This document shows positions 1-64,000 of a stretch of 64,000 nucleotides of DNA, piece by piece. The notes below the pieces were generated by a model. That model saw only the letters and a list, made by a program, of their open reading frames with translations. It had not been told where the DNA came from and searched no databases. Source of the stretch: Candidatus Pacearchaeota archaeon. Its GTDB lineage: Archaea > Nanobdellota > Nanobdellia > Pacearchaeales > GW2011-AR1. The stretch is from NCBI GenBank assembly GCA_041659945.1, contig JBAZXH010000001.1, positions 262,742 to 326,741 of the forward strand. The letters run 5' to 3'. Position 1 is the stretch's first letter, and the number at the start of each line of letters is the position of its first letter. The position numbers and the translations under genes were made by a program.

Positions 1-1
1 T

Positions 2-3000
2 GGAAATGTTGTTTGGAGTGATGTTAACAATACTAATTTTATCAAAAATACTTATCAATATATGCTTCATAGAGATGCTAATAGTAGTGAATTAATTTCC
101 TGGGCATCTCAATTGGACAGAGGATTGCAAAAAAAAGAGTTTGTTTATAAGATTTATATTACTTCTGAGTATCAAACTTTAAACAAAATTAATGGTCTTT
201 CAAATGAAGAGTTTGTTGAGTTTTTATATAATGACTTGCTTGGAAGAAAATCTGATTCGGGAGGGTTTAGTTACTGGCTCAGAACAATTAATTCGGGAAT
301 GTCTAGATCAAGTGTTGCTAAATCTTTTATCTTATCACCAGAATTTGAAAGAGTATTTGGTACTTATAATGTTAAGGTTTTACCAGATTTGATAGATAAT
401 TATAATCTACCAAAAAATTTTAAACCTATTGTGGGATATTACTTTCCTATGCCAGACAATAGATCTGGAGGAAGAATTAATTTGTGGGATGCCCAAGGAC
501 AGTTGTTTGTATACAATGGGAGTTATTGGTTTAATAGAACAAATACAAAAGTTAGTTCGGGTTTACCTGATGATTTTAAGCCGGTCGTTGGTTTTTATTC
601 TCCAGCCGCAAATAATCAAATAAGAGTGCATTTATTTGATGCAGGTGGTCAATATTATGTTTATAATGGAACAATGTGGACTAATCAAACTAGAGATAAA
701 TCTGGTAGATTTGGAAAGCTCCCAAAGGACTTTAAACCTATTGTAGGCCTTTTTCATCCATTTTCTGCACCGGGAAGAATTAATTTGTGGGATGCCCAAG
801 GACAATTATATATTTATAACGGTACTGGATGGTTTAACAAAACTGGAAGTCAGGAATCTTTAGGTTTGCCAAATAGTTTTAAACCTTTTGCAGGTTATTA
901 TAATCCTATTTATCCAGCAAAAGTTGAGTTATTTGCTGAAACCGGAAAAACATTTGTTTATAATGGAACAAGATGGATTAACAAATCTAACACTATTCAA
1001 AGTAGAAATCTACCTTTTGGACAATCACCCAATGTTGCATATTATGATGCTTTTTCTAAAAGATTTGTTTTATGGTATGGAAATGAAGCATATGAATCAA
1101 AGGATGGCAATAATTTTGAAAGAGTAATTTTTTCACAGCAAGTAAATAGAACAATTATTCCTCCCTCTGATGGTGTTGTTAATATTTCTATTGAGACTAC
1201 AAAAAGATATTATGAGCTTGGAGATAATATTAAAATAACTGATCCTCCTGAAGATAACCTAGAAGGTAGTTCTACAAAACCAGCTTACTCCTTGCTAGAG
1301 GGAGGGTTTGAAAGCAGAGATGCTGAGATTGAGGGATATATTGTTCAGTTAAATGAAAAACCAGTTGTAGAAAGGGAGTTAGAATTAAAAAAAGAACTAG
1401 CAGACACAGAAAAGAGTTTTGAAGACTATTCATTAAAATCTCAAAAAGCATTTATTGCAGTTAAACCCTATTACAATTTGCAATTAAATAGAGAAAAAAC
1501 TAAATATGAAAGTCTAAAAAGCAATTATCCTACTGAAATTGAAAATTCTAAACAAAAGATAGTTCAAGAGCATGAAACCTTTCTTAATTCTGCAGGCATT
1601 TCTAATATTGGTAAGTCAATAAATAGCCCGAATGTTAATTTAAATTCTAAAGTAAAAAGAGAATTTAACTATGCCTTTAACGGTTATGTTTTAAATATAT
1701 CTAAACAAGAAGCAGAAAGAATTGGAAAGTTAAGTGGTGTAAAAAAAGTTTATCCAAATTATAAAGTTAAAGCTTTTTTGGATTCTTCTGTTTTGGCAAT
1801 GGACCTTGATTTTTTTAGAAACCAGACAGGGTTAACTGGTAAAGGTGTTGTGGTTGCAGTGATAGATACGGGTATCGATGCAACTCATGAAAGTTTGGAT
1901 GATTTAGATGATGATGCAAACACTAGCGACCCTAAAGTGATTGGTTGGATGGATTTTGTTAATTTTAGAACAGAGCCTTATGATGATCACGGTCATGGAA
2001 CACATTGTTCAGGTATTGCAACTGGAACCGGAGGAAGTTCTAAATATAAAGGTGTAGCTCCAGAAGCACAGTTAGTTGGGGTTAAAGTTTTAGATGAGGG
2101 CGGATCAGGCAGTTTTTCTGATGTTATTGCTGGAATTGAGTGGACTATTCAACATAAAGAGGAATATAATATTTCCATAATAAGCATGAGTCTGGGAACA
2201 AATGTTAATGGTGACGGAACTAGTCCTGTTGAAGTTGCTGCAGATTATGCTGTAGAAAGTGGAATTAATTTTATTGTTGCAGCGGGAAATGATGGTGCAT
2301 GGGGACCAAATACGGTAGGTATTCCTGCATCTGCCAAAAACGTGGTTACTGTTGGAGCAGTTGATGATAATTTAGATATAGCTTATTTTTCTTCAAGAGG
2401 ACCTACAAAAGATGGAAGAATTAAGCCCGAAGTTTCAGCAGTAGGTGTTGATGTTACAAGTTCTATTCCTGGAAAGGGGTATGAAGAATGGTCTGGTACA
2501 AGTATGGCAACTCCTCATGTTGCAGGTTTTGTTGCTTTGTTATTAGAACAAAATCCATCTTTAAATCCTGTTCAGGTTAAAAAACTACTAACTGATTCTG
2601 CATTAGATAAAGGAGTATCAGGCCCAGATAATGATTATGGTTATGGTGTTGTTAGTGGACTTGAAACTTTAACTTATACTGATCCACCACAACATGAAAT
2701 TAGTTTAATTAGCTTAAGTGTGAGAAATTACTTAATCTTAAATGAGGAAACAAAAATAAGCTCAGAAGTTAAAAATTACGGCACTAATTCTGAAAATATA
2801 GAAATAAAACTCCTTGTTGATAACAAAGAGATAGAAATTAAAAATATGGCAATACTATCAAAAGAAATTAAAACAATTGAATTTAATTATACTGAAACAG
2901 TTAAAGGAGTTCATAATACAACTGTTTTTGTAACTTTAGTGCCTGGAGAATTAGTATTGGATAATAACCGAGTGTCTAAAGAAGTAAATGGGGTGACGGT

Positions 3001-6000
3001 TTCTGGAACAATAAAAGCTGTTGTTGTTGATTCTTGGGGTAATTATAAGCCAGAGTATACTATTTTTGACGAGCTAAAAAATAATTGGTTTAATTATGGC
3101 AGTTATACTGTTGATATAGATTATAATTCTCTTAAAAAGTCAGATTTTACTTACGAAGATATTGCTGCAACTAATGCTGATGTACTAATTTTATCAAATG
3201 CCTGGGCAAATGGTGATTTTGGGATGTATTTACAGTATACTAATTCTGAAGTCGCTGCAATAAAGAGGTATGTTGAGGAAGGACACGGATTAATAGGTAC
3301 CTCTGGAACTTTGTCTGAGTTAGTTCCAAATAACATGAAACTTGCAGAATTATTTGGTTTGGATGATAATCTTGGTTTATGGAATGATGCAGAAGCTTCT
3401 GGAGGGGATGCTGTTTATGGTAAAAATATGGATGTTCTTGTTGACGATTTATTAACTAAAGATATTCCCGCAAAGTATATGCCCTTTGAAATGACAGTAC
3501 TAAATCTTAAAGATGATAAAACAAAAACAGCAACACGTGTTGCCGAATTAGATGGTAGAGATGATGTTTTTGTAAGTGCTTTTAAACCGGTTTTAGGTGC
3601 TTCAGTTTATTTTACTAATATGGTTGAATATGATAGTGTTGGTGAAACTGAAAAACAATTTTTTTATAATTCAATAGTTTGGACAAAAAATAATACTGGT
3701 GAATTAACAAAAGATGTTTTAATTTATGGTTTACAGATGCCTGAACGATCAAAATTGAATCAACCGGTGCAAATATCTGCAAAAGTAAAAAATAATGGAG
3801 TGAATGTAGAATCAAATATTAGAATTAACTTATTAATCGATGGGACTGTCAAAGAAACAAGAACAATAAGTTCCCTTTCTGCTGGGCAGGAACAGGCAAT
3901 AAACTTTTCTTTTGCTCCTAATGAAGCAAAAAAATATAACGTTAATATAGAGGTTCTTCCACAAAATGGAGAAACTTATTTGATTAATAATAATCTAAGA
4001 AAACAATTAACTGTTCCGGGAATATTAATGAATGGAAATAATGGAGATTATCTTGTGGATATAGGAAATGATACGAAGTATGATTATCTTGCTATTTCTG
4101 TTGGTGTTGATGTAGTTAGAGAAGGAGAGTATAATGTGAAATTAGACTTGGAATCTTATTTAGGTGTTGAGTTGTATAATGGATATAAATTTATTGAGTT
4201 AAACCCACGAAGCAATAATATAACTGTTTTAATTCCTTTGCAGACAATAAAAAAATATCAATTAAATGGACCTTATAAAGTTAAAAATATTAGAATATTC
4301 TCGTATGGAAAAGAATCAACACTAGAAGATTCAAATGAAACAGGCTTTGTTACTGGTCCATATAAATACGCCTCATTTAGAGATCCTGCACAAATTGTTG
4401 CTGGCAGTTTTTCTGATTATGGTTTGGATGAAAATAGTAATAAATTATATGACAAGCTTGTTGTTAAGTTTAATGTTAATGTTCCTGTCGCAGGAGATTA
4501 TAGTATTGATGGTCGTTTATCCTCATATACCTATGCTAATAGCTACTTTTATTTTGATAAGCCAGGAATTTATGAAGTAAATCTATCTTTTTCTGGGGTA
4601 GAGTTAAGAAAAAATAAAGTTAATGGTCCGTATAACCTTGAAAAGGTGAGTATTTATTCAAATACTTTTGAATCTGAAGTTAGTGGAGAAGTTTACACCA
4701 CTAACGAGTATAAATATGAAGATTTTGAAAAGTTGGTTAATCTTGCTATTAGAGGGTCTTATAATGATTATTTAATTGTTGGAGAGGCTGGTCAAATAAG
4801 TGTTCAGTTGTATAATGAAGGCACTGAAGATACTGGACCGTTTAATTTATATTTGTATCTTGAGGATGAAGATAATTCTAGTTTGATTGGAAGCAGGACG
4901 TTTAAAAATATTGATATTAATTCTTTTGAAAGGGCATCCTTTGCTTATACCCCTGCAACAACAGGCTATTTAAAATTTAAAGTGGCAGCAGATATAAATG
5001 ACGGTATAAGTGAAGATAATGTGGATTATTTTTCTACTAAGTCTTACCCTTTTAGGGGTGCTGATCTAAATATTTATCCTTCTTATTGGAATACTGTTTT
5101 TGTTATTGGTGAACAATCAAAAGTTAATTTTGAAGTATCAAATAATGGTGTTGAAGAGGCTAGGAATGTTGTAGTTGACTTATATTCAGTTAGCTGGTAT
5201 TATAATGAAACTAGTGGTGAAAATATTGAAAACTTAACTTTAATTGGAAGTAATACTCTGGGCAATATTCCAGTTTGGGATTATGTAAGGGAGAGCATTG
5301 ATTATACGCCTACTAATAGGTATAATAATTTAAAAATAATTGTTAGAACGAATAACGAAGTATTTCCTGGAGACAATCTTCGTGAATTTCAGATTGAAGC
5401 TAAAGTGCGCGGGGCAGATTTACGCTTAGAAATAGCTTATGATCAGTTAAATTTTGTTGTTGGTTCAAGCAATTTGATAAATATCTCAGTAAGAAATATT
5501 GGAACAGAAAAAGCAGATAGTCTAGTTTTGAATGTTTTTTCTATGGAGAATTATGGTGAAGGAATTCAGAATTTAACTTTGATTGGAAGGAGTAGTTCTG
5601 GAGAATTGTTACCTGATGCCTCTCAGTTGTTTAGCTTCGTTTATGTTGCTAAGGAAAAAGATCTTGGATGGAAAGACTTTAAGGCTAATGTGACCTGCAC
5701 AAATGAAGCTGATTCTTTAAATAATGAGGATTATTTTAGCAGATTTGTTGTCTCTCAGTCAAAAATAACTAATAATGGACCTACGGAAGTTAGTGGCAAA
5801 CTCTTTTTTGAGATTGATAAACTAACTGGTGAAGAAAAGGACTGGAACTGGACTTATTTTAACAGCACTAATAAAATTAATCTTGTTATTCCTGCGGGAA
5901 GAGTGGTTAAACTCGACAAAATATTTAACCTCTTAAATTTATCTATAGGCCAAGCTGGAGAATATAGGGTTTGTTCAAATTTTGAATCTGGCATCACTTA

Positions 6001-6031
6001 TTCTTCTTGTGGAAATTTTCATGTTTATTAG
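2..6031 (+). CDS. Giant secreted/surface subtilisin-like serine protease (peptidase S8), N-terminus cut off by the window edge
   Basis: The frame is open from nt 2, with no stop before the track's Met at 62. Domains in order: two DUF4214-like repeats (FIKNTYQYMLHRDANSSELISW, FVEFLYNDLLGRKSDSGGFSYW); 4-5 copies of a ~50-aa repeat; an I9-like propeptide (EGYIVQLNEKP...FNGYVLNISKQEAE); the S8 triad motifs VAVIDTGID (Asp codon 1865-1867), HGHGTHCSG (His 1994-1996) and SGTSMATPHVAG (Ser 2501-2503); then a long series of CARDB/Ig-like repeats (e.g. NNGVNVESNIRINLLIDG...SLSAGQEQAINFSF). Confidence 0.9.
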   Translation, partial: GNVVWSDVNNTNFIKNTYQYMLHRDANSSELISWASQLDRGLQKKEFVYKIYITSEYQTLNKINGLSNEEFVEFLYNDLLGRKSDSGGFSYWLRTINSGMSRSSVAKSFILSPEFERVFGTYNVKVLPDLIDNYNLPKNFKPIVGYYFPMPDNRSGGRINLWDAQGQLFVYNGSYWFNRTNTKVSSGLPDDFKPVVGFYSPAANNQIRVHLFDAGGQYYVYNGTMWTNQTRDKSGRFGKLPKDFKPIVGLFHPFSAPGRINLWDAQGQLYIYNGTGWFNKTGSQESLGLPNSFKPFAGYYNPIYPAKVELFAETGKTFVYNGTRWINKSNTIQSRNLPFGQSPNVAYYDAFSKRFVLWYGNEAYESKDGNNFERVIFSQQVNRTIIPPSDGVVNISIETTKRYYELGDNIKITDPPEDNLEGSSTKPAYSLLEGGFESRDAEIEGYIVQLNEKPVVERELELKKELADTEKSFEDYSLKSQKAFIAVKPYYNLQLNREKTKYESLKSNYPTEIENSKQKIVQEHETFLNSAGISNIGKSINSPNVNLNSKVKREFNYAFNGYVLNISKQEAERIGKLSGVKKVYPNYKVKAFLDSSVLAMDLDFFRNQTGLTGKGVVVAVIDTGIDATHESLDDLDDDANTSDPKVIGWMDFVNFRTEPYDDHGHGTHCSGIATGTGGSSKYKGVAPEAQLVGVKVLDEGGSGSFSDVIAGIEWTIQHKEEYNISIISMSLGTNVNGDGTSPVEVAADYAVESGINFIVAAGNDGAWGPNTVGIPASAKNVVTVGAVDDNLDIAYFSSRGPTKDGRIKPEVSAVGVDVTSSIPGKGYEEWSGTSMATPHVAGFVALLLEQNPSLNPVQVKKLLTDSALDKGVSGPDNDYGYGVVSGLETLTYTDPPQHEISLISLSVRNYLILNEETKISSEVKNYGTNSENIEIKLLVDNKEIEIKNMAILSKEIKTIEFNYTETVKGVHNTTVFVTLVPGELVLDNNRVSKEVNGVTVSGTIKAVVVDSWGNYKPEYTIFDELKNNWFNYGSYTVDIDYNSLKKSDFTYEDIAATNADVLILSNAWANGDFGMYLQYTNSEVAAIKRYVEEGHGLIGTSGTLSELVPNNMKLAELFGLDDNLGLWNDAEASGGDAVYGKNMDVLVDDLLTKDIPAKYMPFEMTVLNLKDDKTKTATRVAELDGRDDVFVSAFKPVLGASVYFTNMVEYDSVGETEKQFFYNSIVWTKNNTGELTKDVLIYGLQMPERSKLNQPVQISAKVKNNGVNVESNIRINLLIDGTVKETRTISSLSAGQEQAINFSFAPNEAKKYNVNIEVLPQNGETYLINNNLRKQLTVPGILMNGNNGDYLVDIGNDTKYDYLAISVGVDVVREGEYNVKLDLESYLGVELYNGYKFIELNPRSNNITVLIPLQTIKKYQLNGPYKVKNIRIFSYGKESTLEDSNETGFVTGPYKYASFRDPAQIVAGSFSDYGLDENSNKLYDKLVVKFNVNVPVAGDYSIDGRLSSYTYANSYFYFDKPGIYEVNLSFSGVELRKNKVNGPYNLEKVSIYSNTFESEVSGEVYTTNEYKYEDFEKLVNLAIRGSYNDYLIVGEAGQISVQLYNEGTEDTGPFNLYLYLEDEDNSSLIGSRTFKNIDINSFERASFAYTPATTGYLKFKVAADINDGISEDNVDYFSTKSYPFRGADLNIYPSYWNTVFVIGEQSKVNFEVSNNGVEEARNVVVDLYSVSWYYNETSGENIENLTLIGSNTLGNIPVWDYVRESIDYTPTNRYNNLKIIVRTNNEVFPGDNLREFQIEAKVRGADLRLEIAYDQLNFVVGSSNLINISVRNIGTEKADSLVLNVFSMENYGEGIQNLTLIGRSSSGELLPDASQLFSFVYVAKEKDLGWKDFKANVTCTNEADSLNNEDYFSRFVVSQSKITNNGPTEVSGKLFFEIDKLTGEEKDWNWTYFNSTNKINLVIPAGRVVKLDKIFNLLNLSIGQAGEYRVCSNFESGITYSSCGNFHVY

Positions 6032-6109
6032 TAATATACTAAATATTTATTTTATTTTTTGATAAAGCAAAAACACAAAAACTTTAAATGGTCTTTCTTT
6101 TGTTAAAGG

Positions 6110-6655
6110 ATGGTTAGGTTATTTATTGCTGTTGATTTGCCGGAAAATTTGAAAAAAGAGATCATTGATATTCAGAAAAAAATTGATAAGGAGAAACTAT
6201 TTGTTGGAAAGTTTACCGAAGTGGAGAATCTGCATTTGACTTTGAAGTTTCTAGGAGATATTTCCGAGGATAAAGTTGAAGAAGTTCAGAAAAGACTTGA
6301 AAGGGTTAAATTTAATAAATTTGAAGTTAAAATTGATAGGGTTGGAGTGTTTGATAGTTCATTTATAAGAATTATTTGGATTGGGCTTGCTGAGGATGCT
6401 TTGTTTGAATTGCAGAAGAGGGTTGATGATAGTTTAGAGGGTTTGTTTTCTAAAGAAGAGAGATTTATGGCGCATATTACTATTGCTAGACCAAAATTTG
6501 TTTCGAGTATAAATAGGCAAAAATTAATTGAGTTTTTGAATAAGATTGAAATTAGAAGTGAAAAATTTACTATTGATCGAATTTCTCTGAAGAAATCTGA
6601 GTTGAAAAGTAGCGGACCATTTTATGAAGACTTGTTGGTTGTTGAAGGAAAGTAA
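6110..6655 (+). CDS. thpR: 2H-family RNA 2',3'-cyclic phosphodiesterase / 2'-5' RNA ligase
   Basis: Two HxTx motifs at the expected spacing (NLHLTLKFLG and AHITIARP) in a ~180 aa protein. A TATA-like ctttaaat lies ~25 nt upstream of the ATG. Confidence 0.8.
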   Translation: MVRLFIAVDLPENLKKEIIDIQKKIDKEKLFVGKFTEVENLHLTLKFLGDISEDKVEEVQKRLERVKFNKFEVKIDRVGVFDSSFIRIIWIGLAEDALFELQKRVDDSLEGLFSKEERFMAHITIARPKFVSSINRQKLIEFLNKIEIRSEKFTIDRISLKKSELKSSGPFYEDLLVVEGK

Positions 6656-6761
6656 AAATATACCATATAAAGAAAATCTAGATTTAAATAACTTTTGTTC
6701 TTGATTGTATATTTTATAGAATCCTCTTTCTTTTAAATTAAACTAGCTTGAAGTTATTTTA

Positions 6762-7097
6762 ATGGATAAACAAAGAGAATCACAAAGAACACCTAGGTTT
6801 ACTGTTGATTCCTTTTGTGATGAAATTGCAAAATCGTTTTCTCAAGGGCTTAAGAGAGGATTTAGGTATTCGGGGTTATATGTTTATTCAAGTGATGGTT
6901 TAACTCAACAGGATTTGAATGAATTCAGAGATAAAATTTTAACTAGGTTGGAGAGTTCTATTCAAGGTACAACAGTAATTGCAAGTATTTGTTCTCCAGA
7001 TAATTTACAGAGCTATGATGTAAGATTTCCGGGAGTTGAGGGATGGTTAATTGTTGATGCAGGCTATTTTGTTAAAAGTGGAAATTTAGTGACTTGA
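6762..7097 (+). CDS. Hypothetical protein (111 aa)
   Basis: Clean ORF with a TATA-like ttttaaat ~27 nt upstream of the ATG. No recognisable motif. Confidence 0.5.
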   Translation: MDKQRESQRTPRFTVDSFCDEIAKSFSQGLKRGFRYSGLYVYSSDGLTQQDLNEFRDKILTRLESSIQGTTVIASICSPDNLQSYDVRFPGVEGWLIVDAGYFVKSGNLVT

Positions 7098-7781
7098 ATT
7101 AGTTAAACTAGCTATTTTGAAAATCTCGGCTTTTTTACCTATGGATTTTTCTAGATCTTCTTGAGAAGCGTTAATTATTCCTTTTATTGTGTGGAATTCT
7201 TTTATTAGTTTTCTTGCTGTTTTTGGTCCAATGCCTGGAAATCCTTCTAAAATATGCTGAATTTGTTCGTGTACATCTGAAGTTCGTTTTCTAAAGTGTG
7301 TTGTGATTTCTCTTTCTTGTTTTTTGGCCAAAATTGATATAAAAGATGCGGTATCTTGAGCATCTTTTGTAAATACTATTGGAACTTTGTATTTTAGCAA
7401 AATTGAGAGAACAAAACCCTTTATGGCATTTTCACTTATTCCACTATCATTTTGATACAGGTCTTTTTCTTCAATACCTTCAATAATCAGTAGTTTATTT
7501 TCAAATTGTTGTAGATCTAGGAGTTGTTTTAAAAGTCTTTTGTTTATCATTGAGGAAATAAAATCACTGACTGTTTTTCTTTCTATTATTGTATCCTTAA
7601 CAATAAAGTCTCCAACTTCCAAATTTGAAAATTCAATTTCATGTCCTAGATGAGAAAGTTCTGATGGTACAAGAGAATTTTTCTCTCTGTGATCTATGAT
7701 TATCTTTGGCAGTTGTTTGCTGCTGCTTTCTATTTGTTCGCTTTCTTGTTTTTTTGAAAATATTTCATAGAATTTTGGCAT
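7086..7781 (-). CDS. ERCC4/XPF-type structure-specific nuclease (Hef nuclease-domain homolog) with C-terminal HhH2
   Basis: IIIDHREKNS and ERKTVSDFISS match the ERCC4 GDxnERKxxxD-type core. The C-terminal GFPGIGPKTARKLI is a helix-hairpin-helix. Confidence 0.85.
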   Translation of the reverse strand: MPKFYEIFSKKQESEQIESSSKQLPKIIIDHREKNSLVPSELSHLGHEIEFSNLEVGDFIVKDTIIERKTVSDFISSMINKRLLKQLLDLQQFENKLLIIEGIEEKDLYQNDSGISENAIKGFVLSILLKYKVPIVFTKDAQDTASFISILAKKQEREITTHFRKRTSDVHEQIQHILEGFPGIGPKTARKLIKEFHTIKGIINASQEDLEKSIGKKAEIFKIASLTNSSH

Positions 7782-7787
7782 TTTAAA

Positions 7788-8054
7788 TTAATTACTTTCC
7801 TCTTTTAAAAAATTATAGATCTCTTGCTGTTTATGACTGTTTAATGATATATGTTTTTCTCCAGTAGAAATTTTGATTAGTATAAATTCTTTGTCTACTA
7901 ATTCTTTTATGGCAAATTTTGCTTCTTTAGTTCCTCTAAGATGATCTGGAAGGCATTTTTGCAGGTTTGCTAGTTCAGTATGTCTTCCTCCCCAGATGTT
8001 TAAATTAACTAACTTTCTGAGAAACCTTTTCATTATTGCCTCTTTTAATTCCAT
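7788..8054 (-). CDS. Hypothetical small protein (88 aa), possibly winged-helix-like
   Basis: ORF packed 6 nt upstream of the nuclease gene on the same strand. No diagnostic motif. Confidence 0.45.
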   Translation of the reverse strand: MELKEAIMKRFLRKLVNLNIWGGRHTELANLQKCLPDHLRGTKEAKFAIKELVDKEFILIKISTGEKHISLNSHKQQEIYNFLKEESN

Positions 8055-8160
8055 ACTTAAGATAATATTTCTTATCTATTAATATTTTAGCTTATTTTTT
8101 ATTGGAACACTAATGTTTCAAAAGAGAAACATTTATAAATCAGTGTTTTCTCTTGTTATC

Positions 8161-8457
8161 ATGGAAACTTTATTTAGAAAAGCACTTGGAGATAATCCTA
8201 AGATAAGAGTGTTGGAATTTCTTATTGAGGGAAGAGAATTAGATTATAGCATATCAGATATTGCAGAAGGGGCCGAGATAGGAAGAACTACTTTGTTTAG
8301 AATATGGGACGATTTGTTAAGCGCAAAGATTATTGTGTTTACAAGGCAAATAGGTAATGCTCAATTGTATAGATTAAATTTAACTAATAATTTAGTTAAA
8401 AAATTAATAGAGATTTTTGATGAGATTATAATGCCCAAGAAGAAGTTAGCTGTTTGA
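8161..8457 (+). CDS. Winged helix-turn-helix transcriptional regulator
   Basis: NPKIRVLEFLIEG..DYSISDIAEGAEIGRTTLFRIWDDL fits a wHTH. The track starts at 8113, but tttataaa at 8132-8139 sits ~25 nt upstream of the ATG at 8161, matching the leaderless promoter geometry seen across the window. Confidence 0.6.
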   Translation: METLFRKALGDNPKIRVLEFLIEGRELDYSISDIAEGAEIGRTTLFRIWDDLLSAKIIVFTRQIGNAQLYRLNLTNNLVKKLIEIFDEIIMPKKKLAV

Positions 8458-8466
8458 GGTTTATTC

Positions 8467-10116
8467 CTAAATTAGGGTCTTTTGTTTTTCTTCTTTGTCT
8501 AGGATTGAATTTTCTTTTTTCTTTTCACTTTCTTTTTCTTCCTTTTCTATTTGTATTGCTTTTCCTTCTGCTAGATCTTTTTTTATTGAATCTAAGGCAT
8601 TGTACATTCTTTTTTCTTTATGAAATGCAGACCAGAAGTGAGCTTCATCTTTTGTGTTTTTTGTGACTAGAGTTATGGTTTCTCCGGGCATTAGTCTTCC
8701 TGTTCGACCGGCACGTTGAATTTTTCTTATGGCACTTGGAACGGGTTCGTAGAAGAAAACTGCATTTACTTCAGGAATATCCAGGCCTTCTTCACCAATG
8801 CTTGTGGCACAGAGAATGTTAAACTCCCCTGATGAGAATTCTCTTACTATTGCTTGTTGTTCTTTCTGTGAAAGTCCACTTTCTTCTTTATTACTTTTTG
8901 AATTTGATTCTTTTTTTGTTTGACCAACAAAAACTCGGGCACTTACTCCATCTAAACTGTTTAATTCTTTACATATTTTAGTAACACTATCTCTATACTG
9001 GGAAAAGACAATTGCTTTAAACTTTGGATTTTTTACTTTTCTTTGTTTTACTAGATCTTTTAGTTGAAGAAGTTTTGGATGTTCAATGTTCTCTGCTAAT
9101 AGTTCTTTTGTTATTGTGTAGGCTTTATTAAATTCGGGTTCAAGTATTAGTGTTTTAACTGCTTTGCTTTGATTTTGATTTGCTTGTTCAAATAAACCCT
9201 GGAGATAGTTATCTAGAGAGTAAAGAGTTTGAGTTTCAACTAGTTCTATGGCGTGTTGTATTTTTAGTGCTTGGGCACAGAGGGATACTCCTCGATATAG
9301 GGTAAAATTTTTACTTCCATGGGACAATTGAGACATTAATCTTCTTTGGGTGTCTAAAATAGTGATTTTGTTTGGTGCTCCGAATAAAAGTTTTTTTGCC
9401 TTTAGTTCATCTGTTCTTTTTGTTAGCATTGTCTGAAATAAATTTCTTATTTCTTCGAATTTCTTTGGAAATTCTATTTTAATTGTTTGAATTTCCAGAT
9501 CTTGAAGATACTCTTTTACATCTTCGCTATTTCGGGTACGGATTTCTACATTTTCTATTGAGAGATTGTCACAAATTGTTTTGATTGCTAATTTATCAGC
9601 ACCGGGTGAAGCACTTAGACCAATTAGATTTGGATGTTGAGCTTGTTCTAGATATTTTTTTGCAACATAAGTATAGCTGTAATTTTTAACGCATCTATGC
9701 ACTTCATCTTCTATTAAAAGAGAAACATTTTCTAAAGTATAGAGATTCTTTTTTATATCATTTCCAATGCACTGAGGGGTTGAAAAGACAATGTCAGCTT
9801 TATCCCAGATTTTTCTACGATTTTGAGCATCTACCTTTCCGGTGAAAAGGTCTATCTGGGCAAAAAGTTCGGGAAGATGTTTCTTAAAATAATTCATTTG
9901 TTGTTCAGCTAGCGGGCGAGTGGGAGCAAGAAAGAGAATTTTTTCTAGGGGAAACTTTTGCATGCGGTCTATAACTAACATCAGAGCGACTAGGGTTTTT
10001 CCAATGCCTGTTGGCAGTACAATCAAACTATTTTTGTCTTTTGATTTTTCAAATATCTGCTGCTGATAATCTCTAGGAGTTATGTTCAGGAGAAATTTAT
10101 TTTTTTCAGGAGTCAT
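8467..10116 (-). CDS. hef: Hef-type SF2 helicase (DExH box), helicase portion only
   Basis: Motif I LPTGIGKT, motif II IEDEVHR and motif VI IQRAGRTGR, followed by a C-terminal K/E-rich tail. There is no nuclease domain in this ORF. Confidence 0.85.
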   Translation of the reverse strand: MTPEKNKFLLNITPRDYQQQIFEKSKDKNSLIVLPTGIGKTLVALMLVIDRMQKFPLEKILFLAPTRPLAEQQMNYFKKHLPELFAQIDLFTGKVDAQNRRKIWDKADIVFSTPQCIGNDIKKNLYTLENVSLLIEDEVHRCVKNYSYTYVAKKYLEQAQHPNLIGLSASPGADKLAIKTICDNLSIENVEIRTRNSEDVKEYLQDLEIQTIKIEFPKKFEEIRNLFQTMLTKRTDELKAKKLLFGAPNKITILDTQRRLMSQLSHGSKNFTLYRGVSLCAQALKIQHAIELVETQTLYSLDNYLQGLFEQANQNQSKAVKTLILEPEFNKAYTITKELLAENIEHPKLLQLKDLVKQRKVKNPKFKAIVFSQYRDSVTKICKELNSLDGVSARVFVGQTKKESNSKSNKEESGLSQKEQQAIVREFSSGEFNILCATSIGEEGLDIPEVNAVFFYEPVPSAIRKIQRAGRTGRLMPGETITLVTKNTKDEAHFWSAFHKEKRMYNALDSIKKDLAEGKAIQIEKEEKESEKKKENSILDKEEKQKTLI

Positions 10117-10173
10117 GTTTACCTCTAATTAATGATGCTTTTAGAATTTATCTAGCTTATTAATATTATTGTT

Positions 10174-10872
10174 TTAATATGGTAGCAGAGCATATCCCAG
10201 GAAGACAAGACATATTAAACCTAGAACAACCCAAAGAGTTGGAAGACCTCCAATTCTTGTTCCACTTCCTAGCTGGCCACCGCTAAAGAATATTTTTGCT
10301 CCGTCTAGATTGCTTAGAGGGATCATTGAAAAACAAGCATAGTAAATGCTTAGTCTTGAAAACTCTGGAAATCCGGCAATGTAACCAACAATTGCAGCCA
10401 ATAGGCTGGCAATAACGCCGGCAGCAGCAATTAATCCAATGTGAATTTCAGTCATTTCTGTAAATCTGTGAATTCCGTGCATTTTACTTGTACGAGCAGT
10501 TGTTGAATAAACATCAAATTCTAGCAAAGTCATTATCATTAGATAGCCATAGGATAATAGTGATAAAATAAATGGAACTAAAATTCCTGCAGGAATTGGT
10601 TTGTTAAAATGAGATTCTTTTTTGAAACCGTATCTTCCAATTACCCAGATTTGATGTTGTATTTTTGCTTCATAGTAAAAGGCAGCTATTTTTTTTGCAA
10701 AAACATTTACAAGAATTACTATTGCAACTAAAATTAAATTAAACAAGAGGAAATAGTAGGAAAAAGTCTGGCCAGTGGTCATGTAGTGAAATGTTACTAT
10801 TCCGGTCAAGAGAATTATGACTATTAGAATGCTAGTGAATTCTTTGACCCCTGGAGATGCGCCCTCTGACAT
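10174..10872 (-). CDS. Polytopic membrane protein, M50/site-2-protease-like but without a visible HExxH
   Basis: Multiple TM segments. MIPLSNLDGAKIF resembles the S2P NxxPxxxLDG motif. The position where HExxH is expected reads VFAKKIAAFYYEAKI. Confidence 0.5.
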   Translation of the reverse strand: MSEGASPGVKEFTSILIVIILLTGIVTFHYMTTGQTFSYYFLLFNLILVAIVILVNVFAKKIAAFYYEAKIQHQIWVIGRYGFKKESHFNKPIPAGILVPFILSLLSYGYLMIMTLLEFDVYSTTARTSKMHGIHRFTEMTEIHIGLIAAAGVIASLLAAIVGYIAGFPEFSRLSIYYACFSMIPLSNLDGAKIFFSGGQLGSGTRIGGLPTLWVVLGLICLVFLGYALLPY

Positions 10873-10965
10873 TATTTAAATATAGTATTATTTTCTTATA
10901 AATGTTCTGTTTATTATGATTTGGCCATAGAAAAGTATATAAATGGGTGACTGCTAAATTGTTTT

Positions 10966-11238
10966 ATGCTTAAAATAAAAAAGATAAGTGAGGTTATTGG
11001 AAAGAAGGCTTTTACCGACGAAGGAAACTTTTTCGGAGAAGTTGAAGAGGTGAATCTTGTGAATAATAAAATTGAGAGCTGGAGAATTAGACTTAAGCCA
11101 GGTTTGAACAACATCTTTAGTGGTGCTAGAGGAGTTATTATACCTCATAGCTATGTAAGGTCTATTGGAGATGTTTTTGTTATAAGCCAAATGGCAGTTC
11201 CTGCTCAACAGCAAGAGTTGCCCGAGTTCACACAATAA
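10966..11238 (+). CDS. PRC-barrel domain protein (90 aa)
   Basis: KISEVIGKKAFTDEGNFFGEVEEVNLVNNKIESWRIRL fits the PRC-barrel pattern. tatataaa lies ~26 nt upstream of the ATG. The two overlapping minus-strand ORFs have no motif or promoter support. Confidence 0.7.
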   Translation: MLKIKKISEVIGKKAFTDEGNFFGEVEEVNLVNNKIESWRIRLKPGLNNIFSGARGVIIPHSYVRSIGDVFVISQMAVPAQQQELPEFTQ

Positions 11239-11247
11239 TAAAAAACA

Positions 11248-11784
11248 ATGGCAACAATCTTAGAAAGCTACTTTGCAGTTAATGTGATATATCCTTTTTT
11301 GCTTTCTTTTACATTAATTTTTGCTATTCTTCAGAAATCTAAAATTCTTGGTGATGATAAAAAGCAAATAGATGCTTTGGTGGCATTTTCAATATCAATT
11401 ATTTTTGTAACTTTTTCATGGGCAACAGGTATTGTTTCAGCAATGATGCCTTTTTTGGCAGTATCTTTGGTTATTTTACTTGTATTTATGATTTTATACG
11501 GGTTTGTTGCTAGTACAAATACTAATGGGCTTGTTATGGGTGCGGGTTTAAAAAAAGGATTAGGAGTTTTGGCTGCTTTAGCTGTTATTGTTGCTGTTAT
11601 TGTTGCAACAGGTCAGTGGGATAAGGTAGTTGGTTCGCTGTTTAGCAGTGGAGGTCAGACAACTGGTTTGGCTTCAAATATTTTGTTAATTGCAATTATT
11701 ATTGGAGCATTGGCCGTTGTTTGGAGAGCACCCGGATCTGATAAGGGAAAAGGATCAAAATCAAGTGGTGGATCTACTGAATAA
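11248..11784 (+). CDS. Small polytopic membrane protein, paralog A1 of a window-expanded family
   Basis: 4-5 TM segments. Shares the N-terminal core PFLLSFTLIFAILQKSKILGDD with the next two genes. Confidence 0.7.
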   Translation: MATILESYFAVNVIYPFLLSFTLIFAILQKSKILGDDKKQIDALVAFSISIIFVTFSWATGIVSAMMPFLAVSLVILLVFMILYGFVASTNTNGLVMGAGLKKGLGVLAALAVIVAVIVATGQWDKVVGSLFSSGGQTTGLASNILLIAIIIGALAVVWRAPGSDKGKGSKSSGGSTE

Positions 11785-11923
11785 TTTTGAAAATATAAAG
11801 ATGAAATCTTAAAGTTTATTTCTTAATTTTTATTTAACAATATAATCTTGCTAATTTATAACATGATAAGATACAAAAATCATAAGACGAAAGGTATTTA
11901 AATAAGATTTTTGTTTTATTATC

Positions 11924-12487
11924 ATGGTACAGGGAATAGGGGTGATATTGCAACAGTGGGCAGAGATGGATATTTTTTTCTATGTGTTGCCTTTTTTGTT
12001 AATATTTGCATTGGTATTTGCAATTTTACAAAAAGTCCAGTTAATGGGTGCGGGTGCTGGTAAAGATCCTGACGGTTATACTCATAATAGAGGAGTAAGT
12101 GCAATCATTGCTGTTTGTGTTGGATTGTTAGCTTTACAATTTGATTCAGTACCCGTATTTTTTAGTATTATATTTCCTAAGTTAGGAATTGGTTTGTCTA
12201 TAATGTTAGTAATTTTAATTTTTGCTGGATATTTTATTGACTTTAAGACAAAACAAGCAGGAATATTATTTTTTGGAGTAGGAGGAGTTATTGCTTTAAT
12301 AATAGTTATGACTTCATTTGTAGACTATAGTTGGTGGACTGGGGGTTTTTGGCAGGATAATCTTTCTGCGATAGTTGCAGGAATAATTATTTTAGTTTTT
12401 GTTGGAGTTGTTGTAGGAACTGGTGGAAAAGGTAATGATCCAAAACATATTAATTGGTTATATAGGGATATTGCTCCTGGACCCTGA
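11924..12487 (+). CDS. Small polytopic membrane protein, paralog A2
   Basis: LPFLLIFALVFAILQKVQLMG core. BRE/TATA (gaaaggtatttaaata) lies ~24 nt upstream of the ATG. Confidence 0.7.
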   Translation: MVQGIGVILQQWAEMDIFFYVLPFLLIFALVFAILQKVQLMGAGAGKDPDGYTHNRGVSAIIAVCVGLLALQFDSVPVFFSIIFPKLGIGLSIMLVILIFAGYFIDFKTKQAGILFFGVGGVIALIIVMTSFVDYSWWTGGFWQDNLSAIVAGIIILVFVGVVVGTGGKGNDPKHINWLYRDIAPGP

Positions 12488-12507
12488 ACATAAATATTTA
12501 AAATAAA

Positions 12508-13017
12508 ATGGCAATGTTAGATTTATCTTGGCTTTCATATTACATAACTATCTTTGGATTTCTTTTTGTTTTTACAATTATGCTTGCAATTCTTAGTAAA
12601 ACTAAAATTTTAGGAGATAGTTCAAATTGGGCAAACATCCTTGTTTCTTTGGTTTTTGCAATTGTTTTTGTTACATTTTCTCCTGGAGTTGAGTATGTGC
12701 AGACAATTATTCCGTGGTTTGTAATTTTAATTATTGCTTTATTTTTTGTATTGATAATTGTAGGTTTTTCTCAGAAAAAGATGGACGATTTCATGAAACC
12801 TGGTTTGGGTTGGGTGTTTATTATTTTATTGGCTATTGTTTTTATTGTTGCGGCAATAAAAGTGTTTAATCCAATATTTGTGCAGTTTTTACCCGGAACT
12901 GCTTCAAGTGCATCCGGTATAAAGAGCTTTTTTTATTCTGAGCGATTTCTTGGAGGAGCTTTGTTGCTGATAATAGCTGCCGCAGCTGCTTGGGTTTTAA
13001 CTAAGAAAGTTAAGTGA
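12508..13017 (+). CDS. Small polytopic membrane protein, paralog A3
   Basis: FLFVFTIMLAILSKTKILGDS core, with the same length class and TM layout as A1 and A2. Confidence 0.7.
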   Translation: MAMLDLSWLSYYITIFGFLFVFTIMLAILSKTKILGDSSNWANILVSLVFAIVFVTFSPGVEYVQTIIPWFVILIIALFFVLIIVGFSQKKMDDFMKPGLGWVFIILLAIVFIVAAIKVFNPIFVQFLPGTASSASGIKSFFYSERFLGGALLLIIAAAAAWVLTKKVK

Positions 13018-13071
13018 TTCTTCTTAAAACTGATTTTTGAAATAATCTAAAAATCTTTTGAAAATGTAATC

Positions 13072-13172
13072 TGAAAATGTATAAACAATAATTCGCGCTG
13101 CTCATTAAACTTCTGTAAGTTTTAGTTTAGTTTTATGGATGATGAATTAATCATCTTTAAACTTTGAATTTT
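13072..13172. repeat. Conserved intergenic element, copy 1 (possible small ncRNA gene or shared terminator/regulatory module)
   Basis: Alignable with 30074-30197. Shared segments: tgaaaat(g)tataaa.acaat; an identical 19-mer acttctgtaagttttagtt (13109-13127 vs 30112-30130); and aaactttRaatttt (13159-13172 vs 30184-30197). Both copies sit between convergent genes. Confidence 0.45.
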
Positions 13173-13228
13173 CCGTAAGAAAATTCTTATGACATGTTTT
13201 CAAGATTATATTAAAACTTTTAAGAAAA

Positions 13229-14269
13229 TTATTTCTTTGATTTTTTGCTAGAAGTTTTATGAGTAGCCTTTGTGTGGAATTTGTGAGGAGACCTTAGAGA
13301 AATTCTTTCTACTTCTCTTACATTATTTACTAGCGGGTTTAGAACCTTGCTGAAACTTGATTGAGTTTGCTGCAGTTCAGATTTAATATCTTCAATATTT
13401 TGGCTTTGTTCCATTGTTTTTCTCATTATTGAATTTTGTATTTGGTCTATTATTGATTCTATTCTTTGAAGTCTTTGATCAATCTTTTCAACTTTAGATT
13501 CAACAAGAGCCTTTGCTTCTGCAAGAGTTCTAACATCTGTACTTGTTTTTGAGAGTTTTTCGCTTATTAGCTGATCGGCTATTTCACTTATTGTTTCTGT
13601 GCTATAGCCATAACCCTGATCATAACCTCCTCCTGCATTTTGTTGTTGACCTTCGGGCATCATTCCAGTATTGTCATATCCACCATAACCTTCCTGTGAA
13701 TAACCCTGCCCTTGAGATGAATAATCGGGGTTTTCAGTTCCAGCATAACCTTGAGTTTGAGCATTCATTTCAGGAGACATTTCTTGAGATCCAGCATATT
13801 CTGGCCCGTAGCTGTATGATTGATCATAGGTTGGATATTGTTGTGTTTCCTGTCCTTGAGGTTGCATTGCAGCACCAAGATCGTAGCTTGATTGAGTTTG
13901 TTGGTATGGATCTTGCTGAACTGGCGTGCTTTGATATTGGTTTGCATTTGGATATTGATTTTGAGGATATTGTCCGGGAGAGGTTTGTTGCATATTTTGA
14001 CCATAATTTGAATCATAACCTTGTTGTGGAGGCATTCCTGCTTGATTTGTGATTGATTGCTGCATATTATTTTGGCTTGCTTGGGAAGGATCTTCGCTCA
14101 TGTTAACACTTTGAATGCCTGGATTTGTTACGGCTTCTCTTATTTTTAGTTGAGCCATGGCATCATTTATTTCTCTTGGAGAAACTCCTTTAGCTTGAAG
14201 AGAGCCAGCTATATCTCTGTCTCCATAACCCATTTGTTTCATTTGTTTAACTTGATCTAGTAGCGCCAT
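13229..14269 (-). CDS. Q/Y/G/P-rich low-complexity protein with a folded N-terminal ~45 aa and a C-terminal coiled coil
   Basis: N-terminus MALLDQVKQMKQMGYGDRDIAGSLQAKGVSPREINDAMAQ. The central ~170 aa are dominated by Q, Y, G, P, N, S and M. C-terminal heptad-like region (VEKIDQRLQRIESIIDQIQNSI). The start overlaps the upstream stop by 1 nt (TAATG). Confidence 0.75.
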   Translation of the reverse strand: MALLDQVKQMKQMGYGDRDIAGSLQAKGVSPREINDAMAQLKIREAVTNPGIQSVNMSEDPSQASQNNMQQSITNQAGMPPQQGYDSNYGQNMQQTSPGQYPQNQYPNANQYQSTPVQQDPYQQTQSSYDLGAAMQPQGQETQQYPTYDQSYSYGPEYAGSQEMSPEMNAQTQGYAGTENPDYSSQGQGYSQEGYGGYDNTGMMPEGQQQNAGGGYDQGYGYSTETISEIADQLISEKLSKTSTDVRTLAEAKALVESKVEKIDQRLQRIESIIDQIQNSIMRKTMEQSQNIEDIKSELQQTQSSFSKVLNPLVNNVREVERISLRSPHKFHTKATHKTSSKKSKK

Positions 14270-14712
14270 TATAGTTTATTTCTCCAAAAGTCGTGTTTTT
14301 GATATTCACTAGCCTCTTTTGATTCATTTTCCTCTGATTTATTATGTTGGTGGTGTTTATTTAGTTTTTCATCAACTATTTTTTCAACGTCTTCTATTCT
14401 TGCAAATTTTAATGGCTCAAACATTTTTAATTGCCTTGAAAGAATTGCAAGTTCTTCTTTTCTAGCACTTTTTGCTATCTCATCTGAAAACAATTGAATT
14501 AAATCTTTTATTCTTCTGACGTCGGTTTTTAGCTCATCAATTGTTTTTTTTATTTCAATAATATCTGATGAATTTTTTTCTTGAAAGTCTATTAGGTTTT
14601 GACCAAGCAATAAAACCCTTTCTTTTGTTAATCTTTGATTTTCTTCCAAGTCTCTTATTCTGAGACCTATTTCATATGAAACTGAATCCTGTGAAAGCTC
14701 TTCTTGCACCAT
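14269..14712 (-). CDS. Coiled-coil protein (147 aa), co-operonic with the Q-rich protein
   Basis: Charged heptad-like sequence throughout (IIEIKKTIDELKTDVRRIKDLIQ). Its stop overlaps the downstream start. Confidence 0.7.
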   Translation of the reverse strand: MVQEELSQDSVSYEIGLRIRDLEENQRLTKERVLLLGQNLIDFQEKNSSDIIEIKKTIDELKTDVRRIKDLIQLFSDEIAKSARKEELAILSRQLKMFEPLKFARIEDVEKIVDEKLNKHHQHNKSEENESKEASEYQKHDFWRNKL

Positions 14713-14803
14713 CTTTTTACAAAATAATGATGTTAAGGGGGTTTAAAATTGTTACGGCAACAATTTTAATGGTTGTTATTTGGGAGTTTTTGTTAAATTA
14801 TTT

Positions 14804-14821
14804 CCGAAAGATATATATATC
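14804..14821 (+). promoter_or_regulatory. BRE/TATA-like promoter of the 14893 surface-protein gene; a GGAGG Shine-Dalgarno follows at 14873-14877
   Basis: ccgaaagatatatatatc matches the cgaaa+TATA pattern recurring upstream of genes in this window. aggagg lies ~15 nt before the ATG at 14893. Confidence 0.45.
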
Positions 14822-14892
14822 TTTTTTTATTTTAATTGTAAGTTTATTTATGAAGTTAGTTATTAGGTGAAAGGAGGTTAAAAAAATAAAAG

Positions 14893-16743
14893 ATGGTGAA
14901 AAATGTGAATAATTTTCGCGGAAAACAGTTAGCTATTCTTATTGGCGTTGTGGTTGTTGTTGGTCTTATTGCTGGATTTATCGGAAGTGGAGTAGGAAAT
15001 TTGACAGCAAATGTAATAAAAGATTCTCAAGCTGGCGCTGGTAAAGCAAATGCTGGTGCAGTATTATTAGAAGATACTTCAACAAAGACTGCTTGGCAAA
15101 TAACACATAGAGGAAGTGCTGCTGGAAATGAAGCTGGAGATTTGGCCGTGTATTATAAAGATGCTCAGGGGAATTGGTCTAATAAAATGACTCTTGATAA
15201 AAATGGAGAAATGACTGTTAATGGAGGGATAGTAGCTACTTATCATAGAGGAGCTAAATTAATCTTACAAGATGGAAGTTATGTAGTAAAAGATTCATCA
15301 AATGTTTATGGAGCTGTTACATCAATAACTTCGTTTGGAGGGAAAGTTTCTAAGTTTACAATTAATGTGACTCCTTATGCAATGGATAACCGAGTACCAT
15401 ATGTAAAACTTGGAAGTTCATTGATAGATCCAGTTTTTGAAAGCTTTAATTGGAATTTTATATCAGTAAATCCTGATCTTTTAGATAGCTCAAGAGAGTT
15501 GATTGAGATAAAATCTTCTGGAGAACAAAGAGGTCATTTGAAGTTTACTAATAGAGTTGGAAGTGTATATGACCTAGATTTGTTTAAACCAAGTAGCATT
15601 GTTGTAGGTAGTGGTTTAAATTCTACAATGCTTGGATTTGATACATACAGAGTAGTTTCCAATGCTTCAGGGATAACAAGAGAAAGAGATTTAGTTATAA
15701 CACGAAGTGGACAATATTCTCAAATTTGGGAAGTTGTTAGAATTGATGTAACTAATCGTCGTGTAACTCTTAAAGATAAGGGAACTAATGGTATGGAGGC
15801 AGCAGTAACTTTAAGTGGAAGTAATATTGGAGCTATTGGAGATTTAGTACTTTCAGATGGGAGTAGTGCAATAATTACATTAGCTAATAATGTGTCAATT
15901 GCAAATGTTGCACCGAATATAGTTGTTAGTAAAGCTGATTCAGTAATATACACTTATAATGGAGCAAAAATAGACTTAACTTATCTATCTGACCCAGTTA
16001 GGTATCAAAGAATTGGACCAGGAATTATACAAATAACTGAAGAAACCCCATATAACTTGGGTGATTATAGGAATAATGCTGGAAAGATTTTGGGAACTGC
16101 AGCTATTAATGTCACAATGAGATATAACAGTGCAACAAGATCAGGAAATGATCTTGAAATCAGTTCTGTATCTGTGCCTGGTGCAAGTGCAATAAGAGTT
16201 GGTGACTATGATGACTATTATCTAGATGCTTATGGTAGCTACATAAAGAACATTGGTAACTATGATAAGGTGTTTGATATGCTTTACTCTGGAAGTGCTA
16301 CTAACTATGGATTTTATCTAAACTCTTTAGTTGGTGGAGATTCAAAAGCGGTTGAAACCTCGGGCCAAAAATTATACCTTGGTGATTATATGAGTACAAC
16401 TAAGGAAGCTATGACGAAGTCTGACATGCCCACGCTTTTAGCTGATGGTAAGATTGTTGGAAATGATGGAGTAAGATATGATTACAATCAAGTAATTAAA
16501 GTTCCAAATTCCTACATTACATACAGTAAGACAATGGACAATCTTGTAACTCCTGTGTTAAATGCGTATTTTGAAACGACAGGTAAAGGTTATAGTATGT
16601 CAATTGTTTTTCCTACAGCCGTTGATCCTAAAAAGTTGGTAAATCAAGAGATTACTTTATTTGGAAAGAAGTATAGATTCTCTGCAAATGCCGATGATTT
16701 GAGTACTAATAAGTTAGTCTTATATGAGTATCAACTAAAATAA
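14893..16743 (+). CDS. Large surface protein with an N-terminal basic/hydrophobic anchor or class-III-like signal (candidate S-layer or pilus-associated protein)
   Basis: N-terminus MVKNVNNFRGKQLAILIGVVVVVGLIAGF. The remainder is beta-rich and T/S/N/G-rich with many NxS/T sequons. It has its own promoter, SD and a strong terminator hairpin. Confidence 0.75.
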   Translation: MVKNVNNFRGKQLAILIGVVVVVGLIAGFIGSGVGNLTANVIKDSQAGAGKANAGAVLLEDTSTKTAWQITHRGSAAGNEAGDLAVYYKDAQGNWSNKMTLDKNGEMTVNGGIVATYHRGAKLILQDGSYVVKDSSNVYGAVTSITSFGGKVSKFTINVTPYAMDNRVPYVKLGSSLIDPVFESFNWNFISVNPDLLDSSRELIEIKSSGEQRGHLKFTNRVGSVYDLDLFKPSSIVVGSGLNSTMLGFDTYRVVSNASGITRERDLVITRSGQYSQIWEVVRIDVTNRRVTLKDKGTNGMEAAVTLSGSNIGAIGDLVLSDGSSAIITLANNVSIANVAPNIVVSKADSVIYTYNGAKIDLTYLSDPVRYQRIGPGIIQITEETPYNLGDYRNNAGKILGTAAINVTMRYNSATRSGNDLEISSVSVPGASAIRVGDYDDYYLDAYGSYIKNIGNYDKVFDMLYSGSATNYGFYLNSLVGGDSKAVETSGQKLYLGDYMSTTKEAMTKSDMPTLLADGKIVGNDGVRYDYNQVIKVPNSYITYSKTMDNLVTPVLNAYFETTGKGYSMSIVFPTAVDPKKLVNQEITLFGKKYRFSANADDLSTNKLVLYEYQLK

Positions 16744-16754
16744 ATTTTTTAAAG

Positions 16755-16796
16755 ATGCCCAAGGACTTTTGTTCTTGGCATTTCTTTCTTTTTTTA
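16755..16796 (+). terminator. Hairpin plus T-tract terminator after the surface-protein gene
   Basis: atgcccaaggac-tttt-gttcttggcat forms an ~11-bp stem with one bulged C, followed directly by tttctttcttttttt. Confidence 0.5.
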
Positions 16797-16901
16797 TTAA
16801 TACTTAACTAAATCCTAATAGTTTTCTACCATAATTTTAACCATAGAAAACTATTTTAATCGATTTTAGATTCTTTATTTGTTATAAAGAGGAAAAAAGA
16901 G

Positions 16902-19175
16902 ATGTTATTTGATAAGACAACAAAATTATATGCATATGAGATAAGAAATGAATCGGGCCAAAATGTGGCCTATGTAAACTACTTGGGAGCACCCTACATA
17001 CCCTCAATAGCGGCTATTCCTGAAGTTATGGTTCGTACGGTAGATTTACTTATTGAATCTCAGAATATAACTAGGATTGTTTTTGTACAACAAAGAAATT
17101 ATAATTATGATTCTGATAAAGTTAATTTGCTTGCTGAAATAGCTTATCTTTATAACTTTTTAGTTAAACAGGAAAGGGTTTTATCCCCTGAAAAATTAGG
17201 AATGGCAAGCCAGGTAGTTATTTCTCAAAGATATGAACTAATTAATTATTTTTTGCAGTTGATGAAGCAGGACCCGGTTGCAGCATATCAACTAATTAAA
17301 AATGCATTGATAGAAGAGAAAGCCGCAGCAAGTGTTCCGGGAGCAATTAAAGAACTAGCTTATCTTATGCTGTTGGAAAAAGTTGTTTCTTTATTTGAAG
17401 ATACTGCTTTGATAAAAAAAGTTCTTGGAGATTATCAAGCAGGCCTTCCAAAAGATCGTAGTGTTTATAATCAGATATTTTTGGCAGATATAATACCAAA
17501 TTTTGCATTTGCAAGACTTGTTTCTTCACTTCCAGAAGACTCTAAAATTATTTCACAATATGAGATTGGTAGTGGTTCTGATAAGAGTACTGTTACAATA
17601 TTGAAAAAACCAAATGAGCTAAAATACTTTTATCATTTGATGCCCCCAGAATATTCTCTTAATGAAGAATTTCAAATGCTTTTGAACTTAGCAAGAAACG
17701 TTTTAATTGAGCATCAACCAAAGGCTGAAGAATTTATTGATCCGGCTAGGACAAGGCAGGTCTTTTTTAATGTTGCAAGAGACTTATTAAGAGAGCTTTC
17801 AGAAAATAAAAAGATATTTGTTTCGTATTCGGATTTGAACAAATTAGCAATGATTTTGGTTAGACATACAATTGGGTTTGGTTTATTGGAGGTGTTGTTG
17901 CAGGATAGACAACTGCAGGATATTGTTTTAAATGCTCCAATTAGTTTAACTCCGATTTATTTGAGACATGAAAAATATGATGAGTGTGTTACAAATATTA
18001 TGCTTAGTCAGGATGATGCTGATTCTTGGGCAGCTAAATTTAGAATGAGTTCGGGTAGACCTTTGGATGAGGCTAATCCCATATTGGATACTGATTTAGC
18101 TTTGGAAAAGATTAGAGCAAGAATTGCCATTGTTCAAAGACCGTTATCTTCTCAGGGATTGTCCTATGCTGTTAGAAGACATAGAGACTATCCGTGGACT
18201 TTGCCTTTGTTTATTAAAAATAAAATGATTAATTCTTTTGGTGCAGGTTTAATGAGTTTTTTAATTGATGGTGCTAGAACTTTATTGATTGCAGGAACAA
18301 GAAGCTCAGGAAAAACATCTCTTTTGGGAAGTTTAATGTTGGAAATAAAACCAAAGTATAGAATGATACTTATTGAAGATACTCCAGAATTGCCTGCAGA
18401 TTATATGAGGGAATTGGGTTATGATTTATTGAGTATGAAAGTTAGATCTTCCATGACTGAGACTTCCAACGAACTTGCTGCTGAAGAAGGAATAAGAACT
18501 AGTCTGAGACTTGGAGATTCATCTTTAATTGTTGGTGAAATAAGAAGTAATGAAGCTAAAGCTCTTTATGAAGCAATGAGAATTGGAGCTTTAGCAAATG
18601 TTGTTGCAGGTACAATTCATGGTTCGTCTCCCTATTCGGTTTTTGATAGAGTTGTTAATGATTTGAATGTTCCGGTAACTAGCTTTAAAGCAACAGATTT
18701 AATTTTGGTTGCAAATCCGGTTAGAACTCCGGATGGATTGCACTCCATGAAAAGAGTTATACAACTGACAGAGGTTAGAAAGCATTGGACTAAAGATCCG
18801 CTGGAAGAGGGAGGTTTTATTGATTTACTTAATTATAATGTTGAAAAAGATGATCTGGAACCAAGCCAGGAATTGATGAATGGTGATTCTGAAATTATTA
18901 AAACAATTGCTGCATCGGTTAAGGGATGGGTTGGTGATTGGGATGCGGTTTATGATAATATTTTGCTGAGAGGAAAGATAAAACAAGAACTAGTTAATAT
19001 TTCTGATAAACTGAAAAAACCAGAATTACTGGAAGCTAAATTTTCTTTTATTGCAAATAATATTTTTCATGAAGTTTGTGATGAAGTAACAAAAGAAATA
19101 GGAATTCCTAAATCTGAAAGAGTTTTTCCTGTTTGGGTTAAGAGACTGGATGAAGAAATACGGAAGTTCAGTTAA
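16902..19175 (+). CDS. Type IV pilus/secretion ATPase of the GspE/VirB11/FlaI-PilB family
   Basis: Walker A GTRSSGKTSLLGS (nt ~18291-18332), Asp box MILIEDTPEL, Walker B LIVGEIRSNEA and His box AGTIHGSSP, in the canonical order. The N-terminal region is unusually long (~450 aa). Confidence 0.85.
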   Translation: MLFDKTTKLYAYEIRNESGQNVAYVNYLGAPYIPSIAAIPEVMVRTVDLLIESQNITRIVFVQQRNYNYDSDKVNLLAEIAYLYNFLVKQERVLSPEKLGMASQVVISQRYELINYFLQLMKQDPVAAYQLIKNALIEEKAAASVPGAIKELAYLMLLEKVVSLFEDTALIKKVLGDYQAGLPKDRSVYNQIFLADIIPNFAFARLVSSLPEDSKIISQYEIGSGSDKSTVTILKKPNELKYFYHLMPPEYSLNEEFQMLLNLARNVLIEHQPKAEEFIDPARTRQVFFNVARDLLRELSENKKIFVSYSDLNKLAMILVRHTIGFGLLEVLLQDRQLQDIVLNAPISLTPIYLRHEKYDECVTNIMLSQDDADSWAAKFRMSSGRPLDEANPILDTDLALEKIRARIAIVQRPLSSQGLSYAVRRHRDYPWTLPLFIKNKMINSFGAGLMSFLIDGARTLLIAGTRSSGKTSLLGSLMLEIKPKYRMILIEDTPELPADYMRELGYDLLSMKVRSSMTETSNELAAEEGIRTSLRLGDSSLIVGEIRSNEAKALYEAMRIGALANVVAGTIHGSSPYSVFDRVVNDLNVPVTSFKATDLILVANPVRTPDGLHSMKRVIQLTEVRKHWTKDPLEEGGFIDLLNYNVEKDDLEPSQELMNGDSEIIKTIAASVKGWVGDWDAVYDNILLRGKIKQELVNISDKLKKPELLEAKFSFIANNIFHEVCDEVTKEIGIPKSERVFPVWVKRLDEEIRKFS

Positions 19176-19222
19176 GTAATTTTTTTCATTAGATTTATTA
19201 ATCTAAAATAATACTGCTATTT

Positions 19223-19813
19223 ATGTTAGAACTTGAGATTGTCAGAGCAATTAGTAATCTTGGAAGTGGAACTTTTTTAGATAAGATAAGCTGGTTTATT
19301 AGTTTGTATTCTTTTTTTGTTGTTCTTGGAGTTGTTTTGATGGTTTTGGTTTGGATTTATGATAGAAAGAATTTTAAAAAAGTACTTTTTGCAGTTATAA
19401 TTGCTCTTGCTTTGCATTTTGTGATAACTGAAGGAGTTTTTAAGGTTGTTATACCTCAGTTTACTGGAATTGGAATTCGTGAAAGGCCGTATATCTCTGA
19501 TAATAACCTAGTACCAATTGGCAAAATAGTTGTTGATTCATCTTTTCCCTCAGGACATGTATCTACGATTTTTGCCGTTGGAAGTGTATTTATGTTTTTT
19601 TATAGAAAGAAATGGTTTTTTGTTTTGGGAATAGGATTTGGAATTTTGGTAGCTCTTTCAAGAATACATAATGGGATGCATTATCCGAGCGATGTTATTG
19701 TTGGAGCAGGATTGGGGATTTTGTATGGATTAGTTGGTTTGTATTTTGCTAATCAGTTATATAAAATGAAAAGAATGAATGTTTTGAAAAGTAATAAGAA
19801 AATAAAATCTTGA
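19223..19813 (+). CDS. PAP2-family (type 2 phosphatidic acid / polyprenyl-diphosphate) phosphatase, copy 1
   Basis: All three PAP2 motifs are present: GIRERPY, FPSGHVS and SRIHNGMHYPSDV. The protein has six TM-like segments. Confidence 0.85.
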   Translation: MLELEIVRAISNLGSGTFLDKISWFISLYSFFVVLGVVLMVLVWIYDRKNFKKVLFAVIIALALHFVITEGVFKVVIPQFTGIGIRERPYISDNNLVPIGKIVVDSSFPSGHVSTIFAVGSVFMFFYRKKWFFVLGIGFGILVALSRIHNGMHYPSDVIVGAGLGILYGLVGLYFANQLYKMKRMNVLKSNKKIKS

Positions 19814-19854
19814 ATTTACTCAAAGTTTATTAATCACTATTTGTTTTATTTTTA

Positions 19855-20394
19855 ATGAAAATTGAGGCGAGGATAGTTCATTTTTTTAATAGAATTGGGA
19901 AAAATACTGTTTTGAACAAGATAACTTTGATTTTAAATTATATACCTTTCTTAGTAGCTCTTGTATTTATTATTATTATTTTTGTTTATTCTTATGACCC
20001 TGCAAATTTGAAAGTATTTTTAGCATCATTAATAATCGTGATTTGTTTTCACTTTTTAATAAGTGAACTTATTTTTAAGAAAGTAGTAGTTAGTTTTATT
20101 GGTATAAGAAAAAGACCCTATCTCTCTTATAGTTCTATTAAAGGAATTGGAAAGAAGTTTTCAGACAGTTCTTTTCCATCAAGTCATATGTCTGCAATTA
20201 CTGGTATCTTGTTTATTGTTAGTTACTTTTATCCATTAACAATTATCTTCTCAATTATCTTCCTTTTATTTATGGCTTTTTCAAGAATCCATAATGGAAT
20301 GCATTACCCTTCAGATGTTTTAGCAGGGTTTATTTTAGGATTATTTTATGGAGTTATGGGATTGAGTTTAGTTAATTTAATTTACGTTTTTTGA
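19855..20394 (+). CDS. PAP2-family phosphatase, copy 2 (tandem paralog)
   Basis: GIRKRPY, FPSSHMS and SRIHNGMHYPSDV, with the same architecture as copy 1. Confidence 0.85.
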   Translation: MKIEARIVHFFNRIGKNTVLNKITLILNYIPFLVALVFIIIIFVYSYDPANLKVFLASLIIVICFHFLISELIFKKVVVSFIGIRKRPYLSYSSIKGIGKKFSDSSFPSSHMSAITGILFIVSYFYPLTIIFSIIFLLFMAFSRIHNGMHYPSDVLAGFILGLFYGVMGLSLVNLIYVF

Positions 20395-20452
20395 TGCATT
20401 ATATTTATTAAGTCTTTTTTCTTTGATTTGTTATAAATAGAGGTGATACTTT

Positions 20453-22669
20453 ATGTCAGATGTAGATGAAATTATGAAGAAGTATGGGGCAAAGATTTCA
20501 AAACAAATAGACTTGAAAGATGAATACAAGGTCGGAGATTTGAGTAGAGAATATTTACAATTTAAAAAAGAATTAATGCCTGCTTTGTCAAGATATGAAT
20601 CTTGGGCAAAAACTTTTAATATAAAGGTAAAACCATCAACTAAAGATTTAGTAGGTATTCAAAGACAGTTGGATGTTGCTCATCTTGATCTATCTCCAGA
20701 AAATGTTTCGGGTTTTGCATTTTTTAGTGCTTTTTTGGTTTTTACTATTGGTTTGGTAATCTTTTCGGCATCATACTTTTCATTTGTTGGGTTGGAAGGA
20801 GATTTTCTTACCTATTTAATGGGACCTGCAGGTCTTTTTTTGGTTTTATCTTTGTTTGCTGCAATGTTTGTTTTTTATTATCTTTATTCTATGCCAAGTA
20901 GGCTTGCTAATTCCTGGAGATTAAAGGCAAGTGCACAAATGGTTCCGTGTATTTTGTATATTGTTGTTTACATGAAACATACTTCAAATCTTGAAAGAGC
21001 TGTTGCATTTGCATCTAAACACTTGAATTATCCTTTGGGGTTGGATCTAAAAAAAATATTTTGGGATGTTGAAACTGGGAAGTATAGTACTATTAAAGAA
21101 AGTTTAGATAAATATTTGGAAACCTGGGAAAAAGATAGTTTAGAATTTGTAGAAGCTTTTCATTTGATAGAATCTAGTCTTTATGAGCCATCTGATGGTA
21201 GAAGAATAATGATCCTTGAAAAGGGGCTGCAAACAATTTTGGATGGTGTTTACGAGAAGATGCTTGCATTCTCAAGAGAGGTTAGAAGTCCTTTAACTAA
21301 TTTGTATATGTTGGGAGTTGTTTTACCTACCTTGGGATTGGCACTTTTGCCTCTTGCCTCTGCTTTTTTGGGAGACATATTAAAAGTTTATCATGTCTTT
21401 ATATTTTTTAATTTAATTGTTCCATTTTTTGTTTTTTACTTAACCTCTCAAATAATGCTTAAACGACCGGGAGGTTATGGGGAAACTGATTTTCTTGAGT
21501 TGAATCCGGATTATGAGAAATACAAGAGTAAAAAGCATTATGTTACTGCTGCTTTGATTGCTATTCCTTTAATTTTAATTGCTCTTACTCCTTTTTTGTT
21601 ACAGTGGGACGAGTTAAGAAATACTATTGGATTGCAATGTCAGTATTATATAACTGGGACGAGTGGTTGTGATTTTGATTTTAATTATTTTGGTTTGAGC
21701 ATATTGGGAGAGACACGTGTTTTTGGTTTTAGATATGTGGAGGGAGCGGGAATTGTGGGGCCCTTTGGAATTTTGGCCATAGTTCTAAGTTTATTTATTC
21801 CCCTTGCTATTGGTTTGTTTTTTTACCTGTCCTATAATTCTAAAACAAAAGACTTAATTAAATCAAGAGATTTTTCTAAGCAACTTGAAAAAGAGTTTAC
21901 AAATTCACTTTTTCAATTGGGTAATAGAATCGGAGATGGGATGCCTGCAGAGGTGGCATTTGGTAGAGTTGCAGAATCAACTCGCGGACAGAAAACTGAA
22001 AATTTCTTTAGAAGAATTAATTTGAATTTGCAGCAGGGAGGAATGTCTTTGGAAAAAGCTATTTTTGATGAAAGAAGAGGAGCTATAATTTATTATCCTT
22101 CAGCTTTAATTGCAACAAGCATGAGAATCTTATTAGAGTCTGTTAAAAAAGGATTGAATATTGCAGCACAGAGTTTAATGAGTATTTCGGAGTATATTAA
22201 GAATATTCAGAAAGTAACCCAGAGACTTAATGATTTATTGGCAGAGGTTGTTTCTGATATGAAAAGTAATATGGTATTTTTAGCTCCGTTATTATCTGGA
22301 ATTGTTGTGGGATTATCTTCAATGATTGCTTTTCTTTTGGTAAGGCTAAGTGGAATATTTACTCAAATTGGAGGTAGTACTGAGCTGGGAGGTTTTAATA
22401 TTGGAGATTTTTTAAGAATTTTTGAAGTAGACAAAATGATTTCTCCTTACTTTTTACAAATTTCAGTTGGGCTTTATATTATAGAAATTATATTTATTTT
22501 AACAAATGTTCTTGTGGTGATTGATGCAGGAGAAGATAGGCTTAAGAGAACAAAAGAAACGGGAAATAATCTTGGTAGGGGAGTTGCAATTTATTTTGTT
22601 ATTACTTTGATTGCAATTGTTCTTCTTTCATCAATTGCAGCCATAGCTTTGGGAAGTTTGCAAACTTGA
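20453..22669 (+). CDS. Polytopic platform protein of a type IV pilus system (TadC/FlaJ/PilC-like, two T2SSF-like cytoplasmic repeats)
   Basis: 738 aa with alternating TM bundles and two helical cytoplasmic domains. It sits downstream of the secretion ATPase. A strong SD (gaggtgat) lies 5 nt before the ATG. Confidence 0.7.
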   Translation: MSDVDEIMKKYGAKISKQIDLKDEYKVGDLSREYLQFKKELMPALSRYESWAKTFNIKVKPSTKDLVGIQRQLDVAHLDLSPENVSGFAFFSAFLVFTIGLVIFSASYFSFVGLEGDFLTYLMGPAGLFLVLSLFAAMFVFYYLYSMPSRLANSWRLKASAQMVPCILYIVVYMKHTSNLERAVAFASKHLNYPLGLDLKKIFWDVETGKYSTIKESLDKYLETWEKDSLEFVEAFHLIESSLYEPSDGRRIMILEKGLQTILDGVYEKMLAFSREVRSPLTNLYMLGVVLPTLGLALLPLASAFLGDILKVYHVFIFFNLIVPFFVFYLTSQIMLKRPGGYGETDFLELNPDYEKYKSKKHYVTAALIAIPLILIALTPFLLQWDELRNTIGLQCQYYITGTSGCDFDFNYFGLSILGETRVFGFRYVEGAGIVGPFGILAIVLSLFIPLAIGLFFYLSYNSKTKDLIKSRDFSKQLEKEFTNSLFQLGNRIGDGMPAEVAFGRVAESTRGQKTENFFRRINLNLQQGGMSLEKAIFDERRGAIIYYPSALIATSMRILLESVKKGLNIAAQSLMSISEYIKNIQKVTQRLNDLLAEVVSDMKSNMVFLAPLLSGIVVGLSSMIAFLLVRLSGIFTQIGGSTELGGFNIGDFLRIFEVDKMISPYFLQISVGLYIIEIIFILTNVLVVIDAGEDRLKRTKETGNNLGRGVAIYFVITLIAIVLLSSIAAIALGSLQT

Positions 22670-22755
22670 TAGAAAAAAGTACTTCTTGTCTATATACACT
22701 TTCCAACATATATAATAAAAGATATATTTAAAAACCCCAAATTATTATATTTAGT

Positions 22756-23283
22756 ATGGCAAAAAGAGGTAAGGTGAAATTAAAGAGGAGAAAACCTGTT
22801 AGTAGAGTTGCTGTTAAAAATTATAGAAGTTCTAGAAAAACAAAACCCCCTATTAGTGTTAAGATAATATCTATTTTAACTTATGTTAGTGCTATCCTTA
22901 GTATTTTATTTGGTTTAGTTATGGTTGTTGGAAGTATTCTTGGAGCATCATTAATTAGTTATGTTGGTATGCAAAGATTAATTGATCTTGTTCCTGGATT
23001 AACTCTTGCTCAATCAATAATTGGGCCAGCTTTGCTTGTTTTAATGTTCCTTGGTTTTATTGCAATTGTTGTCGGAGTAATTGAGTTTTTAGTTGGAGCA
23101 GGGTTATGGAAAGGTAAAAAATGGGCATATGTGCTTGCTGTAGTTATTGTCCTGTTAGCTTTTATTAAGAATTTACTATTGCTCTTTGTTTCGCCAGCTG
23201 CCGGAATTGCAGGAGTGATTATATATGGAGTAATTGGTTACTTCTTATTGTTTGATAAAAGAACAAGAAATTATTTTTCTTAA
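22756..23283 (+). CDS. Membrane protein (175 aa, basic N-terminus, ~4 TM)
   Basis: MAKRGKVKLKRRK is followed by four hydrophobic segments. No diagnostic motif. Confidence 0.6.
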   Translation: MAKRGKVKLKRRKPVSRVAVKNYRSSRKTKPPISVKIISILTYVSAILSILFGLVMVVGSILGASLISYVGMQRLIDLVPGLTLAQSIIGPALLVLMFLGFIAIVVGVIEFLVGAGLWKGKKWAYVLAVVIVLLAFIKNLLLLFVSPAAGIAGVIIYGVIGYFLLFDKRTRNYFS

Positions 23284-23325
23284 TTATTTTTTAATTTATT
23301 AATTTTTAGGTTTTAGAGTGTTAGC

Positions 23326-23340
23326 AGAAGGTTTATTAAT
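23326..23340 (+). promoter_or_regulatory. BRE/TATA-like promoter of the pilin-like operon
   Basis: agaaggtttattaat, with tttattaa centred ~25 nt upstream of the ATG at 23361. Confidence 0.45.
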
Positions 23341-23360
23341 AATATTTCTTTAGTAAAAAT

Positions 23361-23528
23361 ATGATTAAAAAGAGAGGTAAAAAAGGAGAGGTAAATCGTG
23401 ATCTTGTTGCTTGGTTAGTTATAGGTGCTGCAGTTGTGGTTTTAGTAGGAACAATTTATATTCTTCTTACAAAGAGAGGTTATAGCATTGGAGAAATGCT
23501 TAGTAATTTATTTAGACTGAGGAGGTAG
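23361..23528 (+). CDS. Mini pilin-like protein P0 (55 aa; not in the ORF track)
   Basis: MIKKRGKKGEVNRDLVAWLVIGAAVVVLVGTIYILL has a basic K-K-G motif followed by a ~20-residue hydrophobic helix. The promoter is at the leaderless distance. The stop lies 8 nt before the next start. Confidence 0.55.
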   Translation: MIKKRGKKGEVNRDLVAWLVIGAAVVVLVGTIYILLTKRGYSIGEMLSNLFRLRR

Positions 23529-23536
23529 TTTTTTTA

Positions 23537-25192
23537 ATGAGAAGGATAAAAAATAAAAAGGCGGAGGGAGATACTAATTGGAGCATGATTGCAGGTTTTA
23601 TTCTTTTAGTTTTGGCAATCTTTTTTGCTATTACTTTTATTTTTAAGATACCCTTGGTAAGCTGGTTTGAAAATTTAATTCCAGGTTTTGACTTACCTGG
23701 AGATAATGTTCTTAATCTTGGGGACCCAAGAAACCCAGATACCTTAGTTCCAGAAGGGTGTGATCGGATTGCAGTTTTAGTAAATGAGGGAAATGGAATT
23801 ATTAATACTATTAAACGTCAAACATCTGGAGAGTATGTTTATTTTATAAATTCTGGAACCCTTGAGAGTTCATATTTTTATTTTGATGGCAACTTAGAAT
23901 CTGGGAAAATAATTGTTAAGGACTTTTTTACTAGTGATGTTGAAGTTGGCACAGTTATTGCATCAAAAATATTTATAATTCCAGATTTTTTTGATGCTTC
24001 TTCAAAAGAATATCAGAACCTGAGGGTGAATTTGCTTCATGCAGGTTATGGAAAAGATGTTTTCATAGAAAAACTTAAAATTTTGAATAATGCTAAAATT
24101 TATTCTAAAATTCAAAAATCAGTTTGTCGTGGTGATGAGCAAACACAAATTGTTAATCAGTGGCCTGAAGATTTGGGAGTTTATAATGCAGACACAAGTA
24201 GCATATTAAAGAACACACAAAAGATCATTTTTGAATTTAGAGATGGAACCTATAAGAGTAATTTATTTTATAGGTATTTTATAAAAGATAATCTGGGTTA
24301 TTGGCAATGGTCTCTTGATATTAATGAATGGTTTTATTGCAAAGATAAAATTATTAAAAATGTAGGGGATAAAAATAAAGAGTTTATTATGAGTTTGGTA
24401 GGTAAAAATTATCAAGAGGGCATTGGTCTTTTAATTTCAAGAACATTCACTAATGATGAAGGGGCTTTATTTGGGAACTCTCAATTGTATATTTCTAAAG
24501 GAATTGTTATTTTAAATAATAAAGGCCTTTTTGAATTGGATAGAGCCTTTTTTGGAAAAGCAATTTATTTTTTCTTTGATGAGAACAACTATTGGAGATG
24601 GTCTTCTGATGGTAAAACTTGGGCATATACTTCAGTAGATGTTGACTTGAATAATTTTGCATTGTCTAAAGAAAATATTGCTATCATAGAAAATATTAAG
24701 AAAATAAACTCTCCGCCAAAATCAGAAGACTTCTTTGCTGGCGCTGAAGCAATTTTTGATAGCAGTATTGAAAAAGAAATAAGTTCTGTTGATTTAAAAT
24801 TAGTTGGAATTGATAATTCTAATGATTTTGGTAAGCTACAAATGTTTTCTTCAAATAACAAAAACTTTATTTTAATCGAATCTCAAGAAAATGGTAAGAC
24901 TATTGGGGTTATTTATGGTGATGGTTCTATTTGGTTTGATATGAGATTTTTGTTTCAAAATGATGGAAAATTGATTTTAGAAAGTGGCAAAATTAAACTT
25001 AGAGAAATTAATGGATATTCTTTGTTTTATCCTAATTCATTTAAGAATTCCCCCGAGTTAAAGTTTGATTTACCATGTAATGAAGAATCATTCAAAGTTA
25101 TCCCTAATTTTGGAAATTATTTTTGTGAAACTAATTTAAGGCTCGAGAAGGATAAGTTTGATTATATTAAACAGTTTATTAAAGAGGTTTAA
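23537..25192 (+). CDS. Large pilin-like protein P1 (551 aa) with class-III-like signal
   Basis: MRRIKNKKAEGDTNWSMIAGFILLVLAIFF. The N-terminal motif GDTNW(S/G)MIA is shared with P9. There is an internal duplicated YWxWSxD..W motif. Confidence 0.75.
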   Translation: MRRIKNKKAEGDTNWSMIAGFILLVLAIFFAITFIFKIPLVSWFENLIPGFDLPGDNVLNLGDPRNPDTLVPEGCDRIAVLVNEGNGIINTIKRQTSGEYVYFINSGTLESSYFYFDGNLESGKIIVKDFFTSDVEVGTVIASKIFIIPDFFDASSKEYQNLRVNLLHAGYGKDVFIEKLKILNNAKIYSKIQKSVCRGDEQTQIVNQWPEDLGVYNADTSSILKNTQKIIFEFRDGTYKSNLFYRYFIKDNLGYWQWSLDINEWFYCKDKIIKNVGDKNKEFIMSLVGKNYQEGIGLLISRTFTNDEGALFGNSQLYISKGIVILNNKGLFELDRAFFGKAIYFFFDENNYWRWSSDGKTWAYTSVDVDLNNFALSKENIAIIENIKKINSPPKSEDFFAGAEAIFDSSIEKEISSVDLKLVGIDNSNDFGKLQMFSSNNKNFILIESQENGKTIGVIYGDGSIWFDMRFLFQNDGKLILESGKIKLREINGYSLFYPNSFKNSPELKFDLPCNEESFKVIPNFGNYFCETNLRLEKDKFDYIKQFIKEV

Positions 25193-25762
25193 ATGAAAAA
25201 CAAAAAGGCAATTCTTATTCCTGAGATTTTGAAACTTGTAATTGGTGCATTAATTATTGTTTTTTTATTTGTGGCTGCAATAAAGATTTATGGAATTGTT
25301 CAGTCTAATTCTGATAGAACTCAAGCGGCTTCTGAAATAGAAGTGATTGCTAGAACTATAAATGGCCTCGGTGAGGGAGATGTGGGTAAGTACGATCTGC
25401 TTTCCCCAAGTGGTTGGGCTTTGTATGGTTTTCCCTATGGAAATGTTAAAACAATAAGGTGTGAAATCTCGGAGTTTTGTGTTTGTTTATGTCCAAAAGC
25501 AAGTGTCTCTATGGGATCAACAGTCAATCCTCGTTTAATTTCCGAGGAAGAGTATTTTAAAAGTTATCGTGATTCTTGTGATAGTCAAGGCGTTTGTTCC
25601 AAAGTTGAGAAAGAGGTTTTTGTGAATAATATTAATTTAGAATTTAAGGAGATTAAAACATTTATTTTAGTTGATGATTTAGTTGAAGCTAAAAAATCCA
25701 TCGCAATGACAATCAAAAATGACAAAGCATTTGTTAATTTCAATGATCAAAATGAAATCTAA
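25193..25762 (+). CDS. Pilin-like protein P2 (189 aa), Cys-rich ectodomain
   Basis: MKNKKAILIPEILKLVIGALIIVFLF has KKA followed by Glu at +5. Cys-rich stretch CEISEFCVCLCPK...CDSQGVC. The start abuts the P1 stop (taaatg). Confidence 0.75.
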   Translation: MKNKKAILIPEILKLVIGALIIVFLFVAAIKIYGIVQSNSDRTQAASEIEVIARTINGLGEGDVGKYDLLSPSGWALYGFPYGNVKTIRCEISEFCVCLCPKASVSMGSTVNPRLISEEEYFKSYRDSCDSQGVCSKVEKEVFVNNINLEFKEIKTFILVDDLVEAKKSIAMTIKNDKAFVNFNDQNEI

Positions 25763-25886
25763 TTCACTAAAAAAAGCGCAGTTATTACCAGAACAAGTAA
25801 TTCAAGCTCTCTTTTGGGTTGTTCTAGCTGTAGCTTTATTTACTGCGGCTTACTTTATTTTTAAATCAATTACCTCTATGGCTTAA
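25752..25886 (+). CDS. Mini pilin-like protein P3 (44 aa; not in the ORF track)
   Basis: MKSNSLKKAQLLPEQVIQALFWVVLAVALFTAAYFIF has KKA followed by Glu at +5. It overlaps the P2 3' end by 11 nt. Confidence 0.5.
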   Translation: MKSNSLKKAQLLPEQVIQALFWVVLAVALFTAAYFIFKSITSMA

Positions 25887-25926
25887 AAAGTATAAACTAT
25901 AAAAACCCTTGAGTTTTATTATTATT

Positions 25927-27048
25927 ATGATCTCTCATTTAAAAAAAGGTGAATTGCCAGTTAGCTGGACAGTTACAATAATTCTTTTGCTTATTGGTTT
26001 TGTTATTCTTTTGGTTATTTATTTTGAATTTTTTAATTTTGATATGATTGATAGGCAAGCCTGTCATAAATCTGTTCTTTTAAGAGGTTCTCTACCTTAT
26101 CAATCAGTTTCTCAAGGTTATGTTCCTTTACAATGTAAAACTCAAAAAATTTGTATAACTGGAGATTCTGGCGGAAAGTGTACTGAATTTAAAAATGAAG
26201 AAAAAGTTAGAAGAGTGAAAGTTCTTAATAATGAAAGAGGGTTGGATGAAATACAAAAGCTTTATGCTCAAGAAATCTTGGATTGTTGGTCTATGATGGG
26301 CGAGGGAAAATTAAGTATATTTTCCCCAAGTCTTTCACAAAGTTTTCAAATCGGTTCTCTTTATCCTAATTGTGTAATTTGTTCTAGAATTGCTATTGAC
26401 GAAAAAACCCTTGATAAAGTTGGGTTGAATAAGTTAAATATTTTTGAATACATGAATACTCATTTGGTCCCAAGTACTAATCAAACCTATTTGCAGTATA
26501 TTACTGGTGAAGATTTTGCAGGAATTGCTGTTGATGATCAAGCTTTTAATGAATTTGTAAAACAACAGGTTTCTAGTTCGGGAACTGGAGGAGTTGAAGG
26601 AGAATTAAATGGTGGAGGATTGGAAGGAGAGACAGACTATGTTGATGATGAAGTAGCTGTTTTGTTTATGCAAGTTAGTAGAGTTCCAAGTGCGTTAGAT
26701 GTTGCAAAAAAAGATATTTTGGTTGCATTGGGAATGGGTGCCGGCGCAACAGCTACTTATATTTCTGTTGGAGGTGCAACATTTGGTTGGTCTACTAAAT
26801 TGATTGGGTGGGTTAGTTCTGTTCCGGTTATTAGAGCAGGTGTAGCTGTCATTGCTCTAGTTGCAGGTACCACAACTCTTAGTACTCAAGCAATTAATCT
26901 GTACAAAAGCAAAAGTGTGGTTGCTGCTTCTTGTAGTGATGTTGAAGTAGGTAATGGGGTTTATAGTGGTTGTTCAGTAGTTAGAACAGTTAAATATGAT
27001 TCTCAAGAAATATTAAAAAATTGTAAAAAAATACAAAGTATCCCTTAG
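25927..27048 (+). CDS. Pilin-like protein P4 (373 aa from the ATG at 25927), Cys-rich with a hydrophobic G/A-rich C-terminal region
   Basis: MISHLKKGELPVSWTVTIILLLIGFVILL. The track start at 25909 is a TTG; the first ATG is at 25927. Many Cys residues are present. Confidence 0.7.
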   Translation: MISHLKKGELPVSWTVTIILLLIGFVILLVIYFEFFNFDMIDRQACHKSVLLRGSLPYQSVSQGYVPLQCKTQKICITGDSGGKCTEFKNEEKVRRVKVLNNERGLDEIQKLYAQEILDCWSMMGEGKLSIFSPSLSQSFQIGSLYPNCVICSRIAIDEKTLDKVGLNKLNIFEYMNTHLVPSTNQTYLQYITGEDFAGIAVDDQAFNEFVKQQVSSSGTGGVEGELNGGGLEGETDYVDDEVAVLFMQVSRVPSALDVAKKDILVALGMGAGATATYISVGGATFGWSTKLIGWVSSVPVIRAGVAVIALVAGTTTLSTQAINLYKSKSVVAASCSDVEVGNGVYSGCSVVRTVKYDSQEILKNCKKIQSIP

Positions 27049-27049
27049 A

Positions 27050-27466
27050 ATGAATAAACGTGGAGATGATTTATTAATTGAAAATTTAGTTGTTGTAGTT
27101 GTTGTTATTGTTTTTTTTGGTATGCTTTTGTTTTTTGTCGCTAGATCTAGTTCGGGTGGCGCTTTTTTGGGACAGTATTATTCTAAACAAGTAGGAGTTT
27201 TAATTGATGGTGGGAAACCAGGGACTCAGATAACTTTAGATGTAAGTGATGCTTATAAAGTTACAAGGAAAAATAATTTTGACTATCAAAAGATGGTTAA
27301 ATTTGAAGATAATAATGTTCTTTTTATGTTTGGTGATGGTAAGGAGTATAAGTTCCATTATTTTAGTGATGTTGAAGTTGAGGGACCAGTTTATTCTATT
27401 CTTGGAGAGACAAAAAACCCCCAAGTTCTTTTGAACTTTAAATTAAATTCTAAGAAAAATGTATAA
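27050..27466 (+). CDS. Pilin-like protein P5 (138 aa)
   Basis: MNKRGDDLLIENLVVVVVVIVFFGMLLFF. The start lies 1 nt after the P4 stop. Confidence 0.7.
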   Translation: MNKRGDDLLIENLVVVVVVIVFFGMLLFFVARSSSGGAFLGQYYSKQVGVLIDGGKPGTQITLDVSDAYKVTRKNNFDYQKMVKFEDNNVLFMFGDGKEYKFHYFSDVEVEGPVYSILGETKNPQVLLNFKLNSKKNV

Positions 27467-27965
27467 AATATCTAATAAAAGAGCTAATGTATTCTCTATT
27501 TGGTTACTTGTCATGTTTGTGTTAGTGGGAGGAGGTATAGCTATTAGTGTTATGTTCTTTTATTCTTATTCTTTAGATGTAAGAATTTACGAGGCAAAAG
27601 CCCTTTCGGAAAAAATAGTTGATTGTTTAGTTGTTAATGGATATATTAATGGAGAATTTGTTAAGAAAAATTCTATGGAATTTGATGTTTTAAGTTACTG
27701 TGGTTTGGACAAAAAATCTTTTAGTGAAGGATCTCCGTATTTTTTAAGATTAAAGTTAACTAGGGATTCGGAGGAGGTAAGGTACATTAAATTTGGTAAT
27801 TTTGCTATGGAAAAAGACTGTGAGATAAAACAAGGGCTTGTGGAATCAGATAAATTTCCAGATTGTATTAAAAAGTCTGTAATTGTTACGGACAGATCAA
27901 GAAATGAGTTTGTTTTAGAAGTTCTTTCAGGATCAAATAATCAGGGAGAGATAAGTCAAAAATGA
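27459..27965 (+). CDS. Pilin-like protein P6 (168 aa)
   Basis: MYKISNKRANVFSIWLLVMFVLVGGG. It overlaps P5 by 8 nt. Confidence 0.7.
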   Translation: MYKISNKRANVFSIWLLVMFVLVGGGIAISVMFFYSYSLDVRIYEAKALSEKIVDCLVVNGYINGEFVKKNSMEFDVLSYCGLDKKSFSEGSPYFLRLKLTRDSEEVRYIKFGNFAMEKDCEIKQGLVESDKFPDCIKKSVIVTDRSRNEFVLEVLSGSNNQGEISQK

Positions 27966-28516
27966 ATTTTAGACTAATGTTATCTAAAGGTAAGAAAGCA
28001 CAAATTTCAGAGGGCATGACCTGGCTAGCTGCGACATTTTTTGTTCTCTTAGCAATGGTTTTTTTTACGCTTTTAGTTGTTATGATTTTTTCACAAACCG
28101 ACAAAAAAATAGTTGATACAAGTCTTAAACCCTCTATTTCTAGTTTTTTTGTTCAAAATAGAGCAGTTATTTCTTTATGGTCTGATGATGAGTGTATCTG
28201 GACTGGAACTTATTTTGAGGAAACTGAGAAATGTAAACAGATAGATGTTCAAAAGAAATATGAAGATCTCTGTAATGTTCTTATGAATTATTTTAACAAC
28301 CCAGAGGTTTATTATAAGCATTTTTGTATTGAAACAAGAACTGACGATAAAAATGAAGTTATATCTATTATGATTGGTGACAAAACATGTGGGCTCAAGC
28401 CAAATGGTGAAACATGTATCTCTTCTGATATGCTTAATGTTTATGACTCAAATTATTTTATTTCAAAAGGAGGAAAACCAATAATAACTTTTTTTTATGA
28501 TGGAAAAACTAAATAA
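27962..28516 (+). CDS. Pilin-like protein P7 (184 aa)
   Basis: LSKGKKAQISEGMTWLAATFFVLLAMVFF. ATGA start/stop overlap with P6. Confidence 0.7.
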   Translation: MNFRLMLSKGKKAQISEGMTWLAATFFVLLAMVFFTLLVVMIFSQTDKKIVDTSLKPSISSFFVQNRAVISLWSDDECIWTGTYFEETEKCKQIDVQKKYEDLCNVLMNYFNNPEVYYKHFCIETRTDDKNEVISIMIGDKTCGLKPNGETCISSDMLNVYDSNYFISKGGKPIITFFYDGKTK

Positions 28517-29015
28517 GCGAGGTATGGTTTTAGCAATCGGTGTTTTTGTCCTAATGACCATGATTTTAATTGGAGCTGCACTTTTTTATTTTATTACTGA
28601 AAAGAGTAAAATTGACAAGCGGTTTGAGGGTTCTAGTGTTTTGGAGGAGGTTTACGCTAAGGAGAATCTGATTAATTTTTATGTTCAAGACATATTGGAT
28701 AAGGCTGTTCAGTCTAAGCCGAAAACTAGTCAAGAGTTGATTATTGCGTTAAAAAGTTCGATTGGTAGTTATAATATAAATAATCCTAATCCTCTAACTA
28801 TTGAAGAATCGCAGAATCCGTCAAAATACTTTTTTATGCCAGAACTTTTGCAGGTTGAGAATCAAATTGATTTTCCTGATAGGGTTAAAATTCAAAATAA
28901 CAAAGCTTTTTTTACAGTTGATATTTCACTGAAAAAGGAGATTTTTTATAAGGGTAAGAAAAATTTTGATGTTACCTATGTTTACACCAAAACTTTTGAA
29001 TCAGAGATTTCTTAA
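28497..29015 (+). CDS. Pilin-like protein P8 (172 aa)
   Basis: MMEKLNKRGMVLAIGVFVLMTMILIGAALF. It overlaps the P7 3' end. Confidence 0.7.
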   Translation: MMEKLNKRGMVLAIGVFVLMTMILIGAALFYFITEKSKIDKRFEGSSVLEEVYAKENLINFYVQDILDKAVQSKPKTSQELIIALKSSIGSYNINNPNPLTIEESQNPSKYFFMPELLQVENQIDFPDRVKIQNNKAFFTVDISLKKEIFYKGKKNFDVTYVYTKTFESEIS

Positions 29016-29028
29016 TAAAAGAATAATT

Positions 29029-29045
29029 TACGAAATATTTATAAA
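29029..29045 (+). promoter_or_regulatory. BRE/TATA promoter upstream of P9; 17-mer identical to the promoter at 34602
   Basis: tacgaaatatttataaa occurs identically at 29029-29045 and 34602-34618. Confidence 0.45.
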
Positions 29046-29082
29046 GGAGCTTTAGTTTGTTTTGTTATAAAAAGAGTTTAAG

Positions 29083-29781
29083 ATGAGATCAATAGTTAAT
29101 AAAAGGGGAGATACAAATTGGGGTATGATTGCTAGCGGATTGCTAGTTGCTCTTGCAGTAATTTTCGCATTCTTATTTTTTAGTGGCGCCTGGGGTAAAA
29201 TTTTGAATTGGTTAGGTGCTGTTCCAGGAGATACTTTACAAACAACTTTAGAAGGATGTAAAATTCGTTCAATGCCTTCATATACTTTACCAATTGAGTT
29301 TTGTAAGTTCAGATTAGTTAAGTTAGATGATCCTATTAGTAAGTCTGTTTATTTGACGTGCGAATATCCTCCGATTTATAGCCAACTTCCTGTTGAAAAC
29401 AGAGAGGCTGTTAATTGTAATAATCCAAAAGATCTTAATGAAAGAGTAAAAGATCTTTGCGATAGTCAAAAGACCAAGTTTACAGATGCAGCAGGCAAGA
29501 TAGAGGTAGCAAAATTACAAAAGGTTTTTGTTGCTAAGGCTGATGGAACTGTAGTTAATTGTGATGCCTTTTTAGCAGGAGTTGGTGGAACTCCTGATGC
29601 AACTACTAACAAAAAGAATTGTGTTGGTGCTGATGGTTGGAATGGAAACTGGTACGCTCTTAGTTGTCCTAGTCCTGCAACTGCTGGAAGTTCGGGTACT
29701 TGGGTTCAAATTGAACCTTCTAAAATAACTGATGCAGATCTTAATGCTAATGCAGGAAAGGTTTGTTGTAAAGCTGCTTAA
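29083..29781 (+). CDS. Pilin-like protein P9 (232 aa), Cys-rich ectodomain ending in CCKAA
   Basis: MRSIVNKRGDTNWGMIASGLLVALAVIFAF has an N-terminus paralogous to P1. There are at least 12 Cys residues in the ectodomain. Confidence 0.75.
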   Translation: MRSIVNKRGDTNWGMIASGLLVALAVIFAFLFFSGAWGKILNWLGAVPGDTLQTTLEGCKIRSMPSYTLPIEFCKFRLVKLDDPISKSVYLTCEYPPIYSQLPVENREAVNCNNPKDLNERVKDLCDSQKTKFTDAAGKIEVAKLQKVFVAKADGTVVNCDAFLAGVGGTPDATTNKKNCVGADGWNGNWYALSCPSPATAGSSGTWVQIEPSKITDADLNANAGKVCCKAA

Positions 29782-29923
29782 TCCTTTCTAAAAACATTTA
29801 AATATCTTGGATAATTTTTATTAATATGGGAGATGAACCCATAAAGTTCAAAAGAACTTTAGGCCCCAAAATCCAAAAGGATTTTTAGGGTTTTTAAAAG
29901 GTTCCCAAACCTAGAAAGAAAAA

Positions 29924-30049
29924 ATGACAAGTGATTATGGTTTTGCTGGCAAGAGAACAACAAAGAAAGATCTAAGAACTAAAAGCAAGAATAGAGTTTA
30001 TAAGCGTGGTGGAAAGAATAGAACTAAGTGCTTAGACGGCTGTTGTTAA
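29924..30049 (+). CDS. Possible very basic mini-protein (41 aa) ending in CLDGCC (not in the ORF track)
   Basis: MTSDYGFAGKRTTKKDLRTKSKNRVYKRGGKNRTKCLDGCC. gtttttaaaagg lies ~27 nt upstream of the ATG and a T-tract follows the stop. No homology recognised. Confidence 0.3.
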   Translation: MTSDYGFAGKRTTKKDLRTKSKNRVYKRGGKNRTKCLDGCC

Positions 30050-30073
30050 TGCTTTCTTTTTGAAGAGAGGTTT

Positions 30074-30197
30074 TGAAAATATAAAGACAATTGTTCACAT
30101 CCGTTCACATTACTTCTGTAAGTTTTAGTTAATTTAACAGTTGACTTTTATTGTACTGATTAATTATTAAATCTTTTAACCTTAAACTTTAAATTTT
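30074..30197. repeat. Conserved intergenic element, copy 2
   Basis: See copy 1 at 13072-13172. It shares the TATA-like head, the identical 19-mer (30112-30130) and the 3' aaactttaaatttt followed by a T5 run. Confidence 0.45.
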
Positions 30198-30271
30198 TAT
30201 CTTATTAAAAATTTGTTAAGGTGATATTTTCAGAGAATGTTACTTTTTCAAAATATTATCTTTTTAAATAA

Positions 30272-31129
30272 TCAATACATTAATCCTAAGATTTTGTAAA
30301 TACCTACATAGTTAACAATTATAAGTACAATAAATGCAAATAGGAACGAAGGGCTAAAGGGTATACCATATTTTACTAGAACTTTATTTTTGTAGTTTTT
30401 TTGTAGAAACTCTAGGTCACTTTCACTAATTCCTTCCCAATTTGAGGCGATTTTTCTATCTTTGACTTCTAAATCTTTAACTAACCAATCACCTATTGTA
30501 ATTTTATCAACTGATACCCATTTTACCATGCAGCACTGTTCAATGGCTTTTGTGTAGATGTAAAGCAGGGGCATTAGTAGGATCAGAAAGGAAAATACTA
30601 AGAATAATAACGAATTTCCTCTTGCAAGTAAAATAATAAAAAAAGCAAGGATAAAAGCAATGCCTAGACCAATGAATAATAGGCCTTTATTTTTATTAAA
30701 TTGTTTTTCTAGTTCAATCTTAAAACTCTTTTTATTTTTCAATGCTAGAACACCACTGTAAACTAAACTGTAAATTCCTCCTAAAAAGAGTAGAGCCATG
30801 ATAAAGATCATTGCATAGACTATATTTTCTAGCCAGCTAAGAGAGAGTGGAACTATAACTCCAAATGCTATAAATAACTTAGCATCTCCTCCTGCAAATA
30901 ACCTAGCATGGTAAAATAAATGTCCTAGTAGGAAGAATATTCCTAGGCCAATAAGTCCAAAAAGAAACCACCAGTAGTTATTTGAAAATAAACTGTAGAA
31001 TAATCTGATTACTAAAACAAAAATTATTAAACTAAAACTTATCCAATTTGCAATTTCTCTTGATTTTAAATCTTGGATATTTGCAAAAATAACCCAGATC
31101 AATACTAGTGCAATTAATAGTTCTATCAT
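30272..31129 (-). CDS. A24-family prepilin/preflagellin peptidase (PibD/FlaK/EppA-like) with an extra C-terminal soluble domain and terminal TM
   Basis: The first catalytic-Asp context is NIQDLKSREIAN and the second is FAGGDAKLFIAFG (GxGD-type). The core is polytopic. About 80 aa of extra sequence (ITIGDWLVKDLEVKD...) precede the last TM. Confidence 0.8.
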   Translation of the reverse strand: MIELLIALVLIWVIFANIQDLKSREIANWISFSLIIFVLVIRLFYSLFSNNYWWFLFGLIGLGIFFLLGHLFYHARLFAGGDAKLFIAFGVIVPLSLSWLENIVYAMIFIMALLFLGGIYSLVYSGVLALKNKKSFKIELEKQFNKNKGLLFIGLGIAFILAFFIILLARGNSLLFLVFSFLILLMPLLYIYTKAIEQCCMVKWVSVDKITIGDWLVKDLEVKDRKIASNWEGISESDLEFLQKNYKNKVLVKYGIPFSPSFLFAFIVLIIVNYVGIYKILGLMY

Positions 31130-31179
31130 CAGAATACTAAAATAAAAACATTAATAAAGGTTTTTAACTAAAAGGATTA

Positions 31180-32196
31180 ATGAAAAAGAGGGGAAAGGAG
31201 GATAAAGCTAGTTACATAAGGAAGTATGTTTATTTAGGAGTGATACTTGCGCTAGTTGTTTTATGTTACTTTATACTTAGAGATTTTTTAATATCTTTTA
31301 TTGCCGCATTTATTTTTGCATATTTACTTAAGCCTTTGCAAAAAAGATTATCAAAACATTTGCCTAAAAAATTATCTGCTTTGATAATTATAATTTGGCT
31401 TTTGATAATCTTGGTTGCGCTTTTAGTATTATTTTCTTATTCACTAATAAGTCAGTTTTCAAAGTTTATAGCAGTCTTTTCATGGGATCAAATTTTTTCT
31501 CTATTTTCACAATTGCCCTATTATGAGTCTTTGGCTCAGAATTTAGATGTTTTCACAAGTAAAATTGGAGAGTCTTTATTTTCTATGGTTTACTCTTTAA
31601 TTTCTTCTATCCCAAATATGGTAATAAACATGTTAATTATTGTATTTACAACTTATTATCTGTTGATTGATCTGGAGAAAATTGAAGCCAAAATAGCGAG
31701 CATCATTCCATTTAAGAATAAGAAAGAGATTTTAGCTGATGCTGAAAAAATTTCAAAAGAAGTAATCTATGGAACTCTTATCATAGCTTTGATTGAAACA
31801 GCTGTCGCCATAGTTGCATTTAAGCTGCTGGGGATTTCATTTTACCTTGTGTTGGGTTTGTTAATTGGACTTTTGGCATTTATTCCTTTGTTAGGCCCGA
31901 TTTTAATCTGGGGGCCATTGGCATTATATGAACTTGCTGCTAAAGATTATACCTCGGCCATAGGAGTATTAATTGTAGGTTTAATAATTAGTATTGGCAT
32001 TGATTTTTTCCTTAAGGTAAAAATTCTTGGTCAAAGAACAAAAATACATCCAGTTATAATGCTTTTGGGAGTTTTAGGAGGAGTTAAGTTATTTGGTTTA
32101 ATGGGGTTTATTATAGGTCCACTAATCCTTGGGACAGCAATTATTATTTTTTCAAATATTCATAAAGAAAAAGAAAAGCAGAAAAAGAGGAGATAG
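31180..32196 (+). CDS. AI-2E/PerM (UPF0118) family transporter
   Basis: 338 aa with ~8 TM. The layout is typical, including the LLAFIPLLGPILIWGPLAL segment. Confidence 0.65.
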   Translation: MKKRGKEDKASYIRKYVYLGVILALVVLCYFILRDFLISFIAAFIFAYLLKPLQKRLSKHLPKKLSALIIIIWLLIILVALLVLFSYSLISQFSKFIAVFSWDQIFSLFSQLPYYESLAQNLDVFTSKIGESLFSMVYSLISSIPNMVINMLIIVFTTYYLLIDLEKIEAKIASIIPFKNKKEILADAEKISKEVIYGTLIIALIETAVAIVAFKLLGISFYLVLGLLIGLLAFIPLLGPILIWGPLALYELAAKDYTSAIGVLIVGLIISIGIDFFLKVKILGQRTKIHPVIMLLGVLGGVKLFGLMGFIIGPLILGTAIIIFSNIHKEKEKQKKRR

Positions 32197-32385
32197 TTAG
32201 TTTTTATTGTTTGTTTCAATGACTGAGATTATATTAACAAAGATAGAGATAAATAGTCCTATGAAACTAATGATTAGTTCATTTAGCTTAAAACAAGAGG
32301 TGTTTATAGAACCAACTAGAATATAGATTAATATCCCAAAGTTTATTATATGAGATAAAACAGAGAGAGGATTTGTTAATCTCAT
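32197..32385 (-). CDS. Small membrane protein (62 aa)
   Basis: Two hydrophobic segments. It lies immediately downstream of the 36-aa ORF. Confidence 0.35.
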   Translation of the reverse strand: MRLTNPLSVLSHIINFGILIYILVGSINTSCFKLNELIISFIGLFISIFVNIISVIETNNKN

Positions 32386-32386
32386 C

Positions 32387-32497
32387 TTAACCAGCTTTTG
32401 TAAGTTTTATAATTATTCCATAAGCTAGTAGGGCTAAGGCAATAAATCCAAGAATCCAGGCAATTGTCTGTAAAAGTTTTAATGTCCTCTTTTTCAT
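32387..32497 (-). CDS. Mini membrane protein (36 aa; not in the ORF track)
   Basis: MKKRTLKLLQTIAWILGFIALALLAYGIIIKLTKAG. A TATA-like aaatatataaat lies upstream on the minus strand. The stop is 1 nt before the next ORF start. Confidence 0.35.
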   Translation of the reverse strand: MKKRTLKLLQTIAWILGFIALALLAYGIIIKLTKAG

Positions 32498-32598
32498 ATA
32501 TTTAATTTACTTTTTGATATTTATATATTTATTGAATCTAAGGAATTCTAATTGGATATGTGGGAGAACCAAGTTTCTCCTAACACTACCTCTCCTTT

Positions 32599-33288
32599 TT
32601 ATGGTATTCTTATGGGATACTTTGGTAAACTTCGTAATTCTTCTTCTGGAGAAATCTTTTTTTCGGTTTTAGGTCGAGGTTTTCTTGGAGTTTTTTCTTT
32701 TTCTTTTATTTCTAAAATTTTTTGAAGAGTTTTTAGTTGTTCTTCATCTGCTTTTTGGCGAGGTGTTTCTAAATTTTCGTTATCGTATATTGGCAGAACA
32801 TTAATGACTCCATGATTAAGGACTTCTTTAGTTATTATGTCAATCTTTTGAGGATTTAATTTTTCTTTTATTTTTTTAGCAACTTGCTTTGCTAGAGAGT
32901 CTGTTTGTTTGGGAATTTCGCTTTTATTTTTATGTTCTTTTGGGATAATTAGAACATGCCCATTTGAAGCAGGATTTATTTCAAGAATTGCTATTGAATC
33001 TTTGTTTTCTGCAATTTTATAACTGGGTATTTTGCCTTGGTTGATTAGGCAGAAAATACATTCTTGTTGAATTGACTCTTTTTTGGTATTTGAACCTGAA
33101 TCTGAATTATCTTCACTATCAGCTGATTTGACTTTTATAAGATTGTTTTTTATAAGAAATTCCTCTAATTCTTCATCACCCAAAGAGTTTATTTGTTTCT
33201 TTGCAGTTTCTCTTTGGGATTCTGGCCAGGATTCTAACTGGCTGAAGATTTGTTCTTTTATTTGCTTTATTTGTTCAGGAGGTAGCAT
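32599..33288 (-). CDS. HIT-like protein with a degenerate histidine triad and acidic N- and basic C-terminal extensions
   Basis: ECIFCLI...AILEINPASNGHVLIIPKEH matches the HIT-fold N-terminal half. The position of the HxHxHxx triad reads LNHGVINVLP. Confidence 0.55.
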   Translation of the reverse strand: MLPPEQIKQIKEQIFSQLESWPESQRETAKKQINSLGDEELEEFLIKNNLIKVKSADSEDNSDSGSNTKKESIQQECIFCLINQGKIPSYKIAENKDSIAILEINPASNGHVLIIPKEHKNKSEIPKQTDSLAKQVAKKIKEKLNPQKIDIITKEVLNHGVINVLPIYDNENLETPRQKADEEQLKTLQKILEIKEKEKTPRKPRPKTEKKISPEEELRSLPKYPIRIP

Positions 33289-33405
33289 GTTTTTTTCAAT
33301 TGTAGGAAGTTTATATACTTTTATTTCTAGTTAGTTTTGTGACTACTTGATTTAACACAAACTTTAAATATGGTTTTTAACTAAGATTATTAATAAAGAG
33401 GCAAT

Positions 33406-33678
33406 ATGAATAAGGTAATTGGTTATGTGTTAGCTATTGTAGGGATTGTTTTATTGGCTTTGACTGTAAATCCGATAAAAAATAATAGCTTTGTAGTAAA
33501 AATACTTCCATTTATTCAGAGTGTTCCAAATTATGTTTTAATCGGTATTGGACTTGTTTTAGTAATTCTTGCATTTTTAATTATAAGGCAATTTGGTGGC
33601 GATTCTAAACAACCTGTGGAAGTTCCAATTTACCAAGGAAAGAATGTTGTTGGATTTAGAAGAATGGGTAAGAAATAA
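33406..33678 (+). CDS. Small two-TM membrane protein (90 aa)
   Basis: Two hydrophobic helices and a basic C-terminal tail (EVPIYQGKNVVGFRRMGKK). Confidence 0.5.
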   Translation: MNKVIGYVLAIVGIVLLALTVNPIKNNSFVVKILPFIQSVPNYVLIGIGLVLVILAFLIIRQFGGDSKQPVEVPIYQGKNVVGFRRMGKK

Positions 33679-33718
33679 TTTTTTAACTTAGTAAGTAAGT
33701 TTTGATCTTATATTTTAA

Positions 33719-34534
33719 TTAAGGAGGAGTAGTCTCTCTAATATTTTTTGCTCCTAATCTATAAAGTCTTCTTAATATCCTTTTTTGTTTTGCTTCTGAT
33801 TCTTTTGACTTTACTGCCAGAGCCTCTTGATATTCTCTTTGAAGATTAACTATTTCATTCCCTCTTGCATCTTCTTCCCATTGTTTTAGTTCTGCTCCCT
33901 TGAAGTAAGCAGCAATTCGCCGATCGAAAATAACTGTAACTACAATAACGATGAACATGATAAGATATATTTGGTTTCCTATATCTCCTATTTTATCTGT
34001 TTTATATGACCATAGCACGAAAATAACAACTCCGAAAAATATCCATGCAAGTTTTCTGGCTACACCTGGCAAACCCCACTGATAAATAAAATAACCAAAT
34101 ATTATAAACGGAATGCTGGTACCCATAGCTATTCCAACTGCACCATAGGGAAGGATTATTGCATTGATTATATCGTTATCTGCAATAAATCTTACAGCAA
34201 TTATGGAGACTATTGCTGATATTATTAGGGGAATTTTATTTCCGTAATCTTTGAAAAGGGGAACATTAACTAGTGCAGCATAGATTAATATAGAGAGTAA
34301 AATGAAAAATAGTATTTTTGTAAAAAAGATTTCACCAGTGCTATAGTCTCCTAGAAGGTATTGAAAAACTGGTGTGAAAAAACTAGTTACCTGTTCTATT
34401 ATCTGGCGCATTCCCTCGCCAAGATTAATATACCACATTCCTCCACCTCCATAATACTGTGCACTTACCAACGGAACTATAACTGAAGAGAGTAGTAATA
34501 TACCAATTACTAACATCAACACTCTTTTTTTCAT
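33719..34534 (-). CDS. Signal-peptide-bearing polytopic membrane protein, family member B1
   Basis: Sec-type signal MKKRVLMLVIGILLLSSVIVPLVSA. Core KILFFILLSILIYAALVNVP ... YGAVGIAMGTSIPFIIFGYF. C-terminal charged helix. Confidence 0.7.
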   Translation of the reverse strand: MKKRVLMLVIGILLLSSVIVPLVSAQYYGGGGMWYINLGEGMRQIIEQVTSFFTPVFQYLLGDYSTGEIFFTKILFFILLSILIYAALVNVPLFKDYGNKIPLIISAIVSIIAVRFIADNDIINAIILPYGAVGIAMGTSIPFIIFGYFIYQWGLPGVARKLAWIFFGVVIFVLWSYKTDKIGDIGNQIYLIMFIVIVVTVIFDRRIAAYFKGAELKQWEEDARGNEIVNLQREYQEALAVKSKESEAKQKRILRRLYRLGAKNIRETTPP

Positions 34535-34601
34535 ATGATACTTAGCAATATTAAGTTTAAAAAGATTCCTTTAATCTGTTATTTTTAGGAAAAGGGCAAT
34601 G

Positions 34602-34618
34602 TACGAAATATTTATAAA
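34602..34618 (+). promoter_or_regulatory. BRE/TATA promoter of B2 (identical 17-mer to 29029-29045)
   Basis: tacgaaatatttataaa, with the TATA ~26 nt upstream of the ATG at 34640. Confidence 0.5.
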
Positions 34619-34639
34619 CTAGATTTTTTTAGATATATT

Positions 34640-35545
34640 ATGATGGTGACAAAAAAGAGGATGAATAAGAGTGCTATTTTATTAGTGTTATTGTTGATTT
34701 CTACATTTATTATTTCTACTTATTTTGTAAGTGCAGTAACTGTTCCTCCAACAATAACTCAAGATTCTGGCATGTATAACACTCTCTTTGGTAATGTTGT
34801 TTTTAAACCAGTGCAAGAGTTTTGGCAAGGTTGGAGTACTGGAGAAGGAATTAATTTGAATGTGGCTAAAATTTTGTTGTTGATTATTATTACTTTGATT
34901 GTTTATGCGGTTCTTAGTAGTATTCCAACTCTTGAAAGTGCTTTGTTTAGTGAGGATAGTAAAATTTTGGGTATGCTGCTTTCTTTGGTTATTGGTATTT
35001 TATCAACAATTTATTTAACACCTAAGGATGTTTTTGTTACAATAATGAGTTATAATGCTTTGGGTATTACTCTGGGTATAGCTATACCTTTCTTGATACT
35101 TCTTACTTTTAGTACTAAGATTTTACTTTCAAATATTACTAGAAGTAGTGCAGCAAATGCCTTTGAAAAGAGATTACTTACTAGATTATCTCTTTATCCT
35201 CTTTGGATTATATTCTTATTTTACCAGGCATATAGGCTTTTACAGTTGTTTGGGGGAATTGAAGTAGATCCTAATGTGGCAAATCAATTATCTTCTTTGG
35301 CTTCTAGTGGTTTTTCAGGAGTTGTTTTATGGATAACATTTGGTTTATTCCTTGCATCACTTTTGTTTATAATATGCATGGGTTGGATTTCTAGAAGAAT
35401 GGGTAAATATGCATTAAGAGGAATGCTTAACGATATAAATACAAATTCTAACGTTGCTGGAGCAGGATTTGAAGCATTGCGAAATATTGGAATGACTGCT
35501 GCAGGAGCACCTGCGCCAACATTTACAAGAGGAAGAAGAGTTTAA
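34640..35545 (+). CDS. Signal-peptide-bearing polytopic membrane protein, family member B2
   Basis: Signal ...LLISTFIISTYFVSA. Core AKILLLIIITLIVYAVLSSIP ... YNALGITLGIAIPFLILLTF. G/A/P-rich C-terminal tail. Confidence 0.7.
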   Translation: MMVTKKRMNKSAILLVLLLISTFIISTYFVSAVTVPPTITQDSGMYNTLFGNVVFKPVQEFWQGWSTGEGINLNVAKILLLIIITLIVYAVLSSIPTLESALFSEDSKILGMLLSLVIGILSTIYLTPKDVFVTIMSYNALGITLGIAIPFLILLTFSTKILLSNITRSSAANAFEKRLLTRLSLYPLWIIFLFYQAYRLLQLFGGIEVDPNVANQLSSLASSGFSGVVLWITFGLFLASLLFIICMGWISRRMGKYALRGMLNDINTNSNVAGAGFEALRNIGMTAAGAPAPTFTRGRRV

Positions 35546-35615
35546 TTAAACTTTTGTATCTTGGTGTTTATGTTTTTAACAAAATGTTTATAAAGGTTAT
35601 TTAATTATTTATCCT

Positions 35616-36434
35616 ATGGTGAAAATAAAAAAAGGTGTGAGTAAGAGTGTTATTTTAATATCTTTATTATTAATTTCTACCTTTGTTATTTCTATCTATC
35701 TTGTTAGTGCTCAAGGAACTGATGCAAGTTCCATAGTTAATAGTATTCGAAGTGGAGTAAGTTCTTTTTTTAGTAATTGGTTAATGGGTGCGGGTTTTAG
35801 TGAAGGAATTGCTAAGGTATTAATGACTATTCTTATATTTATGATTATCTGGTCAGTTTCAGAATATGCTCCAATAATTTCAGACTCGGGAAATTGGATT
35901 AGACTTGTGTTTGTTTTAATTATTACTTTCCTATCTACGGCATTTTTAACACCTGATGAAATCTATATAATGATGATGAGTTATAGGGGGGTTGGATTTG
36001 CAATAGGAATTATTATCCCATTTTTAATTATGATTCTTTTTACTATTGCTCTTGCTGCTGGTGGGAAAACTGGTGGTAGAAATATACGTCCGGTTGATGT
36101 GCTTTTTAAAAGAGTTTTAGCTGTTTTTCTTTGGTTGATATTTACAGTTTATTTAGCTTATAGGTCTTACACCGCTCAAATGCCAACTAGCGGGGGTGAT
36201 GCATATACTCTTTTAATATGGGTTCTTGTTGCAGTTTCGGCCTTTATGACTATTTTTGTCTGGTATATTTTTATATTTATCCAAAGGCAACTAATGAAGG
36301 TTCAGGTAGAACAAATGGGTAATAAGTATGATTTGGCCGTTGAATTAACAGATACACAAGCAAGATCTGCACAAAGATTAGCAAATAGTAGAACTATGTC
36401 AAGTCGGTTTAGTAGATGGTGGAATGGCCCTTGA
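35616..36434 (+). CDS. Signal-peptide-bearing polytopic membrane protein, family member B3
   Basis: Signal ...LLISTFVISIYLVSA, near-identical to the B2 signal. Core AKVLMTILIFMIIWSVSEYAP ... YRGVGFAIGIIIPFLIMILF. Confidence 0.7.
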   Translation: MVKIKKGVSKSVILISLLLISTFVISIYLVSAQGTDASSIVNSIRSGVSSFFSNWLMGAGFSEGIAKVLMTILIFMIIWSVSEYAPIISDSGNWIRLVFVLIITFLSTAFLTPDEIYIMMMSYRGVGFAIGIIIPFLIMILFTIALAAGGKTGGRNIRPVDVLFKRVLAVFLWLIFTVYLAYRSYTAQMPTSGGDAYTLLIWVLVAVSAFMTIFVWYIFIFIQRQLMKVQVEQMGNKYDLAVELTDTQARSAQRLANSRTMSSRFSRWWNGP

Positions 36435-36473
36435 TTGGCTAATCTTTAAAAATTATGTTTTCTTTGTAGACAT

Positions 36474-37232
36474 ATGAAAAAACAAGGTGCTGTTTCTAGA
36501 AAGAAGGATAAGACTGGAAAGACAGAGGTTGCTAAAAAGATACTTTTATTATTGCTGGGCGTTTTTTTATTGATTCTTCTTGTTTTTTCTATCCGGCCAT
36601 TATTTAACTTTAATAGTACTCAATTTACTGGAAGTGTAATAAATCCTACGAATTTAGATGATCCTATCGGTGTTGGTATAAGCGCTAGTGATTTGTCTGA
36701 TTCTAACCTGATTAAAGATAAGGCCCAATTAAAATGGGAATATCTTCAGCAGGAATGGAAAAAGGCTTTTTTAGAAAATAGAGTCATTAAAGGATTAGAT
36801 TACTTTTTTACTGAGATAAGTTTTGTTTTTAGAATCCTTTTTGGAGAGTCCTATTCATTTTCTTTTTTATTGTTTTTAGTTATAGTTGTCTGGATAATTG
36901 TTTTGATTATTGTTAAATCCTTTATTAAGTCTTTTTTTAATTTTCCTTTAGGGGTTTGTTATTTAGTTGGTGTTTTGGTAGCTATTGTCTTTGCCCAGTT
37001 AAATTTACTCAAAATAATTGTCACTTGGATCTTATGGTTAATTTTTTCACAGGAGGCTTGGTATATGCGGTTTTTTATGATTTTAGTTGTTATCGGAGCG
37101 GTTATTGCGGTAGTTTTTGTGATTAAAATCATTCAAAAAGAAGCTGAAGCATCAAAAAAAAGAGATAGAGAGAATAAAAATGAAAAGAATATGAAGAAGA
37201 TAGATAGTTTTGTTAAGAAGAGTGGGATTTAG
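36474..37232 (+). CDS. Polytopic membrane protein, probable distant family member B4
   Basis: Basic N-terminus plus TM, an ectodomain, then the FLLFLVIVVWIIVLIIVKSFIKSF core and a K/E-rich C-terminal tail. Confidence 0.6.
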   Translation: MKKQGAVSRKKDKTGKTEVAKKILLLLLGVFLLILLVFSIRPLFNFNSTQFTGSVINPTNLDDPIGVGISASDLSDSNLIKDKAQLKWEYLQQEWKKAFLENRVIKGLDYFFTEISFVFRILFGESYSFSFLLFLVIVVWIIVLIIVKSFIKSFFNFPLGVCYLVGVLVAIVFAQLNLLKIIVTWILWLIFSQEAWYMRFFMILVVIGAVIAVVFVIKIIQKEAEASKKRDRENKNEKNMKKIDSFVKKSGI

Positions 37233-37846
37233 TTATTATTTTTTCTAATTGATCTATCTGCAGCATCTGCTAGAGAATTAAGATTTCTTAATTTTTGAGC
37301 TTTTATTTCGGTGCTCTCATTATCTACTCGGTTAAGTATGGAGTTAATGACAATAATTCCCCCGGCAAATAATACTATTGCCAAGGCTAATGCAACTAGC
37401 AACGAAATGAACTTATTTTGTTCCATTATATGGAAAACATTAACAAAATCTAAGAATAATGTTGAAACTTCTCTTATTGCTCCACTTAGACCAATCAAAC
37501 TTGTAATTATTATGGTAGCTATTAACCTAAAAATCTTTTTTTCAAAAAAAGGTATGAAATCTAGTATTTTAAAGATAAGTATTAGAAAAAATGCCCATAG
37601 AACGCTTAGAATAATCAGTAGCTGTAGGGTTATTTCCCCCTTTATGCCAAATAAAATCTGAGTTGGGAATTTTAAAGAGTCTGGAGTTGTGAAACTTTCA
37701 CCTAATTTAAAGAATTTGTCGACGTTAAAATTTAAGGGTTCATTTATATTAAGGTTGTTGATTGTTTCTGTTAACTGAGCTATTGAAAGAGGAATTAGTA
37801 AAATAAAAATTCCTACTAATAGTAATGTGAAAAGCCCCTTTTTCAT
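37229..37846 (-). CDS. Signal-peptide-bearing polytopic membrane protein, probable family member B5
   Basis: Signal MKKGLFTLLLVGIFILLIPLSIA. Core LLIILSVLWAFFLILIFKILDFIPFFEKK. The antisense ORF 37311-37661 has no support. Confidence 0.6.
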   Translation of the reverse strand: MKKGLFTLLLVGIFILLIPLSIAQLTETINNLNINEPLNFNVDKFFKLGESFTTPDSLKFPTQILFGIKGEITLQLLIILSVLWAFFLILIFKILDFIPFFEKKIFRLIATIIITSLIGLSGAIREVSTLFLDFVNVFHIMEQNKFISLLVALALAIVLFAGGIIVINSILNRVDNESTEIKAQKLRNLNSLADAADRSIRKNNN

Positions 37847-37892
37847 GATAAAAATAAGAACTTAATGTTTAAAACTCTTTTCTTTGATTGAT

Positions 37893-38165
37893 TTATCCAA
37901 AAGCTCTACGAAAATCAATAATCTCTGCAGAATTAACATTGTCTATGTTTGAAAGCTCTTTTTCTAGTTGGTCTCTGTCAGCATCTTCTTGCCAGGCAAA
38001 GGTGATTATTATGGCATTTAAACCAAAGGCTATTGGTTCTCTTTCTATCTTAAGATTTTTACCACCTTCTTTGGTGATTTTTTCTTCAGCCTTGCTTTCT
38101 ATTGCTGTTAGATCAGCATCAGGAGAGTCAGGCATTATCTTAATTTTAACTCCAGCGATTCCCAT
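37893..38165 (-). CDS. ef1b: Archaeal translation elongation factor 1-beta
   Basis: 90 aa. MGIAGVKIKIMPDSPDADL...PIAFGLNAIIITF...VNSAEIIDFRRAFG matches the aEF-1beta pattern end to end. Confidence 0.85.
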   Translation of the reverse strand: MGIAGVKIKIMPDSPDADLTAIESKAEEKITKEGGKNLKIEREPIAFGLNAIIITFAWQEDADRDQLEKELSNIDNVNSAEIIDFRRAFG

Positions 38166-38278
38166 TGTAACAGAAGCGAAAGTTGGTTTAAAAGTGTTTT
38201 GGTGCTAATTGCTGTGGCATAATGCTTAAAAATGATGTTTTATTTTAGCATATATTAAACTTAATAAAAAGGGTGAAT

Positions 38279-39217
38279 ATGGTACTTCCGAATTATCAAC
38301 AACTTGTAGAGAAAATTGCTAAAGCTTCAGGCTTAACTGTAGATGAAATTGACAGAAAGGTTGAGGCTAAGTGTGCTAAACTTTCAGGACTTATTTCTAA
38401 GGAAGGGAGTGCTCAGATTGTTGCTTCTGAATTGGGAATTTCTTTTGAAAAGGAAAAGTTAAAGATAAGTGAACTTTTGAGCGGAATGAAGAGAGTGAAT
38501 ATTACTGGGAAGGTAATTGATATGGCACCAATAAGAGAGTATAATAAGAATGGAAAGAGCGGAAAGATTGCTGCCATGACTATTGCTGATGAAACTGGAA
38601 ATATACGAACTGTTCTTTGGGATACTAATCATATAGCTCTTTTTGAGGATGGAAAAATAAAACGAGAGGATACAGTCGAAATTTCAAATGCAGCCGTAAG
38701 AAATGATGAACTTCATTTATCGGGTTTTTCTGATATAAAATTAAGTAAGGAAAGTATGCTTGAGGTTAAGGTTGAAAAAAGAGTTATTGATAGGAAACTT
38801 TCTGAAATTAAGGCAGGAGATAATGCTAAAATACGAGCAGTTATGACACAAATTTTTGAACCTAAATTTTTTGAAGTTTGTCCAGAATGCAGTAAAAAGG
38901 CTACTGATAACACTTGTGCTGAACACGGAAGTGTTTTACCAGTTAAAAAAGCTTTAATTGGTGTTGTTTTGGATGATGGTTCTGAAAATGTAAGAGGAAT
39001 TGTTTTTAATGATCAGATAAAAATGTTGGGAATCACAAGTGAGGAGTTGGAAAATCCTGAATTTTTTGTCAAGAAAAAAGAAGAATTGCTTGGGAAAGAA
39101 GCTGTTTTTTATGTTAATGTTAGAAACAATAAATTGTTTAATACGCCTGAATTAATTATTAATAGTTTTGAAGAGATTAATCTAGATAATTTAATCCAGA
39201 GCTTGAAGACTAATTAA
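38279..39217 (+). CDS. Replication protein A-like ssDNA-binding protein (OB folds plus zinc finger)
   Basis: OB-fold-like segments (VNITGKVIDMAPIREY..., IRAVMTQIFEPKFF) and the zinc motif CPECSKKATDNTCAEHG. The track start at 38273 is a GTG. The ATG at 38279 lies ~25 nt downstream of catatattaaac. Confidence 0.7.
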   Translation: MVLPNYQQLVEKIAKASGLTVDEIDRKVEAKCAKLSGLISKEGSAQIVASELGISFEKEKLKISELLSGMKRVNITGKVIDMAPIREYNKNGKSGKIAAMTIADETGNIRTVLWDTNHIALFEDGKIKREDTVEISNAAVRNDELHLSGFSDIKLSKESMLEVKVEKRVIDRKLSEIKAGDNAKIRAVMTQIFEPKFFEVCPECSKKATDNTCAEHGSVLPVKKALIGVVLDDGSENVRGIVFNDQIKMLGITSEELENPEFFVKKKEELLGKEAVFYVNVRNNKLFNTPELIINSFEEINLDNLIQSLKTN

Positions 39218-39225
39218 ATACTAAA

Positions 39226-40095
39226 ATGTCTAAATCAAGAAGAGACTTAAAAAAAGTAAAAGGTGATGTTTATGCGATAATTCGATTAGTTTCTGATGCT
39301 TATGGAATTAAAATTCCAAAAAAAGATATGCCTCGAGTTGAGGTTGTTAACCAGGGGAGCATTTTAACTGCTTATAATCCTTATAAAAATTTGATTAGAT
39401 TGGGTAGTAATCATGTGGATGATGGAGGGGCTTATGCTGCAGAGGCAGGGCATTTTTTAAGATATTACGCTGCTGGTAGAATAGGTAAACCAAATGAGGG
39501 TTTAGAAGAGAAAAAGGTTGATGAATTTTTTGATATGGCTACTCAAATTGTTTCTTTAGAACTAGTTAAACAAACACCTCTAATTAGACTGTTTAAGAGA
39601 AAAAAAACTTTTGGAGTGGGAGCTAGAGATGTTGCTGATAGAATAAGAAAATCAAGACAAGAGTATAATCAGTCTGTTGCAGAGAATAATGAAACTGATC
39701 AGAGTAGAAGATTGATTTTTCCTAATGAGATCAGTCTCCGTAAGAGAATGTTGGATATGGATAAAACTTATGTGGGTTATGCTTATGCTCAGCAGTATTC
39801 TCCGGGTGAACTTTTAGAGGTTAAAGATTTATATTCTTTACCTGATGAAGAGGTGAAAAAAAGATTTTTTAAGTATCATAGAAAAGGTAGAGGGTTAGAA
39901 GGTAGAGTTTTAGGTTTTATTGGAATTGCAAGTCTTTTAGCTGGTTTTTTTCTTTTGGTTTTTAATTTTAGTAAGATTACGGGATTTTCTGTTTTTAATA
40001 CAAATTATAAATCTTATTCAATTTCATTATCATTATTACTAATCCTTTTTGGAGCATTTTTGTTTTTTTATTCTAGATATAAAGGGAGAACATAA
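39226..40095 (+). CDS. Hypothetical protein with two C-terminal TM segments
   Basis: Soluble N-terminal ~230 aa followed by LGFIGIASLLAGFFLLVF and SLSLLLILFGAFLFF. Confidence 0.55.
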   Translation: MSKSRRDLKKVKGDVYAIIRLVSDAYGIKIPKKDMPRVEVVNQGSILTAYNPYKNLIRLGSNHVDDGGAYAAEAGHFLRYYAAGRIGKPNEGLEEKKVDEFFDMATQIVSLELVKQTPLIRLFKRKKTFGVGARDVADRIRKSRQEYNQSVAENNETDQSRRLIFPNEISLRKRMLDMDKTYVGYAYAQQYSPGELLEVKDLYSLPDEEVKKRFFKYHRKGRGLEGRVLGFIGIASLLAGFFLLVFNFSKITGFSVFNTNYKSYSISLSLLLILFGAFLFFYSRYKGRT

Positions 40096-40098
40096 AAA

Positions 40099-40566
40099 AT
40101 GATGAGAAAAACCCACATTGCTTTGGCTATTCTTGGGGTGCTTATTTTACTTCCGTTTGTTAAATCTAAGATGATTTTTGCAGCTATGGCTGTTGTGGCT
40201 ACTCTATTGCCTGATTTGGACTCTCGTTCATCAAGATTGGGAAGAAATCCGCTTATGCGGCCAGTGCAATGGATTACGGGGCATAGAGGAGTGTTACATA
40301 GTCTGACTTTTTGTTTGTTGGTTAGCATAGCTCTTGCAATTTTTATTCCAATTTTAGCTTTGGGATTTTTTCTTGGTTATTCTATTCATCTTTTTGCTGA
40401 TAGTTTTACTGTTATGGGGATTTCTGCTTTTTGGCCCGTGAAGAGTATTGTTTCGCGTGGAAGAATTGAAACTGGTGGGAGATTTGAGAGTATTTTATTA
40501 GTTTTAACTATGATGGGTATTTGTTTGCTTGGAGGAGCTTATTTAGTGAGTATGTTTGTTGTTTAA
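40099..40566 (+). CDS. YdjM/DUF457-like membrane-bound metal-dependent hydrolase
   Basis: THIALAILG..., LPDLDSRSS, GHRGVLHSLTF and HLFADSFTVMGISAFWP fit the family pattern. Confidence 0.65.
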   Translation: MMRKTHIALAILGVLILLPFVKSKMIFAAMAVVATLLPDLDSRSSRLGRNPLMRPVQWITGHRGVLHSLTFCLLVSIALAIFIPILALGFFLGYSIHLFADSFTVMGISAFWPVKSIVSRGRIETGGRFESILLVLTMMGICLLGGAYLVSMFVV

Positions 40567-40617
40567 GGGATAATGTTTTATAATTAATTATTTAAACAAT
40601 GTATTTCTGAAGTTTAA

Positions 40618-41850
40618 ATGGATGAAACAAAAAAAAGGTTGATTGCAGATTTGCATATACATTCAAGATATGCTCGAGGATGTTCCAATGCAATTGATTT
40701 TGATAATCTGGTGAAATATGCTAGAATAAAGGGAATTGATTTACTTGGAACTGGAGATTTTACACATCCAAAATGGTTTGAGGAGATAAAAAATTTCAGG
40801 GAAAAGAATGGAGTGTATTATCATAATGGTTTTCCATTTCTTATTTCTGGTGAAGTGTCTTTAATATATAGTCAAGGGCGTGGAAGAAGAGTGCATTTGG
40901 TTATACTGGTGCCAAGCATTGAAATCGCTGAAAAGATTCATACTTTTTTAGATAGTCTTGGAAGAAGAGATTATGATGGCAGACCAATTTTTGGAATTTC
41001 TTGCATTGAGTTTACCAAAAAAATGATGGAAATTTCTGAAGATATTGAACTAATTCCAGCACATTGTTGGACACCGTGGTTTGGTATTTTTGGAAGTAAA
41101 TCGGGTTTTGATTCTCTTAAAGAAGCTTTTGGTGAGGAATTAGAGCATATTCATGCCATTGAAACTGGTTTAAGTAGTGATCCTCCAATGAATTGGAGAA
41201 TTAAAGAGCTTGATAAGTTCACTATTTTATCATTTTCAGATTCGCATTCATTTTGGCCTTGGCGAATGGGAAGGGAGGCAACTATTTTTGATTTTAGAGA
41301 GAATGAAGAACTGAGTTATAAAAAAATAATTGATGACATTAGGAATAATAAGATACTTGGTACAATTGAGGTTGATCCGGCCTATGGAATATATCACTAT
41401 GATGGGCATAGAAATTGTAATTTTTCATGTAGTCCTGAGGAAACTAGAAAGTTAAATGGAATTTGCCCCGTTTGTAATGACAAACTAATAATTGGTGTTG
41501 ATTATAGAGTTGATGAATTGGCGGAAGATGATAGGAAATTGGGATTTAAAATCAGTAACTCTAAGATTTTTTATAAAATACTTCCATTGCACGAAATAAT
41601 TGCACTTTTTACTGAAACGGGAATTTCCACGAAGAAAACTTGGGATATCTACAATCTTTTAATTGAAAAATTTGGCAATGAATTCAAGGTTTTGCTTGAT
41701 GTTGACAAAAAAGATTTACTTGTGGAGGGATTTAATGAAAAACTTGTGGATTTAATAATTAGGAATAGAAAGGGGCATATAAAAGTCAAGCCAGGTTATG
41801 ATGGCCTATATGGTGTTGCAGTTTTGGAAGAACAAAAGACGCTTTTTTGA
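40618..41850 (+). CDS. endoQ: EndoQ-like PHP-domain endonuclease with zinc finger
   Basis: N-terminal ADLHIHSRYARGCS and GTGDFTHPKW are PHP metal ligands. The later motif is CPVCNDKL. Length is ~410 aa. Confidence 0.7.
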   Translation: MDETKKRLIADLHIHSRYARGCSNAIDFDNLVKYARIKGIDLLGTGDFTHPKWFEEIKNFREKNGVYYHNGFPFLISGEVSLIYSQGRGRRVHLVILVPSIEIAEKIHTFLDSLGRRDYDGRPIFGISCIEFTKKMMEISEDIELIPAHCWTPWFGIFGSKSGFDSLKEAFGEELEHIHAIETGLSSDPPMNWRIKELDKFTILSFSDSHSFWPWRMGREATIFDFRENEELSYKKIIDDIRNNKILGTIEVDPAYGIYHYDGHRNCNFSCSPEETRKLNGICPVCNDKLIIGVDYRVDELAEDDRKLGFKISNSKIFYKILPLHEIIALFTETGISTKKTWDIYNLLIEKFGNEFKVLLDVDKKDLLVEGFNEKLVDLIIRNRKGHIKVKPGYDGLYGVAVLEEQKTLF

Positions 41851-41884
41851 TTATTTCTAATTAATGCTAATTACTAAAACGCTT

Positions 41885-42619
41885 TTATGTTTTTACTATT
41901 CCTATGGTAGGTATTCTAATTGGATTACCATCCCAATCTACTGGTCCCTTAAAGATGTAATCTCCAAAGACGGTAATTCCTCCTGCTCCATTAGAAGAAA
42001 TAGAGCACAGATTGACTATTTCTTTATCATCTAATTTGAGATGAACCCCATGACTTCCTTTATAATTTTTAGCAATCTCACGAAGTTTTTCTTCACCCTC
42101 TTCTCCGTATCTTGCTAAAATATAATCATTATTTATTAATCCTTTTGTGGTGAAACTCTCTGGAATGTTGAATAGTCCTGTTCTGGCGCGATTCTCTGGA
42201 GCAAAGGCAACAGCTTCATCAGCGCTGAATATGACACTTCTAACTTGTCTTGTACCAGATTCTAGTTTTTTTACTAGACCTTTTCTGTCTATTAGTGACC
42301 AATCTTCCATATCAGGACTGTGCTCAATGAAATATCCATCACTTAAATCTTCTCCAGGTATTTTTGGAACATATATGCTCCTAGTATACTCAAAGAATAG
42401 TCTAGGGATCATTTTCCTTTCATATTTTCCTTTTGGATTTTTCCATAATTCATGAAGTAACGAAACAATATGTTGAGAACTAGGTAATCCTAAATTTTCA
42501 GATTCTAGTTCATTACCTCCACCATAGAATGTATTTTCTTCTCCTAAATCTACAAAGGTTAACATTTTCCCTTTGTGAGGAATTTCGCTGAATACAGTTC
42601 TACCAATTTCAATTTTCAT
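41885..42619 (-). CDS. Hypothetical soluble protein (244 aa)
   Basis: Long ORF with no recognisable motif. The antisense ORF 42147-42455 is rejected. Confidence 0.55.
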   Translation of the reverse strand: MKIEIGRTVFSEIPHKGKMLTFVDLGEENTFYGGGNELESENLGLPSSQHIVSLLHELWKNPKGKYERKMIPRLFFEYTRSIYVPKIPGEDLSDGYFIEHSPDMEDWSLIDRKGLVKKLESGTRQVRSVIFSADEAVAFAPENRARTGLFNIPESFTTKGLINNDYILARYGEEGEEKLREIAKNYKGSHGVHLKLDDKEIVNLCSISSNGAGGITVFGDYIFKGPVDWDGNPIRIPTIGIVKT

Positions 42620-42688
42620 TTTGTTATATTCTCCATATAATAATCCTGTAATAGAGATATATTTAAATACTTGCTACTACATGTAGGT

Positions 42689-43450
42689 AGTATGGATAAC
42701 TTAATTGTAAAACAACTTATGGCTGGTGGGCTAACTCAAAATGAGGCGAGGGTATATATTGGGTTACTGGAGCTTAAGCAATCAAAAACTGGAAAATTAT
42801 CTGAGCATGTAGGTATCCCATCATCTCACTTATATCCATTATTACAAGATTTAATTAAACTAGGTTTGGTTAGTTATAAGTTTGTTAATAAGAGAAAAGT
42901 TTTCATGCCCAGTTCACCTAATGTTCTTAATGAAATTTATCTTAGAAAAAAACAAGAATTGGAAAATCAGCGAATTGTAATTCAATCTTCTATACAAAAC
43001 CTTAAGCAGTTTTCACCAAAAGAAGAAAAAGATTCAGATTATCAATATTTTGAAGGACTTTTAGGCATTAAGGGGATGTGGAGTGAAATTAATGAACTAA
43101 TGATTCCGAATACTCAAGCAAGGTGTTTTGCTTCTATAATTGAGGGTTTTGAAATGCTTAATCAATTTTATTTAGAACATCATAAATTAAGAGTATCAAA
43201 GAATATCTTTGAGAAAATGATTCTTCCAGTTGGAGCTGAAAGGTTTGCAAATCAAAGAAAAAAATTAGGAAAGTTTGATGTTAGATTTCTTGATTTAAAA
43301 AACTTAGCAGAGTTCATTGTATTTGATGATTTTATGTGTATTCAGTATATAGTTAAGGATAAACCGAGAGGGTTTCTTATTAAAGACTCAGTATTTGCCC
43401 AGTCTTTTGCAAATATTTTTGATAACTTATGGAAGTCAGCTAAAAAATAA
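42689..43450 (+). CDS. TrmB-family transcriptional regulator
   Basis: LTQNEARVYIGLLELKQSKTGKLSEHVGIPSSHLYPLLQDLIKLGLV is a TrmB-type wHTH. The ATG at 42689 lies ~25 nt downstream of atatatttaaatac; the track start at 42671 is a TTG. Confidence 0.75.
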   Translation, partial: SMDNLIVKQLMAGGLTQNEARVYIGLLELKQSKTGKLSEHVGIPSSHLYPLLQDLIKLGLVSYKFVNKRKVFMPSSPNVLNEIYLRKKQELENQRIVIQSSIQNLKQFSPKEEKDSDYQYFEGLLGIKGMWSEINELMIPNTQARCFASIIEGFEMLNQFYLEHHKLRVSKNIFEKMILPVGAERFANQRKKLGKFDVRFLDLKNLAEFIVFDDFMCIQYIVKDKPRGFLIKDSVFAQSFANIFDNLWKSAKK

Positions 43451-43453
43451 GAT

Positions 43454-44155
43454 TTATTTCTTGGTAGAAAACTCACACTTTTCTTTTTTTGCTTGTTTTT
43501 CTATCTGTTCGATCATTTGATTTATTAATGAGGTTGTTTGTTTGGGGTTGTTTGATTTTATTTTTATCATAAAAGCTGAACTACCTAAATAATTTATTCC
43601 TTCATATGAAGAGAGAATACGTTTTATCCTTAGTATTCCATCTGATTCTTTGCAGCTTAGATTAAAACCCTTTTTTATGTCAACTTCTTTTTCTTTTTTT
43701 TCTTTAAAAATTGGTTTTATTTTTTCTATTTCTTCTTTGGTGAAATACTTTTCAAGAAGTTCGGTCTTTTGTTTTGCTTCCTCAAAAAATTCCATTATAT
43801 TTTCATTTTCTCGTATTGTTTCTATTATTTTTTCTCCTTTTTCAATTAAGACTTTTTTTATAAAACTTTCAATACTCTTTACTTTTTTATACTGGCTAAG
43901 TAGTTCTTCTTTTTCTTTTCCTTTTACTCTTCTAATACTTAGAAATAGGTGATTTTGAGAGGCATCTAGAATTTTACAAACTATAATTTTGTTTGGTACA
44001 ACATAATCTCTTATGTTTCTTATCCTTCCTGGAGCTACTTCACTAAAATTTATACTTCCCGGAATTTTGTCTTCTGTTTCCACAAATACGGTAGTTTTGA
44101 CTACATCTCTTACTATGCATAAAACTAGATCTCCTTCTTTGTATTGTTTAGCCAT
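43454..44155 (-). CDS. eif2a: Translation initiation factor aIF2 alpha subunit
   Basis: The N-terminal S1 domain (EGDLVLCIVRDVVKTTVFVE...INFSEVAPGRIRNIRDYVVPNKIIVCKILD...LSIRRV) is followed by helical and alpha-beta domains. Confidence 0.75.
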   Translation of the reverse strand: MAKQYKEGDLVLCIVRDVVKTTVFVETEDKIPGSINFSEVAPGRIRNIRDYVVPNKIIVCKILDASQNHLFLSIRRVKGKEKEELLSQYKKVKSIESFIKKVLIEKGEKIIETIRENENIMEFFEEAKQKTELLEKYFTKEEIEKIKPIFKEKKEKEVDIKKGFNLSCKESDGILRIKRILSSYEGINYLGSSAFMIKIKSNNPKQTTSLINQMIEQIEKQAKKEKCEFSTKK

Positions 44156-44250
44156 AGAAAGTTGATGAAATTGCGCTTTAAAAGAGTTGTTATTTTATGT
44201 ATATGTTTTATAAGGGAATTGTTTATAAAGGCTTTTTGTTATCTGGTTTT

Positions 44251-44706
44251 ATGGGAAATTATAAATTTGAACCAAAAGAATTTATTGAAGCATCTAAGTC
44301 TGTTGTAGATGACCAAGGATCTAGAGTTTATGATGATCTTGTGGGAATTGCTTATAGGGCTTTTCCCGAAGAAGATTTGGAAGTTGGAGTTAATTTGACT
44401 GCTGAACGTTTATTAAGACGTAGCAGGATTCATAGACATGGTAGATCACATCAAGCTCACTTTTTAATGTTAAGTGGTTTTGAAGCTCCGTTAGTTGGTT
44501 TTGATGCGGAGGAATTAACTAGAAGAGATGCAAATCATTCTTATGAAATGAATGCTGAAACTTTTGCAAGAGCATTTAAGGCGTATGAAAATGGTAGAGC
44601 TTTTCAAGAACGTGGAAGAAGAGAAAGTATAAGTCCTGGCGCTGAATACCCTGCTCAAGTAGACTGGGAGATAATGCAGGCACATTTAGCAGGCTTATTG
44701 AGGTAG
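44251..44706 (+). CDS. Hypothetical protein, tandem paralog 1 (shared C-terminal YPxxxDWxxMQ motif)
   Basis: gtttataaag lies ~25 nt upstream of the ATG at 44251 (track start 44197). The C-terminus FKAYENGRAFQERG...YPAQVDWEIMQAHLA aligns with the next gene. Confidence 0.55.
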   Translation: MGNYKFEPKEFIEASKSVVDDQGSRVYDDLVGIAYRAFPEEDLEVGVNLTAERLLRRSRIHRHGRSHQAHFLMLSGFEAPLVGFDAEELTRRDANHSYEMNAETFARAFKAYENGRAFQERGRRESISPGAEYPAQVDWEIMQAHLAGLLR

Positions 44707-44750
44707 TTTAGTATAACAATTTTTATAAAGCTTTTAGAAGTTTTGTTTTT

Positions 44751-45230
44751 ATGGCCCAAGAAGGATTAATCTCAAGAATACCAATAACACCTGAACAAGT
44801 TTTTAGTTATATTACTAAAGATAATTGTGGGAGAGTTTTTTTTGATGATTTGAAGTATTTGGGACATAAAGAATTTCATTTTGGTTCTGGTGCAGGATGG
44901 ATTCATACTGTTGCAAAGTCTGTTTTAAATTATGAACAAATGTGGCATGATCTTCATGTTCAGGATAGTTTTGATTCACAGTTTAATTCTGGATTAGGGG
45001 TTAGACCTCTATATGTTGATGGAGAACATAAACAAATTAATCCTAATTTAACACCTAAAGATGTTTTAGTTGTTTTTAAAGAATTTATGAGAGTTTGGGC
45101 TGCAAGAGAACATACAGGTTATCCTGAAAGAGACTGGGATAAAATGCAAGAGGAAATTGCAAGTCGTGGTTCTACTAATTTTAGTAGGACTTTTTGGTTT
45201 AATTATGAAGAACCAACATATAGGGGTTAG
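44751..45230 (+). CDS. Hypothetical protein, tandem paralog 2
   Basis: The C-terminus is FKEFMRVWAAREHTGYPERDWDKMQEEIA. Confidence 0.55.
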   Translation: MAQEGLISRIPITPEQVFSYITKDNCGRVFFDDLKYLGHKEFHFGSGAGWIHTVAKSVLNYEQMWHDLHVQDSFDSQFNSGLGVRPLYVDGEHKQINPNLTPKDVLVVFKEFMRVWAAREHTGYPERDWDKMQEEIASRGSTNFSRTFWFNYEEPTYRG

Positions 45231-45233
45231 TTT

Positions 45234-46550
45234 TTATATCTTTACTATTTCAATCTCTAATCTTTTTTGTAGAAGGTCTAGAAATTGTTTTTCTTTATCT
45301 TTTTCAAGAAGACAGCCTGCTGCGTATTTATGGCCTCCGACTTCACCACCAATCTCTTCAATAACTGAATTTAAAAGTTCTCTTAGATTTTTTCCATTTT
45401 TACCAACAACTCTTGCTGAAACTTTTATTTTATCTTCATTGTATGCCATGGCTATGATTGCTTTTCCTTCTTCATAGGATCTTGAGTTTGAAAGGATGCT
45501 TGCAATTGTTCCAATTATGGTATCTTTAATTTTATCTTCTGCATTAATTATTATGTAATTCTTTTTTTCAATTTTTCTCATTTTTGGAATGTTTTCAAGA
45601 GCTTTAATTATACTTTGTTTGTATTCTGCATAAATTGTTTCTGCCTGAGATTTAGCTTTTTTATTTTGTAAACAAAAAGCAATTGCTATACCACTTTCAC
45701 CTAATCTGCTACAGGCATTTATCATTGCACTTATTTGGCGAACATCTTCTAGTTTGTTAAACAGATTTATGAGATAGATGTTTCCAATTAATTCAGAAGG
45801 ATCTTTTAAATCTGATTTTTGTATACTAATTGCTGTTATTAATCTTGATGTTTCTTCCTTATCTAATTCTATTAAATTTTTATACTGGCCTGAAACTGGT
45901 TTGATTCCTATATCCTTTAGAAAGCCACTTACTCCAATTGAAGAGCCAGTTACTCCAGGAATATAAACCTCTGAACTATACTCTAATATTTTATTTACTG
46001 GGCGGGTTGCAGGATACATTGTGAGACCTTGTTTGATTATAACTTTAGAATCGTCTATTATCTCCTTGTAGAACCGGTTTATGTTTTTTTCTAGTGTGTC
46101 TCCCACCATTCCTATTACTGCCAGGTATGACAGGTCAGTGTTTTGTTCATCAATTGCTTTTGAAAAGAGATATGTGACTCCTGCAGCGCTTATTTCTTCT
46201 TCCTTGTAGAAATGCGGATTTATCATGGTTATATTCTTAGGTATGTCTGAAATAATTTCATGATGGTCTAGAATAAATATTTCTGTTTGTAGGTCAGCAA
46301 GATATTGAAAACTGTTTGAAGCCAAGTCTAAAAAAACAAGAATATTGTCTTTTGGAAGATTATCTATTACATTTTCTTCTATCTGCTTAACTATCCTTAG
46401 TGAGAACTGTTTACCAAGTCTTTGTAGTGTCTTTGAAAATATTGCGGCAGAGGTTATTCCATCGGTATCATGATGGCTTATAACTTGGATTTGTTTATCT
46501 TGCGATTTTATAAGGAATTGTTTAGCAGCCTCTTTTATTGATGCTAACAT
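45234..46550 (-). CDS. RecJ-like DHH/DHHA1 phosphoesterase (archaeal RecJ/GAN/Cdc45-like)
   Basis: ISHHDTDGITSAA, FILDHHE (DHH) and the C-terminal GGEVGGHKYAAG (DHHA1 GGGH-like). Confidence 0.8.
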   Translation of the reverse strand: MLASIKEAAKQFLIKSQDKQIQVISHHDTDGITSAAIFSKTLQRLGKQFSLRIVKQIEENVIDNLPKDNILVFLDLASNSFQYLADLQTEIFILDHHEIISDIPKNITMINPHFYKEEEISAAGVTYLFSKAIDEQNTDLSYLAVIGMVGDTLEKNINRFYKEIIDDSKVIIKQGLTMYPATRPVNKILEYSSEVYIPGVTGSSIGVSGFLKDIGIKPVSGQYKNLIELDKEETSRLITAISIQKSDLKDPSELIGNIYLINLFNKLEDVRQISAMINACSRLGESGIAIAFCLQNKKAKSQAETIYAEYKQSIIKALENIPKMRKIEKKNYIIINAEDKIKDTIIGTIASILSNSRSYEEGKAIIAMAYNEDKIKVSARVVGKNGKNLRELLNSVIEEIGGEVGGHKYAAGCLLEKDKEKQFLDLLQKRLEIEIVKI

Positions 46551-46553
46551 CCT

Positions 46554-46910
46554 TTATCCTCTTTTTTTATTTGCGTATCTTTTTATTTTTCTTTTAAGTG
46601 AGACGTATCTTGAGATTTCTCTTTTAGCTCTTTTGTCCTGTTTGTTCTTTTCAAAATGTCTTTCTATATTCTTTAATTTACTTTCCATGGAGCTAAGCTC
46701 ATCTTTAATTTCAATTTTATTTTCTTTAAGTATTTGGCCTATTTTTTTACCAAGAACTTTTGCTTTTTGTATGCCATATGTTTCTTTTAAAACTAAACCA
46801 ATCTTTGCTGGAGGCATACCGCTTTTTCCAAGGTCTACAACTATCTTTTCGATGTCTTCTACCTTTGCTCTTTCAGGAGTCTTTTTTTCTTGCTTTTTTG
46901 CTTTTGCCAT
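46554..46910 (-). CDS. rps15: Ribosomal protein uS15 (S15P/S13e)
   Basis: VEDIEKIVVDLGKSGMPPAKIGLVLKETYGI...GKKIGQILKEN...ERHFEKNKQDKRAKR fits the archaeal S15 pattern. Confidence 0.8.
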   Translation of the reverse strand: MAKAKKQEKKTPERAKVEDIEKIVVDLGKSGMPPAKIGLVLKETYGIQKAKVLGKKIGQILKENKIEIKDELSSMESKLKNIERHFEKNKQDKRAKREISRYVSLKRKIKRYANKKRG

Positions 46911-47081
46911 AGTGTTGATTCTTAATCGATGTTTAAAAACCTTTTTGTTTATGTTTTCTCACTATAACTCACTGGGAGATATATTGAATTTTTTGCTTTT
47001 TCTGTTAAAACATAAACTATATAAATCGACTTTCCTTGTTTTATTAATCTCAATTTTTTAAAAAAGGAAGAGAACTACTTA

Positions 47082-47522
47082 ATGGATAGAATAATCAAGG
47101 AGAAAATTAGCGCTGATCACTTACTTTATGTAAGTTTAAAGTATACAAAAACATCTGAAGTAATTATTAATTTAATAATTCGATGGACTACTATGATAGA
47201 TTACAGTCTCGATACCGTTCTTCTTCATGCAAAAAAGAAAAAATTACTTAAATCAATTCCCGAATCTCCAAAACAAAAAATTGATTTGATTCGAGAGGTG
47301 TTTAAAAAAGAACCAGTAGTTTTACAAACAATTGATCTCTATGAAATGTTTCGTAGAATTGAAGTTTTAACTAAGGAATCTGAGGGAGAGTTTAGAAAGA
47401 ATGTGGCTCTGAAGGTAACTTATCGGGGGGAGGTAGTAAAAATCAACCTGGATAAGCTTAAGGAATATTCTCTTCTTTTAGAAAAGTTTATAAATTATCT
47501 TAAACAATTTCTATCATCTTGA
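47082..47522 (+). CDS. Hypothetical helical protein (146 aa)
   Basis: Clean ORF with an A/T-rich TATA-like tract ~22 nt upstream. Confidence 0.5.
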   Translation: MDRIIKEKISADHLLYVSLKYTKTSEVIINLIIRWTTMIDYSLDTVLLHAKKKKLLKSIPESPKQKIDLIREVFKKEPVVLQTIDLYEMFRRIEVLTKESEGEFRKNVALKVTYRGEVVKINLDKLKEYSLLLEKFINYLKQFLSS

Positions 47523-47550
47523 TCTTAGAGTTTAATAAGGTCTATAAAAA

Positions 47551-48318
47551 ATGTCAAAGTTTATTGTGATCACTTCTGGGAAAGGAGGCGTTGGTAAGAC
47601 TACTACGGCTGTTAATCTTGCTGCAGCAATGAGTGCTCTTGATGAAGATGTAGCTCTAGTTGATATTAATTTGAGTACCCCCAATGTTGGTTTACATCTG
47701 GGTGCTCCGGTTGTTCCGGTAACTTTAAATCATGTTTTAGCAAGAAAAGCTGATTTGGTTGATGCTATTTATGAGCATGAATCGGGTGCTAAGGTTATTC
47801 CTGCTTCTCTTTCAATAAAGGATTTGAGTGCTTTGGATGAGGTTAATTTAACCCCCATACTTAAAGATTTAAGGCATGTTTCTGAGGTAGTTATCTTTGA
47901 TTCGGCTGCAGGACTTGGAAGTGAAGCAACAAGTGCCATGGCCATTGCAGATGAGGTTATTATAGTCACAAATCCAGAAATGCCTGCAGTTACTGATGCT
48001 CTGAAGACAGCTAAACTTGCAGAGAGCATGGGTAAGACCGTTAGAGGCGTTATACTAACAAGAGTTAGAGGCTCTAAAAGTGAAATGCCCTTTCCAAATA
48101 TTAAAGAAATGTTGGAATTGCCTATTTTGGGTATTGTTCCGGAGGATGAGGCTGTTCAGGAGTCTCTTGCTTTGAGAAATGCTGTTTTTTCTACACATCC
48201 AAGAAGTAAAGCTGCAAGAAGTTATTTAGCAATTGCGGGCAAACTACTTGGTAAGGAAATTAGTCCGGAATTGGGTTTTTTTGATAAGCTGATGGTTGGG
48301 TTGAGATTGAGAAGATAA
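47551..48318 (+). CDS. minD: MinD/ParA-family P-loop ATPase
   Basis: Deviant Walker A SGKGGVGKTT and Walker B VVIFDSAAG. Length is ~255 aa. Confidence 0.85.
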   Translation: MSKFIVITSGKGGVGKTTTAVNLAAAMSALDEDVALVDINLSTPNVGLHLGAPVVPVTLNHVLARKADLVDAIYEHESGAKVIPASLSIKDLSALDEVNLTPILKDLRHVSEVVIFDSAAGLGSEATSAMAIADEVIIVTNPEMPAVTDALKTAKLAESMGKTVRGVILTRVRGSKSEMPFPNIKEMLELPILGIVPEDEAVQESLALRNAVFSTHPRSKAARSYLAIAGKLLGKEISPELGFFDKLMVGLRLRR

Positions 48319-48335
48319 AAATTCTTAAGAATATT

Positions 48336-48944
48336 TTATATTAACATATTAAAAATTCCATTTTTAGCAAGTATAAATATTCCTAATATTATTAGAATCC
48401 AGGGCATAATTTTTACCCCATATTTTTCGATTATTACTTTAAATCTTTTATAATTCACAATTTTATATGCTGCATAACACCACAAAGCAACAAAGATTAG
48501 AAACATAAAAATGATCTCAAAAACATTTAACCAAGATTGATTTATGAACAATGGGATATATATACTTAAATTATCTCCAGAGTTTGCAAAAGTTATTGCA
48601 GCAACACTCCAAACTTCTATGTTAAATATCTTTTTAAAAAAAGCTGGTTCTTTTATCTTTTTTGGTACTTCTATTTTCTTTGGTTTTTGTCTAAGTTTTT
48701 TTATCCCAATAATTATCGGAAGAATTCCAAGAAGACCAACCCATTTTGAATTAACTAGCAAGGAAGCTGCAAAACCAATAAATGATACTAATAAAATAAA
48801 TGTAAATCCAAGATATTGTCCTAGGATAATTCTCTTTGGATTGCTCTCTCTTTGCGAGAAATAAATGATTAATAGGATGAGGTCATCAAAATTAGTAGCT
48901 GTGAATGTTAATATGGCAGTTATTATTAATAAGATAATTTCCAT
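48336..48944 (-). CDS. cadD: CadD-family (cadmium resistance transporter-like) membrane protein
   Basis: TATNFDDLILLIIYF, GQYLGF, WVGLLGILPIIIGIKKL, NSGDNLSIYIPLF and ILIILGIFIL match the CadD pattern. Confidence 0.7.
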   Translation of the reverse strand: MEIILLIITAILTFTATNFDDLILLIIYFSQRESNPKRIILGQYLGFTFILLVSFIGFAASLLVNSKWVGLLGILPIIIGIKKLRQKPKKIEVPKKIKEPAFFKKIFNIEVWSVAAITFANSGDNLSIYIPLFINQSWLNVFEIIFMFLIFVALWCYAAYKIVNYKRFKVIIEKYGVKIMPWILIILGIFILAKNGIFNMLI

Positions 48945-49033
48945 TCTGATTTTATTAGTTTTATTTAATTTTTAAAGCTATTCTAGAATATGATCCGAGA
49001 GTTTTTTATTGTTGTATTCGGAGTATAGATGTT

Positions 49034-50866
49034 TTATCTAATTCGGCTGCCTAGTTCAATGTCTTTTTCGGGGCTGACGAGGATTACTTTGCTTTCATCA
49101 TTGTTAACTGCTGCTAAAAGCATACCTTTACTTTCAATTCCTCTCATCATTCGCGGAGCGAGGTTTACGAAAAGAATTATATGTTTACCCTTAAGATTAT
49201 CTTTTGTGTAGAATTTTTTTAAACCTGCGCAAACTGTTCTTTTTCCCAGTTCGTTTCCTAAATCTACTGTTAGTTTGTAAAGTTTGTCAGCACCTTCAAT
49301 ATCTTCTGCACTAATTATTTTTCCCACTCTTAGATCAATTTTTTCCCACTCTTGATAATTTACTTCTGACATTTTGATTATTCCCTCTATTTGTTTAGAT
49401 TTTTCTTTATTTAAATTATTCTCTTGCTTTTTTTCTATTTCAATCTTTTTAAATAAGATATCTGATTTTTTTATTTTTGTATTAGGATTTAGAGGTTTTT
49501 TTATTTCCTTAAAGTCTATTTTAAAATTAAACTGCTTTGCTATTTTTTCGCTTGTTTCTGGGATAAAAGGCCATAGAAGAATAGCTGCTGCTTTGATTGA
49601 GTCTGCTAGTTCGTATAGGACTTTTTTATCATTGGTTTCCCAGGGTTTTGTTTTTTGAACATATTCATTGCAGCAATCTATGAATGTGAAGATTTCCGCT
49701 AGAGCTTTGTCTATTTCGTATTTTTCGAAATGTTTTTCGATTTTACTTATGTTAAGCTTTTTTAGAAGTTTGTTTTGAGTTTTTTGAAGGCCATTTTTCT
49801 CAGCTAGAGTGCTTACTCGACTTATTAAATTTCCCAGCTTATTTGCAAGTTCGTTGTTGTGACGTTCAATTAGGATTTGTTCGGAATAATCAGAGTCATC
49901 AAAGACTGAACATTTTAAAAGAGAGTATCTTATTGAATCGGAGGGATATTTTTCTGCTAGTTCTAGTGGGTCGATTACATTTCCTAGAGATTTTGACATT
50001 TTTTGGCCTTTTATGTTTAGGTAACCATGAACTAGCAATTGTTTTGGTAGTTTATAGTTTGCAGATAGTAACAATGCAGGCCAAATTACTGCATGAAACC
50101 AATTAATTCCTTTTCCAACAATGTGAAGATTAGCTGGCCAGTATTTTTTTTCTTTTGATTTTAATCCAGAGATATAATTAATTAGTGCATCAATCCAAAC
50201 CCAAATTTTGTATTCTTTATCATTTGGAAAATCAATACCCCACTTTGCTCCCTTTCTACTAATGCAAATGTCTGTTAGTTCTTCTTTTACTCTTGCTAAG
50301 ACTTCGTTTTTTTTAGATTCAGGCATTACATATTCGGGGATTATTTTTAATAGCTGTGGTTTGTACTTGCTTAATTTAAAGAAATATGCTTCTTCTTGTC
50401 TTAATTCTGGTGTGGTTTTATGTTCGGGGCATTTACCGTCAACTAGATCTTTTTCAGTGTAATATGTTTCACAGCCAACACAGTATAATCCCGAATACTT
50501 GCCCTTGTAGATGTCTCCCTTGTCTATCATTTTTTTAACTAGCTTTTGGACAACAATTCCGTGTTCTTTTGCTGTTGTTCTGATGAAATCATCATAGTTT
50601 ATGTTTAGTTTTTTGCATAGCTCAATGAAAAAAGCTGCGTTTTTGTCTACGAACTCTTTTACAGGAATTCCTGCTTTTTGGGCAGCTTCTACGTTTTTTT
50701 GGGCATTTTCATCAACACCTGTTAGGAAAAATACATCTTTGTTTTGTAGGATTTGATATCTTGCTATGGCATCAGCTAGAACTTTCTCAAATGCGTGACC
50801 TATGTGAGGTTTTGCATTTACATAGTCTATTGCTGTGGTTACATAAAACGTTTTTTTAGTTGCCAT
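49034..50866 (-). CDS. metG: Methionyl-tRNA synthetase with C-terminal tRNA-binding (Trbp111/EMAPII-like) domain
   Basis: HIGH motif (KPHIGHAFE), KMSKS motif (QKMSKSLGN), zinc knuckle CVGCETYY...GKCPEH, and a C-terminal OB-like domain DLRVGKIISAEDIEGADKLYKL. Confidence 0.95.
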   Translation of the reverse strand: MATKKTFYVTTAIDYVNAKPHIGHAFEKVLADAIARYQILQNKDVFFLTGVDENAQKNVEAAQKAGIPVKEFVDKNAAFFIELCKKLNINYDDFIRTTAKEHGIVVQKLVKKMIDKGDIYKGKYSGLYCVGCETYYTEKDLVDGKCPEHKTTPELRQEEAYFFKLSKYKPQLLKIIPEYVMPESKKNEVLARVKEELTDICISRKGAKWGIDFPNDKEYKIWVWIDALINYISGLKSKEKKYWPANLHIVGKGINWFHAVIWPALLLSANYKLPKQLLVHGYLNIKGQKMSKSLGNVIDPLELAEKYPSDSIRYSLLKCSVFDDSDYSEQILIERHNNELANKLGNLISRVSTLAEKNGLQKTQNKLLKKLNISKIEKHFEKYEIDKALAEIFTFIDCCNEYVQKTKPWETNDKKVLYELADSIKAAAILLWPFIPETSEKIAKQFNFKIDFKEIKKPLNPNTKIKKSDILFKKIEIEKKQENNLNKEKSKQIEGIIKMSEVNYQEWEKIDLRVGKIISAEDIEGADKLYKLTVDLGNELGKRTVCAGLKKFYTKDNLKGKHIILFVNLAPRMMRGIESKGMLLAAVNNDESKVILVSPEKDIELGSRIR

Positions 50867-50921
50867 GTTAACTCCCTATAGAATAGTGAGAAATAGATTA
50901 ATAAAGTTAACTTAATCCTTT

Positions 50922-51461
50922 TTAGGACAATAGCTCTTCTGCATATTTTCTAAGTCCCGGGCTTATTTGACCGCTAGTTCGTCCTTTTAGATTCGGGTCG
51001 TGATATAGTTCTACTCCAATTATTCCACTTGTTACCTCAACCCAGTCTATTGGTTTTTTTGTGCAGGTCTGAAATCTCATTAGTCTATACCAAAGTTTGG
51101 GGGTTTCGAGCGTTTCACTGTGTCCGTCAAAAACCTCTCTTAGATTATTTAAATCTCGTTCAAAATCTCCTATTTCATCATCAATTACCTCACTACTAGT
51201 TTCATGAGGTTCTATGTTTTCTGGACTGGCTGTTTCAGCTATGCTTCTTTCAGTGAAGATATAATTTTCTAGTCTTGCTTGTCTTTTTAATCTTGTTTCA
51301 TAGGTGCTAAAACCTGTTTGAGGACTGACTATCAAAACCCAGTAGGTATGTTTTTCAGTTTTAGGTTGATATACTTCATTGTACACTACTTTTTTCCCTA
51401 TTGCTCTTTTTCCACGTCTTCTGAGAATCCACAGAGCAGGAGGTTTTTTTCTACTATCCAT
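50922..51461 (-). CDS. Hypothetical protein (179 aa)
   Basis: ORF with a basic N-terminus and no motif recognised. Confidence 0.5.
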   Translation of the reverse strand: MDSRKKPPALWILRRRGKRAIGKKVVYNEVYQPKTEKHTYWVLIVSPQTGFSTYETRLKRQARLENYIFTERSIAETASPENIEPHETSSEVIDDEIGDFERDLNNLREVFDGHSETLETPKLWYRLMRFQTCTKKPIDWVEVTSGIIGVELYHDPNLKGRTSGQISPGLRKYAEELLS

Positions 51462-51540
51462 TTTATTCCATATTTTTTTAGTTTATTTAAAGATTATTGC
51501 AATTCATAAGTTTTTTAAACATACTCGCCATCTTAATTGG

Positions 51541-52284
51541 ATGATAAGAAAGAAATGTCCTAACTGTAGTAATAAGTTTAGTAAGAAATATGAATATTGC
51601 CCTTTTTGTGGTTTTAATACAAATCATCTAGGTGAGGGTCTGAAAAATAAGGAAGATGATTATGGTTTTCTTGGAAAGGATGATCTAAAGAGTTTTGAAA
51701 ATGAAATTGGCGTTAAGTTGCCTTTTGGTTTTAAAATGTTAATGAAACCTCTGCTTAAGGAACTAAACAAACAGATGACTGAGCTGGATAAGGAACTTAA
51801 GAAGGAAAATCCAGAAAATTCAAAAGAAACTGTAAAAAAAATTAATGGACTTCCAATATCAAGTTTTAGTGTTTATATTAGTTCTGGAAATGGACAACCA
51901 ATTAAGTTTAGCTCAAATAATCTTCCTCAGTTGAATAATTCTCAACAAAATCCTCAACAAAGGCAGATTAAAGTTGGTCCGGGTGTTCAGGAAAGTTTAG
52001 TTTTACCTGTTTTTGAAGATGATGTTTTTGATAAAATTAAAGATTTACCAAAAAAAGAACCGGAAACTAATGTTAGAAGACTTTCAGATAAAATTGTTTA
52101 TGAGCTTGATGTTCCGGGAGTTAAATCAACAAAACAGGTGAATATTAATAAGATTGAAGAGGGTTTTGATATTAAGGCCTTTTCAAAAGATAAAATGTTT
52201 GTTAAGAAGCTAAGTTTAGGTTTACCTTTATTAAAATATTATTTGAAAAATCAAAAATTATTTCTTGAGTTGGGGCTTAGGTAG
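51541..52284 (+). CDS. Zinc-ribbon plus Hsp20/alpha-crystallin-like domain protein
   Basis: The start is moved to the ATG at 51541 because ttttaaac lies ~25 nt upstream and the track's 5' extension overlaps the opposite gene. N-terminal CPNC...CPFC. The C-terminal IVYELDVPGVKSTKQVNINKIEEGFDIKA resembles the ACD core. Confidence 0.65.
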   Translation: MIRKKCPNCSNKFSKKYEYCPFCGFNTNHLGEGLKNKEDDYGFLGKDDLKSFENEIGVKLPFGFKMLMKPLLKELNKQMTELDKELKKENPENSKETVKKINGLPISSFSVYISSGNGQPIKFSSNNLPQLNNSQQNPQQRQIKVGPGVQESLVLPVFEDDVFDKIKDLPKKEPETNVRRLSDKIVYELDVPGVKSTKQVNINKIEEGFDIKAFSKDKMFVKKLSLGLPLLKYYLKNQKLFLELGLR

Positions 52285-52289
52285 CGAAG

Positions 52290-52329
52290 GACACCGATGG
52301 TTTCCTACCGCTCTACCTTCCTTTTTTTG
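52290..52329 (+). terminator. Hairpin plus T7 tract after the Hsp20-like gene
   Basis: aggacacc-gat-ggtttcct is an imperfect stem, followed by ctttttttg (T-run 52322-52328). Confidence 0.3.
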
Positions 52330-52360
52330 CAAACTTAAGTATTCCATCTTGATAATATAA

Positions 52361-52483
52361 TGAGCCTGCCAAGATTCGAACTTGGGACCACCGGCTCTCT
52401 TAGATTGTACTAAAAAAGCACTAAATTCTCACGAATTTGAGTCATATAAGACCGGTGCTCTAACCTGGCTGAGCTACAGGCTC
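52361..52483 (-). tRNA. tRNA-Ile(UAU) with a 48-nt canonical (37/38) intron
   Basis: On the minus strand: acceptor GAGCCUG/CAGGCUC plus discriminator A; D arm GCUC..GAGC; anticodon stem CCGGU/GCCGG; loop CUUAUA|intron|A; T arm CCAAG-UUCGAAU-CUUGG. The intron is at plus coordinates 52397-52444 and the anticodon at 52446-52448. The bulge-helix-bulge is: 4-bp helix CUUA/UAAG flanked by the 3-nt bulges UA|U and AG|A. A TATA (tttaaata) lies ~27 nt upstream. Confidence 0.8.
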
Positions 52484-52653
52484 ATAGAATTTTAATATAT
52501 CATTTGTATTTAAAGATTCCTGAATCATTTTTAATGCTTGTGATAAGGATGTTTTTGCATTAAGTATCTTGGGTTTTTAAGCAAAGGTTATTACTCGAAT
52601 GTTACAAAAAAACCCTCGATAAGTTTTTAAAGGATGTGTAATGACTAGGTATT

Positions 52654-52788
52654 ATGAAAGACAAAAACAAGTTTGATGAAGAGGACTTCGAAGATCTGGA
52701 TAGTGAGGAGGAGGATTTAGATAAGGAGTTTGATGAAGAGGGAAATGAAAAAGATGGTTGGAGTTCTCCAAGTTATGATGAAGAGTAA
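52654..52788 (+). CDS. Possible highly acidic mini-protein (44 aa; not in the ORF track)
   Basis: MKDKNKFDEEDFEDLDSEEEDLDKEFDEEGNEKDGWSSPSYDEE. The only support is an open frame in an otherwise empty intergenic region. Confidence 0.25.
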   Translation: MKDKNKFDEEDFEDLDSEEEDLDKEFDEEGNEKDGWSSPSYDEE

Positions 52789-52819
52789 ACTGTAACGAGG
52801 TTAACCTTTTCTTTTATTT

Positions 52820-53758
52820 TTATTTTAAAGTTAGTGTTACTCTGTTATTTTGATGATCGATTTCATCAAATTGGTTATTTTCATTTACTACAAATGTGAA
52901 GTTTTCTGAGGTTGGAGAAATCCTCAAATTTTGTACTTTTAATATTTTTCCAGATCCGCTTTCTAAACTTTCTAAAGAATACTCAGCTATTTGATTAGTT
53001 TCTTCATATATTGTAATATTTGTTTTTGAGGAATTTTTTAGGCCTTCATTAATAACTGAAATTTCAAAACTAAGGTATCTATCTTTTTTTGTAGCGTTTA
53101 CTTTTTCAATTACAAGATCCGGAAGGCTTGGATCTGAATAAAGGCTGTTTATTTTAGTGATTATTACTGGATCTACTTGTTGGTTGCAATTTGACAGGTT
53201 ATACATTATTGAATTTTTATTTGAAGAATGTATGAATCCTAAAATATGTAATATTTCATGTATTGCAACAATTGGTTTGCTACATTTATTTTCTTCATAC
53301 AACATAACTGTTCCATTTAATATTATACTATACTTTGTTGTGTTTATTATTACTGGAGCCCCCTCTCCGGCAATGTAATAATCTTCAGAAGTTTGTTTTT
53401 TATCATCAGAACAAGATATCATTATTTGACCATTATCTTTAATTTCAGTAAATTTAAGAATTGTGCTGTTTTGTATTAATCTAAATGCATTTATGGCATC
53501 TGTTGTTTTTCCGTTGTTGCAATTGGAATCTATGCTAAATGTGATTGTTTTATCTGGGAATCTTATATTTTCGTATAGAACCAATCCCTGAGGGTAATCT
53601 TTTATGGAAAATGTTGAGTTCATAACATTTGGTTTTATGGGTATGGAGAATATTGAGATGTTTTCTGGGTTTCTTAAATAGAAGTTGTAGAGCATAAAAG
53701 AGCTTATTCCCAGAGAAACTAATGCAAGTATAAAAGCTAGAGTTATTAGGTATCTCAT
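52820..53758 (-). CDS. Membrane-anchored zinc metalloprotease (metzincin-type HExxHxxGxxH) with C-terminal CARDB-like domain
   Basis: N-terminal TM, then AIHEILHILGFIHS. The C-terminal beta-sandwich-like region (LVIEKVNATKKDRYLSFEISVINEG) resembles CARDB. Confidence 0.8.
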   Translation of the reverse strand: MRYLITLAFILALVSLGISSFMLYNFYLRNPENISIFSIPIKPNVMNSTFSIKDYPQGLVLYENIRFPDKTITFSIDSNCNNGKTTDAINAFRLIQNSTILKFTEIKDNGQIMISCSDDKKQTSEDYYIAGEGAPVIINTTKYSIILNGTVMLYEENKCSKPIVAIHEILHILGFIHSSNKNSIMYNLSNCNQQVDPVIITKINSLYSDPSLPDLVIEKVNATKKDRYLSFEISVINEGLKNSSKTNITIYEETNQIAEYSLESLESGSGKILKVQNLRISPTSENFTFVVNENNQFDEIDHQNNRVTLTLK

Positions 53759-53792
53759 TTGAATAAGGAAATATTAGTTCTTTTAAATCTAC

Positions 53793-54407
53793 CTATTTTA
53801 TAGAATCTCTTAGATAGTCAAATCCTGCTACAATTCCTACAAGGAATGTTATGATTACAAGTATCCAAAGCGCGATTATTAATTGAGGTACTACAATCAC
53901 TAATAGTATTCCTCCTATTGCAAAAGATTGAATAAATGTTGTAATCTTGCCCACCAGTTTTACTTTGTATGGGCTTGATTTTCTTACTAGCCTAATTAGA
54001 ACTCCTGGAAAGCCAATTATCTCTCTTGAAAGACAAAGAATTGCAAGATAGGCTAGATTATGATCATTTTGGTAGAATTTTATAATTAACAAAATGACTA
54101 GTGGGATCATAAAGATTCGATCTATTACTTGGTCTAGCTTAGCTCCTATTTTTGTTTTTTGGTTTAGTCTTCTTGCAAAGAAACCATCGAAAAAATCAGT
54201 TATTGCCGCAATTGCAAAAATAAATATAATTAAAAGATAAGCTTCTGTAAACAGAATCATGTATATTAGAACAAATCCGAGTATAAGTCTTAGAAAAGTT
54301 AGAGAATTTGGGACATTTAGTAATACTTCTTTTTGAAGTTCTTTTTCAGCATCTTTTAGTTTGGTATTAAATCCTTTTTCAGGTTTTACAGCTCTTTTTT
54401 TTGGCAT
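53793..54407 (-). CDS. CDP-alcohol phosphatidyltransferase (archaeal polar-lipid headgroup synthase)
   Basis: Perfect D(x)2DG(x)2AR(x)8G(x)3D(x)3D match: DFFDGFFARRLNQKTKIGAKLDQVIDR. The protein is polytopic. Confidence 0.85.
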   Translation of the reverse strand: MPKKRAVKPEKGFNTKLKDAEKELQKEVLLNVPNSLTFLRLILGFVLIYMILFTEAYLLIIFIFAIAAITDFFDGFFARRLNQKTKIGAKLDQVIDRIFMIPLVILLIIKFYQNDHNLAYLAILCLSREIIGFPGVLIRLVRKSSPYKVKLVGKITTFIQSFAIGGILLVIVVPQLIIALWILVIITFLVGIVAGFDYLRDSIK

Positions 54408-54493
54408 TGTATCTAAATTAAAATATATATTGTAGTAGTATAATAATCTATGTTTTTAAATCTTTTTTATCTGCTAATCTTAAGACCGGAAAC

Positions 54494-54502
54494 CTTTAAA
54501 AA
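54494..54502 (+). promoter_or_regulatory. TATA box of tRNA-Asp
   Basis: ggaaacctttaaaaatcc, with the TATA centred ~29 nt upstream of tRNA position 1. Confidence 0.45.
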
Positions 54503-54526
54503 TCCAGTATGTTAGTTCTTATTAAT

Positions 54527-54599
54527 GCCCGGATAGTGTAGTGGCCTAGCATTCCACCCTGTCACGGTGGCGACCCGAGTTCAAATCTCGGTCCGGGCG
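54527..54599 (+). tRNA. tRNA-Asp(GUC); integration target of the downstream element
   Basis: Acceptor GCCCGGA/UCCGGGC plus G73; anticodon stem CCACC/GGUGG; loop CUGUCAC (anticodon 54561-54563); T arm CCGAG-UUCAAAU-CUCGG. 73 nt with no encoded CCA. Confidence 0.9.
54588..54599 (+). repeat. attL core (direct repeat)
   Basis: tcggtccgggcg, the last 12 nt of tRNA-Asp. Confidence 0.7.
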
Positions 54600-54685
54600 C
54601 TTTTCTTAATTTTATAAACGCCCTGTTTTACCTTTTAGTAAACGTTCTGAGGATATAAAAGCATAATAGTAATAATAAACTCAGA

Positions 54686-55972
54686 ATGGAAACAAAAATA
54701 GAAATTCATAACTCGGAAAGACAATTTGCAAGGTCAAAAGAATTGCTTATGCAAGACCCTTTAATTTGCAAGGAAAATAAAGAGATTATTCTTCAGTTTA
54801 TTTTAGACTGTGAAATGGGAAAGACATTAAGGAATACTTCTAAGAAGAAGATTGAGACAAGAAGACTTACTCGTTTGGTAGATATTCTACGTAATTTTTC
54901 ACACTGGTTCAATAAACCATTTAATGAAATTACTCAAGAAGATTTAGAGAGAGTTATTTTCAAACTTGAAAAAGGCGAGTATAAGAAAAAATTTACAACA
55001 AGAGTTAATGGGGAGTTTGTTGTTAGGCTTACAGATAAACCATATAGTAATGGGTCAGTAGTCTATTTTAAAAAAGTATTGAAAAAATTTGATAGATGGT
55101 TAAAGGTAAATAAAATTAATTTGAATCTTGATATGGGCTATGTGGAGATAATAGAACAAACACAAACAGACTTTGAGATAATTACAAGGAAAGAGCTTAA
55201 TACTCTTTTAGAACATGCTGACTCTACCTTTTGGAGAGCTTTTATCTCTATCCTTTGGAGTTGTGGTTTTAGAATTGAAGAGACACTAAATATTCGGATG
55301 AGGCACGTAATTCCTCCACATAATACTGAAGAAGATAATGAGAACCACATAATTAAGATTATGTTTTCTAAAAATAAATTTGGTATACGAAATGCAGAGG
55401 TTTTACTTGAATGTGCTAACAAATATTTAAAAGAATGGATTGACGAATACAAAACTAAGGAAGGGCATAATGATAGTTCTCCTTTATTCCCAATAAAGTA
55501 TATAACTGCATTCTCAAAACTCCAAAGTTTAGGTAAAAAATGTCTTAACAAGAAAGTAGGGTGCCATACTTTTAGACATAGTTCGGCAACATATTGGTGT
55601 AATATTTTAACTCACGCTAAACTTTGTTGTTTGATGGGATGGGCATTCTCCAGTAAGATGCCAGACGTCTATATTAAACGTTCAAGTGTTATGTCTGATA
55701 AGACAGCTATTAAACTTATAAAGAATTTAGAAATTAGTGAGTTTAAACAAGAAAATGATTCTTTGAAAGAGGAACTTAGCCAATTAAAGATAAGACAAAC
55801 TGAGACAGAAGAAATGCTTAAAAAAATGGCGAGTCAGCTTCAATCACCTATGCAAATACCTTATAACGGGAATACTGCAATAATCTCTGTAAGTGGATTA
55901 TCTTATCAGGATAATTTCATGCCATTTGAGATTCCAAAGAAAGATATAAAAACTAATTCCTTTCTTTTATAA
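54686..55972 (+). CDS. Tyrosine recombinase/integrase (intact, non-partitioning type)
   Basis: Catalytic signature in order: CGFRIEETLNI (Arg), CHTFRHSSATYW (HxxR) and MPDVYIKRS (Tyr). The gene is adjacent to the tRNA. Confidence 0.85.
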   Translation: METKIEIHNSERQFARSKELLMQDPLICKENKEIILQFILDCEMGKTLRNTSKKKIETRRLTRLVDILRNFSHWFNKPFNEITQEDLERVIFKLEKGEYKKKFTTRVNGEFVVRLTDKPYSNGSVVYFKKVLKKFDRWLKVNKINLNLDMGYVEIIEQTQTDFEIITRKELNTLLEHADSTFWRAFISILWSCGFRIEETLNIRMRHVIPPHNTEEDNENHIIKIMFSKNKFGIRNAEVLLECANKYLKEWIDEYKTKEGHNDSSPLFPIKYITAFSKLQSLGKKCLNKKVGCHTFRHSSATYWCNILTHAKLCCLMGWAFSSKMPDVYIKRSSVMSDKTAIKLIKNLEISEFKQENDSLKEELSQLKIRQTETEEMLKKMASQLQSPMQIPYNGNTAIISVSGLSYQDNFMPFEIPKKDIKTNSFLL

Positions 55973-55987
55973 TCTTATATTGATTTA

Positions 55988-56446
55988 TTAACTCTTTAGC
56001 TTTTCAGAAATTAGATTAAAGTTACTATAATAATACTCTCTGTTGTAATAGCAGGAAACAGAATGGTTTTCTAACTGAAAAAAGTGCTTGTTGTAATGCC
56101 AACCATAATTTATAGTTAAATTTAAATTATTGATGCTACTTTGATTTAAAATTAATTTGAATTGGGCTGTTGAACCAGGTGAAAGATATAGATAATCTGA
56201 ATTTTTAACAAATGTAATATTAGGATCTTCTGACCAGATATTTACATAAAGGGGGTTTGCTTCTTTATTGCCCTGATTAATGAATGAAACTTCGAAGGAA
56301 GAAGGAATTAAAGTGTTTGGACAAGTTGAATCATAGCCTATTTGTCTGATTCTTATAATATTAGGGCTATTAAAAAATCCAATAGTGCTCAAAACTATGA
56401 TAATTGTTAATATAGTTCCAATTACCCATTTAATTTCATATCGCAT
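55988..56446 (-). CDS. Element-encoded N-terminally anchored beta-rich protein (152 aa)
   Basis: TM segment WVIGTILTIIIVLSTIGFF, then a beta-sandwich-like ectodomain with NxS/T sequons. Confidence 0.55.
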   Translation of the reverse strand: MRYEIKWVIGTILTIIIVLSTIGFFNSPNIIRIRQIGYDSTCPNTLIPSSFEVSFINQGNKEANPLYVNIWSEDPNITFVKNSDYLYLSPGSTAQFKLILNQSSINNLNLTINYGWHYNKHFFQLENHSVSCYYNREYYYSNFNLISEKLKS

Positions 56447-56475
56447 CTTAAATTATGTTTTTGTAACTTATAAAT

Positions 56476-57558
56476 TTATTGTAAACTTAAAAAATTTTTA
56501 ACAATGATTGGAACTGAGAGTAAACAAAACCCGAGTAATGCTAAGGTTAAATACATAAAACTATTTTTTTCAGTTTTAAACTCTTCATAATTTGGGTATC
56601 TTATTGGCCAGCCAACAGAAAAACAGGTATTATTATCTCTAAACTCAAAACTAATGTAAGATAAATTAAACGGAACAATAAAGGAGTAACTTTCGTTACT
56701 ATATATTTTTTCAGTTTTTGAAGAGCCATCAGCAAAGGTAAAGTTAACTTTCCCCTCACCAGGGAAACTTTCTATTATCATATTCTGAAATTTGCAATAA
56801 ACTTTATTTCCAGAAATTACATGATTATTCAAATCCGCACATTTAATTTCTCCCAATTTCTCGTGGTTGCCATAACAATTAGTTAAATCAAAATCCATTC
56901 TTCTTTCACCAGTATAAATATTAATAAATACTGAGCCTATATTAAGCAATAAAATTATCAAAAAAATTGAAATTAATAATCTTTTATTTCTTTTATTTAC
57001 TGGTGTCCATACTTTCTTTAAGAATATTAAATGTAAGACTAAGATTATAAGAATTATTATAAACAGTGAAAAATCACCAATAATATCTGTACTTCTTAAA
57101 AAGAAGACTATAAAAGTTATGGCTGGAAATAAAAAGTATTGTATAAAAATATTTTGGTATTTATAAATTAATGGTAGCACTAAGAATACAAGATTAAATA
57201 ATACTATAATATAAACTACTGTTTTTAATGGAAACCAAGTAATATCTCCAAAGTTAGTTGAAAGAATCCCTTTTAGTATTAAATATAAAAAGAAACTAAA
57301 TAATGAAATCAAAAATAAAACTATCGCAAAAATATATTTTTCAAAAGGATAATCTTTAAAATATAAATTAATATTTTTGATAGCTATGACTAAATGTCTT
57401 TTTAATACTGATAAAATCTTTTTTATTTTTTTAAAAATGATTATAATATAATAACTGAGTTTATTTCTAATAACAAAAGAAGTTATAATAATTAAAATTA
57501 TACCTAAAACATACCAAAATTTAATTAGATAACTTAATAGATATGGGATATTTTCCAT
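56476..57558 (-). CDS. Element-encoded polytopic membrane protein (360 aa) with a C-terminal ectodomain and terminal TM
   Basis: ~8 hydrophobic segments, a Cys-containing soluble region (CYGNHEKLGEIKCADL...CKFQ) and a final TM YLTLALLGFCLLSVPIIV. Confidence 0.6.
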   Translation of the reverse strand: MENIPYLLSYLIKFWYVLGIILIIITSFVIRNKLSYYIIIIFKKIKKILSVLKRHLVIAIKNINLYFKDYPFEKYIFAIVLFLISLFSFFLYLILKGILSTNFGDITWFPLKTVVYIIVLFNLVFLVLPLIYKYQNIFIQYFLFPAITFIVFFLRSTDIIGDFSLFIIILIILVLHLIFLKKVWTPVNKRNKRLLISIFLIILLLNIGSVFINIYTGERRMDFDLTNCYGNHEKLGEIKCADLNNHVISGNKVYCKFQNMIIESFPGEGKVNFTFADGSSKTEKIYSNESYSFIVPFNLSYISFEFRDNNTCFSVGWPIRYPNYEEFKTEKNSFMYLTLALLGFCLLSVPIIVKNFLSLQ

Positions 57559-57591
57559 GTATTATTAAATAAACAGGAATTTTATACTTTT

Positions 57592-57846
57592 CTATATTTC
57601 TCCTCTTATTTTCTTACCTTTTTCTGTTAGAGTGTAAACTCTTCCTAACTTTTCTTGTTCATTAAGGCATTTTGCTATTTTTTGTTCTACAAACAACCTT
57701 AAAATATCACTTACATTATTTAATGCCAAACCCGTTAGTCTTTTAATCTGGGTGGGAGTCAATGGCTTATCCATTATTTTGATTATTTTCTCTCTTTGGG
57801 AACCCCTTACTATCCAAGAGTATAATTTAATCTCTTCTTTGTTCAT
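57592..57846 (-). CDS. Small winged-helix (ArsR-like) regulator
   Basis: KPLTPTQIKRLTGLALNNVSDILRLFVEQKIAKCLN...GRVYTLTEKG. Confidence 0.7.
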   Translation of the reverse strand: MNKEEIKLYSWIVRGSQREKIIKIMDKPLTPTQIKRLTGLALNNVSDILRLFVEQKIAKCLNEQEKLGRVYTLTEKGKKIRGEI

Positions 57847-57937
57847 ATAACAGTATCTTTTAAGAATTAAAAGGGATTACACTGAATTTATACCGAAACA
57901 ACGAAAGGTTTATATATCTCTTAAAGATTGATTTTTT

Positions 57938-58840
57938 ATGAGAAAGTTAGTTGTTGGGGTATTATTTGCCTTTCTTTTAGTGGGAATAGTTAGTGCCGTT
58001 CAAGTTTGTGAGAACTATGATAATTTTAATTCTGGAAGTTTAGATTCGTCAAAGTGGACTATTAAACAAGATATTGAGGGTCAACCTCTTATGGATGAAG
58101 GAACTATTCTTAATGAAAATGGTTTTGTATTTCATACTAAACAAAATACTCCTACAGATAGAAGAATTTACTTAGTTCCTAATTATGCTTTCAAATCTGG
58201 AGATGTTTTTGAGTATGATTTGAATGTAGTATCTTATGATGGAGTTTATGGTAGTTTAGTTTTATTGACTGGTGACTTGTATGCCAGACTGGGAATAGTT
58301 GGACAAAATGGCGGTCCTCAACCGTTTAATGAATTAGGATTAACTCATGTAATATTAAACTTCTCTCAGAATAATCTTCAGCTAACAAGAATTTCTCCTT
58401 CAAATCAGTCTTATATACAAAATATTGCTCTACCTATTCAGAATGGAACTTATGGATTATACGTTGGTTCTTTTTCAGGTAGCAACGGCGTTGCTCATAT
58501 AGATTATGATAATTTCAAAATTTGTAAAGATGTTCAAGTTGTAGATTCAGATAATGATGGGGTAAATGATAATATTGATAAATGTCTTAATACAAACTTG
58601 CCAGAAAAATTTAATAGATTGATTCTTGCAAGATATGGCGATATTGATGGAGATAAGATTTTTGAAACTGTTAAATTAAACAAAAAAGATAAACTAACAG
58701 TGATTGATAGTTCTTATGCCTTAAAAGATACTTTTGGGTGTTCATGTAAACAAATCTTAAAATTAACACATTCTCACTCAGCAGAACAATTTTTTGGTTG
58801 TAAGAAGGCTACAATTACTAAATTTATACGTTCTTTTTAA
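57938..58840 (+). CDS. Secreted ConA-like lectin/glucanase-fold protein with a thrombospondin type-3 (Ca-binding) repeat
   Basis: Signal MRKLVVGVLFAFLLVGIVSA. YDNFNSGSLDSSKWT is the typical GH16/LamG-like N-terminal strand. DSDNDGVNDNIDKC is a TSP3 repeat. tttatatat lies ~25 nt upstream of the ATG. Confidence 0.65.
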   Translation: MRKLVVGVLFAFLLVGIVSAVQVCENYDNFNSGSLDSSKWTIKQDIEGQPLMDEGTILNENGFVFHTKQNTPTDRRIYLVPNYAFKSGDVFEYDLNVVSYDGVYGSLVLLTGDLYARLGIVGQNGGPQPFNELGLTHVILNFSQNNLQLTRISPSNQSYIQNIALPIQNGTYGLYVGSFSGSNGVAHIDYDNFKICKDVQVVDSDNDGVNDNIDKCLNTNLPEKFNRLILARYGDIDGDKIFETVKLNKKDKLTVIDSSYALKDTFGCSCKQILKLTHSHSAEQFFGCKKATITKFIRSF

Positions 58841-59298
58841 TGGAAACTGAAAAACCTAAAAACTGGTTTAAGAAACATAAGATAATTACTGGATTTTTAA
58901 TCTTCTTTGTCCTCATATGGTTAATTGGTTCTACAGCTTATATTTTTGGGTATAGGTCTGAAAATTCGCAACAGACTTCTTATAACTCAAATACTCAAAG
59001 TTCTATTTCTTCAACAAGTCCTTCTATCGGAGAAGAGGGCAGACTTTACTCTAATGGTCAAGACACTCTTGTTGCAGTAGACAAAGCAAGCCTTGATGAA
59101 CTAACTCATGCTTTTACTGTTAAAGATACAATAGGTGCTCAAAATATGGTTTTAGATGGTAGAGCTTTTTTTGTTAAAAGCAATACAAAAATTTTAGTTT
59201 TGGATAGTGATTTTGCTGTTAGAGAGTTTAGAATTCTTGAAGGAGATAATTACGAAAAAGTTGGTTGGGCCCCTAAAGAATGGATTATTAAAGGGTAA
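58840..59298 (+). CDS. Membrane-anchored protein with S/T/Q-rich linker and small C-terminal beta domain
   Basis: TM IITGFLIFFVLIWLIGSTAYIF. ATGG/TAATG-type abutment with the upstream gene. Confidence 0.55.
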   Translation: METEKPKNWFKKHKIITGFLIFFVLIWLIGSTAYIFGYRSENSQQTSYNSNTQSSISSTSPSIGEEGRLYSNGQDTLVAVDKASLDELTHAFTVKDTIGAQNMVLDGRAFFVKSNTKILVLDSDFAVREFRILEGDNYEKVGWAPKEWIIKG

Positions 59299-59487
59299 AT
59301 AAAAAGGGACTAAAAGAATATGAAGATAGTATTTACAAAGAATATATTAAAGAAAAAGCAAGGTTACAAGCAAGGAAAAAACACAGTAAATAATAATACT
59401 TTATTTCTCAATTAATTAACTACAATCCAGGAAAGTTTAAATTAGGCTTATTCTTAGTATTAACATGGAATAAGAAGTATAAAGAAA

Positions 59488-60015
59488 ATGAGTTTAACAT
59501 TAATTGAGTTTTTAGGGATATTTTTAGGTTTAGGGGGATTTATTTTAGGAGTTATTAATTCTTGGGTATTATTAGCAAAATATAGAAAAGATAAACCAAT
59601 TATTAAAATAAAAAAAGATATTACTTACAAAAAACATAAAAAATTTGATGAAATAAGCCCTGTTAGTTATGCAGATAAAGCTATCAGAGGAGAATTTAAT
59701 AACAATATCCTTAATTGTGAAATTAGAGAATTTATAGTAGATATAATAAATAAAGGGCATAGAGATGCAAGACTAAAAAGTGTTTTACCATTATATAAAC
59801 CGAAAGGACTAAAAGATTTTTATCCAAAGGTTATAGGTTTTCATCCAATGACAATAAGTGCTGGAGATAAAGAATTTGTTCATCTATTTTTTGAGTTTCC
59901 ATCAGATATAATCAAAAAAATTGAAAAGACGTCAATAAATGTAATAATAGTTGAATTTGATTTTGTACATAAAAAAATCAAAGAAAAATTTTTGATAGAG
60001 CTGAAAGAAAATTAA
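59488..60015 (+). CDS. N-terminally anchored hypothetical protein (175 aa)
   Basis: TM LIEFLGIFLGLGGFILGVINSWVLL. The promoter gaaagtttaaatta lies upstream. Confidence 0.5.
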   Translation: MSLTLIEFLGIFLGLGGFILGVINSWVLLAKYRKDKPIIKIKKDITYKKHKKFDEISPVSYADKAIRGEFNNNILNCEIREFIVDIINKGHRDARLKSVLPLYKPKGLKDFYPKVIGFHPMTISAGDKEFVHLFFEFPSDIIKKIEKTSINVIIVEFDFVHKKIKEKFLIELKEN

Positions 60016-60230
60016 TCATTTACTTTAAGCCATAATCTCCCGTCTCTTTTAACAGCTACACCTCCCAAGTCTCCAATAGCAATAACCTCTTCGGGATTAC
60101 CAGAGGTTATAAAACCGCAACTAATTTCCTCTTGTTTTACAAGTAATTCTTTACATACTTTACATTTTAGGTTTTTCTTAGTCAAATTAGTTTCAATTTC
60201 TCTATTACACGTTTTACAGATAAGTCTCAT
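60012..60230 (-). CDS. Zinc-ribbon protein (72 aa)
   Basis: CKTC...CKVC. It overlaps the upstream gene by 17 nt. Confidence 0.55.
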   Translation of the reverse strand: MRLICKTCNREIETNLTKKNLKCKVCKELLVKQEEISCGFITSGNPEEVIAIGDLGGVAVKRDGRLWLKVND

Positions 60231-60822
60231 CTTCTTGTTTCTCCTTTAATTCTTGTTCTTTTTTAGGTTCTTTCTGGGTGGTTACCTTTTCTTTTGGATA
60301 AACTACTTCTATCATATGATCTGGTTTACCTTCTTGATTTTTGACTATTACAAGGTCTCCATTCCAAAATTTTCTTTCAAAGCTATATAACTCTCTGTCA
60401 AATTGCTCTTTTTCTTCAATACTTAGTCGTGGAACTAACCAAGAAAGTAAATAGTTCTTTAGCTCTTTTCTTCCCCTAGTCTCTTTCTCCCATAAATCAA
60501 TAAAGTCTAGTGCATCCTTTTTCCAAGATTGAGCCTCTTCATCTAACTGAGGTATTGGTTTGTAATAATCTCCAAAAGTTTTGAAGACTGACAATAATGT
60601 ATTTACAAGAATAAGCCTTTCTCTTACATCTAAATCACTTTTTTCAATTTCTTCAATATTTTGAGCTATTTTTTGTGCAAAATTATCTGGATTCCTTATT
60701 AGGTCAAGGATTTTTGGATTAAGGTATTTTGAGTATTCTCCAGTTTTTAGTGGATTAAGGATTGCACTAACTTGCTTACGTTTACTGGTTCGTTTTGACT
60801 TTTCCTCTTGTTCGTTTTTCAT
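60214..60822 (-). CDS. Element hypothetical protein (202 aa, basic N-terminus, acidic C-terminus)
   Basis: ATGA overlap with the upstream mini-ORF. Confidence 0.55.
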   Translation of the reverse strand: MKNEQEEKSKRTSKRKQVSAILNPLKTGEYSKYLNPKILDLIRNPDNFAQKIAQNIEEIEKSDLDVRERLILVNTLLSVFKTFGDYYKPIPQLDEEAQSWKKDALDFIDLWEKETRGRKELKNYLLSWLVPRLSIEEKEQFDRELYSFERKFWNGDLVIVKNQEGKPDHMIEVVYPKEKVTTQKEPKKEQELKEKQEDETYL

Positions 60823-60959
60823 TGTAACTCCTCCAGGTAATTTGTTAGTTTCTTTCCTATTTTGGCCAATTTAGGTTCTATTCCATGAATTTCTGGCTCT
60901 TCTTGGTCTACCCAGAGTAATGTAGCTTCTAATACTCTGATTATTTCTTCCTTGTTCAT
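60819..60959 (-). CDS. Mini-protein (46 aa; not in the ORF track)
   Basis: MNKEEIIRVLEATLLWVDQEEPEIHGIEPKLAKIGKKLTNYLEELQ. ATGA start/stop overlaps on both sides (with 60956-62389 and 60214-60822) argue for translational coupling. Confidence 0.55.
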   Translation of the reverse strand: MNKEEIIRVLEATLLWVDQEEPEIHGIEPKLAKIGKKLTNYLEELQ

Positions 60960-62389
60960 TTTAATGTCTCTGAGAAATTAATCTCTTCAATTTTAGTTTG
61001 TTTTATATCGTTTAGAGGTTTAATACCTTGAATACCTTTAGCACCTGTTTTATTTTCTTGAGGTATTAAAGGTTCTAAAGGTGTTAAATCGATTTTAGTC
61101 AACTCTTCAAACTCGGGTAGATTTATTTTTTCATTTTCTCTATAGCTCTTTGATATACTATATATTGTTATATCTCTATTCCAAGTGTCTTTATCCGTGA
61201 ACATTTCAAGGAGCCCATATTTTACTAAAAAACCCAAGTTAGTCTGCAGTGCTGGTAGAGACATAAACTTCATTTTAGAATCATGTAACATTGAGGCAGA
61301 ACCTGTTAATTGAGGTTCATTCTCAAAGGTTTCTAAAATGTGCTTTTGATTTATTGTCAGTGGAATCATATACTTGTTTGAACAGAGTTTTAGAAAGCAT
61401 AATCTTGCTATTTCGTAATCCTGTTTTTCTGCTAAAATATACCCTTCTTCGTCTATTTTTCTTTGAAACTGGTGGAATGCTGCAGCTGCTGCAATGAAAT
61501 CAAGAAACCTTGGGTAATGGGTTCTCATTATCACGTTTTTTACTGGTAGGTATTTGTCAATTAAATCCGCAAAAGGAACTTTTACTTTAACTCTCTTCAA
61601 ATGTTTCATTACTTCAGTATAATATTCATAGTAACCTGGAACAATTCCCTTTTTCTTATACTCGGAGTGTCTTTTCATAATTGCCTTTGTTTGTTCTTCT
61701 GAACTATCAAGATTTAGAATAACAAATCTTCTTATTAATTCAGGACTGGGTATTGCAGAGGCGGTAGTAGTTATCATTACTGGTTTACCTTTTATTTCAA
61801 TGTCTACTGCTTTTTGTTTTATGGTTACTGTGGCAGAACTTCCTTTAGAGGTCATTACTTTAAAGACGTCAGAATTTAGAACCATCTCTGAAATGTCTTC
61901 AGGGTAGAATACCTTTCCGTCCCAAGTCCATTCTTCTTCAGTATGCCAGTAGGTGAATACTGCAGGCGAGATTCTTGTTTTGTGTATATAGTATTTAGTA
62001 GGTAGTATTTCAAGAACTGCTCCTACTACATAATCTTTACCTGTTCCAGCTTCGTCATTTACTAAAAGGTTATATGAGGCAATTTGGCAGTTTTCAACAA
62101 GCCTACCACATGCACATAAAAATATGACTTTCCTTGCTTCAATTTCTCCAACAATTTTTTTATCAAACTCATTTTCTGTAATTTCATTGAATATGTTAGG
62201 ATTTTTTAAAACTTCAAGGTATTCTGGAGAAATATCTTTTTCTAACATTAATTTTTCATAATTTTCTGGACTAATACCTCCAATACTTAAAGCAAGATTT
62301 TTATTAACAGGGTCACGAAAATTCGGTTGACCCTCACCTTCAAAAACGCTTTTATCTCTCCAGTATTTTGCTTCTGCTTCAGTTGTCAT
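60956..62389 (-). CDS. Element P-loop-like NTPase (probable replication/helicase or packaging protein)
   Basis: The hydrophobic strand plus deviant P-loop is YNLLVNDEAGTGKDYVVG. A later segment reads KPVMITTTASAIPSPELIRRFVILNLD. It is the largest gene in the overlapping operon. The family is not recognised with confidence. Confidence 0.5.
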   Translation of the reverse strand: MTTEAEAKYWRDKSVFEGEGQPNFRDPVNKNLALSIGGISPENYEKLMLEKDISPEYLEVLKNPNIFNEITENEFDKKIVGEIEARKVIFLCACGRLVENCQIASYNLLVNDEAGTGKDYVVGAVLEILPTKYYIHKTRISPAVFTYWHTEEEWTWDGKVFYPEDISEMVLNSDVFKVMTSKGSSATVTIKQKAVDIEIKGKPVMITTTASAIPSPELIRRFVILNLDSSEEQTKAIMKRHSEYKKKGIVPGYYEYYTEVMKHLKRVKVKVPFADLIDKYLPVKNVIMRTHYPRFLDFIAAAAAFHQFQRKIDEEGYILAEKQDYEIARLCFLKLCSNKYMIPLTINQKHILETFENEPQLTGSASMLHDSKMKFMSLPALQTNLGFLVKYGLLEMFTDKDTWNRDITIYSISKSYRENEKINLPEFEELTKIDLTPLEPLIPQENKTGAKGIQGIKPLNDIKQTKIEEINFSETLK

Positions 62390-62561
62390 TTTTCACTCCT
62401 AATTTTTCTTTAATTTTTAGAATTCTATCTAAAGGAAGTATTAACCGATTGGTATCAGTAATTAGAGTTATGAAATGTTCGTCTATATTTTCAATTATGG
62501 CAATTAAACTTTCTGGTTCTTCTCTTTCACCCTTATAAATTATAGTTTTCTTTTCTTCCAT
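62379..62561 (-). CDS. Small element protein (60 aa)
   Basis: Overlaps the downstream ATPase gene by 11 nt. Confidence 0.45.
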   Translation of the reverse strand: MEEKKTIIYKGEREEPESLIAIIENIDEHFITLITDTNRLILPLDRILKIKEKLGVKNDN

Positions 62562-62661
62562 CTTTTCTTATCCTATCAAGTCTTGCCTTGCACGAAGGAC
62601 ACTCTCGTGGTTGTTCGACCCTATTTTCCCACTCTAACCCGCAATTGATGCATTGTTTCAT
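62533..62661 (-). CDS. Zinc-ribbon mini-protein (42 aa; not in the ORF track)
   Basis: MKQCINCGLEWENRVEQPRECPSCKARLDRIRKDGRKENYNL has CxxC...CxxC. The segment is locally GC-richer and is the first gene of the minus-strand operon. Confidence 0.45.
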   Translation of the reverse strand: MKQCINCGLEWENRVEQPRECPSCKARLDRIRKDGRKENYNL

Positions 62662-62732
62662 ATTATTACTACGAACTTATGCCTTAAAAATGCTTAATAT
62701 CTTTACATATAGGTATAGGTTTACCTAAAGGG

Positions 62733-62746
62733 AAACGTTTAAATAG
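62733..62746 (+). promoter_or_regulatory. BRE/TATA promoter of the 62767 regulator gene
   Basis: ggaaacgtttaaatag, with the TATA ~25 nt upstream of the ATG. It is divergent from the minus-strand operon. Confidence 0.45.
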
Positions 62747-62766
62747 TTTAATAATCATAGTAATAT

Positions 62767-63288
62767 ATGGCTGATGTAATTATAAAGAGAAGACAGAAAA
62801 AATCGAGAGAAATATTCGTAGAAGAAAGAGTAGCAAAGGGGTATAATCAAAAAAGTAACGAGAAACTTCTTACTATTATCAGTATTTTAACCGAGTTATT
62901 AAAAGAGCATTCAAGAGAAGGATTGTTAATCACTGAAATAGCAGAAAAAATAGGTAGGACAAGACAAACAGTAAACAATACCATCTATGAATTAGAATCT
63001 GAACTGGGAGTAGTTGAAAAGCGAGGAGAAAAATGGTTTGCTAATCATGAAACTGGTATGTTTTATGAATCTTTAATGGAAAAGGAACTTGGCTTTAACA
63101 CATTTAAACCTGTTCAGATTAAAACTTTTAAAAATGAAACTATTAGGATAGGAAACCAAAATATTTCAGCCACGGGCTCTATATGGACAAATCAATTTAC
63201 AAAAGAAACTGACCCAAATAAGATTATTTCTTCTGGTATGGCTGATTTAATAATACTTAAACCTGCAGGAGCACAACCAATTATATGA
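62767..63288 (+). CDS. Element wHTH regulator (173 aa)
   Basis: GLLITEIAEKIGRTRQTVNNTIYELESELGVVEKRGEKWF. Confidence 0.65.
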   Translation: MADVIIKRRQKKSREIFVEERVAKGYNQKSNEKLLTIISILTELLKEHSREGLLITEIAEKIGRTRQTVNNTIYELESELGVVEKRGEKWFANHETGMFYESLMEKELGFNTFKPVQIKTFKNETIRIGNQNISATGSIWTNQFTKETDPNKIISSGMADLIILKPAGAQPII

Positions 63289-63324
63289 TATTTCAACGAA
63301 CGTTTATAAAAAAAGTATAACAAT

Positions 63325-63336
63325 TCGGTCCGGGCG
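63325..63336 (+). repeat. attR core (direct repeat)
   Basis: tcggtccgggcg is identical to 54588-54599. Confidence 0.7.
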
Positions 63337-63448
63337 TTCTTGATATTGAACTCGGTGAAATATCATAAACTCTTTTTAATTGTATTTAGTTTGTTATTAT
63401 GCTTCTCAACACAACAAACTTATTAAACAACTAAAATTATGTTTTTTT

Positions 63449-63727
63449 ATGACTTATGAATATCTTGTAGAAGAATTAGGAACTGGAGGACATTTTCATA
63501 TATTTTATCTTAGCCCAGAAGATGCTGAAAAGATGAAGGTTGAATCGGGGTATCGTTGTAATCAAGGGACATTGACTCTTTCTGGACCCTTTGAAACTGA
63601 AGATGAAGCGAGAAAACAATTAAAACCAGAAATACTAAAAATCATTGCGAGAGAAGAAGAAATAGCTAATCGAACTTTAGAAAGAATGCAATCCGCAAGA
63701 GCAAAATTAGATTCAGTTGGGTTTTAA
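63449..63727 (+). CDS. Hypothetical small protein (92 aa from the ATG at 63449)
   Basis: cttattaaac lies ~26 nt upstream of the ATG at 63449. The track start at 63380 is a TTG. Confidence 0.45.
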   Translation: MTYEYLVEELGTGGHFHIFYLSPEDAEKMKVESGYRCNQGTLTLSGPFETEDEARKQLKPEILKIIAREEEIANRTLERMQSARAKLDSVGF

Positions 63728-63789
63728 ATTCAAGAAAGACTATTATTTAGAATACATTTATTTTTATACTTTAGATATGTTTTATTTTT

Positions 63790-64000
63790 ATGTTATCTGA
63801 TGATCCTAACAAAAGAGAAACTGCAGCATTTCTTGAGTTTTGTGGTCTGCCTGGAATGATTACTGGTAGATTTCTTAACCTGAAAAGAGTTGAATCTCCT
63901 TTAGTGGGTATAACTGGTTGGAGTGGAGATGAATATCAGAGAGGAGAACAGCCAAGAAGTACCTGGATTCATGGAGAAATTATAAGCCCGGTTTTTATTG
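63790..64000 (+). CDS. Hypothetical ORF, 3'-truncated by the window edge
   Basis: The frame is open from the ATG at 63790 to the window end (MLSDDPNKRETAAFLEFCGLPGMITGRF...). It is not in the track, presumably because no stop codon falls inside the window. Confidence 0.35.
   Translation, partial: MLSDDPNKRETAAFLEFCGLPGMITGRFLNLKRVESPLVGITGWSGDEYQRGEQPRSTWIHGEIISPVFI

Follow-up and report, generated by a model that had tools for sequence, protein, structure and literature searches.

A type IV pilus-like gene cluster with ten pilin-like proteins in a Pacearchaeota archaeon

Genes of a probable filament assembly system

We analyzed a 64,000-nt stretch of contig JBAZXH010000001.1 from Candidatus Pacearchaeota archaeon (hereafter, the window). 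At about 14893–31129, a contiguous block of genes includes a secretion ATPase, a platform-like protein, ten pilin-like proteins, and a prepilin peptidase. Every ORF listed in a preliminary description of this DNA was confirmed in its position, and the same genes appear in independent public gene calls on the 832,568-bp contig. Judging from its sequence, this type IV pilus-like gene cluster is real and complete. It has each of the components that the preliminary description took to be the minimal machinery for an archaeal type IV filament: ATPase, platform, A24 peptidase, and class-III-type substrates.

The ATPase (757 aa; 16902–19175, + strand) belongs to the GspE/FlaI/TadA superfamily, as first proposed. 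It matches the Pfam family T2SSE above the cut-off (1.5e-10), and its Walker A motif (GTRSSGKT at residue 465), Walker B motif, GEIRS box, and His box are all conserved. Among solved structures, the most similar by sequence are GspE from Archaeoglobus fulgidus (afGspE, PDB 2OAP; 4.6e-27), CpaF (1e-19), and FlaI (2.6e-16). Searching with the AF2 model (pLDDT 78), Foldseek matches afGspE (1.5e-27, target TM 0.63–0.70), FlaI (4e-25), and CpaF (1.7e-20). By both measures, the closest solved structure is afGspE, not FlaI. The best NCBIfam match is FlaI (2e-38), but all of the NCBIfam matches are under their cut-offs (for FlaI, 132.5 bits vs. an equivalog cut-off of 550; for TadA, 117.8 vs. 373). 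There are over 5000 homologs, and the best 120 listed are 65–80% identical and nearly all full-length. The ATPase was originally thought to have an N-terminal extension of about 450 aa. However, it aligns to afGspE from residue 214 on (chain residue 28), to FlaI from residue 319 on (residue 120), and to CpaF from residue 292 on (residue 114), so the true extra region is about 180–200 aa. Compared to afGspE, which is 20% identical, it has about 186 extra residues at the N terminus and about 40 at the C terminus.

The 738-aa polytopic protein at 20453–22669 (+ strand) was described as a TadC/FlaJ-like platform. This holds at the level of the fold, but not as a sequence match: the similarity to T2SSF is not significant (E = 0.028, sub-threshold; 2 of 25 members). 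In the AF2 model (pLDDT 78.3, pTM 0.75), long transmembrane helices flank two cytoplasmic helical bundles, and Foldseek reaches a probability of about 1.0 only for the EpsF, OutF, and PilC cytoplasmic domains (target TM 0.65–0.71, rmsd about 3 Å). The whole-protein E-values from Foldseek are poor (0.7–2), and no internal repeat was detected in the protein. Because of these results and the T2SSF result, we call it platform-like from the predicted fold of its domains and from its gene context. It has over 4300 homologs (the best 120 are 56–68% identical), and nearly all of those with names are labeled "hypothetical" and lack a precomputed Pfam assignment.

The A24 prepilin (class III signal) peptidase (285 aa; 30272–31129, − strand) was identified correctly: it matches Peptidase_A24 (3.3e-11), and both catalytic aspartates, D20 and D82, are intact. 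In 51 orthologs, D20 and GGD82 are kept in at least 90%. The protein is weakly similar to Arc_PepC_II and to FlaK, and the C-terminal domain weakly matches Arc_PepC_II. This extra domain, of archaeal type, does exist, but it is not an oddity; the orthologs are about 270–295 aa long, and GDW at 213–215 is conserved. The peptidase gene adjoins the pilin-like array in 50 of the 80 related loci that we compared, and in most of these it is co-oriented with the array instead of convergent.

Ten pilin-like proteins

Between the platform and the peptidase are ten back-to-back genes on the + strand, P1–P10, whose products were said to share a basic leader and a hydrophobic helix and to range from 44 to 551 aa. 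Both statements are correct. All ten carry [KR][KR][GA] and a single N-terminal hydrophobic helix, and in each of them the leader ends with K-[K/R]-[G/A]. When we scanned all 145 ORFs in the window, the only other single-TM proteins with the motif were the 616-aa protein discussed below and two spurious antisense ORFs, so the clustering of the motif in P1–P10 is far beyond chance. Leaving aside P2, whose orthologs are too few, the other nine families also conserve K-[K/R]-[G/A] across dozens of species. Lysine at −3, which the search pattern did not demand, is found in 66–90% of sequences in eight of the nine families tabulated, and in 40% of the five-sequence P4 set; it is followed by K/R at −2 and G/A at −1. 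None of the P proteins matches a pilin family by profile search or a solved pilin by sequence.

P1 (23361–23528; 55 aa) is Flp-sized and has no globular domain. It begins with KKG and then VISEYLPW, and its C-terminal KNLFRF is conserved. It does not match the Flp family in Pfam. Orthologs of P1 were found in 33 of 80 loci, and in most of the 44 loci that we mapped, a motif-bearing ORF of about 50 aa lies directly after the platform gene. P4 (25752–25886; 44 aa; KKA, then QLLPE and a helix) is similarly small. Its gene is called in one public record and absent from the other, and many loci have a motif-bearing ORF of about 37–48 aa between P3 and P5.

P2 (23537–25192; 551 aa; KKA, then EGDTNW and a helix) is also class-III-type. 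It has sequence orthologs in just 2 of the 80 loci, but a motif-bearing ORF of 160–600 aa occupies the slot in many of them; the position is conserved and the sequence is variable.

Four of the mid-sized proteins are conserved by sequence in most loci. P5 (25927–27048; 373 aa), a cysteine-rich protein found in 62 of 80 loci, is the most conserved extracytoplasmic component and is the signature family of the system. It has 12 invariant or near-invariant cysteines and the motifs CHxSVxxR and DCWxMxGEGK. We found no relatives of P5 in Pfam or PDB; at E ≤ 1e-3, it matches 1335 clusters (50% identity), and most of the best 150 listed align over the full length. P6 (27050–27466; 138 aa; 60 of 80 loci) has K-K-G, then xILxEN, a hydrophobic helix that runs into a conserved EQxYAKxIALxID, and a small beta-rich domain, for a lollipop-like layout. 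P3 (25193–25762; 189 aa; 56 of 80 loci) has K-K-G/A followed by (F/I)-L-L-x-E, with glutamate at +5 in 50% of sequences, and conserved cysteines. P7 (27459–27965; 168 aa; 55 of 80 loci) has four conserved cysteines, and 95% of its orthologs have an even number of cysteines.

For the last three genes, the slot is more conserved than the sequence. P8 (27962–28516; 184 aa; KKA, then QISE..TW) has a motif-bearing ORF of about 80–230 aa in its place in most loci. P9 (28497–29015; 172 aa) and the cysteine-rich P10 (29083–29781; 232 aa; KRG, then DTNW; 10 cysteines) have sequence matches in 22 and 8 of the 80 loci, and both slots are conserved.

At the end of the array is a very basic mini-ORF of 41 aa (29924–30049, + strand), which is called in one public record and does not match Pfam. 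Of 43 loci examined, about 20 have an ortholog in the same place, with the pattern M(x)DYGF..KR..K.D.R.K..F..YKKGG..R. The mini-ORF has no transmembrane helix and so does not encode another pilin.

Conserved neighbors and lineage-specific insertions

Two genes on the − strand precede the block. up1 (14269–14712) encodes a 147-aa coiled-coil protein, is present in 57 of 80 loci, and in most relatives is divergent from the ATPase gene. up2 (13229–14269) encodes a cytoplasmic protein of 346 aa, in which a low-complexity linker rich in Q, Y, and G joins a small N-terminal domain to a C-terminal coiled coil; it matches no family in Pfam, and 52 of 80 loci have it beside the ATPase module. up2 fits the description of the coiled-coil proteins (CCPs) that adjoin type IV pilus genes in DPANN archaea (PMC11291902), and by this comparison of descriptions, up2 is probably a CCP of the system. 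However, synteny in these small genomes extends past the system (to a helicase, three small membrane paralogs, and a HIT protein), so adjacency by itself is weak evidence for up1 and up2.

The components that the preliminary description stressed as most atypical (a pair of PAP2 phosphatases, a 616-aa protein, and a 4-TM protein) fall outside of the conserved system, with orthologs in 1, 1, and 2 of the 80 loci, respectively. The 616-aa protein (14893–16743, + strand) is a surface protein with one N-terminal TM helix and no match in Pfam or PDB. We do not find it convincing as a class III substrate because its sole ortholog (in locus L026) lacks the R-G motif. In contrast to the pilin-like proteins, its 7 N-x-S/T sequons are what is expected by chance. 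The one basis for calling this gene monocistronic was a hairpin and T-run after it (16759–16778), and such sites are no more common in this region than in shuffled sequences.

The two PAP2 genes, which lie on the + strand between the ATPase and the platform, are real phosphatase genes by their family scores (69 and 54 bits vs. a cut-off of 27), but they are not part of the conserved system. The first (19223–19813; 196 aa; 3.2e-19) has weak similarity to undecaprenyl-diphosphatases, contains the motifs RERP, PSGH, and SRIHNGMHYPSD, and is missing from 79 of the 80 loci. The second (19855–20394; 179 aa; 1.5e-14) is found only in L026. The 4-TM protein (22756–23283, + strand; 175 aa) matches DUF7144/DUF2127.

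In many other genomes, the junctions where these genes lie are tight. The gap between up1 and the ATPase gene is about 57–150 bp in most loci, versus 2190 bp here, where the 616-aa gene has been inserted, and roughly one in three loci have less than 100 bp separating the ATPase and platform genes. From this pattern, we infer that all four genes (for the two PAP2 phosphatases, the 616-aa protein, and the 4-TM protein) are local, lineage-specific insertions and not parts of the machine.

The rest of the block is conserved. In 26 of the 31 loci that are fully flanked, the ATPase, platform, pilin-like array, and peptidase are all together in a fixed positional order. Gene order is kept across 44 loci, where the median number of class-III-like ORFs separating the platform from the peptidase is 8. 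The preliminary description held that a block that is not kept as a unit in related genomes would tell against its reading; this block is kept, so nothing that it named as contrary was found. Two related loci (L039 and L042) do have the ATPase, platform, and peptidase with no adjacent pilin array, which counts against a filament. Overall, it is very likely that the block encodes an archaeal-type type IV filament (TFF) assembly system, and it represents a very widespread and highly conserved locus of Pacearchaeota and Woesearchaeota.

Relationship to known systems

At least 587 species genomes of Pacearchaeota and Woesearchaeota encode the platform. Since the core is common to these species and has been noted in print, the cluster is a known, if poorly annotated, kind of system, and not a one-off oddity. 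It has been described in outline by Hamm et al. 2024 (PMC11291902) and by Makarova, Wolf and Koonin 2019 (PMC6393860). Hamm and colleagues reported that in cluster-2 DPANN, including Woesearchaeota and Pacearchaeota, type IV pilus-like loci have genes for coiled-coil proteins as neighbors. As in our locus, a CpaF-like ATPase and a TadC-like platform are beside one or two coiled-coil or low-complexity proteins (here, up1 and up2, which adjoin the ATPase in 52–57 of 80 loci, with the CCPs compared by description). However, that paper displays loci for Nanohaloarchaeota only, and it leaves the ten-slot pilin array, the neighboring peptidase, and the character of the platform undescribed. The "dark-matter" islands of DPANN likewise combine an ATPase and TadC with runs of unannotated signal-peptide proteins, which were read as divergent pilins. 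PMC6393860 gives a general statement and one example in a figure, and does not analyze positional order or conservation in Pacearchaeota or Woesearchaeota.

The number and variety of substrates had also been considered unusual, but large and varied sets of pilin-like proteins, as well as Flp-sized pilins, are known from other archaeal systems. The Epd cluster (TFF System 1) of Methanococcus maripaludis has 11 genes, including one for a pilin with no globular domain (preprint 10.64898/2026.04.22.720090). Our locus resembles System 1 in its many pilin-like proteins in a cluster of about 11 genes, in its dedicated peptidase, and in having proteins (P1 and P4) the size of that main pilin. The bacterial Tad/Flp pilus descends from System 1, and its ATPase, CpaF/TadA, ranks among the top structural matches to ours. 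On the other hand, System 1 has two separate platform genes instead of a single gene for 738 aa, and the ATPase here has about 190 extra N-terminal residues. The likeness to Tad is limited by the low score for the TadA model and by the lack of a Flp family match for P1. TFF System 2 (such as the PilB/PilC loci of Haloferax) is similar in that it has just one platform gene and an ATPase extended at both termini, and in that its locus also includes several pilins along with membrane proteins and large proteins resembling adhesins. But here, there is no match to PilA-type pilin families, and T2SSF does not recognize the platform.

Proposed mechanism and role

By homology with characterized TFF machines, P1–P10 would enter the membrane via the N-terminal helix, and the A24 aspartyl peptidase (D20, D82) would cut behind K-[K/R]-[G/A] to release the short basic leader. 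A hexameric ATPase would dock onto the cytoplasmic helical bundles of the platform, and ATP hydrolysis would pull the processed subunits out of the membrane and into a helical filament, which would be held together by the hydrophobic N-terminal helices. The best candidate for the major subunit, which we name only tentatively, is P1, with about 50 aa, no globular domain, and the size of Flp or EpdE. P3, P5, P6, and P7, along with the proteins in the P8, P9, and P10 slots, are conserved, mid-sized, and disulfide-rich, and may form a minor-pilin complex for priming or at the tip. The large and variable protein in the P2 slot is a candidate adhesin or tip protein, and the divergent coiled-coil proteins up1 and up2 would probably be cytoplasmic partners.

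We also considered that the same TFF machine might not build an adhesive pilus but a short pseudopilus that takes up DNA or nucleotides, as the Com system of bacteria does. In an auxotrophic, small-genome cell, extracellular or host DNA would attach to the filament and be carried to the membrane. The gene order, in which ATPase and platform are followed by a series of small pilin-like genes, together with a dedicated peptidase, recalls the comG operon. There is a single ATPase in the locus. However, it scores just 33 bits against the ComGA equivalog, whose cut-off is 300; among the window proteins scanned, none resembled ComEC or ComEA; and an adhesin better fits the large and variable protein in the P2 slot. 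DNA uptake seems unlikely, although pilus-driven DNA import has been proposed for DPANN archaea (PMC7414124, PMC9563170).

Less likely still, the machine might serve for surface display or secretion, in the manner of a type II secretion system or a bindosome, with a short pseudopilus that anchors or pushes out large class-III-signal proteins, and no extended filament. Large class-III-type proteins do occur in variable slots (P2 here, and ORFs of 260–620 aa elsewhere), and one locus (L055) has a motif-bearing ORF of 1584 aa between the ATPase and the platform. Also, binding proteins with class III signals are widespread and have been proposed to functionalize archaeal TFF machines (preprint 10.64898/2026.04.22.720090). 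A weak match to BasE points the same way. But BasE scores 62 bits vs. a cut-off of 1000, none of the P proteins has a substrate-binding-protein domain, and a conserved Flp-sized subunit in the first position favors a true filament.

If the P proteins were ordinary N-terminally anchored membrane or surface proteins, with basic N-termini that are merely class III-like, and if the neighborhood reflected general synteny, that would fit with the lack of sequence matches to pilin families and with the synteny of unrelated neighbors. But this seems very improbable given that nine non-homologous families retain K-[KR]-[GA] in dozens of species, that within the window the motif with a single TM helix is confined to the block (save the two antisense ORFs), that a peptidase with an intact active site adjoins the array in 50 of 80 loci, and that the genes are packed or overlapping as in an operon. 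Finally, we give almost no credence to an archaellum, a motility organelle: FlaI is the ATPase's best NCBIfam match and others have annotated FlaI, FlaJ, and FlaK in Woesearchaeota (PMC8407392), but the FlaI score is far below the equivalog cut-off, afGspE is the nearer solved structure, and archaellin, FlaG, and FlaH (as the preliminary description had noted), along with FlaF and FlaC/D/E, are absent from the 57 window proteins scanned, which cover the whole locus and leave out about ten smaller ORFs elsewhere.

We therefore return to a TFF system that assembles a surface filament. Its most likely role, which we favor with a little less than even confidence, is in cell-cell or surface adhesion by an episymbiont; the uptake of DNA or nutrients is the main alternative. 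It is plausible that this archaeon uses the system to attach to its host.

The core machinery and its conservation

The locus very probably encodes a complete type IV filament (TFF) system. It has a T2SSE-family ATPase, an A24-family prepilin peptidase, a platform protein that is predicted from its fold and gene context, and substrates with class-III-type signal peptides; the preliminary description of a complete filament machinery is thus well supported. The open reading frames (ORFs) in that description all exist at the coordinates it gave, and public gene calls concur. The filament may function in adhesion, uptake, or display.

The ATPase (16902-19175) scores above Pfam's cut-off for T2SSE. 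The Walker A and B, Asp, and His boxes that identify the hexameric ATPases of TFF systems are present, and the motifs GTRSSGKT (Walker A, at residue 465), ILIEDTPE, GEIRS, and AGTIHG are all conserved across 60 orthologues. By sequence, its best relatives in the PDB are afGspE (E = 4.6e-27), CpaF/TadA (1e-19), and FlaI (2.6e-16). An AlphaFold model (pLDDT 78) ranks the PDB relatives by fold in the same order, with afGspE, CpaF, and FlaI among the matches. The sequence alignments begin at residue 214 of the ATPase (residue 28 of afGspE), at residue 292 (residue 114 of CpaF), or at residue 319 (residue 120 of FlaI), so the extra N-terminal region has about 180-200 amino acids, and not the roughly 450 that had been proposed. 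In the model, this region forms one folded domain, alpha/beta plus helical; conservation along the protein is lowest at residues 101-210. Subsystem-specific N-terminal domains were already known from archaeal TFF ATPases (preprint 10.64898/2026.04.22.720090). We also noticed that some orthologues of the ATPase (proteins P0038, P0044, P0048, and P0084) have about 1255-1275 amino acids, with intein or homing-endonuclease domains (PF14528, PF14890). The copy in the window has no intein.

The prepilin peptidase (30272-31129, - strand) matches Peptidase_A24 with 44 bits (cut-off 26.5), and both catalytic aspartates (D20 and the one in GGD82) are kept in at least 90% of 51 orthologues. The C-terminal domain that had been described as extra is present and weakly resembles Arc_PepC_II, but it is standard within the orthologue group.

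The 738-aa protein (20453-22669) had been described as a TadC/FlaJ-like platform protein. Its match to T2SSF falls below Pfam's cut-off (E = 0.028), and the domain is seen in just 2 of 25 homologues, there too below the cut-off. A profile of these 25 homologues had no match in the PDB, and comparing the N-terminal half to the C-terminal one with hhalign gave no sign of a repeat, in an alignment whose shallowness (Neff 1.6) made it uninformative. Those public homologues that have names are nearly all "hypothetical"; a precomputed Pfam domain is attached to none of them. The platform assignment is made from fold and gene context instead. The AlphaFold (AF2) model (pLDDT 78.3, pTM 0.75) is all-helical, with two six-helix bundles (at about 147-245 and 480-570) that long membrane helices flank. 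When the model was compared to known structures with Foldseek, the sole matches with a probability of about 1.0 came from platform proteins (EpsF, OutF, and PilC, in each case the cytoplasmic domain), with target TM-scores of 0.65-0.71 and an rmsd of about 3 Å; the next match was a PilC model, with a probability of 0.51. As for gene context, of the 65 loci with both genes, about a third have the ATPase and platform directly adjacent (gap under 100 bp), and the others have unrelated genes between them. On the modelled fold and the gene context, we accept the 738-aa protein as the predicted platform protein.

The platform family is found in at least 587 species-representative genomes, every one labelled as Pacearchaeota, Woesearchaeota, or Nanoarchaeota. 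We compared 80 related loci, in which the usual order is up2 (-), up1 (-), ATPase, platform, [P1], P3, P5, P6, P7, [P9], peptidase, and a HIT gene, where up1 and up2 are the genes upstream of the ATPase, the P genes encode pilin-like proteins, and brackets mark the members detected less often. In one frequent variant, the platform gene is inverted. The full core (ATPase, platform, at least three of P3/P5/P6/P7, and peptidase) is present in 26 of the 31 loci with full 10-kb flanks. Two related loci (L039 and L042) retain up2, up1, ATPase, platform, peptidase, and HIT, with no pilin array between platform and peptidase; in both, three large genes (928, 516, and 644 aa) separate the ATPase from the platform.

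Although the core is conserved as a unit, this does not extend to the PAP2 phosphatase pair (19223-19813 and 19855-20394), the 616-aa surface protein (14893-16743), or the 175-aa 4-TM protein (22756-23283), which are found in 1, 1, and 2 of the 80 loci, respectively. The gap between up1 and the ATPase is 2190 bp here, versus mostly 57-150 bp in the other loci, and the gap between the ATPase and the platform is 1278 bp here, versus less than 100 bp in roughly one locus out of three. Both junctions carry unrelated insertions in other lineages too. The 616-aa protein has a single orthologue, and the R-G motif is missing from it. Together, the rarity of these genes, the short junctions elsewhere, and this motif-less orthologue indicate that all of them are local insertions, so we ruled them out as components of the machine, and the "atypical parts list" of the preliminary description largely dissolves. 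The two PAP2 proteins do belong to that Pfam family (69.4 and 54.3 bits; cut-off 27.2) and the motifs RP, PSGH, and SRxxxxxHxxxD are visible in both, with PSSH in the second copy. The 616-aa protein has no relatives in PDB or Pfam.

Genes around the locus

Two genes on the - strand, up1 (14269-14712) and up2 (13229-14269), adjoin the ATPase module in 52-57 of the 80 loci. They are divergent from the ATPase, with a short intergenic region in most relatives. up1 encodes a coiled coil and up2 encodes a coiled coil with a low-complexity linker that is rich in Q, Y, and G; the two are not detectable paralogues. Hamm et al. 2024 (PMC11291902) described two conserved type IV pilus-like loci (CpaF, TadC, and pilins) across cluster-2 DPANN, adjoined by coiled-coil "nucleoporin-like" proteins (CCPs), and named Woesearchaeota and Pacearchaeota among the lineages. 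Those CCPs are low-complexity coiled-coil proteins next to CpaF- and TadC-like genes, which matches up1 and up2 by description, and on this likeness up1 and up2 probably correspond to CCPs. Also, in DPANN islands, Makarova, Wolf and Koonin 2019 (PMC6393860) inferred that unrecognisable proteins with signal peptides beside the ATPase and TadC are pilins.

Upstream of up2 are three paralogous small multi-TM proteins (11248-11784, 11924-12487, and 12508-13017, all +) that share the N-terminal motif FLLxFxLIFAILQKxxILG. They are found at this position in 36-45 of the 80 related loci and belong to no Pfam family.

The window is archaeal and AT-rich (GC about 31%) and includes a gene for eIF2-alpha. 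A scan with models of bacterial promoters and terminators gave counts at or below shuffled expectation, which is uninformative in an archaeon. A giant surface protein of 1989 aa (62-6031, +) combines DUF4214 with an I9 inhibitor domain, a subtilase S8 domain, and CARDB repeats, and a second CARDB protein (52820-53758) has a matrixin-like metalloprotease domain. A MinD/ParA-type P-loop ATPase (47551-48318, +) is encoded about 16 kb away from the locus; for some archaeal TFF systems, MinD-like ATPases are proposed partners (preprint 10.64898/2026.04.22.720090). A tRNA match at 52361-52483 (-), which ARAGORN did not call, spans 123 nt versus 71 positions in the model, so it probably contains an intron. 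Finally, tRNA-Asp (54527-54600) is directly followed by a gene of the phage integrase family (54686-55972) and then by a stretch with very little GC (0.25, at 56-58 kb); the region as a whole (54527-58000) is probably an integrated mobile element.

The pilin-like array

Between the platform and the peptidase are ten pilin-like genes, P1-P10 (P1 at 23361-23528 through P10 at 29083-29781, all +). They are tightly packed, with gaps of -20 to +67 bp and several overlapping stop and start codons, as in an operon. The leader at the start of all ten proteins is short and basic and ends in [KR][KR][GA]; a single hydrophobic helix comes next. When we scanned all 145 ORFs of the window with a simple FlaFind-like approach, this motif and one TM helix occurred together in the ten P genes and otherwise in just the 616-aa protein and two spurious antisense ORFs. 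The signature is also kept across nine families of orthologues from the 80 loci, which bears out the proposal that the ten N-termini are class-III-like: K at -3 is found in 66-90% of sequences in eight of the nine families tabulated, and K or R at -2 in about 95%. (The search pattern for orthologues demanded G or A at -1 but did not impose K at -3.) The remaining family, P4, has K at -3 in 40%, from a set of just five sequences.

Other features of the N-termini vary by family. Half of the P3 orthologues have Glu at +5, Gln is frequent at +1 in P8 and P10, and P6 shows an ILxEN start. In P6 the hydrophobic helix continues into a conserved amphipathic segment, EQxYAKxIALxID, and then a small beta-rich domain; as predicted from sequence, this is consistent with the usual layout of a pilin. 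P1 (55 aa) and P4 (44 aa) have the size and layout of the Flp/EpdE type, with an E-Y pair close to the start of the helix.

No P protein matched a known pilin family in Pfam or NCBIfam or, by sequence, a solved structure. A homologue search with P6 returned the query alone, and profiles built from 43 orthologues of P6 and from 45 representatives of P5 matched nothing in the PDB. Pfam gave only scattered chance matches across the 45 members of P5, including one to PilJ_Pilin (0.0076). P5 is a large family, with 1335 clusters at 50% identity and twelve invariant or near-invariant cysteines; neither Pfam nor the PDB profile search linked it to a family or structure that is known.

The slots of the array outlast sequence similarity. 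They run from a motif ORF of about 50 aa, a variable motif ORF of 160-600 aa (the slot of the 551-aa P2), P3, and a mini-ORF of about 40 aa to P5, P6, P7, an ORF of about 190 aa, P9, and a P10-like ORF. The median number of class-III-like ORFs between platform and peptidase is 8. Between the last pilin-like gene and the peptidase there is also a conserved, very basic mini-ORF of 41 aa (29924-30049, +; MTSDYGFAGKRTTKKDLRTKSKNRVYKRGGKNRTKCLDGCC), which is called in a single public record. Of the 43 loci examined, about 20 have an orthologue with the pattern DYGF..KR..K.D.R.K..F..YKKGG..R in this same place. The mini-ORF lacks a TM helix and matches nothing in Pfam.

Pilins and archaellins of well-studied archaea are N-glycosylated. 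In the ectodomains of P2-P10 (23537-29781), we found 1 N-x-S/T sequon where 15 were expected, and none of 2000 shuffles had so few. Across the P orthologues of the 80 loci, sequons are depleted 2-3-fold, while they are not depleted in the ATPase, the platform, or the 616-aa protein. The number of cysteines is even in 94-95% of P5 and P7 orthologues. The depletion and the even cysteine counts suggest that these pilins may be stabilised by disulfides and avoid glycosylation.

Relation to other filament systems, and significance

The locus mixes features of two kinds of archaeal system. The 11 genes of the Epd cluster include a pilin that lacks a globular domain, a peptidase of its own, and two platform genes, while System 2 has a single platform, an extended ATPase, and adhesin-like proteins (preprint 10.64898/2026.04.22.720090). 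P1 and P4 resemble the major pilins of Epd and Tad (the Flp/EpdE type, which have no globular domain) in size and layout, although neither matches Pfam's Flp family. In Epd/System 1 and in bacterial Tad, however, the platform is split into two genes (EpdJ/K or TadB/TadC), whereas here and in the related loci there is one gene of the 738-aa type. A single platform gene and an ATPase with extended termini are shared with System 2, but System 2's pilins are the PilA type as defined by arCOGs, and the P proteins match no pilin family in Pfam.

We also considered that the family as a whole might be a distinct, unclassified subtype of archaeal TFF that is largely missed by the models in arCOG, Pfam, and MacSyFinder. 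We consider this possible but less likely than not. A 2026 survey with MacSyFinder assigns DPANN systems to System 1, Aap-like, or 4A (preprint 10.64898/2026.04.22.720090). Such a subtype would combine a 730-aa platform that has no detectable T2SSF signature with an ATPase that has its own N-terminal domain of about 190 aa. Its array would have ten fixed slots, with a Flp-sized subunit first and P5 as the signature Cys-rich family. The minor pilins would be disulfide-rich and depleted in sequons, unlike the glycosylated pilins of other archaea, and the large protein would be hypervariable and set host specificity.

Among the 57 proteins of the window that were scanned, there were no archaellins, FlaF/FlaG, FlaH (KaiC-like), FlaC/D/E, or FlaX, in agreement with what had been noted for archaellin, FlaH, and FlaG; and the ATPase scores 132.5 bits against the NCBIfam equivalog for FlaI, versus a cut-off of 550, so an archaellum is rejected. 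Its score for TadA is 117.8 bits (cut-off 373), and it falls well short of the cut-off of each curated equivalog in NCBIfam. A Com system and a bindosome are rejected by scores far below the cut-offs for ComGA (33 versus 300 bits) and BasE (62 versus 1000 bits).

Among the uncultivated archaea of groundwater and sediments, Pacearchaeota and Woesearchaeota are some of the most abundant. To our knowledge, nobody knows the mechanism by which they contact their hosts. Machinery of this kind is already known, and publications have reported that it is generally present in these phyla. Annotation pipelines overlook the platform and all of the pilins. A groundwater study took ultra-small cells with pili to be CPR bacteria, since its premise was that components of type IV pili are "missing in DPANN genomes" (preprint 10.1101/2020.05.14.094862). 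At least 587 species have the locus, annotated almost wholly as hypothetical, so this premise is unsafe for these lineages.

Proteomics, cryo-ET, and host-range studies have specific targets in the conserved array of ten slots, in the P5 family, and in the P2 slot, which is variable. If these loci do form a distinct subtype, then the locus would be a general host-contact organelle of these episymbionts.

What the first reader, a model, noticed from the sequence alone, without database searches (positions are those of the whole stretch)
23361..29781. Ten-gene pilin-like operon with a shared K-[KR]-[GA] signal, two unannotated mini-pilins and disulfide-rich ectodomains
Seen:
- The N-termini are KKG|EVNRDLVAWLVIG (P0), KKA|EGDTNWSMIAGF (P1), KKA|ILIPEILKLVIG (P2), KKA|QLLPEQVIQALF (P3), KKG|ELPVSWTVTII (P4), KRG|DDLLIENLVVV (P5), KRA|NVFSIWLLVM (P6), KKA|QISEGMTWLAA (P7), KRG|MVLAIGVFVL (P8) and KRG|DTNWGMIASG (P9).
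- P2 and P3 carry Glu at +5, as bacterial type IV pilins do.
- P1 and P9 share GDTNW(S/G)MIA.
- P0 (55 aa) and P3 (44 aa) are below the ORF-track cutoff and consist of little more than the signal plus helix.
- The genes abut or overlap (taaatg, ATGA, 8-, 11- and 20-nt overlaps).
- P2, P4 and P9 are Cys-rich, and P9 ends in CCKAA.

Inference: P0 and P3 could be the actual filament core subunits (helix-only pilins). The large Cys-rich members could be tip or minor pilins, or adhesins. The polar, often acidic 3-8 residues between the G/A and the hydrophobic helix differ from the canonical archaeal motif, in which the helix starts right after the cleavage site.
Basis: partly seen in the sequence, partly recalled or inferred. 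Interest (0 to 1): 0.65.

Follow-up and report, generated by a model that had tools for sequence, protein, structure and literature searches.

The report
Conserved ten-pilin operon in DPANN archaea
This is the subunit-gene block of a very divergent type IV pilus-like machine that is conserved across tiny groundwater archaea (Pacearchaeota/Woesearchaeota). Standard annotation does not recognise these genes, so the locus gives a concrete candidate for how these uncultured symbionts build surface filaments.

Summary
Ten co-directional, abutting genes (23361-29781) all start with a short basic leader ending K-[KR]-[G/A], followed by a hydrophobic helix.

The block lies between a FlaI/TadA-type ATPase plus a large polytopic membrane protein upstream and an A24 prepilin peptidase with both catalytic Asp downstream. 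The same operon, in nearly the same gene order, occurs in most of 80 related Pacearchaeota/Woesearchaeota loci.

- **Leader motif:** across 336 proteins the consensus is N-K-[KR]-[GA], with K at -3 in 87% (not imposed by my filter).
- **Mini-ORFs:** both are real conserved genes. P0 is found in 40 loci and P3 in 45 of 53.
- **P0:** it resembles Flp/EpdE helix-only pilins (mature ~45 aa, acidic residue at +4/+5 in 29/32, conserved C-terminal NLFRFGR).
- **P3:** its mature form is ~32 aa and it always sits next to P4, so it is more likely a membrane partner of P4.
- **P4:** this is the most conserved member, with 10 conserved Cys, about 3,100 clusters in public data, no Pfam family and no known fold.
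- **P1 and P9:** their ectodomains are hypervariable.
- **Family matches:** none of the ten proteins matches a known pilin family. Two AlphaFold models show a long N-terminal helix plus a globular domain but match no solved pilin.

Verdict: a new, lineage-specific variant of the type IV filament kind. Processing and filament formation are inferred, not shown.

The parts
16902..19175 (+). Secretion/assembly ATPase (757 aa) of the FlaI/TadA/GspE family, with a ~300-aa N-terminal extension
   Evidence: Pfam T2SSE 1.5e-10. NCBIfam FlaI 2e-38 and TadA 5.6e-34, both below the curated cut-offs. Nearest solved structures are afGspE 2OAP 4.6e-27, CpaF 1e-19 and FlaI 2.6e-16. A homologue is present in 54 of 80 related loci.
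20453..22669 (+). Polytopic membrane protein (738 aa), the probable very divergent platform protein (TadC/FlaJ/PilC-like)
   Evidence: Weak T2SSF hit, E 0.028. Only 3 of 25 orthologues hit T2SSF (best 4e-5), and there is no PDB sequence match. It is 47-67% identical in 80 Pacearchaeota/Woesearchaeota loci and is flanked there by the ATPase and the pilin operon.
23361..23528 (+). P0, mini-pilin candidate (55 aa; predicted mature form 46 aa): a helix, a KGKG-type turn, then a short basic amphipathic tail
   Evidence: N-terminus KKG|EVNRDLVAWLVIG. The family has 48 small members in 40 loci and a conserved C-terminal IKNLFRFGR. An acidic residue sits at +4/+5 in 29/32 and the median mature length is 45 aa. 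It is the first gene of the operon in both gene arrangements. No Pfam pilin or Flp hit.
23537..25192 (+). P1, large pilin-like protein (551 aa) with a hypervariable ectodomain; candidate modular pilin or adhesin
   Evidence: Leader KKA|EGDTNW. The database search returned only itself. At this position the length varies from 137 to 551 aa among relatives and the ectodomain is not conserved. Its N-terminal 34 aa are 56% identical to P9.
25193..25762 (+). P2, pilin-like protein (189 aa) with a bacterial-style [IF]L[LI][PG]E N-terminus and a six-Cys ectodomain
   Evidence: KKA|ILIPE. The ILxPE/FLLGE motif recurs in orthologues. Six Cys are conserved in 22-24 of 24 orthologues.
25752..25886 (+). 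P3, micro-protein (44 aa; predicted mature form ~35 aa), a single membrane helix, always directly upstream of P4
   Evidence: KKA|QLLPE. An equivalent 33-49-aa ORF lies directly upstream of the P4 gene in 45 of 53 loci, with consensus KKA|E..LIKIILWIVF...YFLLK. Some copies lack a leader. Median mature length is 32 aa.
25927..27048 (+). P4, the most conserved member (373 aa): class III-like leader, long N-terminal helix, Cys-rich alpha/beta domain, and a G/A/S/T-rich hydrophobic hairpin
   Evidence: 88 homologues, all annotated hypothetical, with no Pfam family apart from one PF13488 hit. Eight Cys are invariant and two more are nearly invariant (at least 90% of sequences), including a CxxC. 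There are 3,092 clusters at E<=1e-3 in 1.84 billion representatives. The AF2 model has pLDDT 74.7, helix 12-55 and a low-confidence hairpin 256-336. No Foldseek PDB hit is better than E=2. A second hydrophobic segment occurs in 34 of 55 members.
27050..27466 (+). P5, small pilin-like protein (138 aa); candidate minor pilin
   Evidence: KRG|DDLLIEN. Conserved in 34 loci, with the motif EQxYAKQIALxID.AKPGT. The AF2 model has pLDDT 78.8, helix 4-54 and six beta strands. Foldseek found no significant PDB match. There is a non-significant N-terminal alignment to the archaeal filament subunit 8fk7.
27459..27965 (+). P6, pilin-like protein (168 aa) with four conserved Cys; candidate minor pilin
   Evidence: KRA|NVFSIW. 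Conserved in 38 loci. C56 is invariant and C81, C121 and C136 are conserved in at least 90%.
27962..28516 (+). P7, pilin-like protein (184 aa) with an EppA-type +1 Gln
   Evidence: KKA|QISEGMTW. Gln at +1 in 18 of 29 positional orthologues, with consensus KKA|QIG.TLTWF. The ectodomain and its Cys are not conserved.
28497..29015 (+). P8, pilin-like protein (172 aa) whose hydrophobic helix starts right after the predicted site
   Evidence: KRG|MVLAIGVFVL. The site is present in 31 of 31 positional orthologues. Conserved in 19 loci.
29083..29781 (+). P9, Cys-rich pilin-like protein (232 aa) with a variable ectodomain; alternative major-pilin candidate
   Evidence: KRG|DTNWGMIA, ending in CCKAA. 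It is separated from P8 by 67 nt that contain a TATA-like TTTATAAA. Relatives carry NKKG|AEMTIGTIVVIVLALVVLV..GF.GGWGNLW at this position. Orthologues have 6-14 Cys.
29924..30049 (+). Tiny basic ORF (41 aa, no membrane helix) conserved between P9 and the peptidase gene; role unknown and membership uncertain
   Evidence: phmmer hits in 19 loci, down to 4.7e-14. It occupies the same position in L003, L077, L012 and L024. No Pfam hit.
30272..31129 (-). A24 prepilin/preflagellin peptidase (285 aa)
   Evidence: Pfam Peptidase_A24 3.3e-11 and NCBIfam FlaK 1.2e-09. It aligns to FlaK 3S0X, with both catalytic Asp motifs conserved (IQDLKSREI and AGGDAKL). A homologue is present in 40 of 80 loci, next to the operon.

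Best explanation
The region is the subunit-gene block of a lineage-specific type IV filament (TFF) system of Pacearchaeota/Woesearchaeota (DPANN archaea).

**Proposed mechanism (inferred from how such systems work)**
1. The ten proteins insert into the membrane with their short basic leader (consensus N-K-[KR]-[GA]) in the cytoplasm.
2. The adjacent A24 aspartic peptidase removes the leader.
3. The FlaI/TadA-type ATPase, working through the 738-aa platform-like membrane protein, extracts the processed subunits and stacks their N-terminal helices into a filament or short pseudopilus.

**Proposed division of labour (inferred)**
- P0, a Flp/EpdE-like helix-only protein, is a polymerising subunit and the leading candidate for the bulk of the fibre.
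- P9 is a second, surface-variable pilin.
- P1 is a modular pilin that carries a large variable adhesin domain.
- P2 and P5-P8 are low-abundance minor pilins that prime or cap the fibre.
- P4, with its micro-protein partner P3, is a conserved Cys-rich core component at the base or tip.
- The ectodomains are stabilised by disulfides rather than N-glycans.
- The likely role is attachment to host cells or surfaces.

**Shown here:** the gene content, the motif, the synteny, the conservation and the catalytic residues. **Not shown:** cleavage, polymerisation and the individual roles.
For: **Machinery around the block**
- The ten consecutive genes with leader plus helix lie between a T2SSE/FlaI/TadA-type ATPase, a weakly T2SSF-like membrane protein and an A24 peptidase with both catalytic Asp.

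**Conservation of the operon**
- The same operon is found next to the platform gene in most of 80 loci (47-67% platform identity), in two arrangements that keep the gene order P0...P9-peptidase.

**Cleavage-site motif**
- K/R at -2 and G/A (rarely S) at -1 are kept in every family in about 30 genomes.
- Over 336 operon proteins, K at -3 is 87% and N at -4 is 55%, and the median leader is 7 aa.
- The background rate of such a site is 30%.
- A profile-profile comparison of P5 and P6 finds only the leader MNK[KR][GA] in common.

**Structure models**
- The AF2 models of P4 and P5 have N-terminal helices of about 45-50 residues followed by a globular domain.

**P0**
- It occurs in 40 loci, has a mature length of ~45 aa, carries an acidic residue at +4/+5 in 29/32, and is the first gene of the operon.
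- Precedent: the Epd major pilin lacks a globular domain, like Tad/Flp pilins.

**Ectodomains**
- P1 and P9 ectodomains are hypervariable, while P4, P5, P6, P2 and P8 are conserved.
- Cys is enriched and conserved, and there are 0-1 N-glycosylation sequons per protein.
Against: - None of the ten proteins hits any Pfam or NCBIfam pilin, Flp or class III signal model.
- Foldseek found no solved pilin similar to the P4 or P5 models.
- The platform assignment rests on weak T2SSF hits in 3 of 25 orthologues.
- P4 carries a second hydrophobic hairpin, which would hinder its extraction from the membrane.
- Some P3 and P1 orthologues lack a [KR][GA] site.
- There are no expression, proteomic or imaging data for this lineage. 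One groundwater study states that type IV pilus components are missing in DPANN genomes.
Confidence: 0.78

Rival explanations
1. P9 (or the P9/P1 type) is the true major pilin. The two mini-proteins P0 and P3 are not fibre subunits but small membrane-embedded assembly or anchoring factors: P3 bound to P4, and P0 bound to the platform.
For: - In relatives the P9 position carries a canonical-looking and highly conserved N-terminus (NKKG|AEMTIGTIVVIVLALVVLV) with a variable, Cys-rich C-terminus. That combination is typical of major pilins.
- P9 has its own 67-nt upstream region with a TATA-like element.
- Mature P3 is only ~32 aa, is always adjacent to P4, and sometimes has no leader.
- The P0 profile resembles only generic single-span membrane proteins such as SecE.
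- The conserved basic C-terminal tail of P0 is unusual for an exposed fibre surface.
Against: - P0 has the leader motif in 32 of 32 members and a hydrophobic +1.
- It carries an acidic residue at +4/+5, the position used for subunit-subunit contact in bacterial pilins.
- Its mature size is Flp-like.
- Helix-only major pilins are established for Epd and Tad pili.
- P0 is the first gene of the operon in both arrangements.
Confidence: 0.35
2. The machine does not make a long adhesive pilus. It makes a short pseudopilus, as in type II secretion, the Com system or the bindosome. That pseudopilus would display or secrete the Cys-rich domains, or take up DNA or other host material.
For: - Eight of the ten proteins look like minor subunits, and five conserved ones sit in a row, as in GspH-K or ComGD-G (established knowledge of those systems).
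- The most conserved member, P4, has an extra hydrophobic hairpin that suggests it stays in the membrane.
- DPANN archaea depend on external nucleotides and lipids (general knowledge; for context).
Against: - No ComEC-like channel, secretin or substrate-binding protein is encoded in the locus.
- A Flp-like P0 and hypervariable P1/P9 ectodomains fit an exposed fibre better.
Confidence: 0.2
3. The ten proteins are ordinary N-terminally anchored (signal-anchor) envelope proteins. They are neither cleaved nor polymerised, and the K-K-G/A motif is just the positive-inside flank of the anchor.
For: - A [KR][GA] dipeptide just before an N-terminal membrane helix is common: 30% of unrelated proteins in these loci have one.
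- The ten proteins have no sequence or fold match to pilins.
Against: - The site is invariant across ten unrelated ectodomain families in about 30-50 genomes, with extra conservation at -3 and -4.
- The block is strictly linked to an ATPase and an A24 peptidase with intact catalytic residues.
- The only similarity shared between families is the leader itself.
Confidence: 0.07

Closest known systems
Epd pili of Methanococcus maripaludis (archaeal TFF 'system 1')
   Same: - Both are archaeal type IV filaments encoded by a cluster of about 11 genes with several minor pilins and hypothetical proteins.
- Both have a major pilin without a globular domain and a cluster-linked peptidase.
- Both use processing sites of the form [KR][GA]|Q, with an acidic residue near +5.
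- The P7 family has +1 Gln in 18 of 29 members.
   Different: - System 1 has two platform genes. Here there is one 738-aa gene with barely detectable T2SSF similarity.
- +1 Gln is not general: +1 is E, D, I, Q and others.
- No Pfam class III or pilin model is matched.
- The mini-pilin is encoded inside the operon.
- The ectodomains are Cys-rich and almost free of N-glycosylation sequons.
Bacterial Tad/Flp pili
   Same: - The ATPase is close to CpaF/TadA.
- P0 matches Flp in layout: mature ~45 aa, a hydrophobic helix, a turn, a short second helix and an acidic residue at +4/+5.
- Larger pilin-like proteins follow, comparable to TadE/TadF, plus one big variable protein comparable to TadG (comparison from established knowledge).
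   Different: - There is no Flp_Fap Pfam match.
- The motif is N-K-[KR]-[GA]| rather than G|xxxxEY, and there is no conserved Tyr.
- No secretin, TadZ or RcpC is present.
- The setting is an archaeal cell envelope.
Minor-pilin priming/tip complexes of bacterial T2SS and T4aP (GspH-K, FimU-PilVWX) and modular pilins such as Streptococcus sanguinis PilB
   Same: - Several conserved, small pilin-like proteins are encoded in a row (P5-P8).
- One pilin module is fused to a large variable domain (P1), which is the concept of a modular pilin with a direct role in adhesion (PMC8179133 abstract).
   Different: - No sequence or structural similarity was detected.
- Here there are ten members, including two micro-proteins and the P4 family, which has no counterpart.
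Archaeal filament subunit PDB 8fk7 (deposited as 'Flagellin', 144 aa, 20 chains)
   Same: It has the same N-terminal layout as P5: MPMKTKG|LEPIVAAVLLIVV..., a helix continuing to about residue 50, then beta strands. The alignment runs from residue 1.
   Different: The match is not significant (E 0.62) and is limited to the leader, the helix and the first strand.

Membership tests
Archaeal type IV pilin-like protein (class III signal peptide substrate) | Short, positively charged leader ending in K/R at -2 and G/A at -1 | tested here: met
   All ten window proteins have it. Every family keeps it in about 30 genomes. Over 336 proteins the consensus is N-K-[KR]-[GA] with a median leader of 7 aa.
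Archaeal type IV pilin-like protein (class III signal peptide substrate) | A hydrophobic stretch of about 20 residues at the mature N-terminus that forms a long alpha-helix | tested here: met
   A hydrophobic 16-mer starts 0-10 residues after the site in all ten proteins. AF2 predicts helices 12-55 in P4 and 4-54 in P5.
Archaeal type IV pilin-like protein (class III signal peptide substrate) | Sequence match to a curated pilin or class III signal model (Pfam, NCBIfam) | tested here: not met
   No such hit at E<=1 for P0-P9 in Pfam. NCBIfam gave no hit for the six proteins scanned: P0, P2, P5, P6, P7 and P8. None of the 32 P0 members gave a pilin hit.
Archaeal type IV pilin-like protein (class III signal peptide substrate) | Globular domain with a fold like that of solved pilins | tested here: inconclusive
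   The models have a helix-plus-beta-domain 'lollipop' layout. Foldseek against the PDB gave nothing better than E 0.096 for P5 and E 2 for P4.
Archaeal type IV pilin-like protein (class III signal peptide substrate) | Leader removed by the prepilin peptidase and subunit incorporated into a filament | not testable with these tools
   This needs N-terminal proteomics, an in vitro cleavage assay or filament purification.
Type IV filament (TFF) system | PilB/FlaI/TadA-family hexameric ATPase encoded with the pilins | tested here: met
   T2SSE 1.5e-10; FlaI 2e-38 and TadA 5.6e-34; afGspE, CpaF and FlaI are the nearest solved structures. Present in 54 of 80 loci.
Type IV filament (TFF) system | PilC/TadC/FlaJ-family polytopic platform protein | tested here: inconclusive
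   T2SSF E 0.028 in the window protein. Only 3 of 25 orthologues hit it (best 4e-5), and there is no PDB sequence hit. Position and conservation fit the role.
Type IV filament (TFF) system | A24 aspartic prepilin peptidase with two catalytic Asp | tested here: met
   Peptidase_A24 3.3e-11. Alignment to FlaK 3S0X shows QD(L/F)(K/R)SREI and GGD(A/G)K conserved.
Flp (Tad) pilin / Epd helix-only major pilin, tested for P0 | Mature protein of about 45-60 aa without a globular domain | tested here: met
   Median mature length is 45 aa in 32 members, with a helix-turn-short-helix layout.
Flp (Tad) pilin / Epd helix-only major pilin, tested for P0 | G|xxxxEY motif (Flp) or +1 Gln with +5 Glu (Epd) | tested here: inconclusive
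   An acidic residue sits at +4 (16/32) or +5 (13/32), but there is no conserved Tyr and +1 is I/F/V/L/M rather than Gln.
Flp (Tad) pilin / Epd helix-only major pilin, tested for P0 | Match to the Pfam Flp_Fap model or to arCOG06620 | tested here: not met
   Flp_Fap is not among the families hit by P0 members. arCOG profiles are not available here.
Archaeal TFF system 1 (Epd) | Two separate genes encoding the platform protein | tested here: not met
   There is a single 738-aa gene in the window and in all 80 loci. The definition comes from the 2026 preprint.

The most novel reading that the evidence does not exclude
Pacearchaeota/Woesearchaeota build a previously unrecognised kind of type IV filament.
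- Its shaft would be made of helix-only micro-subunits: P0 at about 45 aa, perhaps with the 32-aa P3, which would be the smallest pilin known.
- P4, a DPANN-only family of about 3,100 clusters with 10 conserved Cys and a glycine-zipper-like hydrophobic hairpin, would be a tip or base protein that inserts into the host membrane.
- The system would then be a host-contact or host-penetration device of these episymbionts.
Probability: 0.12. Interest if true: 0.85.

Novelty: new variant of a known kind. Interest (0 to 1): 0.55.

Why it matters
Pacearchaeota and Woesearchaeota are abundant, uncultured, ultra-small archaea thought to live attached to hosts. How they attach is unknown. One groundwater study even used 'pili present' to label cells as CPR bacteria, because type IV pilus components were said to be missing from DPANN genomes.

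This locus changes that picture in three ways:
- A complete set of type IV filament genes is conserved across the lineage. That set is a clear ATPase and a clear A24 peptidase, a probable but weakly supported platform protein, and ten candidate substrates.
- The platform and all ten subunit families are invisible to Pfam and NCBIfam.
- It defines ten new protein families. One of them (P4) has thousands of members, and two are micro-proteins that size cut-offs tend to drop.

It also gives concrete targets: a cleavage motif to search for in metaproteomes, and subunits to look for in cryo-EM of filaments. A further testable idea is that these archaea stabilise surface proteins with disulfides instead of N-glycans.

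Tried and rejected
- **P1 database search.** It returned only P1 itself, because the ectodomain is too variable. Local phmmer later found only two weak relatives.
- **Iterated profile searches per family.** These merged all ten families through the shared leader and membrane helix. I discarded them and used single-pass searches, tail-only queries and gene position instead.
- **Pfam and NCBIfam scans.** Pfam was run on P0-P9 and NCBIfam on six of them (P0, P2, P5-P8). Neither found a pilin model. A Pfam scan of 32 P0 members gave only generic single-span hits.
- **Profiles against PDB sequences.** The P5, P6 and P0 profiles gave nothing significant.
- **Foldseek on the P4 and P5 models.** No significant match, so the fold test is inconclusive rather than supportive.
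- **Platform profile.** No PDB hit and a Pfam T2SSF hit in only 3 of 25 members.
- **Paralogy between P5 and P6.** hhalign found only the leader in common.
- **Lipoprotein or Sec-signal reading.** Rejected, because there is no Cys after the G/A and no AxA-type site after the helix. The two Sec-like proteins elsewhere in the window (35616, 37846) look different.
- **PAP2 genes, the 616-aa protein and the DUF7144 protein as system components.** Rejected as conserved parts, because each occurs in only 1 of 80 loci.
- **A disulfide-forming enzyme in the window.** None was found.
- **Not attempted.** Multimer modelling and arCOG classification, because the tools do not offer them.

Full report
**1. 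What is in the sequence**

The window is AT-rich (about 31% G+C) and archaeal. It holds an intron-containing tRNA and archaeal housekeeping genes. It comes from an 832,568-bp metagenomic contig.

They are packed as one unit: an 8-nt gap, TAA followed directly by ATG, overlaps of 11, 8, 4 (ATGA) and 20 nt, and a 1-nt gap. Only P9 is set apart, by 67 nt.

The other details also hold. P2 and P3 have Glu at +5. P1 and P9 share 56% identity over their first 34 residues and nothing else. P9 ends in CCKAA.

Cys makes up 2.4-4.3% of P2, P4, P6, P7 and P9, against 0.64% in 35 other proteins of the window. The counts are always even, and there are 0-1 N-glycosylation sequons per protein.

**2. Genomic setting**

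Upstream lie two machinery genes:
- A 757-aa ATPase of the FlaI/TadA/GspE family. Its nearest solved relatives are afGspE, CpaF and FlaI.
- A 738-aa polytopic membrane protein with a weak T2SSF hit.

Downstream, on the other strand, is an A24 peptidase. It aligns to FlaK with both catalytic Asp motifs conserved.

Three elements inside the locus are peculiar to this genome, each occurring in 1 of 80 related loci: two PAP2 genes, a 616-aa protein and a DUF7144 protein.

**3. Related loci**

A search with the 738-aa protein found 80 loci at 47-67% identity. Nearly all are labelled Pacearchaeota, Woesearchaeota, Nanoarchaeota or another DPANN archaeon; two records carry bacterial labels.

In most loci with enough flanking DNA the same operon follows the platform gene. 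Its order is:
- mini-ORF of about 50 aa
- variable protein (137-551 aa)
- protein of about 160-280 aa
- mini-ORF of about 40 aa
- protein of about 300-400 aa
- proteins of about 110-150, about 150-175, about 150-230 and about 140-270 aa
- a last pilin-like protein
- a tiny basic ORF
- the A24 peptidase
- a HIT-family protein

 In a second arrangement the whole operon lies upstream of the platform gene and is read divergently, again starting with the P0-like mini-ORF and ending with the peptidase.

**4. The leader motif is real**

For positional orthologues of P1, P2 and P4-P9 in 29-31 genomes, wherever a site was called, -2 is K/R and -1 is G/A (rarely S). These two positions are fixed by my search rule. 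The informative result is that a site is present in nearly every orthologue: 31 of 31 for P6 and P8, 29 of 31 for P4, P5 and P7, and 28 of 31 for P2. P1 and P9 are the exceptions (20 of 31 and 18 of 29), largely because positional assignment at those two slots often picked up neighbouring genes.

Over 336 proteins in 56 runs of such genes, positions I did not select on are also conserved: K at -3 in 87% and N at -4 in 55%. The median leader is 7 aa.

In the same loci only 30% of other proteins with an N-terminal membrane helix have a [KR][GA] nearby. A profile-profile comparison of the P5 and P6 families finds only the leader in common.

This is the signature expected for substrates of one dedicated peptidase.

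**5. The mini-ORFs**

*P0.* The family has 48 small members in 40 loci. The alignment shows a leader, a hydrophobic +1, an acidic residue at +4 or +5 in 29 of 32, a helix of about 22 residues, a KGKG-like turn and a conserved IKNLFRFGR tail. The median mature length is 45 aa.

*P3.* A P3-like ORF (33-49 aa, consensus KKA|E..LIKIILWIVF...YFLLK) lies directly upstream of the P4 gene in 45 of 53 loci. A few copies lack a leader and start about where the mature protein would begin. The median mature length is 32 aa.

Both are therefore genuine, conserved genes. P0 was called in both public records of the contig and P3 in one.

**6. The larger members**

Using residues 46 onward as query, the ectodomains are conserved to very different degrees:

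| Protein | Loci with a detectable ectodomain match |
|---|---|
| P4 | 37 |
| P5 | 22 |
| P6 | 22 |
| P8 | 14 |
| P2 | 13 |
| P9 | 2 |
| P1 | 1 |
| P7 | 1 |

*P4.*
- It has 88 close homologues, all annotated hypothetical.
- Eight Cys are invariant and two are nearly invariant, including a CxxC.
- It matches 3,092 clusters (1,888 at E<=1e-10) among 1.84 billion representatives.
- Its AlphaFold model (pLDDT 74.7) has a helix at 12-55, an alpha/beta domain and a low-confidence hydrophobic hairpin at 256-336 rich in G/A/S/T.
- Foldseek found no similar solved structure.

*P5.* Its model (pLDDT 78.8) is a helix at 4-54 plus six strands, again without a significant structural match.

*Conserved Cys.* P2 keeps six Cys in 22-24 of 24 orthologues and P6 keeps four.

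*Family matches.* None of the ten proteins hits a Pfam pilin model, and NCBIfam found nothing for the six scanned.

**7. Interpretation**

The evidence fits the pilin block of a type IV filament system, served by the neighbouring ATPase, platform-like protein and peptidase.

The closest described systems are the archaeal Epd system and the bacterial Tad/Flp system. The Epd system has a cluster of about 11 genes, a helix-only major pilin, and +1 Gln with +5 Glu. The Tad/Flp system has an ATPase related to CpaF and a mature pilin of about 45 aa.

This locus is not a member of either as defined:
- It has one platform gene, not two.
- It gives no Flp or class III model hits.
- +1 Gln occurs only in the P7 family.

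P9 is a serious alternative. In relatives its N-terminus is canonical and conserved while its C-terminus is variable, and it has its own upstream region. P3 is more likely a membrane partner of P4.

The 'polar spacer' is not a real anomaly, for three reasons:
- Acidic or polar residues in the first five positions occur in EppA substrates and in bacterial pilins.
- They also occur in a solved archaeal subunit, 8fk7, which reads KTKG|LEPIV.
- The predicted helices begin within 0-3 residues of the site.

**8. Novelty and limits**

The kind of system is known. The variant is new in three respects:
- Ten families have no annotation.
- The platform protein is barely recognisable.
- The ectodomains are disulfide-rich and glycan-poor.

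It is conserved across a DPANN lineage for which one study stated that type IV pilus components are missing. A 2026 census mentions only a few DPANN systems.

Everything about cleavage, polymerisation and function is inference from gene content and motif conservation.

Noticed in passing
window 29924-30049 (+): A 41-aa, very basic ORF without a membrane helix (MTSDYGFAGKRTTKKDLRTKSKNRVYKRGGKNR...). It is conserved at the same spot, between the last pilin gene and the peptidase gene, in about 19 related loci. It has no Pfam hit and its role is unknown.
   Followed up: partly
window 13229-14269 (-) and 14269-14712 (-): Two coiled-coil proteins are read divergently from the ATPase side. The 346-aa one has a small N-terminal domain, a long Q/G/Y-rich low-complexity region and a C-terminal coiled coil. 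The 147-aa one is a coiled coil with a weak winged-helix hit. Homologues occur in 36 and 40 of the 80 loci, so they may be cytoplasmic accessories or regulators of the system, or simply conserved neighbours.
   Followed up: partly
window 11536-11784 (+), inside ORF 11248-11784: This is another possible class III-type N-terminus outside the operon: MGAGLKKG|LGVLAALAVIVAVIVATGQ (82 aa from this Met). Two small membrane-protein ORFs follow at 11924-13017.
   Followed up: no
window 62-6031 (+) and 52820-53758 (-): There is a 1,989-aa S8 subtilase with an I9 propeptide, DUF4214 and several CARDB repeats, and a 312-aa M10/astacin-like metalloprotease with a CARDB domain. Both are probable surface proteases, notable in such a small genome.
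   Followed up: no
window 54527-60000: tRNA-Asp (54527-54600) is followed directly by a phage-integrase-family gene (54686-55972). G+C then drops to 25% at 56-58 kb. This may be an integrated element.
   Followed up: no
window 52361-52483 (-): A 123-nt tRNA match in Rfam (57.7 bits) was not reported by ARAGORN. Its length implies an intron, which fits an archaeal origin.
   Followed up: no
window 19223-20394 (+), 14893-16743 (+), 22756-23283 (+): Two tandem PAP2 phosphatase genes, a 616-aa protein without domains and a DUF7144 membrane protein sit inside the ATPase-platform-pilin locus. Each is found in only 1 of 80 related loci, so they are insertions specific to this genome.
   Followed up: partly
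L019 12335-12499, L020 12512-12676, L062 13565-13750, L065 12690-12875, L067 14692-14892: Several relatives carry extra mini pilin-like genes of 54-66 aa, for example KKG|VELSINTVIIVIIAVIALVLILF.... Some start without a leader (MELTIEQLIKI...). Short helix-only proteins are therefore a recurrent feature of these operons.
   Followed up: no
window 23361-29781 (all ten proteins): N-glycosylation sequons are almost absent (0-1 per protein), whereas archaeal pilins studied so far carry several. Together with the conserved even-numbered Cys, this suggests disulfide-based rather than glycan-based stabilisation. No disulfide-forming enzyme is encoded in the window.
   Followed up: partly
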